Part shown: positions 1-64,000 of the stretch, in pieces | Layout: each line of letters starts with the position of its first letter | How positions within the stretch are numbered: position 1 is the first letter of the stretch | Origin: a virus | Direction: 5' to 3' (one strand) | IMG/VR virus record: IMGVR_UViG_3300017963_000239 | Coordinates: 17,880-81,879 of that record | Length of the DNA stretch: 64,000 nucleotides | Notes under the pieces: generated by a model | Database searches by the model: none | What the model was told of the DNA's origin: nothing | Seen by the model: the letters and a program-made list of their open reading frames with translations, nothing else | Program-made: the position numbers and the translations under genes

Positions 1-2
1 CC

Positions 3-182
3 ATTCCTGGTGGTGAGGGTGCTCATCTGACCCCGCAGGACGTCGACCCCGAGCAGTTGGCTTTGGGGGCCGCGGTCGAGATGGAGCACACGAAGGACCC
101 GAAGACGGCCATGGAGATCGCGCTCGATCACTTGGCCGAAGACCCGAAGTACTACGACAAGCTGCTGTCGCTCGGGCTCTGA
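3..182 (+). CDS. DUF5661-like phage protein, 3' part (truncated by window start)
   Basis: Frame reads ...QLALGAAVEMEHTKDPKTAMEIALDHLAEDPKYYDKL; G..VE.EHT/DHL.E.P.YY motif. Confidence 0.6.
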   Translation: MPGGEGAHLTPQDVDPEQLALGAAVEMEHTKDPKTAMEIALDHLAEDPKYYDKLLSLGL

Positions 183-257
183 GCAGCAACACATAGCTCC
201 ACGGAGGAGCGTTCCGAGCACTGGAACTTCACGTGCTCCTCCGTTTCTTTGCGTCTT

Positions 258-332
258 GGGGATGTGGTCTAGCTAGGCGAGGACGCTGGATTGTCGATCC
301 AGAGGTCGCGGGTTCGAATCCCGTCATCCCCG
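258..332 (+). tRNA. tRNA-Asp(GTC)
   Basis: GGGGATG/CATCCCC acceptor; CTGGA-TTGTCGA-TCCAG anticodon arm; GGTTCGAATCC T arm. Confidence 0.9.
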
Positions 333-334
333 CT

Positions 335-375
335 GTGGTCGTAGCTCAATCGGTAGAGCGTCTGGATGTGGCCCA
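335..375 (+). pseudogene. 5' fragment of disrupted resident tRNA-His(GTG)
   Basis: GTGGTCG-TAGCTCAATCGGTAGAGC-G-TCTGG-ATGTGGC, then breaks off; matching 3' piece at 884-910. Confidence 0.8.
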
Positions 376-395
376 AAAGTGTTAGGCTCACAACC

Positions 396-824
396 ATGCC
401 AGCGAAGACCAAGAAGTGTGGGAAGTGCCAGAAGCGCAAGCCTGTGGATCAGTTTTACTGGAAGGACAAGGCGCGGGGGACGAGGCATTCGTACTGCAGG
501 GCGTGTTTCGCCGCGCGCCACAAGACTTACTACCAGGAGAACAAGCAGTACTACTTGGAGAAGAAGGCGCGCTGCAAGCAGAGGCTCCGCGAGTATGTGA
601 ACGAACTGAAGCGCGCGCCGTGTACGGACTGTGGCCGGACGTACCCGCCCTACGTGATGGACTTTGATCACTTGAATGGGGAGGAGAAGGGGGGCCTCGT
701 GGCGCATTTGGTGGCGCAGGGGCAGGTTCGGAGAGCCAAAGAAGAGATAGCTAAGTGCGAGCTGGTATGCGCCAACTGTCACAGGATCAGAACGCACGAA
801 AGACGTATGGAGGTCGTAGCCTAA
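396..824 (+). CDS. HNH endonuclease with Zn-finger motifs (His cassette)
   Basis: CxxC motifs, DFDHL...KCELVCANCHRIRT; stop codon lies within the following tRNA-His. Confidence 0.85.
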   Translation: MPAKTKKCGKCQKRKPVDQFYWKDKARGTRHSYCRACFAARHKTYYQENKQYYLEKKARCKQRLREYVNELKRAPCTDCGRTYPPYVMDFDHLNGEEKGGLVAHLVAQGQVRRAKEEIAKCELVCANCHRIRTHERRMEVVA

Positions 825-881
825 CGGTTAAGGCACAGGATTGTGGCTCCTGGTATGCCGGTTCGATTCCGGTCGATCTCC
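809..881 (+). tRNA. tRNA-His(GTG), replacement copy
   Basis: G-1:C73; GAGGTCG/CGATCTC acceptor; CAGGA-TTGTGGC-TCCTG. Confidence 0.9.
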
Positions 882-883
882 CC

Positions 884-910
884 GGTGGTCGAGTCCGCTC
901 GGTCACCCCA
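884..910 (+). pseudogene. 3' fragment (T arm, acceptor strand, CCA) of resident tRNA-His
   Basis: GGTGG-TCGAGT-CCGCT-CGGTCAC-C-CCA; CGGTCAC pairs with GTGGTCG at 335. Confidence 0.75.
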
Positions 911-993
911 CTACGCCCCTGGAGCCGGGTACTCCGGCGGGGCCAACAAGGAGAAGAAGAGAGACAAGGGTGTGGCAACCCAGGCAGGTAGCC

Positions 994-2151
994 ATGAACA
1001 AGGTACACGTGAACGTCGGAACCATCGGACACATCGACCATGGGAAGACGACCCTCACCGCGGCGATCACCAAGGTGATGGCGGAGCTTCACGGTGGGAA
1101 GGTGGTCCCCTTCAACAAGATCGACAACGCACCGGAAGAGCAGAAGCGCGGCGTGACCATCAACACGTCGCACGTGGAGTACGAGTCGGCGACGCGGCAC
1201 TACGCGCACGTCGACTGTCCGGGGCACGCTGACTACATCAAGAACATGATCACCGGTGCGGCCCAGATGGACGGCGCGGTGCTTCTGGTCGATGGGTCGC
1301 AGGGTCCGCAGGTGCAGACCAAGGAGCACATCCTGCTTGCGAAGCAGGTGGGTGTGGAGAGGATGGTGGTGTTCATCAACAAGGTGGACATCGCAGACCC
1401 CGAGCTGCTGGAGTTGGTCGCCTTGGAGACGGCCGAGCATCTGGAGGCGCAGGGATACGAGGACTCTCCGGTGGTCCAGGGCTCCGCTCTGAAGGCTCTG
1501 GAGGGCTCTGAGACGGGCTGCATCGTCGAGCTGGTCGAAGCCATGGACAGGCACTTCCCGGACCCTGTGAGGGACTTCGAGGCGCCTTTCATGCTGCCTA
1601 TCGAGGGAGTCCACACCATCGAAGGCCGCGGCACTGTGGTCACCGGTCGTGTGGAGCGTGGTGTGTTGCCTCTCGGGGCGACGGTCGAGATCATCGGTCT
1701 GGTGGACGAGGACTCCAAGCCTCGCCAGGTCGTGGTCACGGGCATCCAGATGTTCCACAAGGACCAACCCGAAGCGCGGGCCGGAGAGAACTGTGGCCTG
1801 TTGCTGCGCGGTGTTCGTCGGGACGAGGTGGTTCGGGGTCAGGTGCTCATCGTGCCGGGCTCCGTGCGGTCTCACATGAAGGCGAAGGCCGAGCTGTTCG
1901 TGTTGTCGAAGGAGGACGGGGGTCGGCACACTCCGATCTTCAAGGGCTACCGCCCACAGTTCTTCTTCGGCACGACCAACGTCACGGGCACCGTGGCGGA
2001 CATCGGCGAGCTGGACTTGGTCAAGCCTGGCGAGCACGCCGAAGTAGCGCTGGAGTTGCAGAAGCCTGTCGGCATGGAAGCTGGCATGCGATTCGCTGTT
2101 CGTGAGAGCAGCAAGACCGTCGCTGCAGGTGTGGTCCTCAGCGTCACGTAG
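994..2151 (+). CDS. tuf: Elongation factor Tu
   Basis: [61 protein letters not shown]. Confidence 0.95.
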
Positions 2152-2183
2152 AACGGGCAGGCCGGTCCCGCAAACCGGCCATT

Positions 2184-2260
2184 GGGGATGTGGTGCAGTC
2201 GCGTAGCACACTTGCCTGTCACGCAAGAGGTCGCGGGTTCAAGTCCCGTCATCCCCGCCA
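2184..2260 (+). tRNA. tRNA-Asp(GTC)
   Basis: CTTGC-CTGTCAC-GCAAG; encoded CCA. Confidence 0.9.
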
Positions 2261-2289
2261 AGCGCCCATCGGATCAGATCAAACAAGCA

Positions 2290-2362
2290 TCCTACGTAGC
2301 TCAGATGGTAGAGCAGCGGCCTCTCAAGCCGCCGGCCATGGGTTCAATTCCCATCGCGGGTA
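2290..2362 (+). tRNA. tRNA-Glu(CTC), imperfect acceptor stem
   Basis: GCGGC-CTCTCAA-GCCGC; D and T arms intact; two acceptor mismatches. Confidence 0.65.
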
Positions 2363-2398
2363 ACACAACATGATCTTTTCACTCGGGCGCCCATTTTT

Positions 2399-2935
2399 CT
2401 AGGGCTCGTGACATCCTCGGCACCTCGCCTCGTAGGACTCGGCGCCGCCGACTTTCACTTGTTCTTCACCATGCACGAGCCTCTGGGTTCGACTGGCTTC
2501 CTTGCCGCACCGGGAGCACACAGCGCGTACTTTGGTCACGGTTTCAGCGATGGCCATCAACTCAGGGACAGGGTGGAAGGGGCGCCCCTGAAAGTCTTGG
2601 TCTAGGCCGGCGACGATGACGCGGTAGCCCTTGTCTGCCAGGATGTTGATTCCATCGATCATGTCGTTGTCGAAGAACTGCGCTTCGTCGATGGCTACGA
2701 CGTCGGTCTCAGGCTTGACGCGACGAATGAGATCGTAGCTCGAAGCCACTGGCTCGGCTTCGATGTCGATCCCTTGGTGGCTTACGATCTTCTCTTTGGC
2801 GTAGCGGTCGTCAACGGACGGCTTGAACGCCTGAACGGTTTGCTTCGCGAACAGGGCTCGGCGCACGCGGCGGATCAACTCTTCGGTTTTGCCGCTGAAC
2901 ATCGAGCCCACAACAACTTCAACATGTCCTGACAT
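2399..2935 (-). CDS. tdk: Thymidine kinase
   Basis: [29 protein letters not shown]-terminal Zn motifs and YEARCR. Confidence 0.95.
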
Positions 2936-2940
2936 GTTCT

Positions 2941-3014
2941 AGGGGTATAGCTCAGCTAGGGAGAGCAGCGGATTCCAAATCCGCAGGTCGGGAGTTCGAT
3001 TCTCTCTGCCCCTG
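2941..3014 (+). tRNA. tRNA-Trp(CCA)
   Basis: GCGGA-TTCCAAA-TCCGC; full cloverleaf. Confidence 0.9.
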
Positions 3015-3018
3015 CTAC

Positions 3019-3068
3019 GGGCCAGTAGCTCAGTAGGTTAGAGCGTCCGCCTGATAAGCGGGAGGTCG
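3019..3068 (+). pseudogene. Truncated resident tRNA-Ile(GAT) lacking T arm and 3' acceptor strand
   Basis: GGGCCAG-TAGCTCAGTAGGTTAGAGC-G-TCCGC-CTGATAA-GCGGG-AGGTCG, then non-tRNA sequence. Confidence 0.8.
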
Positions 3069-3093
3069 TTTATTCTAACCTGGACAATTTCTT

Positions 3094-3165
3094 GGACTGC
3101 AATGCTCTGGTTGAGCTACGATGCCTGATAAGCATCGTGGCGGGGTCCAATTCCCCGGCGGTCCA
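3094..3165 (+). tRNA. Atypical tRNA-Ile(GAT), replacement copy
   Basis: GGACTGC/GCGGTCC acceptor; GATGC-CTGATAA-GCATC; T loop TCCAATT; A at position 8. Confidence 0.75.
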
Positions 3166-3168
3166 CCG

Positions 3169-3744
3169 ATGAGCAAACAACGCAGGGATTCCCAGGGCCG
3201 TCTTCTTCTAGAATTTCGGTGTCCTTGTGGGAAGAGGTTCTGGGCACGCCCCAGACCTCCGAACAAGTCGGGGAAGCGGTATTGTAGCTTGGTGTGCTAC
3301 GGGAGGCTTAGGGACTTTTCTGGATCTAAAAACCCCAACTGGAGGGGAGGGTCGTTCCAGAGTGGCAAGGGTTACTGGTATGTTCATATGCCAGATCATC
3401 ACCGAGCGATGAAGAATGGCTACGTCAAGAGGGCGGATGTTGTAGCCGAGAAGAAGATCGGGAGGAAGTTGTTGCCTAACGAGGTGGTGCACCACGAAGA
3501 TTCAGATCCGAGCAACGACAGCCTAGACAACCTAGTGGTCAAGGACTCCCTAGCGCATATCAGAGAGCACGCAGTGAAGAGGCGAAAGCCTAAGAAGTCA
3601 AAGAAGGCTCGAAAGTCTGTTTGTTGGCCCTCCGATAGCGTGCTTTTGGAGATGGCTAAGACCATGACACAGCGCCAAATGGCAACGCTTCTTGGGTGCA
3701 GTCAGCCCGCCGTATTCTATCGCCTGCACCGTTCTCGTCGTTGA
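3169..3744 (+). CDS. HNH endonuclease with C-terminal HTH (Ile cassette)
   Basis: NPNWRGG, EVVHHEDSDPSNDSLDNL, TQRQMATLLGCSQPAV. Confidence 0.85.
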   Translation: MSKQRRDSQGRLLLEFRCPCGKRFWARPRPPNKSGKRYCSLVCYGRLRDFSGSKNPNWRGGSFQSGKGYWYVHMPDHHRAMKNGYVKRADVVAEKKIGRKLLPNEVVHHEDSDPSNDSLDNLVVKDSLAHIREHAVKRRKPKKSKKARKSVCWPSDSVLLEMAKTMTQRQMATLLGCSQPAVFYRLHRSRR

Positions 3745-4030
3745 GCCCTGAGCAGCTTCCGCACATCATCTGCGGACCGGCTGCTCAGGACGAGGCGCAG
3801 CTGCGTGGAAAGCTCCCGCATGCGCGCGCAGACGTCGCACTGGCAGCCGGGTTTGGTCTGTTGGTGCTCGTTCCAGATCTTCAGCTCTTGCTCTTCGACG
3901 GCAGTCATGCTGCCATCATGCCTGAGAGCTGAAGCTCATCTTGCACGACGCCGGTCGATTTCCGGCTGGAGGTAGACATGAAGAGGTCGATGCCGCCGTA
4001 GCCCCTCCTTCTGCGTGAAGGAGGTGGCCT

Positions 4031-4132
4031 ATGTGTCGCTACTGCCAAATCGTCTGGTCCCTGCTGGGGCCGGGCTATCTCTGTCGCCCTTGCTGGAGGA
4101 AGAAGTATCGGAATGCGAAGAAGGGTCGGTAA
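4031..4132 (+). CDS. 33-aa basic CxxC-CxxC peptide
   Basis: AAGGAGGT RBS; MCRYCQIVWSLLGPGYLCRPCWRKKYRNAKKGR. Confidence 0.55.
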   Translation: MCRYCQIVWSLLGPGYLCRPCWRKKYRNAKKGR

Positions 4133-4161
4133 GACCGGCTGAGGGCTAGCTGCCCTCACAC

Positions 4162-4191
4162 GGGCCTGTAGCTCAGCTGGGAGAGCGCTTC
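4162..4191 (+). pseudogene. 5' half of disrupted resident tRNA-Ala
   Basis: GGGCCTGTAGCTCAGCTGGGAGAGCGCT identical to the start of intact tRNA-Ala at 5462. Confidence 0.85.
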
Positions 4192-4207
4192 GTGCTACAC
4201 TGGCAAA

Positions 4208-4699
4208 ATGCTGGAAGTGGTTGTGAGGTACGAGAAACCTGGAGATCCGTATGTCCGTGTTCGGCTGTCGGATGGCCGGGTCGTGCGTGAGCACAGGTTC
4301 ATCATGGAGTGCAAGCTAGGTCGGAAGCTCTCCCCTAGCGAGCACGTCCATCATAAGGACTTGAACCCCCGGAACAACGAGGAGAGCAACTTAGAATTGA
4401 AGTCGCGGGCGGATCACTGCCGCCTGCACCGCCCTGTGGCGCGGAAGGTTAGACTGCGCTGTCCTACTTGCGGGTGTTGTTTCGAACGCACTGCCAGGTA
4501 TGTCAGGTCCAAGAAGAAGCTAGGCCAGCACAGTTTCTTCTGCGGTCGTAGCTGCCGGGGACCTAGGGGCGGAGAAACAACACGAAAGGTCACCGCGCAT
4601 GGGTCTCGCGGAGGCTATTTGAGGGGCTGTCGGTGTGCTGAGTGTCGAGAGGCGCAGGCGCACTACATGCGCGAGTACAGATCAAAGGGGCTGTGGTGA
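4208..4699 (+). CDS. HNH endonuclease (Ala-GGC cassette)
   Basis: REHRFIME..LGRKL...EHVHHKDLNPRNNEESNLE; C-terminal HG..GCRC..C module. Confidence 0.9.
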   Translation: MLEVVVRYEKPGDPYVRVRLSDGRVVREHRFIMECKLGRKLSPSEHVHHKDLNPRNNEESNLELKSRADHCRLHRPVARKVRLRCPTCGCCFERTARYVRSKKKLGQHSFFCGRSCRGPRGGETTRKVTAHGSRGGYLRGCRCAECREAQAHYMREYRSKGLW

Positions 4700-4757
4700 A
4701 AGGGGATCACGCAACCATGGCATGGTTGTATTACGGGTTCGAATCCCGTCAGCTCCA
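4687..4757 (+). tRNA. tRNA-Ala(GGC), replacement copy
   Basis: GGGGCTG/CAGCTCC with G3:U70; CAACC-ATGGCAT-GGTTG. Confidence 0.9.
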
Positions 4758-4774
4758 CTAGGGACCTTCCGGTC

Positions 4775-4812
4775 GGCGGGGGTCGGGGGTTCGAGTCCCC
4801 CTAGGTCCACCA
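4775..4812 (+). pseudogene. 3' half of disrupted resident tRNA-Ala
   Basis: GGGTC-GGGGG-TTCGAGT-CCCCC-TAGGTCC-A-CCA; pairs with GGGCCTG at 4162. Confidence 0.85.
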
Positions 4813-4927
4813 TCGGCCCCTCTGAGGGCAGCTTAGGCGTCAGGGCAGCGCGACGAACGACCCAGTACTCGGACAGCTGCAAGTCGAGCTGCGGGGCATC
4901 CTCCTGACGGGAGGCCCCGCCGATGAC

Positions 4928-5143
4928 CTACTTCTTCTCGGGCTCGGCGGTCGCAGCGGCCGACGCGGTGGCGCTGGCTGTCGCTGTGGCGGTCGCCGTA
5001 GCAGTCGCTTCGGCAGTCGCGGTGCTGGTCTCTGCGGCGGCGGTCGACGTCTCCTTGGTGGGGACGGTTTCTTCGGCCTTCTTCTCGTCGCAGGCGGACA
5101 GGAAGCAGATCGCGATCACGAGGGTAGCTGCTAGGGTCTTCAT
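4928..5143 (-). CDS. Small lipoprotein with Ala/Thr-rich tail
   Basis: Signal peptide with lipobox LSAC; ATATAT low-complexity region. Confidence 0.7.
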   Translation of the reverse strand: MKTLAATLVIAICFLSACDEKKAEETVPTKETSTAAAETSTATAEATATATATATASATASAAATAEPEKK

Positions 5144-5280
5144 CGGATTTCTCCTTGCGGTGGAGGTTATACTTCACACCCCGGAGATCGCGCAAAGGGG
5201 ATTGTCAGAGTGGCCATACGTCCATGTGGACGCATACGCCTACTTGACTATCGCTTTTCTATAGGCTAATTCTTGAGCCC

Positions 5281-5460
5281 ATGGCGACGAAGAAGGTGAT
5301 TGTCGACTTCGACGAGGACATCCAGAACCTGCGCGACCCCGAGACAGGCCGTTATGTCGAGCTGAACTCCGTTGTGGGAGCCAAGGTCGTAGGGGTGGAG
5401 CGGGGTGAGGACGACCAGCTCGTGTTGATCCTCGAAGGGGTCGAAGACGAAGAAGACTGA
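5281..5460 (+). CDS. Hypothetical acidic 59-aa protein
   Basis: Open frame with genome-typical codons behind a TTGACT promoter-like motif. Confidence 0.6.
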   Translation: MATKKVIVDFDEDIQNLRDPETGRYVELNSVVGAKVVGVERGEDDQLVLILEGVEDEED

Positions 5461-5461
5461 C

Positions 5462-5537
5462 GGGCCTGTAGCTCAGCTGGGAGAGCGCTGCGTTCGCAAT
5501 GCAGAGGTCAGGGGTTCGATTCCCCTCAGGTCCACCA
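5462..5537 (+). tRNA. tRNA-Ala(CGC)
   Basis: CTGCG-TTCGCAA-TGCAG; G3:U70; CCA. Confidence 0.9.
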
Positions 5538-5630
5538 GCTCCGGAGCCAAGTCTGTGGGCTCAGTAGCTACACGCGGAGTGACGCCCGCAGCCGGAGTTA
5601 GGAGCCTCGCCAGCGCAGCGCGGCTCTGTT

Positions 5631-5660
5631 GGGCTCATAGCTCAGATGGGAGAGCGCGGC
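5631..5660 (+). pseudogene. 5' half of disrupted resident tRNA-Ala(TGC)
   Basis: GGGCTCA-TAGCTCAGATGGGAGAGC-G-CGGC. Confidence 0.85.
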
Positions 5661-5698
5661 ATATTGCAACTGGAGATCGTCGCTGATACTGTACCTGT

Positions 5699-6088
5699 AT
5701 GGGGTACAAGTTCGTTAAGGCTCCCTCTAGCTATCCGGGCAGAACGTATCGCTGGGGCAACCGAGTTCTGGAGCACCACTTGGTATGGTGGGAGAACACA
5801 GGACAGGTCGTTCCGGAAGGGTACGTTGTTCACCATCTGAATGAAGACAAGGAGGACAATCGTTTCGGGAACCTCGCGCTGAAGAAGCGTGGGGAGCACA
5901 CAACGGATCACCAATTGAAGGATCCGCCTGTGGCGTTGGTGTGCTCTTGGTGCGGGAAGAAGATCGAACGTAGCTCTAGAGATGTTCGAAGCAAACGCAA
6001 GCAAGGGCAGAGTCGTTTCTTCTGTTGTTCCGCTCACGCAGCCGCTGCGGGTTGGTCGAGCAGAAGAGCGAGAGGGGTCATCGTCTAA
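5699..6088 (+). CDS. HNH endonuclease (Ala-TGC cassette)
   Basis: LEHHLVWW...VVHHLNEDKEDNRFGNL; CxxC...FFCC. Confidence 0.9.
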   Translation: MGYKFVKAPSSYPGRTYRWGNRVLEHHLVWWENTGQVVPEGYVVHHLNEDKEDNRFGNLALKKRGEHTTDHQLKDPPVALVCSWCGKKIERSSRDVRSKRKQGQSRFFCCSAHAAAAGWSSRRARGVIV

Positions 6089-6145
6089 TCGGGAGGACGC
6101 TAGCCTTGCACGCTGGTAATACGGGTTCGAGTCCCGTTGGCTCCA
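6074..6145 (+). tRNA. tRNA-Ala(TGC), replacement copy
   Basis: GGGGTCA/TGGCTCC; CTAGC-CTTGCAC-GCTGG. Confidence 0.9.
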
Positions 6146-6250
6146 CTGCGGCAACGTGTGGTCGTCCGCAGGGCTTGACCCGTCCCTGCTAAGTGATCAC
6201 GCAAGATCCCTAACGGGTCGCACAAAGCCGGAAGGCGTGGGGACGCCGCG

Positions 6251-6296
6251 CCTTGCAAGCCTGAGGTCGGGAGTTCGATCCTCCCTGAGTCCACCA
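6251..6296 (+). pseudogene. 3' half of disrupted resident tRNA-Ala(TGC)
   Basis: CCTTGCAA-GCCTG-AGGTC-GGGAG-TTCGATC-CTCCC-TGAGTCC-ACCA; TGAGTCC pairs with GGGCTCA at 5631. Confidence 0.9.
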
Positions 6297-6743
6297 ATGC
6301 AGACGTTCCTACCCTTTCCGGACTTTCAGAGATCTGCCTCTGTGCTCGACTGGCGGCGTCTGGGCAAGCAGCGCATCGAGGCGAGGCACATCGTGGAGGT
6401 GCTTCTAGGCATCAAGCCTCACAGTCGTTACCGGAACCACGCGGCGGTCCGCATGTGGCGAGGCTTCGGACACTTCTTGTGTTCCTACGGCGTCGCCATC
6501 TGCCAGGAGTGGCGTGGGCGTGGCTACCGAGATCAGCAGCTCGAAGCCTTCCAACGCCTGCGGAAGCTCGCCGAGCGCGAGGATCAACACGGAACGCCGC
6601 CTTGGTTTGGAGACGCTGCGTTCCACGCGGCGCACCGAGCTGCTTTGCTCGCCAAGGCTCCGGAGTGGTACGGCCAATTCGGATGGCAGGAGATCCCGCT
6701 CGTGGACTACGTGTGGCCTGCCGGTGTAGCCTATGGCGCATGA
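6297..6743 (+). CDS. Pyrimidine-dimer DNA glycosylase-like (MSMEG_6728 family) protein
   Basis: MQTFLP.PDF..SA..LD.RRLGKQR.EA, HAAVRMWRG, PPWFG...FH..HR..LL.K.P.WY. Confidence 0.8.
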   Translation: MQTFLPFPDFQRSASVLDWRRLGKQRIEARHIVEVLLGIKPHSRYRNHAAVRMWRGFGHFLCSYGVAICQEWRGRGYRDQQLEAFQRLRKLAEREDQHGTPPWFGDAAFHAAHRAALLAKAPEWYGQFGWQEIPLVDYVWPAGVAYGA

Positions 6744-7648
6744 GCACCATCGACGTCGTTCAGCTAGTCAAGGACGGGAAGGCGAAGTTCGAGTGGGCGG
6801 ACGTGCTGTCGACGCACGAGGACAAGGAGCTGACGATCAGCGTCTTTAGGGACGCGATGAAGTTCGACGACATCCCGGCGTTGACATGGGACTTCAAGCC
6901 GATTCCGGGAAACGACCAGATCTACAACGGTGTACGGCTGCCAGCTTCGGCTGACCAGTTGCAGCAGATCGCCGACGTGCTCGGGTGCATGCTGCTGACC
7001 CCGAAGGTCGTAGATCTCATCTGGCTCCAAGCGCAGCTCAAGTTCAACCCGGTCATCAACGACGGCCCCCCGCGGTACAACATCGTGGCAATCTCCAACA
7101 TCAACGATGTCCACGACCTCATTCAGAAGAAGATCGAGGGAGCTGGCGGTGACGACGGCTACAAGCTCATCGCCTGTGTGGGCAAGTACTGGGTGCTTTG
7201 CAATGCGCTTGGGCAGATGGTCGTGGTCCACGGAGATCTGCAGGCATTCAACTACGGATGGCCTGATGCGAACGCTCCTACCTCACGCCGCGGTGTCACG
7301 TCGGGCGTGAAGGTATGGCAGAACCTAGCGGGAGCCCACAACAAGCTGCACTGGGATCCATCGCAGACCATTCGGCTGATGTTCCAGTGGGCCTGGTTGA
7401 AGGTGGGCGATGCGGATCCCGTTCAGATCCATCTGCATGACGTGGCCTCCGATCCCGAGCTGGCGCCACTGTTGCACCACGAGGGTGAGCTGAAGGTGTT
7501 CCGGCAGTCGGGGGTGCCCGAGCCGAAGGGCGAGGTGCAGGAAGACGGAACCATTCTGATGCCCGAGATCATCATCTACGGCGCTCCTCCGAAGCACCCG
7601 ATGGTTCCCGTCCGCGAGGGCGGTCATCGAGTGAAGGTGATTTCTTAG
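6740..7648 (+). CDS. Hypothetical protein
   Basis: Long ORF, ATGA overlap with upstream gene. Confidence 0.7.
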   Translation: MSTIDVVQLVKDGKAKFEWADVLSTHEDKELTISVFRDAMKFDDIPALTWDFKPIPGNDQIYNGVRLPASADQLQQIADVLGCMLLTPKVVDLIWLQAQLKFNPVINDGPPRYNIVAISNINDVHDLIQKKIEGAGGDDGYKLIACVGKYWVLCNALGQMVVVHGDLQAFNYGWPDANAPTSRRGVTSGVKVWQNLAGAHNKLHWDPSQTIRLMFQWAWLKVGDADPVQIHLHDVASDPELAPLLHHEGELKVFRQSGVPEPKGEVQEDGTILMPEIIIYGAPPKHPMVPVREGGHRVKVIS

Positions 7649-7655
7649 ACGAAGT

Positions 7656-7733
7656 GCCGCTGTAGCTCAGTTCTGGCAGAGCACAGTCTTGGTAAGACTG
7701 GGGTCATCGGTTCGACTCCGATCAGCGGCTCCA
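7656..7733 (+). tRNA. tRNA-Thr(GGT)
   Basis: CAGTC-TTGGTAA-GACTG; CCA. Confidence 0.9.
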
Positions 7734-7736
7734 CAT

Positions 7737-7811
7737 GCGGGTGTAGTTCAGGGGTAGAACGTCAGCTTCCCAAGCTGAATGTCGTCGGTTCAAATCCGAT
7801 CATCCGCTCCA
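7737..7811 (+). tRNA. tRNA-Gly(CCC)
   Basis: TCAGC-TTCCCAA-GCTGA; U73; CCA. Confidence 0.9.
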
Positions 7812-7815
7812 ACTT

Positions 7816-7887
7816 GCGGGCATAGCCAAGTGGTAAGGCCGTGGGTTTCCAACCCACCATTCGCCGGTTCGAATCCGGCTGTCCGCT
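7816..7887 (+). tRNA. tRNA-Gly(TCC)
   Basis: GTGGG-TTTCCAA-CCCAC. Confidence 0.9.
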
Positions 7888-15606: not shown

Positions 15607-15846
15607 ATGGCCGGGGTTAAGTTGGTTCTCAGGTACGAGGATCATGAGGTTCATACGGAGGTGCCTCTTCGAGTGGACCTCCCCGAGATGATCCGAAGGT
15701 CACGGTTGAAGGCAGGCGTTCAGGTCTCTACCGAGGTGGGGTTCCAGCTTTTTCGAGAACTGGAGGAGTCGCTGGAGCACCATCGGATTCTTCATCGCAT
15801 GTCGGAGAGTCTGGTCGCCAAGGTCGCGGATGGAAGCGACCCGTAG
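15607..15846 (+). CDS. Hypothetical protein
   Basis: ORF. Confidence 0.5.
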   Translation: MAGVKLVLRYEDHEVHTEVPLRVDLPEMIRRSRLKAGVQVSTEVGFQLFRELEESLEHHRILHRMSESLVAKVADGSDP

Positions 15847-15861
15847 TAGAAAGGAGCGGTC

Positions 15862-16431
15862 ATGTCGTTTCTCGGGATCTCTCTGCCAGCGGACGTCTGC
15901 CGCCTGTTTCGGGACATCAACTGCCCCGGCAACAAGGTGGACATGGGGACCTACCACATCACGATGCTGTACATCGGGGACAAGACCCCCATCAGCGTCG
16001 TGACCAAGGCCATCGAGGTGGCCGCCCCCGTCATGCAGCAGACGCGGCCCTTCGACCTGCAGGTCCGGAAGATTGGCCACTTCCCCGAGAACCCCGACGA
16101 CCGGCCCGGACACCCCATCATCGCGAGGGTCGACAGCCCGATGCTCCACGAGCTTCGCGGTGAGCTGGCGCAGGCGTTCGACGATCGGGAAGTGCCCTAC
16201 TCGAAGAAGTTCCCCGACTTCAATCCGCACGTGACGCTCTCGTACAGCCCCGAACCGTTCGAGACGGAGCTGGAAGAGCCCATCAAGTGGACGTGCAGTG
16301 AGACGGTGCTGTGGGCCGGCGACGACTACGGTGATCGGTTCATCGTGACCTTCCAACTGCCGCGGGAAGGTCCGAAGTACGAGGGGTTCGAGCAGTTCGA
16401 GCACGAGATCAGAGCGCTGCTCAATTCCTAG
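15862..16431 (+). CDS. 2H phosphoesterase (2'-5' RNA ligase / Acb1-like fold)
   Basis: Two HxT motifs: YHITMLY and FNPHVTLSY; AAGGAG RBS. Confidence 0.85.
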   Translation: MSFLGISLPADVCRLFRDINCPGNKVDMGTYHITMLYIGDKTPISVVTKAIEVAAPVMQQTRPFDLQVRKIGHFPENPDDRPGHPIIARVDSPMLHELRGELAQAFDDREVPYSKKFPDFNPHVTLSYSPEPFETELEEPIKWTCSETVLWAGDDYGDRFIVTFQLPREGPKYEGFEQFEHEIRALLNS

Positions 16432-16440
16432 GGCAGCTTT

Positions 16441-16517
16441 GCGCGGGTAGCCCAACTGGCAGAGGCGCCAGATTTAGGATCTGGTTAGTGCGGGTTCGAC
16501 TCCCGCTCCGCGTACCA
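16441..16517 (+). tRNA. tRNA-Leu(TAG), short variable loop
   Basis: CCAGA-TTTAGGA-TCTGG-TTAGT; CCA. Confidence 0.85.
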
Positions 16518-16564
16518 GAGGGGATTTCTCTTGCGAGCTGAACGCGTCTACTTAGACTGGGTTC

Positions 16565-16861
16565 ATGCCGCCGAGCAAGAACCCTTCTTCTCCTTCTTTG
16601 GCGGCGGTCCGTTCTGAGGAGCCCCGGCTTGACCCCAACGCGCTGGACGTGTTGGTGAAGAAGCTGAGCGCCAAGACCGAAGTCACCAACCGGACCGTGG
16701 AGCAGATCTCCGAGCATCTGTCGGAGCAAGCTGTCCTGTTGCGGTCGATGCGGCACGACTTGGGGGTCATGGGGGCTCAGGTCGACAAGGTTGCTCGGGA
16801 CCAGAGCGTGATCAAAGATCTGCTCGCCGATGTCTTATCTCGGCTTCCCAGCAACGACTAG
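16565..16861 (+). CDS. Coiled-coil hypothetical protein
   Basis: TAGACT-N6-ATG; heptad pattern. Confidence 0.6.
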   Translation: MPPSKNPSSPSLAAVRSEEPRLDPNALDVLVKKLSAKTEVTNRTVEQISEHLSEQAVLLRSMRHDLGVMGAQVDKVARDQSVIKDLLADVLSRLPSND

Positions 16862-16867
16862 GCACTT

Positions 16868-16950
16868 GCCGGGGTGGCGGAATGCAGACGCAGTCGGCTT
16901 AAAACCGACCGCCGCAAGGCGTGAGGGTTCAAGTCCCTCCCTCGGCACCA
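16868..16950 (+). tRNA. tRNA-Leu(TAA)
   Basis: GTCGG-CTTAAAA-CCGAC; long variable arm; CCA. Confidence 0.9.
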
Positions 16951-16988
16951 TCGTTGACTATCTGGCGCCTACCTGATAGTGTCTCTGG

Positions 16989-17423
16989 GTGGCCAAGAAG
17001 CAGAGAGCGTTCGATCTTTTCGAAGAGGCCATGCGGGAGGCGCGTGCGCAGGGCATCAAGATCGTGCGCCAGCCGATGTTCGACTGGACAGGTCTTGGAG
17101 AGGACCGGAGCAAGCCGAAGGCGTGTGACGCGACGGGCGCGATGCTCATCAAGATGGGCTACGGCCGAAGCGAGTACACGTACAACGGCAAGACGGAGGT
17201 GTACGGCAGCGGAGAGGTTCGGCCGAAGGGCTGGCCGTTGTTGGTGCAGAAGCACTTGGGCGTTGGGGTGTGGTGGCTCTGGTGTTTCTGGATGGGCTGG
17301 GACTACGGCAATCAGATCCAGGTCGCGGAGACGAACGACAACGGCGACGTGGTTGGGTGGCGAGATGAAGAAGTCAGCAAAGCGGCGATCAAGCTCGCCA
17401 AGAAGTGGGTTCGGCGCCTCTAA
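16989..17423 (+). CDS. Hypothetical protein
   Basis: TTGACT-N17-TAGTGT-N6-GTG; stop inside next tRNA. Confidence 0.7.
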   Translation: MAKKQRAFDLFEEAMREARAQGIKIVRQPMFDWTGLGEDRSKPKACDATGAMLIKMGYGRSEYTYNGKTEVYGSGEVRPKGWPLLVQKHLGVGVWWLWCFWMGWDYGNQIQVAETNDNGDVVGWRDEEVSKAAIKLAKKWVRRL

Positions 17424-17490
17424 CTCAAGTGGTCAGAGTACCCGCCTCATAAGCGGGTAGTTCAGGGTTCGAACCCCTGGGGGCGCACCA
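17414..17490 (+). tRNA. tRNA with CAT anticodon (likely Ile2)
   Basis: CCCGC-CTCATAA-GCGGG; CCA. Confidence 0.85.
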
Positions 17491-17635
17491 TGAAGAAGGG
17501 TTGGAGGAAGAAGACGTGGAGGAAGCAGATCAACTGGTTGTTCAGGTACGTTCGGTGGCGGGTGTGCGGGAGTCCTGAGCCCGAGTTCTGCACCTGCTTG
17601 GACCCGTGGACTTGCGGTAAGCCGCACAGGGCGTG

Positions 17636-18109
17636 ATGAAGATCGTGTTCTTGGACTTCGATGGGGTCATCAACAGCTCCATCTTCTTCAACAAGCGCAA
17701 GCTCGACGAGTCGTTGCGCATGAGCAGTCCCGAGTGGTGGGCTGAGATGATCGACCCCGAGCCTGTGGCGCTGCTCAATCAGATCTTGGACCAGACAGGC
17801 GCGAAGGTGGTCATCTCGTCGACCTGGCGGTTCGCGAACACGTGGGAGGAGTTGCAGGAGATCTTGGAGGTGCGCGGTTTCACCGGAGAGGTCATCGGTG
17901 CGACGAAGAAGATGGACGCCGAAGATCGATGGGTGAAGATTCAGATGTGGCTGGACGAGTCGTCAGAGCCCGTCGAGTCGTTCGTCATCCTTGATGACCT
18001 CGAAACGATGGGAGACCTACAGCACCGTTTGGTGCACACGCACATGAGGTACGGTCTGAAGAAGAAGCATGTGAAGGCGGCCGTGAGGCTGCTGAACAAG
18101 AGCGCGTAG
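17636..18109 (+). CDS. HAD-family phosphatase (Swiss-Army-Knife RNA-repair-like)
   Basis: FLDFDGVIN, VVISSTWR, FVILDD. Confidence 0.85.
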   Translation: MKIVFLDFDGVINSSIFFNKRKLDESLRMSSPEWWAEMIDPEPVALLNQILDQTGAKVVISSTWRFANTWEELQEILEVRGFTGEVIGATKKMDAEDRWVKIQMWLDESSEPVESFVILDDLETMGDLQHRLVHTHMRYGLKKKHVKAAVRLLNKSA

Positions 18110-18171
18110 CTCAGTGGGAGAGCACTACCCTGACACGGTAGGGGTCGGAGGTTCAAATCCTCTCGCGCTCA
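18100..18171 (+). tRNA. tRNA-Val(GAC)
   Basis: CTACC-CTGACAC-GGTAG. Confidence 0.9.
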
Positions 18172-18184
18172 CCGAAAGGAACAT

Positions 18185-18269
18185 GCACAGGTGGCGGAAC
18201 TAGGCAGACGCGCGGGCTTCAGGTGCCCGTACCCTTCGGGGTGTGAGGGTTCGATTCCCTCTCTGTGCA
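18185..18269 (+). tRNA. tRNA-Leu(CAG)
   Basis: CGGGC-TTCAGGT-GCCCG; long variable arm. Confidence 0.9.
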
Positions 18270-18351
18270 CCGCTGGTCGAGGACAGCAGTCCGGGGAAAG
18301 CCTGGTGAGAGAAGCAGGCCCACGGAAGGCGAAGCCTGCCGACCAGCATTC

Positions 18352-18440
18352 GCGAACGTGGCGGAATTTTGGTAGACGCGCAGGCTTGAGGTGCCTGTGG
18401 CCCACTAGTGGCTGTGAGGGTTCGATTCCCTCCGTTCGCA
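18352..18440 (+). tRNA. tRNA-Leu(GAG)
   Basis: CAGGC-TTGAGGT-GCCTG; long variable arm. Confidence 0.9.
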
Positions 18441-18507
18441 CTGCTTCTTCGGAAGCGTGGTGGAGCCGCCGACCGGGCTTACCCCCGGTCGGCCCTTTTT
18501 CACCTCC

Positions 18508-18853
18508 GGGCTCGATCGGTTTCGACGTGGAGGAAAGGAAAGATTCGCGTGTAGGCAGCGCTCGACCTGCCTTGATCAATCGAGCAATTTGCAGTTGCCA
18601 ACGACAACAGCACCCCTCTGGCCGCGAAGGCGGCCTGAGCGCTGGGCGGGTAGGAGTCCGAGTACCCCGCAGGCGCCAATACCACACGGACTGTGCTCGG
18701 GGAGGTTGGCACCGCCGATGCCCGAGCGAGACTTTCGGTGCTGGACAGGCTGGAGAGACGGCCAAGCCCTGCTGTGAGGGTAGATCAGCTACGCACGTGA
18801 ACGAGGATCTTGACGGAACTCGGCGGACCAGGGTTCGATTCCCTGCGGGTCCA
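18508..18853 (+). ncRNA. ssrA: tmRNA; tag (A)NDNSTPLAAKAA at 18597-18638
   Basis: 5' GGGCTCGATCGGTTTCGAC; 3' GGGTTCGATTCCC...GGGTCCA with G3:U70; ANDN...AA reading frame. Confidence 0.92.
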
Positions 18854-18906
18854 CGAAGTCTCCATTGAGCATTGCAGGGAGCGTCCATAAGAGGTACATT
18901 GGTCGA

Positions 18907-19518
18907 ATGGCTCTTGTGGACGTGACCTGCGCTCAATGCGGGAAGAAGGTGAAGAAGCCGGTGGGAGAGGTGAACAGGTCGGTCAGGCTAGGGCGCAAGT
19001 TTTTCTGTGGCTCTGTCTGTTCCGGGTTGTTCAGCGGACAAGCTCGGGCTGCGGTGGAGGTCAAGAAGACGTGCCCTCATTGTGGGGAGGACTTCGTGAC
19101 GACGACCAAAGCACGAGCCAAGAAGTTCTGTTCTAGATCCTGTGCCAGTAAGGGGAGCATGTCCGAAGAGCGCCGGGAGGCGCAGCGTCTGGCGGGCCTC
19201 GCGCACGCGCAGAATCTTCTTTCCCCTGCGGAGACCTTGAAGCAGCGCGAAGCCTGGAAGTACGCAGCGCTGGAGAAGGTGTTGCGGGAGGCGGATCGGG
19301 ACTTCGAGTTCGAGTATCAGGTCGGTGGGTTCGTGTTCGACCTGGCTCTTTTGGACGAGAAGGTTCTGGTAGAGTTCGACGGCCCTCACCATCGAGGGGA
19401 CGAAGCAGAACGAGACAAGCACAAGGAGAAGATGGCGAAGAAACGAGGATTCGTCGTGGTCCGTCGAGAAGTAAAGGCGGCCTCGGTGATTTCCCCAGAC
19501 ACGATCAAGGAACTCTAG
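18907..19518 (+). CDS. Zn-finger plus DUF559/Vsr-like endonuclease (tmRNA cassette)
   Basis: CxxC/FCS repeats; FEYQVGGFVFDLAL...VEFDGPHH...D..K. Confidence 0.75.
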   Translation: MALVDVTCAQCGKKVKKPVGEVNRSVRLGRKFFCGSVCSGLFSGQARAAVEVKKTCPHCGEDFVTTTKARAKKFCSRSCASKGSMSEERREAQRLAGLAHAQNLLSPAETLKQREAWKYAALEKVLREADRDFEFEYQVGGFVFDLALLDEKVLVEFDGPHHRGDEAERDKHKEKMAKKRGFVVVRREVKAASVISPDTIKEL

Positions 19519-19546
19519 TGGGGTTCGATTCCCCGCAGGTCCACCA
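19518..19546 (+). pseudogene. Orphan 3' end (T arm, acceptor strand, CCA) of a tmRNA/Ala-type RNA
   Basis: GTGGGG-TTCGATT-CCCCG-CAGGTCC-ACCA, a variant of 18828-18853. Confidence 0.8.
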
Positions 19547-19590
19547 CGGTTCTCTCGACGCGGCACCGAAGCCGCAGAGAGGCAGACATC

Positions 19591-19914
19591 ATGAAGCGAG
19601 AGTACAACACAGGACAGCACGTCATCTTCGTCGATCCTCACGGCATTCGACGGGACGCGCTCGTCACCATCTGGCACTGCACCGACAACCGCGAGGCTTG
19701 GTTGGAATCTCAACAGGTCAACCGGGAGTCGTGGGCCAAGCAGGATCCCCCGGTCGATGTGCCGGTGACAGAGACCTGCTGCAACTTGGTCTGGGTCAGC
19801 GGAGACGAGAAGCGGACGGACTCCTACGGTCGTCAGATCGTTCGAGAGTCGTCGGTAGTCCACAAGGGCAGCCAGCCTGCCCACGGGAACTACTGGCTCT
19901 GGCCTGACGAGTAG
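19591..19914 (+). CDS. Hypothetical protein
   Basis: ORF with GAGG RBS. Confidence 0.65.
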   Translation: MKREYNTGQHVIFVDPHGIRRDALVTIWHCTDNREAWLESQQVNRESWAKQDPPVDVPVTETCCNLVWVSGDEKRTDSYGRQIVRESSVVHKGSQPAHGNYWLWPDE

Positions 19915-20045
19915 TCGAGCTTGACTGCCAGGCCGGAACCGCGCAGGAACCGGAAGGCTGTTTCGATGTCGCGTCGAGAGGATCGATCAAGCCGAGACGC
20001 GTTGATCTGTGGCGTTATTGGCAGACACGTGATAGCTTAAAGACT

Positions 20046-20132
20046 GCCCGGATGCTGGAATTGGTTTACAGGCCGGTTTCAAAAACCGGTGTCCTCCGGG
20101 GCATGAGGGTTCGACTCCCTCTCCGGGCACCA
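20046..20132 (+). tRNA. tRNA-Leu(CAA)
   Basis: CCGGT-TTCAAAA-ACCGG; long variable arm; CCA. Confidence 0.9.
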
Positions 20133-20133
20133 G

Positions 20134-20682
20134 ATGTTCAACCCCTACGATAAGGAGATCAAGAAGGTCTATGGGCCGTACATGCGTTCTTACCCTCGGG
20201 GGGTGTCAAGGCGGCAAGTTGTGATCTGTTTCGAGGACGGTTCGCGAACAACAATGTCGTACTCCCGATGGTTGATGACACAGCACTTGGGCCGGGCTCT
20301 CGGCGGTGGCGAACATGTAGATCACGAGAACGAGGACCCGCAGGATGACAGGATCGAGAACTTGCAGTTGCTGTCTCCTGGCGAGAATGCGGCGAAGTCG
20401 AATCGGTCACGCCCGTCCCCTTTGAAGGGTGTGGAGAAGGGTTGGTCACATGGGACGGTCTACGGTTGGATGAAGAAGAAGTGCTCGTGTGGGGAGTGTT
20501 CAGCCGCTAAGCGGCGCTGGTTGGACGCTCGCAACGAGGCGCGTCGTGGAGGGGGCGAGGGGCGCAGTTATCAGAAGGCTGTGCATGGTTCCCGGTCGAT
20601 GTACCGGAAGGGTTGTAGGTGCCCCTTGTGTCGTCAGGCTCAGACTGAGTATGCCCGCGAGTACAGGAATCGCAGAAGATGA
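20134..20682 (+). CDS. HNH endonuclease (Leu-CAA cassette)
   Basis: HLGRAL..EHVDHENEDPQDDRIENLQ; two HG..C.C..C modules. Confidence 0.85.
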   Translation: MFNPYDKEIKKVYGPYMRSYPRGVSRRQVVICFEDGSRTTMSYSRWLMTQHLGRALGGGEHVDHENEDPQDDRIENLQLLSPGENAAKSNRSRPSPLKGVEKGWSHGTVYGWMKKKCSCGECSAAKRRWLDARNEARRGGGEGRSYQKAVHGSRSMYRKGCRCPLCRQAQTEYAREYRNRRR

Positions 20683-20972
20683 GCGCAGTCGCAGCATACG
20701 CGAGGAGATACCGGGAGGACGCTTTGCCTTCGCGCCAGCAGATTCCTCCGACGTGCGACCCCCGATGGGAGCGCTGGTGCGCTCCCCTGCTGGAGTTCAT
20801 CCGGCAGTCTCCGCGGACGTGGGAGGACTTGCGCGTGTGGGAGAAGGAGAACAGCATTCGGCCGTCGCTTCTTCTGCAGATGCTCTGCTGGCTTGAGTTC
20901 AATCACCGCGTGGTTGCGGTGACAGAAGGCGGACCCGTTCTGTGGTGCGCCGCAAGGAGAGATCCGAAATGA
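20679..20972 (+). CDS. Hypothetical protein
   Basis: ATGA overlap. Confidence 0.55.
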   Translation: MSAVAAYARRYREDALPSRQQIPPTCDPRWERWCAPLLEFIRQSPRTWEDLRVWEKENSIRPSLLLQMLCWLEFNHRVVAVTEGGPVLWCAARRDPK

Positions 20973-20993
20973 CATGGAAGCAATGAAGGTGAG

Positions 20994-22244
20994 GTGATCA
21001 AGATGACTAGGAGAACATTGAAGCTGACGAGTTGGTACATGCCGATCCAGATCATGTCCTGGCAGGACGCGATCAGCGACGTGTACTTGGGTAGGGTGGT
21101 TCCGGTCGTGGACTACGACGCGGAGGTCCGCTCGCCTTCCACCGTGATGAAGATTCCGGCGGTGGTCCGCATTCCGCGCGCCACGGGAACCATCAAGCGA
21201 GGCATCAAGTTCTCCAAGCTCAACGTGGCAGCTCGGGACCAGTACCGCTGTCAGTACTGTTTGTCTCCAGATCACAGGGTGCTTACGGCGGGGCTGCGGT
21301 GGGTTTCTCTGGGTGACCTAGGTGTTGGAGATCAACTCGTAGGGTTCGATGAAAGCGCGGGGTATGGGATGCTTCGACGCTTCAAGACCTCAGTCGTGGA
21401 GGAGATCAGGCTTACGAGGGCTCCGTTGTTTCGTGTGGTTTTGGACGATGGGACTGTCTTCAGAGCTACGATCGACCACCGCTGGTTGGTGTACAAGTCG
21501 CAGGCGCTTCGTTGGAGAACCACGAAACAGCTCAAGCCTGGTCGCAGAGTTCCTCGTTTGTTTGACCTGTGGTCAGATCTAACAAGTTGGGATGCTGGGT
21601 GGCTGGCCGGCATGTTCGACGGAGAGGGGTGGTTGGAGACAACGACTAACCTCGGTATTGCAGTAGGGCAGAACCCTGGATACTGCTACGATCGCATAAG
21701 CGCGCTAGTCGCCGTTTTCGGTTTCGACTATTCCTCGACTCAGGTGAATACCGACAGGGACTGTCACCGTCTACGTATCCTTGGGGCGGCTTCGGACAAA
21801 TCCAGGTTTCTTGGCAGTGTTCGGCCTCGGAGGTTGTTGGATCAGTTTCGCCCTGAGATGCTGGGAGCCCTCCGCGCTCGGTCGGTTGCCGCTGTGGAAT
21901 GTGTTGAGTCTGCCGGGTCTGGGGAGATTGTAGAAATACGGACTTCTACGGGGACGCTGGTGGTGGAGGGTTTCCCCCATCACAACTGCCTGACGAAGCT
22001 GCCGGTCTCGAAGATCACCTACGACCACGTGTTCCCAAAGTCCCGCGGAGGCGAGACGACGTGGGACAACGTGGTGAGCGCGTGCTCCGAGTGCAACTCG
22101 CGTAAGGACAACAAGACGCCGGAAGAGGCGGGCATGCGGCTGCACACCGTGCCTCGGCGTCCGCACTCGCTGCCGGTCGAGCCGCTGCGGTTGAAGGACA
22201 TGCCTGGCATTCCTGAGCAGTGGCTGGAGTTCGCTGTAGCGTAG
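20994..22244 (+). CDS. McrA-like HNH endonuclease containing an intein
   Basis: RDQYRCQY-[intein]-CLTK...TYDHVFPKSRGG.TTWDNVV.AC..CN..K. Confidence 0.85.
   Translation: MIKMTRRTLKLTSWYMPIQIMSWQDAISDVYLGRVVPVVDYDAEVRSPSTVMKIPAVVRIPRATGTIKRGIKFSKLNVAARDQYRCQYCLSPDHRVLTAGLRWVSLGDLGVGDQLVGFDESAGYGMLRRFKTSVVEEIRLTRAPLFRVVLDDGTVFRATIDHRWLVYKSQALRWRTTKQLKPGRRVPRLFDLWSDLTSWDAGWLAGMFDGEGWLETTTNLGIAVGQNPGYCYDRISALVAVFGFDYSSTQVNTDRDCHRLRILGAASDKSRFLGSVRPRRLLDQFRPEMLGALRARSVAAVECVESAGSGEIVEIRTSTGTLVVEGFPHHNCLTKLPVSKITYDHVFPKSRGGETTWDNVVSACSECNSRKDNKTPEEAGMRLHTVPRRPHSLPVEPLRLKDMPGIPEQWLEFAVA
21258..21986 (+). mobile_element. Intein with LAGLIDADG-type endonuclease
   Basis: C1 CLSPDHRVLT, T..H block B (TIDHRW), WLAGMFDGEG, terminal HHN followed by Cys. 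Confidence 0.9.
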
Positions 22245-22275
22245 CTCGTGGCCCCGGAGCGAAACGGGGCAACCA

Positions 22276-22305
22276 CGGGATGTGGCCTAGTCTGGTTAAG
22301 GCGCC
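22276..22305 (+). pseudogene. 5' half of disrupted resident tRNA-Pro
   Basis: CGGGATG-TGGCCTAGTCTGGTTAAGGC-GCC, then breaks off. Confidence 0.8.
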
Positions 22306-22331
22306 AAGCTTTTGCTAGGCTAGGCTACATC

Positions 22332-22841
22332 ATGTGGAAGCTGCGGGGTCGGAAGCGGGAGAGTAAAGGGCTGTCAGGGTACGAAACAGTCTGTCTTCCG
22401 GAGCACCCGAAGGCGGACGGTCGTGGTCGTGTGTATCTCCATAGGGTTCTGATGGAGAACCACTTAGGGCGCGTGTTAGGGGAAGATGAAGTTGTCCATC
22501 ACAAGAATGGTGACCCCCGAGACAATAGGATCAAAAATTTGGAGATCCTATCGAGAGTGGACCATGCCGCGTTCCACGGGAAAGCCCGACGCGGTCGGGT
22601 CGAAGAGTGCGAGTGCGCGAATTGTGGGACTCGGTTTGAGCGCCTTCGGAGGAAGCTTCAGGGGCAGCGAACCTTTTGCAGTAGGCGCTGTGTGATGCTT
22701 TTCTACAAGCCCCGGCCGCCTCGTACACCGAGGGTCGTAGAGCACGGCACGAACTCCATGTACAAGAACCACGGCTGTCGCTGTTTTGACTGCCGCCGTG
22801 CTCATGCCGAGGCCATGAAGTCGTACAGAAACGGGGTGTAG
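22332..22841 (+). CDS. HNH endonuclease (Pro-GGG cassette)
   Basis: LHRVLMENHLGR.L..DEVVHHKNGDPRDNRIKNLE; HG..GCRC..C module. Confidence 0.9.
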   Translation: MWKLRGRKRESKGLSGYETVCLPEHPKADGRGRVYLHRVLMENHLGRVLGEDEVVHHKNGDPRDNRIKNLEILSRVDHAAFHGKARRGRVEECECANCGTRFERLRRKLQGQRTFCSRRCVMLFYKPRPPRTPRVVEHGTNSMYKNHGCRCFDCRRAHAEAMKSYRNGV

Positions 22842-22908
22842 TTCAGCTTGGAAGAACGCCGCGCTGGGGGCGCGGAGGCCGGAGGTTCAAATCCTCTCAT
22901 CCCGACCA
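22832..22908 (+). tRNA. tRNA-Pro(GGG), replacement/restored copy
   Basis: CCGCG-CTGGGGG-CGCGG; CCA. Confidence 0.9.
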
Positions 22909-23300
22909 TGAATTACGATCACGTCATCTTCGCATCCTACGGCAACGACTCGGTGGCGCTGATTCAGTGGGCGCACATCCACAAGCTGGAGAACGTCGCG
23001 GTTGCCTACTCCGACACGGGGTGGGCCTCCGAGGTCTGGAAGGATCGGGTGGCCGAGTGTGAGGAGTGGGTCAAGACGTTGGGCTTCACGCCCTTCCGCA
23101 TCCCTTCGATGGGTATGGTGGAACTCATCAAGTCCCGGAAGGGTTGGCCGCTTCCGCGCAAGTACCAGTTCTGCACGACGGTGCTGAAGATCGAACCGGC
23201 GCAGAAGTGGCTGGACGAGATCGACGTGGGAGTGGTGGCTGATGGATCAGCGCCTCCCCAAACGCTAGGGATCTTCCGTCTTTCTTGGCGTTTCTGCTAG
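22908..23300 (+). pseudogene. PAPS-reductase-family protein, apparently truncated
   Basis: SYGNDS PP-loop-like motif, SDTGW, FCT..LK..P; tail after WLDEID looks non-homologous. Confidence 0.6.
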
Positions 23301-23322
23301 ACTCCTCGCTCGGAGGACGACA

Positions 23323-42540: not shown

Positions 42541-43567
42541 GAAAGCGGATCTTCTAGGACGCCGATTTGGGCGGCTCCTTGTGGTGGCTGCAGCACCCAA
42601 TCAGGGTAGGTGCACGGTTTGGGAAGTGCGGTGCGACTGCGGGGCCACGAAAGAGGTGCGCACGGATAGTCTGCGCAGCGGTAACACTAGCTCTTGTGGT
42701 TGTCTTGTAGGTCAGGGGATGAGGAAACACGGGGAGGCTCGCAAGACCGCTGAGTACACAGCGTGGCAACTGATGAAGCAAAGAGCGGGGGCGTCCAAAG
42801 GGCGCATCTGCGTAGCTTCTCGCTGGAAATATTCCTACGGGCACTTCTTGGAGGACATGAGGCGGAAATCAGATCCAGACGCCACTTTGGATCGTATCGA
42901 TTCGGATGGGCACTATGAGCCGGGGAACTGTCGCTGGGTGTCTCGAACGCAGCAAGCGCAGAATATCCGATCGAACAGACTCCTAGAGCACCAAGGGGAG
43001 ATCAAGTGCTTGACGCAGTGGGCGCGAGAAGTTGGATTGGCAGTGACTACAATATCGGGACGTTTGGGGCGTGGGTGGTCGGTGGAGCGAGCGCTGGAGA
43101 CGCCGCCGACTCATGGGACCTTCAAGCGGAAAGGTTCGCTGAAAAACGAGTACAGCGCGGAATACTCGACTTGGTCGCAGATGAAAGCTCGTTGCTACAA
43201 CCCAGACCACAAGAATTTCCCTACATACGGAGGGAGCGGAGTGAAGGTTTGCGGGCGCTGGAAAAAGTCGTTTGAGTGTTTCTTGGCAGACATGGGGCGC
43301 AGGCCCTCGGCAAAGCACTCTCTCGATCGAATCGACGTGCGGAAGGGCTATTCGCCTGAGAACTGTAGATGGGCCGACGCACGAACGCAGCAGCGCAACC
43401 GAAGCAACAACCGCCTCATAACTTTTGAAGGTCAGACTCGGTGCCTTCAAGAGTGGGCAGAGCGTCTTGGTATTGATCATCGCGTGATACGATCTCGCCT
43501 GCAACGGGGCTGGGACGAAGCTGTCGCGCTTACCACTGAGGTGTCCAATGGCTCTCGCATCAGTTAA
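42533..43567 (+). CDS. Tandem-domain HNH endonuclease (baseplate cassette)
   Basis: Two copies of EY..W..MK.R...RW..S...FL.DM...LDRID...Y.P.NCRW....Q..N. Confidence 0.9.
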   Translation: MPKKADLLGRRFGRLLVVAAAPNQGRCTVWEVRCDCGATKEVRTDSLRSGNTSSCGCLVGQGMRKHGEARKTAEYTAWQLMKQRAGASKGRICVASRWKYSYGHFLEDMRRKSDPDATLDRIDSDGHYEPGNCRWVSRTQQAQNIRSNRLLEHQGEIKCLTQWAREVGLAVTTISGRLGRGWSVERALETPPTHGTFKRKGSLKNEYSAEYSTWSQMKARCYNPDHKNFPTYGGSGVKVCGRWKKSFECFLADMGRRPSAKHSLDRIDVRKGYSPENCRWADARTQQRNRSNNRLITFEGQTRCLQEWAERLGIDHRVIRSRLQRGWDEAVALTTEVSNGSRIS

Positions 43568-45818
43568 CCGTGTTCGTTTTGTCGGTTTTGACTTCGACAC
43601 CCACGTGGATGATCTGCGAGCGCGCTTGCAGGTCAAGTTCGCAGCGTACTACAACGACTTCGCCCTGGCGTCGTTGGGCATGATGCTGCTCGACATGATC
43701 GCCTACGGGCTCGACTCGCTCAGCTTCTACCTGGATCGTCGTGCTACCGAGGTCTACCTTACGACGGCGCGGACTCGTAAGGGCGTCGCCCGTATCGCCC
43801 GCCAGCTCGGCTACAAGATGGGCGGCGCAGTAGCGTCCTCGACAGACCTGACAGTCAGCGTTGTCACGGCTCAGTCCTATACGGTGTCCATCCCCGCTGG
43901 ATTTCAGTTCGAGGGGCCGAATGACTTGATCTTCGAAGCCGGCGAGGCGGTAGAGTTTTCTCCGGCGGAGCAGACTGCGGGGACCTCGAAGCTCGTTCCT
44001 GTCTATGAAGGCGAGTCGGTGTCTGAGACGATCACCTCGGACGGTACAGCCAATCAGGTGTACGAGCTAACGCGTTTGCCGGAGGGGAAGAACGTGGCTT
44101 CCGGCTCTGTCGAAGTTTCTGTGGATGGGGTCTCCTTCAAGGAAGAGGACTTTCTCAAATTCGAGGAGACCGATCAGTACGAGGTAGGGTACAACGACGA
44201 TCCTCCTACCGTGCGGTTCGGGGATGGCACCGCGGGGAACATTCCAGCCACCGGCGCTTCGATTGTTCTTTCCTACGTAGCTACGTCGGGCAAGGCGGGC
44301 ATCGTGGGCAAGGAGACCATCCAGGCCGCCGTCACGCCGTTGGTCGTAGGAGGCGATACAGTCGACTTGTCCATCAACAACGTGAAAGGGTCCTCAGGCG
44401 GAGACGACTTGGAGTCGTTGGACCACGCCAAGTCGTTCGCTGGCCGCGTGTTCAACTCTCGCCGGGTGGCAGTCACGAGAGAGGACTACGACGCGCTGGC
44501 GGGTTCGTATGCCGACCCTGTGTATGGTCGTGTGGCGGTGGCGCAGGCCATCTCGTCGCGTTCGGCGGCCACGGACCTCGTGCTGCAGGACGCCATCTTG
44601 GCTATCACCAGCGCGTTGGAGGGGGCGGTAGACACCATCCGGGATGAGATCTCCGACGCGACGACGGCCACCACGGGCACGTTGAACCAGATCTTGGACT
44701 TCTCCTCCACGATCTCTTCGGCGCTGGACAACATCGTCACGGCGGTGGGGACCATAGACACCAACGCAGCTGCTTTGCTTTCAGGCGTCCGAGCCAACCG
44801 GAATCTGTCGTTGGAGGTCGACGTCGATGCCGACACTTCGAAGACCCACGTCACGGACGGTAAGGCGCTCGTGAATGGCTTCACGGTAGGCAGCCCTACG
44901 GTGATCACTACGGTGGATCGAGATGCCGTTTTGGCCTACTTCAACTCGATCGACACGTTGCAGGACTCCATCGTGTCTAAAGCAGCGACGATGAAGGGGT
45001 CATCCGATACACAGATTGGGGCCATCGGCCTGGTGAACGACGAGATCGACAAGATCGGTCTAGCCAAGACGTCGCTGCAGATCGACGGCTCCGACTCCTA
45101 TCTGAAGAGCGCCGAGGACTCCCGAGCTTCCATCGACGTCATCGTGGGCTTCTACGACAGCGCCGACCCCACATCGAGCACGGGACTGTTCCGGACTTTC
45201 AACTTCACGTTGGAAGGCGTAGCAGACGATCTCGACCCCAGCGAGGCGGGCGCCACGTCCACCACGGTCTCGGAGAACTTGACCATCATCGACGAGCACG
45301 TGGACAAGATCTTGTCTGCTGACTGCAAGGCCAATCTCGTGACGGTGCCCATCCTGGTTCGTGACGCGGCAGGCTTCTACACCGCGCCTAGCAACGGTCT
45401 CGTGGGGTCATTGGAGGACTACCTGAACGTCCGGAAGGAAGTCACTCAGACGGTGGAGGTGGTGTCGGGGGGCAAGTTCTTGATCTACCCCACTATTGCA
45501 GTACGTGTCGGCGTGAATCAGGGCTACTCGCTGGAGCAAACGAGGACCGCGGTGGAGACGGCGATCGACGGGGTGCTGAAGGACCGGGAGTTCGGTGACT
45601 CGCTGTACGTGTCCGATCTCATCCAGGTCGTTTTGGGCGTGGAAGGGGTGGGGTTCACCAACGTCACGATCTCCGGCTACACGACTCTGCTCGACTCCAC
45701 GGTGCAGACCGCTAAGCTGGATTCTGAGGGCAATTTGATCATCGAGACCTCAGAGGTCATCACCAAGACGCCGGGAGCCGTGACGGTTACACCCGAAGCC
45801 ATTCAGGTGGAGGCTTGA
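43548..45818 (+). CDS. Baseplate J / gp6-like wedge protein
   Basis: DFD, YL.TA, LGY, RFGDG..G..P, GG.D.ES, R.AVT..DY. Confidence 0.88.
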   Translation: MALASVNRVRFVGFDFDTHVDDLRARLQVKFAAYYNDFALASLGMMLLDMIAYGLDSLSFYLDRRATEVYLTTARTRKGVARIARQLGYKMGGAVASSTDLTVSVVTAQSYTVSIPAGFQFEGPNDLIFEAGEAVEFSPAEQTAGTSKLVPVYEGESVSETITSDGTANQVYELTRLPEGKNVASGSVEVSVDGVSFKEEDFLKFEETDQYEVGYNDDPPTVRFGDGTAGNIPATGASIVLSYVATSGKAGIVGKETIQAAVTPLVVGGDTVDLSINNVKGSSGGDDLESLDHAKSFAGRVFNSRRVAVTREDYDALAGSYADPVYGRVAVAQAISSRSAATDLVLQDAILAITSALEGAVDTIRDEISDATTATTGTLNQILDFSSTISSALDNIVTAVGTIDTNAAALLSGVRANRNLSLEVDVDADTSKTHVTDGKALVNGFTVGSPTVITTVDRDAVLAYFNSIDTLQDSIVSKAATMKGSSDTQIGAIGLVNDEIDKIGLAKTSLQIDGSDSYLKSAEDSRASIDVIVGFYDSADPTSSTGLFRTFNFTLEGVADDLDPSEAGATSTTVSENLTIIDEHVDKILSADCKANLVTVPILVRDAAGFYTAPSNGLVGSLEDYLNVRKEVTQTVEVVSGGKFLIYPTIAVRVGVNQGYSLEQTRTAVETAIDGVLKDREFGDSLYVSDLIQVVLGVEGVGFTNVTISGYTTLLDSTVQTAKLDSEGNLIIETSEVITKTPGAVTVTPEAIQVEA

Positions 45819-45922
45819 TACTTTCGGCTTCTCGACTGTAGGATGGGTCTAAGTTCAAGGACGTTAGCAGTTTCAGGACGGACGGCAGCACACACCCTCG
45901 TAGCCCCCTGAAGGAGAGGTAG

Positions 45923-47542
45923 ATGTCGCGAACATTCCTCCGTCCCGAGACGCAGATCAAAACCCTGGACACGTTCGATGACCAAGTTGCTTCTGGCTCC
46001 GGCCTGGAGACGACGACTTGGAACATGGAGCAGTTCCTTCAGGGCGTCATCTCGCAGCTCAACCGCTTCTTGAACACCACCACGTCCGGCAACGACTGGT
46101 TCGCCGGTCTCACGGTCCCGACGACGTTCGAGAACGGTGCAGCTCGCGGTATCGACGATCTGAACCAAGACTTGCACGACACGGAGCGCAAGCGCGTACT
46201 CCGCGGCGTGGCGAACCTGACGGACATTGGGCCACTTGGTTCGGTGCAGGTCGTCGTTCTCACGTTGGCTCAGCTGCCCTCCAACACGACGGCGGCGATC
46301 GGGTCCGTAACCACGCTGGGTACGGTGGCGGCGACGGCAACCACGTTTGCGACGGCGGGGCTGGACGAGGTTTCGGGGTCGACTGCCATCGCCCCGAAGA
46401 ACATCGTGGAGCTGGTGGACGGCGCCACGCGCGATCCGATTCTGGACTCCAGCGGGCGCCGGGTATGGGGCTTGTTCCAGACGGAGTCGAGCACCGATGG
46501 ATCGACGATGACGGGGACGACTCCCAACCGGGCGCAGATCTCCTTCGTCGTAGTCAACAGCGCGGGCGACGATTTGGAGCTGGTGACGGCCGCCGACATG
46601 AACGGCAAGACCATCAACTACGCTTCGGTCGAGCGCGTCGGTTTGGAAGACCTGAACGAGCAGGACTTTCTCCGCGGCGCCGTCGTGGACGTCCCCTCAG
46701 GATCCACGGTCACTCGGCAGGTGGCCTACGACAACCAGGGCACGACCCCGGTGGATGTGACGACGGCTTCCTACCTGGACCTCGAAGGGGCCGGGCTGGT
46801 CTGGCAGATCCGAGACGACAACGAAGCGGTCCTCTTCGGCGTCACGGAGAACAGCGGCACGAGCGCGAGTACCATCACCTTCGGTGCCGATGTCGACGTG
46901 TTCGACAACGACGCCGCGAGCAACGACTTCCTGAACGGAGCGAGCTTCGACACGGGTGCTGCGGGCACGACCATCAACGTGGGCGTGACGGCCAATCAGA
47001 TCGACAGCGGCGGAGCGCTGACGGTTGCTTCTGGTGGTGCGGGCGACTTGAAGCTGGACTCCGCAGCGCTGCTGGCTCTCACGGATCAGTACCAGGCGGG
47101 GTCTGGTTACGCCTCCGACCTCGTGCTGTCCGACAGCTCGGCGGAGTGGGACGCCTTCGAAACGGCTTTCGGCGAGGTTTCTTTGCTGAACGCCATCGTG
47201 CAGGCCAACGATGCAGACCAGCGGTATCGCGCGGTGGCCTCGGTCACCTCTGCCATCTCTGCCAACACGCTGATCGAGGGTCCGAACGGCCCCGGCTCGG
47301 CCAACATCTCGGCGGACTTGCTGGACTACCGCAACGTCAGCTTCGTGGATGACGTCGAGGTCTTCATCAACGGCCAGCTGATGTGGAACGGCGCCGACGC
47401 CTCGGCCAACAACGATGTCTACCCCTCAGCGACGGCGACCCCTGATCAGCAGTACGGCTGCTTCTACGCCGAGTTCAACCTGAAGGCGTCTCCAGGCAAC
47501 CCGGATGTCATTCAGATGTTCATCAGCGGGGCGCTGACGTAG
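45923..47542 (+). CDS. Putative virion structural protein
   Basis: T/S/G/D-rich beta-type ORF; strong RBS. Confidence 0.65.
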   Translation: MSRTFLRPETQIKTLDTFDDQVASGSGLETTTWNMEQFLQGVISQLNRFLNTTTSGNDWFAGLTVPTTFENGAARGIDDLNQDLHDTERKRVLRGVANLTDIGPLGSVQVVVLTLAQLPSNTTAAIGSVTTLGTVAATATTFATAGLDEVSGSTAIAPKNIVELVDGATRDPILDSSGRRVWGLFQTESSTDGSTMTGTTPNRAQISFVVVNSAGDDLELVTAADMNGKTINYASVERVGLEDLNEQDFLRGAVVDVPSGSTVTRQVAYDNQGTTPVDVTTASYLDLEGAGLVWQIRDDNEAVLFGVTENSGTSASTITFGADVDVFDNDAASNDFLNGASFDTGAAGTTINVGVTANQIDSGGALTVASGGAGDLKLDSAALLALTDQYQAGSGYASDLVLSDSSAEWDAFETAFGEVSLLNAIVQANDADQRYRAVASVTSAISANTLIEGPNGPGSANISADLLDYRNVSFVDDVEVFINGQLMWNGADASANNDVYPSATATPDQQYGCFYAEFNLKASPGNPDVIQMFISGALT

Positions 47543-47556
47543 TAGTCTAGGCCCTC

Positions 47557-48357
47557 ATGGGCATCGACAAGGCCGAGCTGAAGAAGGCCATTCTACAGGA
47601 CATGGGCATCAAGGCGGACGATCGCCTTGATGCTCTTACGGCAGAATTGTATCGGACGGAAGGAGCGGCGGGGTCGCTGAAGACGGCGGCTGAGGTCATC
47701 GAGAGGGACGTTTTTGCTCGACTGCGGAGTGACTTGGAGGGCGGTCAGCTTGACGCCGACCAGGCCAAGACCGTGGATCGATACATTCGAACCTGCATTC
47801 ACTCCCTGCAGCATCTAGCTCAGCAGTCTAATGTTCAGGTTCCGATCATGAAGGGTCGGCTGGACGAGGCGACCGAGCAGGTCAAGAGAATCAAGGAGGA
47901 GTTCGACTCCGAAGAGGCCAAGATCCAGGCCATCCGGATAGCGGAGGCTGCTGGCACCATTCAGGAGACGGAAGAAGGTGGCCACGAGGCCGTCCCTTCG
48001 GACGAGAAGGGGCCTTCTAGGCGTCCGCCCGGCGTTCGGCCCTCGGGTAGCCTGAAGGACCGAAGGGCCGCGGAAGGGGCCTTAGAGCCCCCGGAATCGC
48101 CTGTTGAGGACACCTCGGAGGCTCCGGTGTCAGAGGAGCCTCCCGAGACCCCCAAAGCCTCCCCCAAACGGCCTCAGGCGGTCCGCAAGACCGCTCCGGC
48201 AGAGGCGCCGACTCCGGTAGCTCCGAAGCCTCAGAAGCCGGCGCCCAAGCCTCGGGGGGCGGGGCAAACGCCGGAGGACAAGAAGGCGGCTAGGAAGGAA
48301 GCGGCCAAGAAGAAGCGAGCTGCGGCAGCCAAGCAGCGCGGGAGGACCAAGAGGTAG
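47557..48357 (+). CDS. Coiled-coil protein with Pro/Lys-rich tail
   Basis: ORF. Confidence 0.65.
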   Translation: MGIDKAELKKAILQDMGIKADDRLDALTAELYRTEGAAGSLKTAAEVIERDVFARLRSDLEGGQLDADQAKTVDRYIRTCIHSLQHLAQQSNVQVPIMKGRLDEATEQVKRIKEEFDSEEAKIQAIRIAEAAGTIQETEEGGHEAVPSDEKGPSRRPPGVRPSGSLKDRRAAEGALEPPESPVEDTSEAPVSEEPPETPKASPKRPQAVRKTAPAEAPTPVAPKPQKPAPKPRGAGQTPEDKKAARKEAAKKKRAAAAKQRGRTKR

Positions 48358-48846
48358 ATGGGGAGGACTCCGGATAGGCGGCCTGGGGCGCCTCTTCGGG
48401 AGGAAGAGGCGGCCTACTTCGACGAGCAGGCGTCTCCAGCGTCTGTTGAGGGGGAGCTTCGCTACTACAACGGCCGGTGGAGCATGGTCGACTCGTCGGG
48501 GGAGTACGACCCTCGGGTCGGGGGAGGGATCAGTCCGGCGCAGCACAAGGCCCTGTACGACCTGATCCACTTCATCGACGATGGCCCGGCAGACGGATTC
48601 GCCAGCGGGGCCTACAAGGAGACGACCTACGCGGGCATCTTCCCGCAGACGGAGATTTGGTACAACGAGAGCGGGGTGTCCAAGAAGAAGATCTTAGAAA
48701 AGATCGTGACCTGGACGGGCATCGTCCCCACCACCATCGTGTGGAAGATGTACGATGCTTCCGAGACGTTGCTGGTGACGTTGACGGACTCGATCACTTA
48801 TAGTGGCATCTTCGAGCAGTCGCGCACGAGGACTTGGACGACATGA
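48358..48846 (+). CDS. Putative virion protein
   Basis: ORF in structural operon. Confidence 0.6.
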   Translation: MGRTPDRRPGAPLREEEAAYFDEQASPASVEGELRYYNGRWSMVDSSGEYDPRVGGGISPAQHKALYDLIHFIDDGPADGFASGAYKETTYAGIFPQTEIWYNESGVSKKKILEKIVTWTGIVPTTIVWKMYDASETLLVTLTDSITYSGIFEQSRTRTWTT

Positions 48847-50234
48847 CCACGAGCCCCGCAGCCGTCCCCTACTCGTCCGAGAGCGTCGAGATCGGAATCA
48901 AAGACGCCACGACGCTGCCGGCGAACATCCGTGGCTTCATCACGGTCGGGGTAGACGGTACGACAGCTCGCTTCGTGTCCGTCGATTCGAGCGGGCGCCA
49001 GGTGCTGGTGGGCGCGGGGACTGCGGGGAGCCCGACCGGCGGAGTGGTGAGCGTTCAGGGGGTTTCCGGCGGCCAGGCACTTCCCATCTCGGATGGTGGG
49101 GGGTCGATCACCATCGACACCTCCCAGCTCCCTGCGGCGCTCGTGGGAGGCCGACTCGACGCCAACATAGGGGCTTGGCTCGGATCGACGACGCCTACGG
49201 TGGGGCAAAAGGTCATGGCGGCGTCGATTCCGGTGGCCGTGTCCTCTGACCAGAGCGCCATCCCAGTCAGCCAGAGCGGTACGTGGACCGTGCAGCAGGG
49301 GACTCCTCCGTGGACCGTCGCGGGGGCTGCAGCCCACGGAAGTGCCCCTGTCGGCTTTCCTGTTCTTGTTGCGGGCTACGACGGCGCCAACGTCAGGACT
49401 CAACTGGCGGACACGGCTGGTAGGCAGCGGGTGGTCGGCACGGTGGCTGATGGGGTTGCGGTCGACGGAGATCCTGTCAGGGTTGCTGGTTCTGATGGGA
49501 CGACAACTAGAGATCTTCTTACGGACACTGGCGGCCGACAGGTCGCGGTTGGGGCTGCGGCTGATGGGGCTGCTCCGGTTGGAGACCCCGTTCTGACGGC
49601 TGGCTACGACGGCACCAATGTCCAGACCGAGCTGACCGACACCGCAGGTCGGCAGCGCATTGTTGGCGCGGGCGGGGATGGTTCGCCCCCGGTGGGAGAT
49701 CCAGTTCTGCTGGCCGGCTGGGACGGAACCAACGTCGAGACGCTGAGGACCAACTCGGATGGTCGCATCGAGCCCGTCTTGGTGGACAGCTCCGGTAACG
49801 AGGTCACCATCACCCAGGATGGGGTGGTCTACCGTCTGGAGATAACCGGCAAGGTCAGCGTCGTAGGTGCTCTTCCCCCGCCCTCCACCACGGCTGTCGA
49901 CATCTTCGCTGACACCCCGCTGACGGTCGGGAGCCACGACACGACGTGGACGATTCCGAGCGGCGAGACCTTCCGTTTGCAGAACATCACGGTAGGCAAC
50001 GAGGACCCCACGAAGGGGGCGGTCACCGAGATCATCTTCGACGACGGAACCGAGCATGTGGTCGAACGGGTCTACACGACCGGCCAGTCGATTTCGATCA
50101 GCTTCCCCGACGAGACGACCGCCCGTGATGGCACAACGATGACGGGCAACGGGACCAACACGATCATCGTGCGACGCGCCAAGTACAGCGGCACGAACAT
50201 CGCCATCGACGCTGTGGTGAGGGGGTACTACTGA
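48843..50234 (+). CDS. Putative tail-fibre-like protein with internal repeats
   Basis: Four approx. 40-aa repeats G.PV..AG.DG......TD..GRQ. Confidence 0.65.
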   Translation: MTTSPAAVPYSSESVEIGIKDATTLPANIRGFITVGVDGTTARFVSVDSSGRQVLVGAGTAGSPTGGVVSVQGVSGGQALPISDGGGSITIDTSQLPAALVGGRLDANIGAWLGSTTPTVGQKVMAASIPVAVSSDQSAIPVSQSGTWTVQQGTPPWTVAGAAAHGSAPVGFPVLVAGYDGANVRTQLADTAGRQRVVGTVADGVAVDGDPVRVAGSDGTTTRDLLTDTGGRQVAVGAAADGAAPVGDPVLTAGYDGTNVQTELTDTAGRQRIVGAGGDGSPPVGDPVLLAGWDGTNVETLRTNSDGRIEPVLVDSSGNEVTITQDGVVYRLEITGKVSVVGALPPPSTTAVDIFADTPLTVGSHDTTWTIPSGETFRLQNITVGNEDPTKGAVTEIIFDDGTEHVVERVYTTGQSISISFPDETTARDGTTMTGNGTNTIIVRRAKYSGTNIAIDAVVRGYY

Positions 50235-51496
50235 TGCGCGTCCTCTACGTCGACTACGCCCTGTGGAAGCAGATCACTCAGGACCGCAGCTATGTGGTCT
50301 ATGACAAGCAGCTCGTGTCCACGGTGGGCAGCGAGCAAGCGAAGGCTTGGTCGGGCGCTCTCGACCTCGTGTACGCCACGGACATCGGGCCGAGTGATTG
50401 GTCGGACTACACGACAGCCTTCCCGACTCGCACGACGGTGGGAGATGAGGATGAGGCGGTGGCGCGCATCGTCGGCCTTTCCGGCACTATTCAGCCACGC
50501 TCGGTTGATGGCACACTTCAGACCTCGAAGCAGCAGCTAGAGCTAGGGCGTGCTCCTTTCCGGCGGACCGACACACAGTCCGAGCTGATGAACGTCAACG
50601 GCATCGCCGCTGGCACCCCCGTCAATGTTTGGAACGGCACCGGAGCTGGTGACACGGGGGCTGACTGGACGAGAACCGGAGTGGGCTCCGAGCACGGTCC
50701 TGCAAACCACACGCCGGGCGGGACCTACGGGCTCAACTCGGGCGCGACCAGCCAGAATGACACCATCGTGTTCGACTATGGATCGATGCAGGACATCGCT
50801 GGGACGGTCGACGAGTTGGGGTTCTGGCTTCAGCTCAAGGCCCTGGTGGCGGGCGGGAACCTTCGGGTGTTCTGGGTAGACGGGTCGAACAGCCAGGTTG
50901 GAGGTTCGGTGTTGGTGAGTTCTTACCTCAGCAACTTCGACCTCGATGAGTGGAAGAAGGTCGCCATTCCCATCTCGGACTTCAGCCTGACCGGGAACGT
51001 GCAGAAGCTCGTGCTCCGTTTCATCAACGCCAGTGGTCTGCACATCTGGCTGGACGACGTGTCCGTGACTCCAAGCGCTGGCGGCGGCCCGCACATCTAT
51101 CGGATCTCTGCGCCGACGGGGTTCATCTACCACGTCGAGCGGCTGGCCCTGATCGTCAGCGCTGGGGACACGGGCTGGGGCAGCACGAGCTTCGCCAACA
51201 TCGTGGGCGGGCTCACAAGTGGCCTGGCTTTCCGCTACCGGATGCTCGGAGGTGACACCTATTGGGCCTTCAACTGCCGGGACAACTCCGAGCTGTTCGG
51301 CCAGCTTCAAGTCATCAACGACGTGAGCTTCAGCAACGGAGACCGCCAGTTCACCTTTGCTTTGGAGCCCCGGCTCTCTTCGGTTGTCCTGGTGGACGAC
51401 GATGAGGTGGTCGAGATCATTGTTCGTGACGACCTCAGTAGTCTGGTGACCATGCGGGCGTTCCTGCACTACGGCACCGAGGTGATTCCGTCATGA
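50234..51496 (+). CDS. Putative virion protein with carbohydrate-binding-like domain
   Basis: WKKVAIPISDF...IWLDDV. Confidence 0.6.
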   Translation: MRVLYVDYALWKQITQDRSYVVYDKQLVSTVGSEQAKAWSGALDLVYATDIGPSDWSDYTTAFPTRTTVGDEDEAVARIVGLSGTIQPRSVDGTLQTSKQQLELGRAPFRRTDTQSELMNVNGIAAGTPVNVWNGTGAGDTGADWTRTGVGSEHGPANHTPGGTYGLNSGATSQNDTIVFDYGSMQDIAGTVDELGFWLQLKALVAGGNLRVFWVDGSNSQVGGSVLVSSYLSNFDLDEWKKVAIPISDFSLTGNVQKLVLRFINASGLHIWLDDVSVTPSAGGGPHIYRISAPTGFIYHVERLALIVSAGDTGWGSTSFANIVGGLTSGLAFRYRMLGGDTYWAFNCRDNSELFGQLQVINDVSFSNGDRQFTFALEPRLSSVVLVDDDEVVEIIVRDDLSSLVTMRAFLHYGTEVIPS

Positions 51497-52677
51497 GGCA
51501 CGATCTCAAGAAGCCGAATATCCAGGCCGATGGCATTCCGCTTCAGGCTTACGCCCCTCGGGTTGGTTCAGAGACCGTCGTCGGCAGCCACAACTTCTGC
51601 GACAAGACGACGTGGTTCGGGGACTCCGAACGGGCGACGGACCAGGCCATGGAGGCCAAGGCGGGATCCTCGGGACTCATCTGGAAGAGCACCAGCACCG
51701 ATCCGGTCCATGACAATTGGATCGACCTACGCTCGGGCCGGCTGCACAACCAGGAGAAGTGGGTTGGTTCGGTCGAACATGGCTACGCCGTCGAGGTGAA
51801 GGTCGACGGCGTGGTCAAGACCCAGTGTCCCATCTTCGTCTTCGACGATGGGGGCGGCTCCTACGACTACTGGGTCGACTACGACAACGGGGAGGTCAAC
51901 TTCTTCTCCGACCAGACGGGCAACACGGTGACGGCGAGCTTCAGCTACGCCACCACGTCGAACTTCTACGTAACCCCCGTCGAGGGCAAGGTCCTCCGCA
52001 TCGAAGACGCCGAGGCGGACTTCTCCAGCGACATGGTGCTGGAGACGAGTTTCGGCTACACGGTCCGGGGCTACGTGGACGTGTTCGCCCCCGAGTACGT
52101 GCGGGGCTCCAATGAGCTAGGTCCTGTCCTCACAGCCTCGGAGACGGACCCTCCAGGTTCACCCAACGTGGGAGACCGGTACTTGGTGGCCGAGGGCGGG
52201 ACGGGCGCCTGGATGGGCCTGGACGGGGCCATCGTCGAGTGGTCTGGCTCTGAGTGGTCTATCACGGCTCCAGAGGTCGAGGACTGGACCACGGTCATCG
52301 ACATCGAGATGTACCTGACCTTCCGGGGAGGAACCTGGACCCCCACGCCCTTCCCCTCGGGCACCAGAATCCCCCTTCAAGAAGACTTCTACCATCGCAT
52401 CACTCAGATCATCACCGAGGCTAGGGGAGCCCTTCCGGCGGTGTCTTCCATCGGAGCCACCACAGAGCACCAGGGGATCTCGGACATCAAGGAGTTCCGC
52501 CGCAAGTCCAGGGGCATGAAGAACGACGTGCAGGCGGTTCCCTTCAACTACGCCACGGCTCGGGAGCTGATAGCTTCAGCGGGGATGGACCTCGTGGTCA
52601 GCACCCTCGATCACTCGGCGGTCGGCGGGGAGATGCTGACCCTCACTTTCTACTGCACGGCGAAGGACGAAGAGTAA
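51493..52677 (+). CDS. Putative virion protein with DUF2793-like insert
   Basis: PPGSP..GDRYLVA.G.TGAW.G....I..W....W....P. Confidence 0.65.
   Translation: MRHDLKKPNIQADGIPLQAYAPRVGSETVVGSHNFCDKTTWFGDSERATDQAMEAKAGSSGLIWKSTSTDPVHDNWIDLRSGRLHNQEKWVGSVEHGYAVEVKVDGVVKTQCPIFVFDDGGGSYDYWVDYDNGEVNFFSDQTGNTVTASFSYATTSNFYVTPVEGKVLRIEDAEADFSSDMVLETSFGYTVRGYVDVFAPEYVRGSNELGPVLTASETDPPGSPNVGDRYLVAEGGTGAWMGLDGAIVEWSGSEWSITAPEVEDWTTVIDIEMYLTFRGGTWTPTPFPSGTRIPLQEDFYHRITQIITEARGALPAVSSIGATTEHQGISDIKEFRRKSRGMKNDVQAVPFNYATARELIASAGMDLVVSTLDHSAVGGEMLTLTFYCTAKDEE

Positions 52678-64000: not shown

Follow-up and report, generated by a model that had tools for sequence, protein, structure and literature searches.

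A tRNA-His gene in a phage tRNA array interrupted by an HNH endonuclease gene and a second, complete tRNA-His

The stretch of DNA analysed here, termed the window, is 64,000 nucleotides long and covers bases 17880–81879 of an 81.9-kb IMG/VR virus record, the completeness of which is estimated at 54%. It derives from an uncultured, GC-rich phage and carries an array of 37 tRNA genes together with a tmRNA gene, for the most part on the plus strand (ARAGORN). The phage-encoded tmRNA (18508–18854, plus strand) scores 92 bits with Rfam and specifies the tag peptide ANDNSTPLAAKAA. Close to the start of the window a tRNA-Asp gene (258–333) is followed directly by the locus that is the subject of this report, and beyond the locus lies a full-length EF-Tu gene (994–2151, plus strand; Pfam domains GTP_EFTU, D2 and D3), itself situated inside the phage tRNA array. 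Homologues of this EF-Tu with 48–77% identity are present on IMG/VR contigs that reach 619 kb in length, and many of these homologues likewise lie within tRNA arrays.

Between tRNA-Asp and the EF-Tu gene, at positions 335–910, four components follow one another on the plus strand: the 5′ part of a resident (old) tRNA-His gene, an HNH endonuclease gene, a complete tRNA-His of different sequence and the 3′ part of the old tRNA-His. A first-pass annotation, made by a model from the letters alone, had named all four, and all four are there with slightly refined bounds. It had placed the old 5′ part, with its GTG anticodon, at 335–375; this part is present, but its right-hand bound is better set at 379. 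The segment 335–379 comprises the acceptor strand GTGGTCG, a canonical D arm, the GTG anticodon arm, the stem of which carries one C·A mismatch, and the first bases of the variable loop. Rfam gives a sub-threshold tRNA match at 335–398 (24.7 bits). The left end of the insert (380–395) is a 16-nt leader ahead of the start codon of the HNH gene (396–824), which encodes 142 amino acids. The HNH gene runs into the new tRNA-His(GTG): its stop codon (822–824) falls within the D loop, and the 5′ end of the tRNA supplies the last five codons of the nuclease gene as well as this stop codon. The new tRNA-His occupies 809–883 (810–881/883 in ARAGORN) and is complete, with G-1 at 809 and C73 at 881, and without an encoded CCA.

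The old tRNA-His then resumes. Its T-arm remnant (884–898, plus strand; GGTGG, TCGAGT and CCGC in the ARAGORN fold of the joined pieces) is followed by the 3′ end of the gene (899–910, plus strand), consisting of the last T-stem base, the acceptor strand CGGTCAC, C73 and an encoded CCA, and running on into the EF-Tu flank. As the first-pass annotation had proposed, CGGTCAC pairs with GTGGTCG (335–341) at 7/7 positions, two of the pairs being G·U. Within 884–910 the T stem forms between GGTGG and CCGCT around a loop of 6 nt, one base short. The interruption falls after the anticodon arm, at about tRNA positions 45–48 in the variable-loop/T-arm region, and the block 380–898 holds only the HNH ORF, the new tRNA and the 15-nt T-arm remnant. 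The suggestion that the two old parts would fold as tRNA-His once joined survives in modified form: the exact join of 335–375 to 884–910 yields nothing with ARAGORN, but 335–380 joined to 884–910 gives a 73-nt tRNA-His. The reading of the locus as a split tRNA-His accompanied by an HNH gene and a replacement tRNA-His is supported by these features. Remnants such as 335–379 can be mistaken for tRNA genes or for tRNA mimics.

The new tRNA-His is of the bacterial type, with a cloverleaf fold, a GTG anticodon and an encoded G-1 opposite C73, in keeping with its original description as a complete and differently sequenced tRNA-His. It matches the Rfam tRNA family RF00005 at 62.1 bits, against a gathering score of 29, with acceptor pairing of 7/7, and it is the sole tRNA-His of the 81.9-kb contig, the remaining 17.9 kb of the record having been searched as well. 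Compared with an intact old allele (described below), 50 of its 75 positions are identical (67%), and the differences extend into the 19-nt region that is replaced at the insertion site. The old allele likewise has a cloverleaf and a GTG anticodon; it has no encoded G-1, with T at position −1 (334) and C73 at 907. A T at −1 is also found in three of the 16 phage tRNA-His genes that have the same 5′ 25-mer (L089, L092 and L093). CCA is encoded by the old allele and not by the tRNA-His carried in the insert (the cargo).

The ORF at 396–824, placed by the first-pass annotation between the two old pieces as an HNH gene, matches phrog_2255, 'HNH endonuclease', with an E-value of 5e-32, and a phmmer comparison with the Gme HNH nicking endonuclease (4h9d) gives an E-value of 0.0055; a Pfam search of the ORF returned no HNH match. 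In the protein, a Cys4 zinc ribbon at the N terminus is connected by a helical linker to an HNH core (DFDH … CANCH), and the sequence displays the DH motif, the CxxCH motif and the zinc-binding cysteines expected of the HNH class. Across 14 homologues, the ribbon cysteines C8, C11, C34 and C37 are invariant, as are C76, C79, D89, D91, H92, C125, C128 and H129 of the core, and N127 is nearly so. An AF2 model has a pLDDT of 92.8. Structural comparisons of the model agree with a beta-beta-alpha-metal fold but give middling scores: residues 61–142 align with 4h9d (Z 5.5, rmsd 3.2, 62 aligned residues), the model aligns with T4 endonuclease VII at Z 4.8, the N-terminal ribbon aligns with part of Hpy99I, and the best Foldseek E-value is only 0.12. 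Judged from its family match, its conserved residues and its structure model, the HNH gene looks intact. One homologue, P0031 (44% identity), ends in the same C-terminal MEVVA that in the window is encoded by G-1 and the first cargo bases, which hints that this distant relative may be fused to a similar tRNA-His.

The HNH ORF is free-standing, with no surrounding self-splicing intron or intein and only the 16-nt leader before it; a search of window 1–32000 with Rfam intron families, at E-values up to 1, produced no match. A group I intron in a tRNA gene was considered and rejected, there being no match to an intron model and an insertion point after the anticodon arm rather than in the anticodon loop. 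Membership of the SegB-like GIY-YIG nucleases was set aside too, all family matches being to HNH or endonuclease VII proteins. An integrase-mediated island was also discarded: there is no integrase in 380–898, and what flanks this block is not a repeat but the two complementary halves of a single gene.

Uninterrupted forms of the locus were sought in metagenomes, using window 150–1150 to find public runs and comparing Logan contigs from four of these runs with window 1–2400. One run, X2, is a seawater metagenome from an independent study and has the filled form; its 2010-nt contig spans window positions 1–1051 with 2 differences. The other three have empty sites. In each of two wetland metagenomes, X3 and X4, a contig follows the window as far as 379, continues with 19 other letters and picks up again at 899; the joint lies at 379/380, and the 16-nt leader of the filled form is missing. 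The X3 contig (record 10) has 1 difference from the window over 899–1250. In a sediment metagenome, X5, an 835-nt contig matches 1–375 with 20 differences and 904–1220 with 10 differences, linking 375 to 904 via 28 other letters. Depth over 401–800 is nil in X3, X4 and X5, the contigs bridging the site there have no HNH gene, and the flanks of their contigs are about 95% to over 99% identical to the window. The locus is a presence/absence polymorphism: the window and X2 have the insert, and X3, X4 and X5 lack it. When the two empty alleles are rebuilt from window coordinates and the letters reported from the contigs, each folds as a canonical tRNA-His of 76 nt, in which the variable loop has 5 nt and the T loop 7 nt. 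The uninterrupted homologue for which the first-pass annotation had called therefore exists in relatives, where it occupies the corresponding place, with tRNA-Asp on one side and the EF-Tu gene on the other, and the whole alleles of these near-identical phages exclude a chance origin of the split arrangement.

Several other routes to relatives of the locus were less informative. Blastn against 50,697 phage records brought up nothing related to it, and a search of IMG/VR with the old 5′ 25-mer and with the 19 letters of the X3 empty allele found no close relative of the phage, the matches being unrelated phage tRNA-His genes. IMG/VR relatives of the EF-Tu gene were considered as a source of empty sites and abandoned, with identities of at most 77% and insufficient synteny. 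Among public runs, no RNA runs containing the stretch were found.

Relative to the X3 allele, 519 nt (380–898) stand in place of 19 nt. The T-arm remnant at 884–898 is unlike the T arms of the sampled intact alleles, and the event is therefore a replacement of 19 nt and not a pure insertion. The remnant may come either from a recipient allele that was not sampled or from a short stretch co-converted from the donor. At several paired positions the three T-stem alleles of the old tRNA-His (window, X3/X4 and X5) are not the same, but the changes compensate one another and all three stems pair. Variation in the old tRNA-His is concentrated at the presumed nuclease site, between flanks that are about 95% to over 99% identical. 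By way of conjecture, such local variability of the T arm is what would be expected if the gene were evolving in an arms race against a nuclease recognizing this stretch. The C·A mismatch in the old anticodon stem is probably not a sign of decay, since it is located within the stretch (up to 379) that the window has in common with the X3 and X4 contigs.

The HNH family is large, with 1641 matches at E-values up to 0.001 in a large protein collection, the nearest being P0002 (77% identity) and P0003 (60%). The survey of the family took in 137 homologue loci, drawn from IMG/VR and from metagenomes. At 52 of these, a same-strand tRNA either starts no more than 60 nt from the HNH stop codon or overlaps it, and at about two-thirds of those 52 the HNH stop codon is inside the downstream tRNA (L031, L033, L047, L067, L081 and L103–L181). 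A gap of −10, where the last base of the stop codon is tRNA position 10, is recurrent. At loci with such an overlap, processing by RNase P would take the stop codon off the nuclease mRNA. Remnants of an older tRNA are absent at most homologue loci. The full nested layout is found in three unrelated contigs, at a tRNA-Met (L031), a tRNA-Arg(ACG) (L067) and a tRNA-Arg(CCT) (L124); in all three, the anticodon of the 5′ remnant is that of the cargo tRNA, and the two remnants form 7/7 acceptor-stem pairs, with N73 and CCA after the downstream one. At a further locus, L047, the HNH gene is flanked by two intact tRNA-Pro(TGG) genes.

The nested layout was judged by this explicit 7/7 acceptor pairing instead of by ARAGORN joins. 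Deleting the cassette in silico and running ARAGORN on the join gave 7 same-anticodon tRNAs at the real loci versus 1–5 in swapped or shifted controls, a test that is too permissive, since it is the left remnant that contributes the anticodon and the program will also take a T arm from nearby. An encoded CCA was likewise found not to be usable as a marker of cargo tRNAs: in raw counts, it is present in 1 of 6 HNH-linked tRNAs and in 16 of 31 others. On a tree of HNH proteins, the identity of the linked tRNA is clustered, requiring 26 changes versus a shuffled mean of 32.5, with none of 200 shuffles as low, on what is a quick tree of 68 proteins where near-copies inflate the clustering. Linked tRNA identity also switches between well-supported sister groups, namely Phe versus Gly-GCC and Pro versus Arg-CCT.

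The account of the locus that we propose, and regard as likely, is that the resident tRNA-His gene received a copy of a free-standing HNH homing-endonuclease gene with a tRNA-His already fused to it, and that this copy interrupted its target and brought along a substitute. The resident tRNA-His would have been destroyed, its two ends left as flanking remnants, and a diverged tRNA-His supplied instead. The enzyme would nick or cut the intact old allele in or near the variable-loop/T-arm region; that the HNH protein made this cut is something we infer. Repair from a filled donor during co-infection could then copy the nuclease gene and its cargo into the break. The filled locus would be immune to the enzyme, the target being split and the cargo tRNA being different at the site. 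Under selection, only insertions with a cargo matching the disrupted tRNA would be expected to survive. For spread among related phages, the remnants (45 nt on the left and 12–27 nt on the right) and the surrounding flanks would provide homology. At the junctions themselves there is no obvious homology between cassette and target on either side, and for that reason the first insertion into each tRNA species would need illegitimate joining and not classical homologous homing. The cargo is always the same isoacceptor as the target, and selection offers the best explanation for this: loss of a needed tRNA would be tolerated only when a replacement is provided.

The lack of clear homology at both junctions would also suit a different history, where the HNH gene is a passenger in a block that entered by illegitimate recombination or through a break made by another nuclease, and its product acts on some other target, or on none at all. 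A second HNH family has at least five genes in the same array, any of which could break tRNA genes. Set against this are the tie between this HNH family and tRNA genes at 52 of 137 loci, the recurrence of the nested cognate-in-cognate layout in three unrelated contigs and the physical overlap of the ORF with its cargo tRNA, and we consider a passenger role improbable, if still worth weighing. A good deal less credible is the idea that the interrupted old tRNA-His still works, either as an intron-like or split gene that is rejoined or through halves that pair after processing. Its acceptor pairing is 7/7, its D and anticodon arms are intact and its CCA is encoded, but preservation of the remnants needs no selection if the insertion is as recent as it appears from the single difference in 352 nt of flank in X3. 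The insert matches no group I or other intron family, and the 16 nt between the 5′ part and the ORF leave no room for a ribozyme. Excision by RNase P and 3′ processing of the whole tRNA within the insert would cut the transcript, the T loop of the remnant has 6 nt instead of 7 and a replacement tRNA-His is supplied; this reading is very unlikely.

The direction of change and the integrity of the contig bear on the remaining alternatives. Presence and absence alone do not give a direction, and the filled form might be ancestral, with the uninterrupted alleles of X3, X4 and X5 arising by deletion of the cassette. A deletion cannot, however, create the 19 or 28 letters that form the variable loop and a T arm with a 7-nt loop in the empty alleles; because these letters, and the proper T arm they encode, are absent from the filled form, the direction is insertion and not deletion in the relatives. 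There are, moreover, two different empty alleles, and we give the deletion scenario scarcely any credence. An assembly chimera of two strains is a natural concern with an uncultured viral contig estimated to be 54% complete. Yet the same structure recurs independently in X2, on a 2010-nt contig from another study with 2 differences, which rules out an assembly artefact, and the mixing of strains does not yield the nested order of the remnants; the probability of a chimera is close to nil.

Homing endonuclease genes normally spare their host, being hidden in introns or inteins or placed between genes. Here, the nuclease gene interrupts an RNA gene and would compensate for the damage with the cargo copy. 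Small HNH nicking endonucleases, F-TflI, F-TflII and F-TflIV, are reportedly encoded in the tRNA gene region of phage T5; they resemble the present enzyme as small HNH proteins among phage tRNA genes, and the best structural match of the window HNH, 4h9d, also nicks DNA. To our knowledge, target splitting with a replacement tRNA has not been reported for the T5 enzymes. A mobile endonuclease ORF is said to make a hybrid gene at atp6 in the mitochondria of the fungus Allomyces macrogynus, and this may be viewed, by analogy, as the nearest known conceptual parallel: the endonuclease arrives with a foreign copy of the part that it displaces, and the native part remains as a remnant. That case differs in concerning a protein gene, of which an in-frame fusion replaces the end only, whereas here a whole RNA gene is involved and the target is cut mid-gene. 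The nrdA gene of the T4-like Aeromonas phage Aeh1 is reportedly split by mobE, a free-standing endonuclease gene; there too, a gene that the phage needs is interrupted by an endonuclease gene with no intron around it, but the two gene pieces stay functional as subunits, while at the present locus rescue would come from the cargo copy. HNH group I introns in bacterial tRNA genes share with this locus an HNH gene inside a tRNA gene, and differ from it in that here there is no ribozyme match, the site is not the anticodon loop and the tRNA is replaced instead of spliced.

Within the T4 tRNA gene cluster, SegB is described as a free-standing GIY-YIG homing endonuclease (PMC2330249; also PMC13096335). 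According to the SegB study, the gene is missing from phages T2L, RB1 and RB3, the enzyme cuts the tRNA-Asn gene of those phages, its recognition takes in DNA of the T-psi-C stem-loop (GGTTCRANTCC) and the tRNA genes neighbouring segB are co-inherited with it (PMC2330249); its recognition of the T-psi-C stem-loop DNA sets a precedent for the account proposed here. On these accounts, the two systems have in common a free-standing nuclease in a phage tRNA cluster, its absence from close relatives and a tRNA-gene target in the phage lacking the nuclease. They differ in that SegB belongs to the GIY-YIG class, lies between genes and homes via homologous flanks, whereas the window enzyme is of the HNH class and interrupts its target. 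These accounts of SegB describe neither split target remnants nor an ORF fused to a replacement tRNA of the same isotype (PMC2330249). The T5 enzymes are cited in that study and in PMC5714182. In the tRNA arrays of mycobacteria and mycobacteriophages, HNH genes are the commonest protein genes, and a part in shaping tRNA repertoires has been proposed for them (PMC5966550). A full-text search of a limited literature collection brought up no paper that describes a tRNA gene split in this way and replaced by a copy travelling with an endonuclease. Homing endonucleases of tRNA clusters are known, SegB and the T5 nickases being the closest; the interrupted target and the fused same-isotype replacement tRNA are what is distinctive here.

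The particular value of the locus is that the states before and after the event have both been sampled in nature, at near-identical flanks, and it offers a concrete case in which the movement of tRNA genes between phages can be put to the test. It bears on why phage tRNA arrays hold many tRNA fragments and duplicate isoacceptors, and on whether variation in the T arms of phage tRNAs reflects an arms race with nucleases that target tRNA genes. More speculatively, HNH-plus-tRNA units might constitute a distinct and widespread 'break-and-replace' class of cassette, where an ORF without a stop codon of its own ends in its cargo and inserts into the cognate tRNA genes of unrelated phages, the tRNA gene being the sole landing homology; such cassettes might be a main driver of allele turnover and of the horizontal spread of tRNA genes in phage arrays. 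We offer this generalization tentatively, as a possibility that we would not yet call probable. If it were true, an RNase P cut at the 5′ end of the cargo would remove the stop codon from the nuclease mRNA, and nuclease dosage would be tied to tRNA processing and trans-translation, for which the phage has a tmRNA of its own.

The second HNH family in the array (phrog_14913/7545) is represented by at least five genes, at 3019–3744, 4162–4812, about 5631–6146, about 13130–13774 and 22248–22908. Four of these run into a tRNA or abut one (Ala-GGC, Ala-TGC, Arg-CCG and Pro-GGG), and at the Ile-GAT site the new tRNA comes before the HNH gene. Fragments of old tRNAs lie near several of these genes. 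A degenerate tRNA-Ile (3019–3087; Rfam, 35.9 bits) is located at one such site; at another, the 5′ piece of a tRNA-Ala starts at 4162, and a piece with T arm, acceptor, a G3:U70 pairing and CCA ends at 4812. Directly after tRNA-Ala(GGC), the element at 4762–4812 has the form of an acceptor-plus-T-arm minihelix and matches the mascRNA and tmRNA models of Rfam. Elsewhere in the window, a degenerate tRNA-like element (29243–29330) follows immediately on tRNA-Ser(CGA) and gives a sub-threshold match of 34.5 bits to the Rfam tRNA-Sec model. On the minus strand, a run of tRNA-like elements (10120–10651) has odd anticodons in ARAGORN, namely Tyr-ATA, Ile-AAT and one for which the program determined none, and within this run Rfam finds tRNA matches at 10384–10468 and 10569–10651.

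Follow-up and report, generated by a model that had tools for sequence, protein, structure and literature searches.

Why should nuclease genes in a viral tRNA array end inside the tRNA genes that follow them, and does that arrangement do anything for the nuclease? The window analyzed here is a 64,000-nucleotide stretch of an 81.9-kb viral contig. A sequence-only reading of it had proposed that HNH endonuclease stop codons are embedded in the downstream tRNAs, that the overlap locks nuclease and tRNA together, and that tRNA maturation damps a toxic nuclease. We consider it probable that free-standing HNH homing endonucleases colonized the tRNA operon and that the flush junction follows the logic of homing, with nuclease and target forming a co-conversion unit.

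Stop codons inside tRNA genes

All five HNH open reading frames (ORFs) of the tRNA cluster in the window stop 10–15 nt within the adjoining downstream tRNA, as the sequence-only reading had noticed. ARAGORN and Infernal (RF00005) place the 5′ ends of the five tRNAs identically, each alignment starting from model position 1.

366–824, + strand: HNH endonuclease ORF (152 aa); its TAA is positions 13–15 of tRNA-His; PHROG HNH, E 6e-33
810–883, + strand: tRNA-His(gtg), intact; ARAGORN; RF00005 62.1 bits
4208–4699, + strand: HNH_3 ORF (163 aa); its TGA is positions 11–13 of tRNA-Ala(ggc); overlap 13 nt
4687–4758, + strand: tRNA-Ala(ggc), D arm non-canonical; ARAGORN; RF00005 57.3 bits
5699–6088, + strand: HNH_3 ORF (129 aa); its TAA is positions 13–15 of tRNA-Ala(tgc); overlap 15 nt
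6074–6146, + strand: tRNA-Ala(tgc), intact, D stem altered; ARAGORN; RF00005 58.9 bits
13192–13710, + strand: HNH_3 ORF (172 aa); its TAG is positions 8–10 of tRNA-Arg(ccg); overlap 10 nt
13701–13774, + strand: tRNA-Arg(ccg); ARAGORN; RF00005 59.5 bits
22248–22841, + strand: HNH_3 ORF (197 aa from the first GTG); its TAG is positions 8–10 of tRNA-Pro(ggg); overlap 10 nt
22832–22908, + strand: tRNA-Pro(ggg); ARAGORN; RF00005 60.4 bits

The tRNA-His overlap is 15 nt, or 16 nt counting the encoded G-1 at 809, and the true start of the ORF at 22248 is probably the ATG at 22332. Upstream of the window, the same contig carries three further HNH/tRNA overlaps, with tRNA-Tyr (32 nt), tRNA-Lys-ctt (10 nt), and tRNA-Arg-cct (36 nt). 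A related strain recovered from other samples has an identical HNH/tRNA-Ala junction layout, with 1 mismatch over 508 nt.

Two genes that are not nucleases show the same overlap:

16989–17423, + strand: ORF of 144 aa without assigned function, GC3 0.83; its TAA is positions 8–10 of tRNA-Met; overlap 10 nt
17414–17490, + strand: tRNA-Met(cat); ARAGORN; RF00005
17633–18109, + strand: HAD_SAK_2 (RNA-repair-associated HAD) ORF; its TAG is positions 8–10 of tRNA-Val(gac); overlap 10 nt
18100–18173, + strand: tRNA-Val(gac); ARAGORN; RF00005

The sequence-only reading had listed a third such case, ending at 12966, which overlaps no intact tRNA. What that ORF (12697–12966) enters is an isolated 5′ piece of a tRNA (about 12957–12984), and the intact tRNA-Arg(acg) begins only at 13002.

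Pfam HNH_3, which we take to be a DNA-nicking homing-endonuclease family (I-HmuI-type enzymes), matches four of the five HNH ORFs; the fifth, 366–824, matches PHROG HNH families. The whole contig holds about 16 HNH-family ORFs, eight of which overlap tRNAs. Their HNH motifs and a C-terminal Cys/His motif (HG..Y..GCRC..C) are intact, and the tails encoded within the tRNAs (GLW, P, NGV, GVIV, and MEVVA) are unconserved and lie after the conserved C-terminal motif. The closest HNH paralogues adjoin tRNAs for the same amino acid (Arg/Arg, 54%; Ala/Ala; Leu/Leu, 51%). Nothing indicates that the HNH nucleases here attack tRNA molecules.

Overlap and compaction

General compaction in the cluster is strong: spacers between tRNAs measure 0–10 nt, and most non-HNH ORFs stop 0–9 nt ahead of a tRNA (0, 0, 1, 2, 6, 7, and 9 nt). 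An embedded stop could thus be neutral run-on, in which an ORF that lacks a stop reads into a tRNA at zero spacing, where a stop is on offer within 10–36 nt in every frame, and the overlap serves neither regulation nor linkage. Both this packing and the two 10-nt overlaps of other genes fit such run-on, as do the unconserved tails. Nevertheless, overlap exceeds plain compaction. Among ORFs directly upstream of a tRNA in this contig, 8/9 HNH genes overlap it versus 2/15 others (Fisher p = 4.9e-4), and in relatives the counts are 7/14 HNH versus 5/54 other tRNA-adjacent ORFs (p = 1.6e-3), with HNH paralogues entering these counts as non-independent samples. Equal overlap frequency across all tRNA-adjacent ORFs, the outcome that would have told against a special role for nucleases, is therefore refuted.

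Comparison with other genomes separates the junction from the stop. In loci of the EF-Tu clade together with L001 and L002, 13/14 HNH ORFs end −36 to +16 nt from the next tRNA, and in unrelated viral loci with a tRNA ≤1.5 kb downstream the gap is −23 to +9 nt in 9/15. About half of the flush HNH genes in other phages retain their own stop, 0–16 nt 5′ of the tRNA, which agrees with run-on and means that the embedded stop is not required. As a general rule, an HNH gene beside a tRNA ends flush with it (−36 to +16 nt), and an embedded stop often results. The excess here speaks against run-on, with 8/8 flush HNH genes overlapping the tRNA versus 10/21 elsewhere (p = 0.012), and GC content shows no link to overlap versus own stop among flush HNH genes. 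We regard neutral run-on as possible but rather unlikely to be the whole explanation.

Remnants around the HNH genes

Relatives carry the same isoacceptor tRNAs directly after another tRNA, with spacers of 0–26 nt, and GC3 is 0.68 in HNH genes versus 0.82 in other genes (p = 3e-5). Both observations suggest that the HNH genes may be insertions into an older tRNA array. Three HNH+tRNA units have, on their two sides, the cognate 5′ and 3′ remnants of an earlier tRNA whose isotype is that of the unit's own tRNA, and the acceptor strands of the remnants pair 7/7 in cognate combinations only.

335–372, + strand: older tRNA-His 5′ remnant (acceptor strand, D arm, GTG anticodon loop); nhmmer, 5′-half model
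884–910, + strand: degenerate 3′ remnant (T-loop-like, acceptor 3′ strand, C, CCA); 7/7 pairing with the 5′ remnant at 335
4162–4206, + strand: orphan canonical tRNA-Ala 5′ part (acceptor, D arm; CTGGCAA loop-like motif at 4200–4206); 5′-half search
4762–4812, + strand: orphan tRNA-Ala 3′ part (T arm, acceptor 3′ strand with U70, A, CCA); 7/7 with 4162–4168
5631–5668, + strand: orphan tRNA-Ala(tgc) 5′ part; tRNA-half search and sequence reading
6247–6296, + strand: orphan tRNA-Ala(tgc) 3′ part (CTTGCAA anticodon loop, T arm, acceptor 3′ strand, A, CCA); 7/7 with 5631–5637
12957–12984, + strand: orphan tRNA 5′ fragment, the one entered by ORF 12697–12966; tRNA-half search and sequence reading
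13135–13154, + strand: short fragment resembling a tRNA D arm, 5′ of the HNH ORF at 13192; weak, E 35
22275–22305, + strand: orphan tRNA-Pro-like 5′ fragment within the formal N-terminus of ORF 22248; tRNA-half search

The older tRNA-His also gives a sub-threshold RF00005 match at 335–398 (24.7 bits), and the HNH ATG at 366 falls within the anticodon loop of its 5′ remnant. At the Arg(ccg) and Pro(ggg) units the remnants are weak or 5′-only, and a search of the contig found none at the Tyr, Lys-ctt, and Arg-cct units. In-silico excision scored with ARAGORN discriminated poorly between cognate and swapped halves. Within the tRNA-Ala 3′ part, the element at 4764–4812 also folds alone as an acceptor+T-arm minihelix, and some of the "remnants" may instead be independent tRNA-like elements. 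A canonical GCTC D stem is present in 5/6 old fragments versus 0/5 new tRNAs (p = 0.015); the altered D stems suggest that the new tRNAs may resist their HNH.

A comparable arrangement occurs outside the tRNA cluster, where an HNH gene had been described as ending inside a new baseplate gene start, and the ORF coordinates bear this out.

42496–42531, + strand: remnant copy of codons 1–12 of the putative baseplate gene; versus 43548–43583, 26/36 nt and 11/12 aa identical
42533–43567, + strand: two-repeat HNH endonuclease ORF (344 aa); PHROG E 1e-91; no Pfam match
43548–45818, + strand: 756-aa ORF in the tail/baseplate block (putative baseplate gene); ORF call

The HNH ORF ends 20 nt within the next gene. 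The start of the putative baseplate gene is duplicated on both sides of its HNH, and the first codons of ORF 43548–45818 have low GC3, like HNH codon usage. With cognate tRNA remnants at three sites and this duplicated start, the nuclease appears to travel with its replacement target as a single mobile unit. Because a search for a near-identical HNH-less allele found none, the case for mobility draws on distant relatives only.

Proposed mechanism

In the mechanism that we favor, HNH genes without a 3′ untranslated region abut the 5′ ends of tRNA genes. Having no stop of its own, the HNH ORF reads to the first in-frame stop of the tRNA, which conserved tRNA nucleotides supply at U8-A9-G10, at N13-A14-R15, or at later positions. 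The most likely reason for the flush junction would be that the nuclease gene and an uncut copy of its target move as a compact co-conversion unit. At some sites, this unit may have inserted into an earlier tRNA with the same isotype, or into the baseplate gene start, leaving remnants on both sides. As a consequence, ORF and tRNA would have to be co-transcribed, and RNase P cleavage at tRNA +1 would take the stop codon off. The processed transcripts would then be non-stop messages cleared by ribosome rescue, keeping the nuclease level low. Such a damper of RNase P, non-stop message, and tmRNA is plausible. The phage tmRNA that the sequence-only reading had invoked is indeed encoded here, in the same array as the tRNAs:

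18508–18856, + strand: phage tmRNA, tag ANDNSTPLAAKAA; ARAGORN; RF00023 92 bits

A stronger version would make the arrangement an evolved safety device, in which RNase P removes the stop, the phage tmRNA tags the nuclease, and the overlap renders a toxin/rescue pair inseparable. The tmRNA gene in the same array speaks for it, and so do the position of the stop codon 3′ of the RNase P site in 8/8 HNH/tRNA overlaps, the HNH+tRNA units lying between broken tRNAs of the same isotype, and the same processing brake proposed for T4 segB. However, the same overlap occurs in non-toxic genes (HAD_SAK_2 and the ORF without assigned function), many related HNH genes end at a stop of their own, and the tmRNA tag ends in KAA where LAA is usual. 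tmRNA genes are, moreover, general in large phages (mycobacteriophage cluster C, huge phages), with overlaps or without. The proposed genetic locking holds in that nuclease and target appear to form one unit, as the flanking remnants and baseplate duplication suggest, but a 10-nt overlap links the two hardly more closely than a 2-nt gap does. An evolved safety device is accordingly improbable. Least likely is an annotation artefact, with ORFs that end earlier or decay or with overlapped tRNAs that are pseudogenes: the T5 annotation lists the tRNA that hegD overlaps as a pseudogene, the HNH ORFs have no obvious Shine-Dalgarno motifs by eye, and a tRNA fragment sits in the formal N-terminus of ORF 22248, but no overlapping HNH ORF has an in-frame stop ahead of its tRNA, the HNH and Cys/His motifs are intact, the overlapped tRNAs score 57–71 bits against a threshold of 29 bits, and the junction is kept in the related strain.

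Comparison with known systems

A close precedent for colonization of a tRNA operon by homing endonucleases is phage T5, where hegC ends 14 nt within tRNA-Ser2 and hegD 23 nt within tRNA-Gln2. As here, these are HNH genes within a tRNA cluster, on the tRNA strand, with the 3′ end inside the next tRNA. T5 has about four such genes in about 10 kb, compared with the roughly 16 HNH-family ORFs and eight overlaps of this contig, and the protein families partly differ (here HNH_3 with the C-terminal Cys/His motif). Several units of this contig are flanked by broken tRNA remnants of the same isotype. In a cultured Salmonella phage, an HNH coding sequence and tRNA-Leu overlap by 38 nt. T4 SegB, encoded between tRNA-Ile and tRNA-Arg, is likewise a free-standing homing endonuclease whose gene lies in a tRNA cluster; it cuts the tRNA genes of relatives and carries the flanking tRNA genes along. 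Unlike the enzymes here, SegB has a GIY-YIG fold, and in the current annotation its stop lies outside the tRNA, 5 nt ahead of tRNA-Arg; broken target remnants are not described for T4, and there is no phage tmRNA. In 2008, the authors of the segB study proposed that processing of the tRNA cuts the stop away from the ORF and holds expression down (PMC2330249). Lowered expression through precursor processing has likewise been proposed for the HNH enzymes of the T5 tRNA region, the F-Tfl enzymes of Akulenko et al. 2004 as cited in that paper (PMC2330249). The idea that processing limits expression is thus not new, having been put forward for both T4 segB and T5 F-Tfl (PMC2330249).

Parallels exist outside phages as well. 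Fungal mitochondria resemble this locus in that an endonuclease ORF moves with a piece of its target and the displaced old piece survives as a leftover next to a working hybrid gene, a pattern that the split tRNAs and the duplicated baseplate start also show here. The Allomyces atp6 hybrid gene is a similar endonuclease-associated partial duplication. C-terminal duplications of atp6 and cob are flanked by GIY-YIG/LAGLIDADG ORFs (PMC6279837). Those cases concern the 3′ ends of protein genes in organelles, whereas here tRNA genes and the 5′ end of a gene are involved in a phage, and no endonuclease stop overlaps an RNA gene there. Synthetic home-and-rescue and cleave-and-rescue drives also link a nuclease to a recoded, cleavage-resistant copy of an essential target (PMC7968924). 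Being engineered Cas9 systems in animals, they offer a functional analogy only. In the tRNA punctuation of animal mitochondria, mRNA 3′ ends arise when a tRNA that abuts or overlaps the message is cut out, and the stop may be lost or incomplete. As in the proposal made here, processing at a tRNA can cost an mRNA its stop codon; the mitochondrial stop is completed by polyadenylation, whereas in bacteria a non-stop message would result, to be dealt with by tmRNA. Because the layout is already present in phages T5 and T4, this contig is a new and clear example of it rather than a new principle.

The tRNA array and its HNH genes

The source record is a linear contig of 81,879 bp with 61% G+C that CheckV estimates to be 54% complete. 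ARAGORN placed 46 tRNA genes on its plus strand, together with a tmRNA, between 5.7 and 47.9 kb of the contig, and Infernal supported both the tRNAs and the tmRNA with 5′ ends identical to those from ARAGORN. The array also carries an EF-Tu gene, RNA-repair-type genes, and approximately 16 HNH-family ORFs; contig-wide, nine domain matches are to HNH_3 and about six to HNH. Spacing is very tight, with non-HNH ORFs stopping 0, 0, 1, 2, 6, 7, and 9 nt ahead of tRNAs. The runs listed as containing the stretch included no RNA run. A megablast search of public phage records with 24 kb of the sequence gave no match, and searches for related loci with single proteins (HNH ORF 22248 and a HAD protein) returned few or distant loci.

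18508-18856: tmRNA, called by ARAGORN with tag ANDNSTPLAAKAA and matching RF00023 at 92 bits

The EF-Tu homologue is full-length (GTP_EFTU, D2, and D3 domains), occupies 841-2151 with a probable start between 884 and 1003, and shows 50-78% identity across a clade whose large viral contigs reach 600 kb and carry similar arrays of 20-43 tRNAs. The RNA-repair-type genes among the tRNAs (14485-18109 and 28581-29150) comprise metallophosphoesterase, LigT/2′-5′ RNA ligase-like, HAD_SAK_2, and RNase HII genes. A minus-strand cluster of tRNA-like sequences at 10049-10651 runs opposite to all other tRNAs; its ARAGORN anticodons are odd (ata, aat, and one of 2 nt), and Infernal scores four of its members at 46-56 bits. 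Infernal also finds a weak tRNA at 3019-3087 (35.9 bits) missed by ARAGORN, while tRNA-Ile(gat) at 3094-3167, inside which HNH ORF 3121-3744 formally begins, is called by ARAGORN only and falls below the Infernal gathering threshold. Counts from a promoter and terminator consensus scan were not above those of shuffled sequence. One near-consensus promoter-like site (TTGACA, 17 nt, AACAAT with TG) at 11762-11790 ends one base 5′ of tRNA-Glu(ctc) at 11791, and a transcript from it would begin at or inside that tRNA.

HNH stop codons at the tRNA boundary

The sequence-only reading proposed that nuclease stop codons are embedded in the tRNAs directly downstream, and each of the five HNH ORFs that it named does end within the next tRNA.

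HNH ORFs ending inside tRNA genes (all plus strand)
366-824: HNH ORF; tRNA-His starts at 810; stop TAA at tRNA positions 13-15
4208-4699: HNH ORF; tRNA-Ala(ggc) starts at 4687; stop TGA at tRNA positions 11-13
5699-6088: HNH ORF; tRNA-Ala(tgc) starts at 6074; stop TAA at tRNA positions 13-15
13192-13710: HNH ORF; tRNA-Arg(ccg) starts at 13701; stop TAG at tRNA positions 8-10
22248-22841: HNH ORF; tRNA-Pro(ggg) starts at 22832; stop TAG at tRNA positions 8-10

Pfam assigns HNH_3 to ORFs 4208, 5699, 13192, and 22248, and ORF 366-824 is an HNH gene by PHROG (E 6e-33). Three further HNH/tRNA overlaps (Tyr, Lys-ctt, and Arg-cct) lie on the same contig upstream of the window, and the gaps at these eight junctions run from −10 to −36 nt, a negative gap denoting overlap. 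The overlapped tRNAs score 57-71 bits with Infernal against a threshold of 29. A related arrangement at the baseplate locus was borne out as well: ORF 42533-43567 (344 aa; HNH by PHROG, E 1e-91) terminates 20 nt within ORF 43548-45818. The HNH genes are ORFs of their own in the spacers of the tRNA cluster, on the same strand and outside introns and inteins.

Overlaps had also been noted for three non-nuclease ORFs, which raised the question of whether compaction of the genome is enough to produce them. Two of these (ending at 17423 and 18109) are real, but the ORF ending at 12966 meets an orphan tRNA 5′ fragment (12957-12984) and not an intact tRNA. When HNH genes are compared with other tRNA-adjacent genes, overlap is strongly enriched in the former. 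Of the contig ORFs that immediately precede a tRNA, 8/9 HNH ORFs run into it compared to 2/15 others (Fisher p = 4.9e-4), with median gaps of −13 nt and +7 nt, respectively. Among relatives, taken as 21-kb loci from a huge-phage clade that has the EF-Tu gene in common and whose tRNA array is similar, the overlap was found for 7/14 HNH ORFs and, among the remaining ORFs (minimum 100 aa), for 5/54 (p = 1.6e-3).

In the relatives, 13 of 14 HNH ORFs end flush with the tRNA, that is, between −36 and +16 nt from it. Among 80 unrelated viral loci collected with an HNH_3 profile, 15 distinct ones carry a tRNA on the same strand no more than 1.5 kb downstream. The junction is flush at nine of them (gaps of −23 to +9): three ORFs overlap the tRNA, and six have a stop of their own 2-9 nt ahead of it. 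Taken together, the contig, relative, and unrelated-locus counts establish a flush junction between the HNH ORF and the tRNA 5′ end as a robust rule. An embedded stop often results from this rule and is unusually consistent in the contig, where it occurs in 8/8 flush HNH genes as opposed to 10/21 elsewhere (p = 0.012). Whether a gene overlaps or keeps its own stop bears no relation to G+C. Since about half of the related HNH genes lack an embedded stop, this feature is not essential.

Probable insertion of nucleases with replacement copies

Several features suggest that mobile nuclease genes were inserted into the array. Third-position G+C is 0.68 in the HNH ORFs and 0.82 in the phage's other genes (p = 3e-5). 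In distant relatives the same isoacceptor tRNAs sit 0-26 nt behind another tRNA, which leaves too little room for an ORF, and the HNH genes are therefore probably insertions into an older contiguous array. A near-identical allele lacking the HNH gene was not found in contigs of four DNA runs containing the virus; the joints listed in those runs have short sides and derive from tRNA genes of other organisms, with no clean HNH-less joint among them.

Broken targets were sought with profiles of tRNA 5′ and 3′ halves. Orphan tRNA halves (old) exactly flank three units, each consisting of an HNH ORF and the intact tRNA directly downstream (new).

Units flanked by broken tRNA remnants (all plus strand)
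His unit: old 5′ half 335-372; HNH ORF 366-824; new tRNA 810-883; old 3′ half 884-910
Ala(ggc) unit: old 5′ half 4162-4206; HNH ORF 4208-4699; new tRNA 4687-4758; old 3′ half 4762-4812
Ala(tgc) unit: old 5′ half 5631-5668; HNH ORF 5699-6088; new tRNA 6074-6146; old 3′ half 6247-6296

The orphan acceptor strands pair at 7/7 positions within each of the three units, whereas all non-cognate pairings contain mismatches; G3:U70 is retained in the Ala remnants. For the Arg(ccg) and Pro(ggg) units the half-tRNA search found 5′ fragments only, and for Tyr, Lys-ctt, and Arg-cct no flanking tRNA remnants were found. Excision of units in silico restored an ARAGORN cloverleaf in 52-57% of constructs compared to 26-48% with swapped halves, a test that is not specific. 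Group I introns as the reason for the split tRNAs were rejected when no intron family matched at Rfam thresholds, and this reading is further contradicted by the insert, which holds a complete second tRNA.

Old and new copies also differ in sequence: a canonical GCTC D stem is present in 5/6 old fragments and 0/5 new tRNAs (p = 0.015). Unusual D arms occur in many tRNAs of the window and of the related viral loci L008-L016, for example in Ala(ggc) of the window, in Ala(tgc) of L014, and in the Arg(ccg) tRNAs of L012 and L016. They could represent escape from nucleases that recognize canonical tRNA genes.

The baseplate gene provides a protein-coding counterpart. Its first 12 codons exist in two copies (26/36 nt and 11/12 residues identical), of which the old one lies 5′ of the HNH ORF and the new one is synonymously recoded with HNH codon usage. 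When regions upstream of HNH ORFs were locally aligned to the downstream tRNA or gene, a significant duplicate was obtained at the baseplate gene only (z 6.6), with weak signals for His and Arg-cct; the remaining remnants needed the half-tRNA profile search. The nearest HNH paralogues, moreover, adjoin tRNAs of the same amino acid. Together, the orphan halves, the baseplate duplication, and these paralogue neighbors support a nuclease and its downstream target copy moving as one unit. The proposal that the overlap locks nuclease and rescue together stands in part, for the unit character and the HNH enrichment, but an overlap of 10 nt in itself adds almost no linkage.

A caveat to the one-unit view concerns the 3′ part of the old tRNA-Ala at 4764-4812, which can also fold alone into a 6-bp acceptor helix and a T arm with an ACCA end. 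With scores of 32 bits for the mascRNA model and 19.8 bits for the tRNA-like domain of RF00023 (tmRNA), this sequence may be an independent tRNA-like element as well as debris. In the region 18865-19546, an HNH-like ORF stops at 19518 (PHROG E 7e-10) and an orphan tRNA 3′ half with CCA follows 2 nt on (19521-19546), and this region may be a decayed unit of HNH gene and tRNA.

At the protein level, a C-terminal motif, HG..Y..GCRC..C...Y.R.YR, is common to the HNH_3 paralogues. Its end lies 1-4 residues ahead of the tail encoded by the tRNA, and the tails themselves are unconserved. The Cys/His portion (HG..Y..GCRC..C), at the extreme ORF end beside the tRNA, was seen in 13192-13710, 22332-22841, 4208-4699, 20134-20682, and contig positions 16286-16834; it also occurs in metagenomic homologues, is without a Pfam model, and probably serves as a DNA-binding module. 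For the closest HNH homologues (P0002-P0008), inspection covered the C-terminal tails. One of these metagenomic proteins, P0004, has a long tail containing ...PVAQP..., which canonical tRNA D-arm DNA can encode in one frame, and its sequence suggests another read-through into a tRNA.

A proposed RNA-processing damper

Because the ORF and the tRNA share DNA, any mRNA with the full ORF includes the 5′ part of the tRNA. RNase P cleaves at tRNA +1, and the stop codon lies 3′ of this site in all cases. Ribosomes that reach an mRNA 3′ end without a stop codon are rescued by tmRNA-SmpB. Given these two activities, processed transcripts would give non-stop messages and, from them, tagged, unstable nuclease fragments, provided that RNase P cuts at +1 before translation ends. 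A ribosome terminating inside the tRNA would in turn hinder tRNA folding. Together these events could hold a selfish nuclease at low dose. The damper with tmRNA tagging of HNH proteins that the sequence-only reading put forward is a putative and unproven extension of a known layout. A more complete scenario makes the units natural home-and-rescue cassettes. The nuclease would cut canonical tRNA genes and move fused to a same-isotype tRNA that is recoded and resistant; the overlap would be under selection because each transcript could then serve either nuclease synthesis or tRNA maturation but not both, and the phage tmRNA would clear the non-stop fragments. We consider this full combination unlikely.

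If the link between processing and tmRNA is true, it would supply a concrete substrate class for phage-encoded tmRNAs and would make phage tRNA arrays arenas of nuclease-driven gene exchange. The contig offers a compact natural case for studying both RNA processing as a possible limit on the dose of a selfish nuclease and the invasion of essential RNA genes by nucleases with a replacement copy.

Comparison with known systems

The contig genes are of the T5 heg/F-Tfl and T4 segB type, having a nuclease domain, a free-standing ORF, and an abutting or overlapping 3′ end. In the T5 reference genome, hegC ends 14 nt within tRNA-Ser2 and hegD ends 23 nt within tRNA-Gln2, the same layout as in the contig, and another T5 ORF ends 24 nt within tRNA-Asn. 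Likewise, an HNH CDS and tRNA-Leu overlap by 38 nt in the annotation of a cultured Salmonella phage. In T4, the segB stop is 5 nt before tRNA-Arg and so abuts the tRNA, in contrast to the −10 to −36 nt of the contig. Brok-Volchanskaya et al. 2008 (PMC2330249) demonstrated cleavage of tRNA genes by SegB, which also drives the tRNA region's inheritance. In fungal mitochondria, parts of target genes are known to be duplicated in association with endonucleases (PMC6279837), and synthetic gene drives use designs that pair a nuclease with a recoded target (e.g., PMC7968924). What had been a detail of single T5 and T4 genes becomes, with statistical support, a general rule for large phages from the environment: their homing endonuclease genes directly abut the 5′ end of a tRNA gene and often extend into it. 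The HNH-in-tRNA layout is therefore already known, with the contig a new and rich case of it, and the split-tRNA context is more unusual than the overlap of stop codon and tRNA.

Follow-up and report, generated by a model that had tools for sequence, protein, structure and literature searches.

A putative homing-endonuclease cassette carrying a replacement tRNA, nested inside a tRNA-Ala gene of an uncultured large phage

An uncultured large phage has, among its clustered tRNA genes, the gene of an HNH endonuclease and a complete tRNA-Ala(GGC) that are flanked by the 5' and 3' ends of a second tRNA-Ala gene, with no intron, in the order that an initial annotation had described. Based on this anatomy and on its parallels, we propose that positions 4162-4812 are a homing-endonuclease cassette which carries a replacement tRNA and was inserted into a resident tRNA-Ala gene, a reading that we hold to be probable, though by no means assured. 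Positions refer to the window, i.e., the whole 64,000-nt stretch of DNA that was analysed. The features are as follows.

4148-4166, unstranded: left arm of an inverted repeat, AGCTGCCCTCACAC followed by nt 1-5 of the tRNA
4162-4189, plus strand: 5' stub of the resident tRNA-Ala (acceptor strand, D arm, first 2 nt of the anticodon stem)
4208-4699, plus strand: HNH endonuclease gene, 163 aa (N-terminal/catalytic part I-HmuI-like, Cys-rich C-terminal modules)
4687-4758, plus strand: complete tRNA-Ala(GGC) within the cassette (ARAGORN; Rfam tRNA model, 57.3 bits)
4781-4812, plus strand: 3' piece of the resident tRNA-Ala (end of the variable region, T arm 4785-4801, acceptor strand 4802-4808, ACCA 4809-4812)
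4815-4833, unstranded: right arm of the inverted repeat, GGCCCCTCTGAGGGCAGCT
5462-5537, plus strand: intact tRNA-Ala(CGC) of the resident type, used as comparator (ARAGORN; Rfam, 66.9 bits)
5631-6296, plus strand: Ala-TGC parallel instance, nested, stub pairing 7/7 with the 3' piece
335-912, plus strand: His parallel instance, nested, stub pairing 7/7 with the 3' piece
22276-22908, plus strand: Pro variant instance, with the displaced 5' stub (22276 to about 22315), an HNH gene ending at 22841 and tRNA-Pro(GGG) at 22832-22908

The 5' stub has the canonical layout of a bacterial-type 5' half (GGGCCTG TA GCTC AGCTGGGA GAGC G CT) and is identical at 28 of 28 positions to the start of the tRNA-Ala(CGC) gene at 5462 (blastn against the 64-kb window, E 6e-11), as had been noted earlier. 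The identity stops at position 28 because the isoacceptors diverge beyond that point, and the true breakpoint lies somewhere from position 28 to the start of the ORF. The content of the 3' piece is limited to the T arm, read as GGGGG-TTCGAGT-CCCCC by a T-arm scan, the acceptor strand and ACCA, together with the end of the variable region; its terminus is TAGGTCC-ACCA, again as annotated. It agrees with positions 45-76 of the 5462 gene at 28 of 32 sites, and the four mismatches include a compensatory change in the T stem. The statement that the broken gene is near-identical to Ala(CGC) is thus correct for the 5' part and does not extend to the 3' piece. The acceptor strand of the stub, GGGCCTG, pairs with TAGGTCC at 7/7 positions, five of them Watson-Crick and two G-U, G3:U70 included, whereas random 7-mers of the window reach 7/7 in 0.2% of cases. 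No recognisable anticodon arm is present on either side of the insert at 4162-4812, about 15-20 nt of the resident arm having been lost or scrambled, and as the anticodon arm of the broken gene is gone, its anticodon cannot be named.

The two remnants are bracketed by an inverted repeat whose 19-nt arms (4148-4166 and 4815-4833) are complementary at 17 of 19 positions (89%) in a repeat search. The leader/trailer complementarity at this locus is the best of the about 50 tRNAs of the genome (score 13 versus 7 or less), and a comparable bracketing inverted repeat is absent from every other one of them. The 10-mer TGAGGGCAGC has exact occurrences in the window only at 4149-4158 on the minus strand and at 4823-4832 on the plus strand. 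Both the MFE and the centroid folds of 4130-4855 are closed by the bracketing repeat, and the cloverleaf of the inner tRNA is present in the MFE fold of the whole region. As the outer flanks are complementary to this extent and are unique in the genome in being so, the stub and the 3' piece are tied to one former unit.

The inner tRNA-Ala(GGC) is the sole GGC isoacceptor in the record. It has G3:U70, A73 and a 4-nt variable loop, and its CCA is not encoded. Comparison with the 5462 gene bore out the description of this copy as one that keeps G3:U70 and differs in the D and anticodon arms: the D stem is GTGA/TCAC versus GCTC/GAGC, the anticodon stem CAACC/GGTTG versus CTGCG/TGCAG and the variable loop 4 nt versus 5 nt, the two genes being identical at 47 of 74 positions (64%). 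The 17-mer of its anticodon arm was found elsewhere in two IMG/VR contigs as chance matches in coding sequence without a tRNA, and a search for similar DNA in GenBank phages returned generic tRNA matches only.

The ORF at 4208-4699 overlaps this tRNA, its stop codon lying 13 nt inside the tRNA gene. It matches Pfam HNH_3 at 30 bits (cut-off 24.8) and PHROG HNH families down to 8.5e-15; HNH_3 alone was found by these Pfam and PHROG searches, and no GIY-YIG domain. An AlphaFold model of the 163-aa protein (pLDDT 84.7) has I-HmuI (PDB 1u3e) as the best fold match of its residues 1-78, with Z 6.9 and an rmsd of 3.2 over 77 residues, the next entry reaching Z 4.0; I-HmuI surfaced by the fold search, whereas a sequence search against solved structures gave zinc-ribbon noise only. 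The record of 81.9 kb holds seven paralogues of the ORF, and in an alignment of six of the eight family members of the genome the columns of the catalytic residues H49 and N61 are invariant. Judged by its sequence, the protein carries the HNH (beta-beta-alpha-metal) catalytic motif with the conserved His and Asn, and the HNH motifs are intact in most paralogues. The paralogues share only 26-41% identity, from which it follows that any spread within the genome is old. Expression may be weak, or the protein may lack activity. Upstream of the ATG at 4208, no ribosome-binding site stands out. A promoter and terminator scan of 3700-6400 yielded nothing exceeding shuffles, and the opposite-strand and overlapping ORFs had no family matches.

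The layout is repeated in this genome. In the Ala-TGC instance, a tRNA-Ala 5' stub through TTGCAA (5631 to about 5670) is followed by an HNH gene (5699-6088), by tRNA-Ala(TGC) at 6074-6146 and by a 3' piece at about 6240-6296 with the terminus TGAGTCC-ACCA; the cassette tRNAs of both Ala units have a common T arm and a 4-nt variable loop. In the His instance, a 5' stub at 335-365 is paired with a His-type C-CCA end, the nuclease-family ORF at 366-824 matches the paralogue profile at 8e-34 without a Pfam match, tRNA-His lies at 810-883 and the 3' piece is decayed (terminus CGGTCAC-C-CCA). At the Pro locus, the 3' acceptor strand of the inner tRNA forms seven Watson-Crick pairs with the displaced stub, which is not Pro-like in sequence, and six plus one G-U pair with its own 5' end. 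There is also an Arg variant, in which the stub is tied to the downstream tRNA by 7/7 acceptor pairing only. Altogether five HNH_3 paralogues terminate 10-36 nt inside a tRNA gene, and the sixth, Pfam-silent member does likewise at tRNA-His; a 5' tRNA stub precedes five of these six ORFs. At least five units of this kind, at different isotypes and with nucleases of one family, are present in the genome. An orphan Arg-type 5' stub at about 12957-12990 stands directly upstream of Arg(ACG) without a nuclease gene, and many further tRNA-like oddities are seen in the genome, including a minus-strand cluster around 10.1-10.7 kb.

Relatives of this HNH are found near tRNA genes in other phages as well. 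Among 60 IMG/VR loci with such relatives, 18 have tRNA genes within 1.5 kb, and at eight distinct IMG/VR loci no more than about 30 nt separate the end of the ORF from the start of a tRNA. By sequence, the layout recurs in two unrelated phages. One of them (L056, an 84-kb phage with two tRNAs only) has a tRNA-Ala stub through TTGCAA, an HNH gene 53% identical in product to the ORF at 5699, and tRNA-Ala(TGC), which shares with the Ala(TGC) of the window's second unit the 4-nt variable loop and a CTTGCAC anticodon loop; in both of these Ala-TGC cassettes the left junction lies directly after the anticodon loop. The other (L051) has a Cys stub, an HNH gene and tRNA-Cys. At the Pro locus and in both L051 and L056, the 3' acceptor strand of the working tRNA finds a better partner in the displaced stub than in the 5' end of that tRNA, which we take as the signature of a nuclease unit that brings a new gene part. 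Stub and downstream tRNA match in at least seven loci of three unrelated phages: four stubs are of the same isotype by sequence (Ala-1, Ala-2, L056 and L051) and three are tied to that tRNA by 7/7 acceptor pairing only (His, Pro and Arg). The contiguity of the HNH gene, the tRNA and the 3' piece is reproduced on contigs of two other studies (records 19 and 26).

We infer from the anatomy and from the parallel loci that two tightly packed genes, the free-standing I-HmuI-like HNH gene and the divergent complete tRNA-Ala(GGC), would constitute a mobile unit, which would have broken the resident tRNA-Ala in or directly after its anticodon arm. The nuclease would nick or cut cassette-free, canonical tRNA-Ala genes of the resident type in co-infecting relatives, whereupon repair would copy the cassette from the occupied allele, the tRNA ends and the flanks providing the homology. 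The differences in the D stem, the anticodon stem and the variable loop would let the cassette tRNA escape targeting, and this tRNA would restore the alanine decoding destroyed by the insertion. The damage would then be paid for at the DNA level by a spare gene, whereas an intron has its transcript repaired by splicing, and both stubs would be scars. I-HmuI is reportedly a nickase that also cuts DNA already carrying its gene. The initial annotation took the survival of Ala(CGC) to mean that the nuclease tells genes apart by the anticodon arm; this does not follow of necessity, as the genes also differ in the T arm and the acceptor strand, and it is but one explanation among several. Several observations run counter to the proposal. 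Although any spread is old, the stub is still 28/28 identical to a neighbouring gene, which gene conversion or selection acting on it would explain better than would an old scar that evolves neutrally, and the intact Ala(CGC), in which all of the 5' part of the presumed target is present, is uninvaded. In addition, a lost or scrambled anticodon arm is not expected from a clean homing event.

A cassette-free allele of the locus was found neither in the contigs of the sequencing runs nor in IMG/VR or the metagenome loci examined; the flank pattern of an unbroken gene had no match in IMG/VR, and none of the sequencing-run contigs joins the phage's own flanks across the cassette. Contig joints at 4188 lead to tRNA-Ala loci of other organisms at high depth. 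Identity to the metagenome and IMG/VR loci is at most 57%, and none of them has a syntenic tRNA array; the downstream protein (6740-7648) has homologues of 64-75% identity. This phage and strains that diverge from it by 3-5% come from samples of wetlands and sediments, in which canonical bacterial-type tRNA-Ala(GGC) and (UGC) genes with the 27-nt 5' part in common are also present. This particular Ala(GGC) cassette has no external counterpart in these searches, the closest HNH relatives (51% or less) lying in other contexts.

It is conceivable, although we think it unlikely, that the locus is a scar without any rescue role, the HNH gene and a neighbouring tRNA-Ala(GGC) having been co-copied once by accident into another tRNA-Ala. 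Similar tRNA genes would then have recombined illegitimately and been copied in segments after breaks made by array nucleases, with no site-specific drive, a nuclease that is possibly dead or domesticated and an inner tRNA that is a mere neighbour. The loss of the middle of the resident gene and the lack of an empty site would be in keeping with this, as would orphan stubs without a nuclease gene, such as the Arg-type one, and scars whose shapes vary by locus, from a whole spare tRNA to a chimeric tRNA to overlapping duplicated parts in Ala-2; moreover, SegB is a documented cause of segmental amplification in tRNA regions (PMC13096335). Against an accident stand the match between the stub and the tRNA that follows the nuclease in at least seven loci of three unrelated phages, the shared left junction of both Ala-TGC cassettes at only 53% protein identity and the ORF ends that abut a tRNA start in the eight external loci; moreover, most of the paralogues have kept their HNH motifs.

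We consider it quite improbable that the two remnants are not halves of one gene, the 5' stub being an unrelated truncated Ala(CGC) copy and the 3' piece an independent tRNA-like mini-helix with its own acceptor-like stem (GGACCT/AGGTCC), a small hairpin, a T arm and CCA, perhaps a processing or tagging signal. Positions 4762-4767 can indeed fold with the 3' piece alone, the resulting mini-helix (4762-4808) matches the mascRNA model at 32 bits, under the cut-off of 42.5 bits, and an element of the same topology follows the HNH-tRNA-Ala unit of L056, where the acceptor strand does not pair with the stub; the genome is, besides, rich in tRNA-like oddities. Nevertheless, the folding energy of the mini-helix is no better than that of shuffles (z 0.63), and against its independence stand the full acceptor pairing of stub and 3' piece with G3:U70, the complementarity of the outer flanks, unique in the genome, and the 7/7 pairing in two more nested cases. 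Least credible to us, to the point of being nearly discounted, is that the remnants are exons joined at the RNA level, with the HNH gene and the inner tRNA removed by group I self-splicing or another pathway. The leader/trailer helix could juxtapose both ends in a transcript, and relatives of this HNH do reside within tRNA genes that are split in the anticodon loop and have no inner tRNA (L057, L069/L072, L098 and L070), L069 with an Intron_gpI match of 36.8 bits (E 4e-6). At the present locus, however, Intron_gpI is absent from 3000-6400 at E up to 10 (Rfam), the about 25 nt from the inner tRNA to the T arm are too few to accommodate a ribozyme core that would lie outside the ORF and the tRNA, and the break is in a stem, whereas bacterial tRNA introns are in the loop (PMC3984707). 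Of 38 joins that give a variable loop of 4-5 nt, none is canonical, for which an anticodon stem of 5 bp together with U33 and a purine at position 37 would be needed: at best four of the five stem pairs form, U33 and R37 are lacking and an Ala anticodon is not recovered. ARAGORN, which calls almost anything with good outer arms, was uninformative on these joins. With the anticodon arm gone and no canonical join, the "reconstituted Ala(GGC)" of the initial annotation is unfounded.

The preferred reading, a cassette with a replacement tRNA, has partial precedents. In phages T4/T6, SegB attacks tRNA genes and promotes the inheritance of its own gene along with adjacent tRNA genes (PMC2330249); its site is 27 bp with a T-arm motif, and it reshapes the tRNA region (PMC2330249; PMC13096335). 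The likeness is a free-standing nuclease gene among phage tRNA genes, but SegB is a GIY-YIG enzyme that lies between genes and breaks none, whereas here an HNH gene lies inside a tRNA gene; a gene nested inside its own broken copy is not described for SegB, and the isotype-matched spare and the stubs are particular to the present case. By analogy, the element may work like SegB without being a member of that family. With I-HmuI and other HNH enzymes of group I introns it shares the position of a nuclease gene inside its own target as well as the best fold match, and with the group I introns in bacterial tRNA anticodon loops (PMC3984707) the presence of HNH relatives at that loop, as in L069 with its group I match; it differs in that the locus has neither a ribozyme nor a restorable exon junction, function being restored, if at all, by a second gene. 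Mobile ORFs of fungal mitochondria supply a new gene end that takes the place of the native one, with a replacement C-terminus carried in Allomyces atp6 and in Glomus atp6, atp9, cox2 and nad3 (PMC3630166). There, too, the nuclease gene is accompanied by a diverged version of the displaced part, the native remnant, unexpressed in fungi, lying beside it, and at 4162-4812 a divergent complete copy (64% identical) is directly linked to the nuclease, which ends inside it, with the native part beside it. The Pro locus, L051 and L056 are the mirror image of the fungal ORFs, in that the new part is the 5' one and the native 5' stub has been displaced, whereas at 4162-4812 a whole spare gene was brought, so both native gene ends remain. 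The fungal cases differ in being organelle protein genes with LAGLIDADG or GIY-YIG nucleases, in contrast to the RNA gene of a phage. Archaeal split or BHB-intron tRNA genes, whose junctions carry a bulge-helix-bulge motif with complementary inner ends and are cut by a splicing endonuclease, are probably distinct as well, since the complementarity here involves the outer flanks and not the inner ends, and no join is normal. ClvR and HomeR are synthetic cleave and rescue drives, engineered with Cas9 in insects, in which the nuclease destroys an essential gene and a linked, recoded copy is uncuttable; they resemble the present cassette in logic alone and are not homologous to it. Our literature search, of incomplete coverage, found no published cassette of a nuclease plus a spare tRNA nested in a tRNA gene.

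A broader scenario, which we regard as improbable in its entirety, is that the array has been colonised by isotype-specific HNH elements that break canonical tRNAs and install variants whose D and anticodon stems are altered and whose variable loop has 4 nt. Such elements would spread among phages tRNA alleles that escape both their own nuclease and the tRNA-cutting defences of the host, and the stubs with the 17/19 leader-trailer helix would be selected as a processing stem releasing the nuclease mRNA and the spare tRNA from the array transcript. The genome, with its at least five units, is a good test bed, as a comparison of the paralogues could map target specificity.

To our knowledge, homing endonuclease genes are thought to persist in essential genes only via self-splicing introns or inteins, or else between genes. 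If the proposal of a cassette with a replacement tRNA is true, a nuclease gene inside an RNA gene, compensated by a linked spare that escapes cutting, would represent a third solution and a natural counterpart of cleave and rescue drives. It would account for tRNA stubs and odd isoacceptors in phage tRNA arrays and for the movement of tRNA genes between unrelated phages, and it would bear on phage counter-defence against host systems that cut tRNAs.

The broken tRNA-Ala gene at 4162-4812 is laid out as follows.

4162-4189, plus strand: 5' stub, with 28/28 identity to positions 1-28 of the intact tRNA-Ala(CGC) gene 5462-5537 (the 5462 gene)
4208-4699, plus strand: HNH_3 endonuclease ORF of 163 codons (Pfam above cut-off; PHROG HNH families)
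4687-4758, plus strand: complete inner tRNA-Ala(GGC) (ARAGORN; Rfam 57.3 bits)
4781-4812: 3' piece, with a perfect T arm (4785-4801) 26 bases past the inner tRNA, then TAGGTCC and ACCA

The initial annotation had described this nested arrangement correctly, from the 28/28 identity and the TAGGTCC-ACCA end to the HNH gene and the inner tRNA. The layout of the stub is canonical (acceptor strand, D arm and start of the anticodon stem), the stop codon of the HNH ORF lies 13 nt inside the inner tRNA gene, and the 3' piece matches the 3' end of the 5462 gene at 28/32 positions. GGGCCTG of the stub pairs 7/7 with TAGGTCC of the 3' piece, including the alanine identity pair G3:U70; such pairing arose in 0.2% of trials with random 7-mers of the window. 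A rival gene was looked for on the opposite strand of the region and none was seen. The element 4762-4808, after the HNH-tRNA-Ala unit, can fold into an acceptor-like stem, a small CCGG hairpin and a T arm, and an element of the same possible fold, self-contained and not the stub's partner, follows the HNH-tRNA-Ala unit of a related IMG/VR locus, L056 (2029-2079); the folding energies of both are no better than those of shuffles.

The locus is bracketed by an inverted repeat in which 4148-4166, comprising the 14 nt upstream of the stub and its first 5 nt, is complementary at 17/19 positions to 4815-4833, an arm beginning 2 nt past the ACCA. When the leader and trailer of each tRNA in the genome were scored for complementarity, this pair reached 13 and all others at most 7. 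Within the window the core 10-mer of the repeat occurs exactly only at the two arms, and the helix closes the MFE and centroid folds of 4130-4855. The repeat may once have served the unbroken gene as a processing stem, may still be in use as a stem, or may be a repeat at the level of DNA; because its upstream arm also forms one side of a local hairpin, it is equally readable as a 13-nt direct repeat. Whatever its nature, the flank complementarity argues that stub and 3' piece were once the two ends of one unit. A 33-codon ORF (4031-4132) with two CxxC pairs (MCRYCQ...CRPCW) ends directly before the hairpin forming the left arm; its product may be a small zinc-ribbon protein, and a family search returned no match.

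The insert is not an intron by the following tests. For a group I intron, Rfam has no match in 3000-6400 at E up to 10; the group I model is positive in a relative's locus, L069 (36.8 bits). Only ~25 nt separate the inner tRNA from the T arm. When the stub side (4187-4205) and the 3' side (4745-4784) were joined in all ways leaving a variable loop of 4-5 nt, 0/38 joins yielded five stem pairs with U33 and a purine at 37, and an alanine anticodon was absent. The central part of the old gene is lost or scrambled, its anticodon is not recoverable, and the breakpoint can be placed no more closely than between position 28 and the start of the HNH ORF. The "reconstituted Ala(GGC)" of the initial annotation therefore has no basis.

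The inner tRNA lacks an encoded CCA and retains G1-C72, G2-C71, G3-U70, G4-C69 and A73, while differing from the resident type in the D stem (GTGA/TCAC), the anticodon stem (CAACC/GGTTG) and a 4-nt variable loop; the proposal that the rescue copy keeps G3:U70 as its D and anticodon stems diverge is thereby upheld. The record has this tRNA as its sole GGC isoacceptor and the tRNA of the second Ala cassette (5631-6296) as its sole UGC one, which fits a working role for the cassette tRNAs, though the record is incomplete. Common to both cassette tRNAs are the T arm ACGGG-TTCGA(A/G)T-CCCGT and a short variable loop, and common to the stubs, the 3' pieces and the 5462 gene are a canonical D arm and a 5-nt variable loop; two alanine tRNA gene lineages are therefore present, one resident and one cassette-borne.

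The nuclease belongs to a family with eight members in the record. Six were aligned, with 26-41% identity to ORF 4208-4699; the catalytic His and Asn columns are invariant in all six, and a Cys-rich C-terminal module is common to four. The best structural match of its AlphaFold model (pLDDT 84.7) is I-HmuI (Foldseek probability 0.97; VIA-align Z 6.9, rmsd 3.2 over 77 residues, the next entry having Z 4.0). Survival of the 5462 gene had been taken to imply that the nuclease discriminates at the anticodon arm. That gene equals the broken one over the 5' 28 nt, and T stem, T loop and acceptor strand of the 3' piece also set the two apart, which means that any sequence 3' of position 28 could be what a sparing nuclease reads. 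The nuclease may not spare the 5462 gene at all. I-HmuI is a strand-specific nickase, and such enzymes can nick an allele whether or not it is occupied; a nicked gene repaired from a sister copy would show no sign of the event, and conversion of this kind may be what the perfect 28/28 match between an otherwise dead stub and its neighbour reflects.

The window covers bases 17880-81879 of an 81.9-kb IMG/VR virus record, rated about half complete, that looks like a large phage, with a tubulin homologue (23323-25596) and tail and lysis matches. The whole record has 49 tRNA genes and one tmRNA; 37 of the 49 and the tmRNA fall within the window's first 30 kb, with several nuclease genes interspersed in the array. 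Five HNH_3 paralogues run 10-36 nt into a tRNA gene before they end (Ala-GGC, Ala-TGC, Arg-CCG, Pro-GGG and, upstream of the window, Arg-CCT), and a sixth family member not recognised by Pfam, ORF 366-824, ends likewise inside tRNA-His. The His (335-912) and Ala-TGC units are nested like 4162-4812, their stubs pairing 7/7 with CCA-ended downstream 3' pieces, and at the Arg-CCG locus the stub is decayed and the pairing is still 7/7. The Pro locus lacks a 3' piece; its displaced stub, CGGGATG, is a perfect Watson-Crick partner for the working tRNA's 3' acceptor strand, with which that tRNA's own 5' strand needs a G-U pair. Arrival of a new 5' part with the nuclease unit, and its fusion to the old 3' part, would be expected to produce this pattern. 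In its D arm and anticodon loop the stub does not look Pro-like, and acceptor pairing is its only link to that tRNA. In the second Ala unit the part from D loop to anticodon loop (TTGCAA) is present in both stub (5631-5680) and 3' piece (6235-6296) at ~65% identity; this overlap, in place of complementarity, suggests more than one invasion there.

Other nuclease genes of the genome are likewise flanked by duplicated target pieces. The tmRNA (18508-18854, tag ANDNSTPLAAKAA) ends in CGGGTCC-ACGA, without CCA, and is followed by a DUF559 (Vsr-like endonuclease) ORF (18865-19518) and an orphan T arm with CAGGTCC-ACCA (19519-19546), identical at 26/27 positions to the tRNA-Ala(CGC) 3' end; 18508-19546 looks like the theme of nuclease plus replacement part at a tmRNA 3' end, with another nuclease family. 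At 42497 a 12-codon N-terminus, MALASVNRVRYV, meets a stop two codons further on and is repeated with many synonymous changes at 43549 (MALASVNRVRFV), the copies flanking ORF 42533-43567 (42497-43590 overall), for which Pfam gave no match. Two degenerate tRNA-Ile(GAT)-like genes adjoin at 3019-3087 (Rfam 35.9 bits, poor T arm) and 3094-3167 (ARAGORN only, T loop TCCAATT), and a 207-aa HNH ORF (3121-3744) with a sigma-70 region 4-like helix-turn-helix tail starts within the latter. A tRNA-like cluster at 10049-10651 is on the minus strand, opposite to all other tRNAs, with anticodons outside normal decoding (ARAGORN Tyr-ATA, Ile-AAT and one undetermined); distant relatives L031 and L040 have a similar minus-strand set and a tmRNA.

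A profile of the paralogues returned 80 loci from IMG/VR, of which 60 were scanned: tRNA genes lie no more than 1.5 kb away in 18 of them, and a tRNA starts within ~30 nt of the ORF end in 8 distinct loci. L056, in an 84-kb phage rated complete with two tRNA genes, has the order tRNA-Ala stub through TTGCAA, HNH (53% identity to ORF 5699), tRNA-Ala(TGC) with the window unit's CTTGCAC loop and 4-nt variable loop, and a T-arm element with 17 nt identical to those at 6269. With the working tRNA's 3' strand the L056 stub forms 7/7 pairs, and that tRNA's own 5' end only 5/7. The phage's (G001) only other tRNA (1300-1376, anticodon CGC) ends 1 nt before the stub, has G3-C70 rather than G3:U70 and by the usual identity rule would not be alanine-charged. 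In L051, from an AT-rich phage, a tRNA-Cys stub through the anticodon loop precedes HNH and tRNA-Cys and is perfectly Watson-Crick complementary to the latter's 3' strand. In L057, L069/L072, L098 and L070 the HNH gene lies in a tRNA gene split at the anticodon loop, without an inner tRNA, one having a group I match.

Based on these data we propose, as the probable reading, that the unit is a homing-type element with a linked spare gene to offset its cost: resident-type tRNA-Ala genes would be cut by the nuclease, repair would copy the HNH and tRNA unit into the cut gene, and the unit's own tRNA would be both immune to cutting and functional. The main rival, which we hold unlikely, is that the layout is a mere scar of nuclease-provoked rearrangement, with neither drive nor selected rescue. 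Scar shapes do vary between loci, the middle of the old gene is lost, and stubs exist without nucleases, such as the orphan Arg-type 5' stub 12957-12990 (GCCCGCG TA GCTC AACGGATA GAGC...) immediately upstream of tRNA-Arg(ACG) 13002-13076, with no nuclease gene between; against this, stubs belong with downstream tRNAs in at least seven loci from three unrelated phages, and both Ala-TGC units, in the window and in L056, share a junction. That the stubs are unrelated to each other is quite improbable given the 7/7 stub/3'-piece pairing and the 17/19 flank complementarity, and joining of stub and 3' piece at the RNA level is hardly credible with no group I match, a ~25-nt gap and 0/38 canonical joins.

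In contigs from two other studies HNH, tRNA and 3' piece are contiguous with 1 to 24 differences, and joints at 4188 derive from tRNA-Ala genes of other organisms. An unbroken allele of the locus was not found in other-study contigs, IMG/VR or metagenome loci. The nested nuclease and spare-tRNA feature is real; the mobility, target and expression of the cassette are inferred. Among the papers searched, none reports this combination of nuclease and spare tRNA inside another tRNA gene. The proposed way of working resembles that of T4 SegB, a free-standing nuclease for which tRNA gene sequence is the target and which takes neighbouring tRNA genes along (PMC2330249; PMC13096335); the cassette nuclease is not in the SegB family, because its catalytic domain is HNH. 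Mobile ORFs of fungal mitochondria arrive with a substitute gene end, and the native one persists as a remnant (PMC3630166); here the same logic would apply to an RNA gene and, at 4162-4812, to a whole gene. Intron-encoded HNH enzymes of tRNA genes (1u3e, the structure of I-HmuI, from a Bacillus phage; PMC3984707) are related by fold and by relatives, whereas 4162-4812 has no intron. The forms seen across the related loci indicate that this HNH family spans intron-borne members, members that bring a new gene part and members that bring a whole spare gene, and 4162-4812 is of the last form.

Follow-up and report, generated by a model that had tools for sequence, protein, structure and literature searches.

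A tRNA-Ala(UGC) gene in the tRNA array of a phage is divided into two halves by an insert of 590 nt (5660-6249), which is made up of a leader, an HNH endonuclease ORF, an intact tRNA-Ala(UGC) and a spacer. An initial annotation of the DNA had described such a gene, split by about 590 nt holding an HNH gene and a complete tRNA-Ala. Our analysis confirmed this observation: an HNH gene and a tRNA with the same anticodon lie within a split tRNA-Ala gene, the Pfam match (HNH_3) and the ARAGORN calls accounting for the contents of the insert. We consider it likely that the insert is a free-standing homing-endonuclease cassette of the HNH_3 type that entered the resident tRNA-Ala(UGC) gene, and that the linked tRNA, hereafter tRNA B, replaces the function that was lost.

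The DNA belongs to record IMGVR_UViG_3300017963_000239 (81.9 kb, estimated completeness 54%). The window, the whole stretch of 64,000 nucleotides that we analyzed, corresponds to bases 17880-81879 of that record, and its GC content is about 0.61. By ARAGORN, the record has 49 tRNA genes as well as a tmRNA. Genes for a baseplate wedge protein and an EF-Tu-like factor are also present in the window. The source is a large tailed phage that is heavily invested in translation, and the presence of a tmRNA indicates a bacterial host.

Two halves of one tRNA-Ala(UGC) gene

The features of the locus are listed in Table 1. The 5' half reads GGGCTCA-TA-GCTC-AGATGGGA-GAGC-G-CGG and comprises the 5' strand of the acceptor stem (GGGCTCA), U8-A9, the D arm (GCTC/AGATGGGA/GAGC), G26 and positions 27-29 of the anticodon stem (CGG). 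The 3' half reads GC-CTTGCAA-GCCTG-AGGTC-GGGAG-TTCGATC-CTCCC-TGAGTCC-A-CCA. It begins with the last bases of the 5' strand of the anticodon stem and continues through the loop (CTTGCAA), the variable loop, the T arm, the 3' strand of the acceptor stem and A73 to an encoded CCA.

Table 1. Features of the split tRNA-Ala(UGC) locus and of the second tRNA-Ala site (window coordinates).
Feature	Position	Strand	Evidence
Second site: tRNA-Ala 5' fragment	4162..4189	+	blastn, 28/28 to the start of the intact tRNA-Ala(CGC)
Second site: HNH_3 paralog, 163 aa	4208..4699	+	Pfam 4.1e-7; phmmer against the other HNH 5e-14
Second site: replacement-type tRNA-Ala(GGC)	4687..4758	+	ARAGORN; no CCA, overlaps the HNH stop
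Second site: old 3' fragment	4780..4812	+	variable loop, T arm, TAGGTCC, ACCA
Intact canonical tRNA-Ala(CGC), between the two disrupted genes	5462..5537	+	ARAGORN, Rfam
Old tRNA-Ala(UGC), 5' half (tRNA positions 1-29)	5631..5659	+	sequence, joined ARAGORN score
Left end of insert and leader, 39 nt	5660..5698	+	sequence, alignment
HNH_3 endonuclease ORF, 129 aa	5699..6088	+	Pfam PF13392, PHROG, homologs
Replacement tRNA-Ala(UGC), tRNA B	6074..6146	+	ARAGORN 117.1; Rfam tRNA 58.9 bits, E 6e-12
Right-end spacer, 103 nt	6147..6249	+	fold test, alignment
Old tRNA-Ala(UGC), 3' half (tRNA positions 30-76)	6250..6296	+	sequence, joined ARAGORN score

As the initial annotation had claimed, the acceptor strands GGGCTCA and TGAGTCC pair across the insert. 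All seven positions are paired, among them G3:U70, the alanine identity pair. The anticodon stem is likewise restored to five full pairs by the three bases to the left of the insert and the two to its right. The annotation was also correct in placing the full CTTGCAA loop in the 3' half and in giving the old gene the same anticodon as the new tRNA (UGC).

When position 5659 was joined to 6250 by script, ARAGORN called a 76-nt tRNA-Ala(tgc) with a perfect cloverleaf and a score of 119.3. This reconstitution and scan was one of the checks that had been suggested for the locus, and it bears out that both halves derive from one gene. The score falls in the middle of the range of the 49 intact phage tRNAs (100.9-125.9). 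As a control, 3000 joins of identical geometry were made at random; calls spanning the junction scored at most 112.5, and each of them depended on a genuine tRNA downstream.

The old gene is interrupted within the anticodon stem, on its 5' strand, between tRNA positions 29 and 30, and the earlier placement of the insertion, 5' of the anticodon loop, agrees with this. The joint itself had been given as 5660/6251 and was off by one base: the sole perfect joint is 5659|6250, and other joints produced mismatches in the anticodon stem. The hexamer TTGCAA of the anticodon loop is repeated at 5664-5669, just within the left end of the insert, so the left boundary is ambiguous by a few bases. When the native sequence was scanned in the intron modes of ARAGORN, only spurious anticodons (Pro or Asn) were returned, because the program places introns in the loop. 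Judging from their sequences, both halves appear to be non-functional scars that have not yet decayed.

One explanation for a split of this kind is that an assembler misjoined the halves and the insert across repeated tRNA sequence. Repeat-rich tRNA arrays break de Bruijn graphs, and contigs do end near the locus, at 5495/5509 and at 7782. However, the whole locus was found in a single contig of sequencing run X1, which covers 5509-7782 with 0 differences from the window. Run X2, which belongs to a different study, yielded a 2429-nt contig that spans 5491-7782 and departs from the window by 3 substitutions, with no gaps. Single contigs thus span the locus in two runs of different studies. This excludes an assembly artefact, and we give a chimeric join practically no credence.

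The nuclease gene and tRNA B

The HNH ORF lies in the phage tRNA array, between tRNA-Ala genes. Its only Pfam match was PF13392 (HNH_3), with an E value of 8.8e-12 and 44.9 bits against a cut-off of 24.8, and it also matched several PHROG HNH families. No GIY-YIG domain was found among its Pfam matches. Homologs of the ORF in public data show 70-45% identity, those designated P0002-P0005 falling between 70 and 55%. Residues H45, H46, N54, N58, H67 and H71 are invariant among eight homologs and form the pattern HH..N..N..H..H of a beta-beta-alpha-metal motif. A single-sequence search against solved structures returned nothing, while a profile search gave a weak match (E 0.07) of the active-site region to I-HmuI (PDB 1U3E). 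At 129 aa the protein is a short form that does not have the C-terminal HG..Y..CRC..C motif of its paralogs, and it may be inactive.

The stop codon of the ORF (6086-6088) is located inside tRNA B. The two genes overlap by 15 nt, such that the first 15 nt of tRNA B are also the last HNH codons including the stop. tRNA B has the G3:U70 pair, A73 and a UGC anticodon, and it does not encode CCA. It is only 66% identical to the old gene, and around the break it differs from it at 7 of 22 positions. At the pairs 28:42 and 29:41, which flank the break, both bases are changed in tRNA B and the pairing is kept. Whether CCA is encoded does not separate old from new tRNAs: 27 of the 49 phage tRNAs encode it, with no clear pattern, and we rejected it as a marker.

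The leader contains the motif GCAACTGG, which is common to the left ends of homologous cassettes. In the alignment, a left-end motif of the form (G/A)(C/T)A(A/C)CT(G/A)G was present at both Ala sites of this phage and at two loci of other phages (L086 and L005). At the opposite end of the insert, the spacer shares a GGGAC motif, close to its right end, with the second Ala site (site 1, 4162-4812). Its predicted folding is no better than that of shuffled sequences (z -1.29). When the ends of the insert were compared with tRNAs by local alignment, they matched no better than shuffles did (p 0.12-0.9). The sole exception was the 10-mer GATCACGCAA at 6195-6204, followed by ACGGGT, which matches tRNA-Ala(GGC) with p ~0.014, uncorrected, in 16 tests. 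The spacer may therefore hold, at GATCACGCAA, a relic of a cassette-type tRNA. Neither a sigma-70-like promoter nor a terminator was found within the insert.

It could be speculated that the insert is a 590-nt intron, self-splicing or protein-assisted, with the HNH ORF and a nested tRNA inside it. In that case splicing would continue to supply the old tRNA, giving the phage two species of tRNA-Ala(UGC). Group I introns of phages often contain HNH ORFs, and such introns also occur in bacterial tRNA genes. Our locus resembles the group I introns of tRNA anticodon loops and the I-HmuI system in that an HNH ORF lies in an interrupted gene and the HNH protein has a weak profile match to I-HmuI; the two halves, moreover, are perfectly preserved and reach 119.3 when joined. 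In contrast to such introns, the insert has no recognizable ribozyme, as Rfam returned no group I or group II match with E up to 10 across 5400-6500. Group I introns have a U before the 5' splice site and end in G, whereas here the base before the break is G5659 and the last base of the insert is C6249. The site is in the anticodon stem and not in the loop. Outside the ORF and the nested tRNA, just 39 + 103 nt remain for an intron core, and the 103-nt part is the spacer with the unremarkable z of -1.29. The sister cassette at 4162-4812 has no anticodon arm in its old halves, so no splice would yield a tRNA there. Finally, neither a tRNA-splicing endonuclease (PF01974) nor RtcB (PF01139) is encoded in the 82-kb record, although this is a weak argument since the record is 54% complete. 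As far as the sequence tells, the insert is no intron, and we regard splicing as highly improbable.

Recurrence in the array and in other phages

The same arrangement is found a second time at 4162-4812. There, TAGGTCC in the old 3' fragment pairs at 7 of 7 positions with GGGCCTG at 4162, and the break is at tRNA position 28. The old anticodon arm is missing, and about 20 nt separate the tRNA-Ala(GGC) from the 3' fragment. With its anticodon arm gone, this site looks like an older copy. The intact tRNA-Ala(CGC) between the two sites and the joined old gene share 77% identity, and the old-type genes thus cluster. On the other hand, the two replacement tRNAs, tRNA B and tRNA-Ala(GGC), are 71% identical to each other versus 58-66% identical to the old-type genes.

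HNH_3 genes are frequent in this phage, with nine matches in the 82-kb record, the 129-aa HNH among them. The 3' ends of five of the ORFs fall within the tRNA gene that follows (Arg-CCU, Ala-GGC, Ala-UGC, Arg-CCG and Pro-GGG), and at the Ala, Pro and Arg sites orphan 5' halves of tRNAs are located upstream of the nuclease genes. At the Pro site, an intact tRNA-Pro follows the HNH gene, and its 3' strand pairs without mismatch with the acceptor strand of the Pro 5' fragment (CGGGATG). At a tRNA-His site (335-910) all four parts are present with a different HNH family, and the 3' piece is about 27 nt long. Overall, the order of 5' fragment, nuclease, intact tRNA of the same isotype and 3' fragment occurs at least three times in the window. 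That the arrangement recurs, both at 4162-4812 and at further sites of the array that have other nucleases, favors cassette insertion over chance.

Another possibility is that the locus is recombination debris. An array scrambled by unequal or illegitimate recombination and by segmental duplication could contain both a split gene and a spare one as by-products, the HNH gene being merely a common resident. Orphan pieces of tRNAs indeed abound in the array, some of them permuted-looking and away from any nuclease, the TTGCAA repeat sits at the left junction, and the spacer may contain a further tRNA relic. A precedent for such rearrangement is SegB-driven amplification, which duplicates units of nuclease and tRNA through microhomology and leaves the nuclease truncated. 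Debris would not be expected, however, to show the four-part order at least three times in one window, with the two Ala genes broken at nearly the same position (28 and 29), nor to share a tRNA 5' fragment upstream of the HNH gene with homologous loci of three other phages. Nor is tRNA B a local duplicate: its identity to the old gene is 66%, and the tRNAs closest to it are those of other cassettes. We therefore consider recombination debris an unlikely, though not a negligible, explanation of the locus.

It is also conceivable that the halves are kept for RNA roles of their own, as a two-piece, non-covalent tRNA or as decoys against host anticodon nucleases, and that the insertion is incidental. 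Consistent with this, the halves are undecayed and the genome contains many tRNA-like mimics. There is also a protein parallel, the nrdA gene of phage Aeh1, which was split by a homing endonuclease and works in pieces (PMC3045599). Elsewhere in the array, however, such fragments decay progressively: site 1 has no anticodon arm and the 3' piece at the His site is about 27 nt long, which argues against selection on the pieces. Moreover, after a nick at 29/30 the anticodon stem would be held together by no more than 3 bp. A function of the separate halves thus seems very unlikely to us.

In keeping with insertion of a cassette, the closest homologs of the 129-aa HNH sit in tRNA arrays as well. 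At L086 (67% identity) and L005 (43%), a fragment comprising the acceptor strand and D arm of a tRNA lies directly upstream of the HNH start codon and is followed by the left-end motif. At L007 (50% identity), an intact tRNA-Ala(UGC) with 84% identity to the reconstituted old gene precedes the HNH gene at a distance of 16 nt. At L005 and L090, the HNH gene is followed by a tRNA-Ala(UGC) with unusual arms and a lower score. L090 is syntenic with our locus and has one HNH gene between Ala(GGC) and Ala(UGC), where the present phage has two cassettes. Among the 10 distinct closest loci, there are 6 at which the end of the HNH frame falls in a tRNA gene or no more than 7 nt short of one. This clade of HNH genes thus accompanies tRNA-Ala genes across unrelated phages of 40-61% GC.

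We also searched for relatives of the locus and for an uninterrupted allele. No near-identical DNA was found in isolated phages, and a protein search of isolated phages with the HNH sequence gave a single match, a hypothetical protein with 41% identity. The downstream 301-aa protein led to no relatives in IMG/VR or in three related virus records; one related record (G001) has a compact tRNA array that contains no Ala genes. The exact sequences of the old halves had no match in IMG/VR or in GTDB genomes, and no uninterrupted allele was found there. In run X3, from a wetland sample, one 151-nt record matches 5516-5659 and then diverges from the window 0-7 nt beyond that point, which is a single weak hint of the presence/absence polymorphism that is the hallmark of homing, and positions 5760-5943 within the HNH gene were uncovered. 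Contig joints that skip the insert, for instance 5656>6264 (17 other letters lie in between) and 4188>6253, were considered as candidates for the empty site and rejected, since they have short sides and differing anticodon stems. They come from tRNA-Ala genes of other, more abundant organisms.

A proposed route of insertion and comparison with known systems

According to the explanation that we favor, the mobile unit would comprise the leader, the HNH gene, the divergent tRNA-Ala(UGC) and the spacer, and would have entered between stem positions 29 and 30. From the insertion site, and by analogy with SegB and F-Tfl, we infer that the nuclease would recognize the anticodon-arm region in the DNA of canonical tRNA-Ala genes. 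The location of the HNH gene and the 5' fragments upstream of its homologs suggest this target, including a cut inside the tRNA gene. Insertion at 29/30 would destroy the recognition site. tRNA B would be refractory to cutting by virtue of its 7 changes in 22 positions, including the double, pairing-preserving ones at 28:42 and 29:41, and may in this way escape the nuclease while still folding. Repair of the break from a cassette-bearing genome would copy the nuclease and the spare tRNA together, and the element would spread without costing the phage its GCA/GCN decoder.

Ordinary homing by flanking homology would replace the target and not leave both halves, so at least the founding event would need joining that was illegitimate (non-homologous) or mediated by microhomology. 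Once present, the halves would supply homology to uninterrupted alleles. Because the HNH stop codon is inside tRNA B, maturation of the tRNA by RNase P would remove the last HNH codons and could thereby limit expression of the nuclease, as has been proposed for segB. The tRNA of the phage may, however, be dispensable, in which case its "rescue" would be of little selective weight.

The closest known parallel in setting is SegB of phages T4 and T6, a free-standing GIY-YIG homing endonuclease in a tRNA cluster that cuts within tRNA genes and drives the preferential inheritance of its own gene and of the flanking tRNA genes (PMC2330249, PMC13096335). SegB also amplifies units of segB and tRNA in which the nuclease is C-terminally truncated (PMC2330249, PMC13096335). 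The segB ORF abuts the downstream tRNA, and tRNA maturation was proposed to cleave the segB mRNA (PMC2330249). Like SegB, the present HNH gene is inside a phage tRNA array and its ORF ends at or over a downstream tRNA. In contrast, SegB is a GIY-YIG and not an HNH_3 enzyme, recognizes a motif in the T arm and sits between genes, and there is no report of it lying between the halves of a tRNA gene or carrying a replacement with the same anticodon. Since it has an HNH_3 domain only and no GIY-YIG domain, the HNH protein is a functional analogue of SegB and not a member of the SegB family.

Other systems share single elements with the locus. The F-Tfl enzymes of phage T5 are HNH-type, site-specific endonucleases encoded in the phage tRNA gene cluster (PMC2330249); compared by description alone, they differ from our locus in that a split target and a replacement tRNA are not described in the available part of that paper. 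In Aeromonas phage Aeh1, where mobE lies in nrdA, and in the metagenomic "fractured genes", a free-standing homing endonuclease splits a host gene in two (PMC3045599, PMC2677866). Those genes are restored by protein assembly or by split inteins, whereas here the gene encodes an RNA and is apparently restored by a second copy in the insert. A nuclease gene inside an RNA gene together with a replacement of the same anticodon is not described in the available portions of the literature on SegB, T5, Aeh1 and the fractured genes. A design of matching logic is synthetic: in ClvR and HomeR, two Cas9-based drives in Drosophila, the nuclease is linked to a copy of its target that has been recoded at the cut site (PMC7183144, PMC7968924). 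As in these drives, the nuclease gene and an entire copy of the disrupted gene form one physical unit at our locus, such that carriers would be functional and non-carriers cut. On the other hand, our locus is natural, protein-guided and of phage origin, and the cut and the resistance of the spare copy are predicted features.

Homing endonucleases are thought to survive hidden in introns or inteins, or between genes. The locus suggests a third solution, in which the nuclease enters an RNA gene directly and brings a nuclease-proof spare. Going further, we tentatively propose, as something that falls short of an even chance, a natural cleave-and-rescue drive for RNA genes, in which nucleases of several folds would each travel with an uncuttable, re-spelled copy of the RNA. 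It would have arisen repeatedly, including in unrelated phages, and would be a main diversifier of phage tRNAs and a source of the litter of tRNA halves. If confirmed, the solution suggested by this locus would be a natural counterpart of the engineered cleave-and-rescue and home-and-rescue gene drives, and it would explain both the odd spelling of nuclease-adjacent tRNAs and the many tRNA halves in phage arrays. It would also provide a set of nucleases with predictable targets in tRNA genes, each paired with a resistant variant. The folds proposed to take part are HNH_3, the classical HNH and a zinc-finger protein with a Vsr-like domain, and the proposed targets in this phage are Ala-UGC, Ala-GGC, His, Pro, Arg and the tmRNA. 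The 3' end of the tmRNA is duplicated around another nuclease-like ORF.

Interrupted tRNA genes elsewhere in the window

Fragments of tRNA genes beside nuclease ORFs occur at several further places in the window (see table). At the tRNA-Pro locus, an HNH_3 ORF terminates within an intact tRNA-Pro(GGG) gene and is preceded by a 5' fragment consisting of CGGGATG and the D arm. The acceptor strand of this fragment and the 3' strand of the intact tRNA are fully complementary, whereas the tRNA's own 5' strand pairs only with the help of a G-U pair. This difference suggests that replacement was confined to the 5' part of the gene. One of the two orphan fragments around tRNA-Arg(ACG), at 13130-13155, lies immediately upstream of an HNH_3 ORF that terminates within tRNA-Arg(CCG).

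Features of the phage and of two related metagenome contigs, L090 and L109 (window positions unless indicated)
Feature	Position	Composition
Fragmented tRNA-His	335-910	5' part, 152-aa ORF, complete tRNA-His (810-883), 3' piece
EF-Tu-like GTPase	964-2148	amid tRNA genes
tRNA-Ile(GAU) 5' part	3019-3167	5' part extends through anticodon arm and variable loop; span includes second Ile-GAU arm
HNH_3 ORF	3115-3741	next after second Ile-GAU arm
Second split tRNA-Ala	4162-4812	HNH_3 paralog and replacement-type tRNA-Ala(GGC) enclosed by two old-gene fragments
Part of the spacer of the tRNA-Ala(UGC) insert	6195-6225	GATCACGCAA, then ACGGGT
Run of tRNA-like genes	10030-10700	minus strand
tRNA-Val 5' half	10440-10466	
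Two orphan fragments	12957-12981, 13130-13155	acceptor plus D arm, either side of tRNA-Arg(ACG)
tmRNA 3' end	18508-19546	followed by 234-aa ORF and second tRNA-like 3' end (19519-19546)
tRNA-Pro	22276-22908	5' fragment, HNH_3 ORF, tRNA-Pro(GGG)
Permuted-looking units	genome 7420-7535 (window -10460 to -10345); L090 1255-1352, 1590-1680	
tRNA-like genes with extra sequence	L090 1392-1500; L109 731-982	D arm separated from T arm

The 5' fragment of the second split tRNA-Ala matches the intact tRNA-Ala(CGC) at 28 of 28 positions; the 3' fragment includes ACCA, and the old gene has lost its anticodon arm. The fragmented tRNA-His retains the GUG loop in its 5' part, and its 3' piece, CGGTCAC-C-CCA, pairs with GTGGTCG. 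The 152-aa ORF located between these pieces carries a classical HNH motif rather than HNH_3, and the same interval holds a complete tRNA-His that differs from the split one.

The tmRNA gene lacks CCA at its 3' end, and the ORF that comes next encodes a Cys-rich motif that is the same as in the HNH proteins; read by eye, its C-terminal end looks Vsr/DUF559-like. The tRNA-like 3' end after this ORF does carry CCA and shares 96% identity with the end of tRNA-Ala(CGC).

A possible tRNA remnant in the spacer

The spacer of the insert that splits the old tRNA-Ala(UGC) gene contains GATCACGCAA. At 10 of 10 positions it matches the cassette-type tRNA-Ala(GGC), an intact tRNA linked to a nuclease ORF, in the region of the D stem and anticodon stem. 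Together with the ACGGGT that follows, it may be the remnant of one more cassette tRNA, which would indicate insertion in repeated rounds.

Unusual tRNA arrangements and a translation gene

In the permuted-looking units, the anticodon arm, the T arm and the 3' strand of the acceptor come first; a short hairpin connects them to the matching 5' strand of the acceptor and the D arm. The unit in this phage is of the Gly-UCC type with U73-CCA; the two in L090, which is syntenic with the phage, have leaders similar to each other. The extra sequence in other tRNA-like genes of the related contigs amounts to about 45 nt within the anticodon arm in L090 and about 200 nt in L109, and could represent small introns or further insertions.

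About 35 nt after the tRNA-Ile(GAU) 5' part, the Ile-GAU anticodon arm occurs a second time, now together with a T arm of its own (3094-3167 in the ARAGORN output). The minus-strand tRNA-like genes have non-standard anticodon loops (called by ARAGORN as Tyr-aua, Ile-aau and "undetermined"), and every other tRNA is on the opposite strand. The tRNA-Val 5' half in the same stretch shares 96% identity with positions 3-29 of tRNA-Val(UAC). The phage-encoded EF-Tu-like GTPase matches a PHROG translation elongation factor (E 5e-33).
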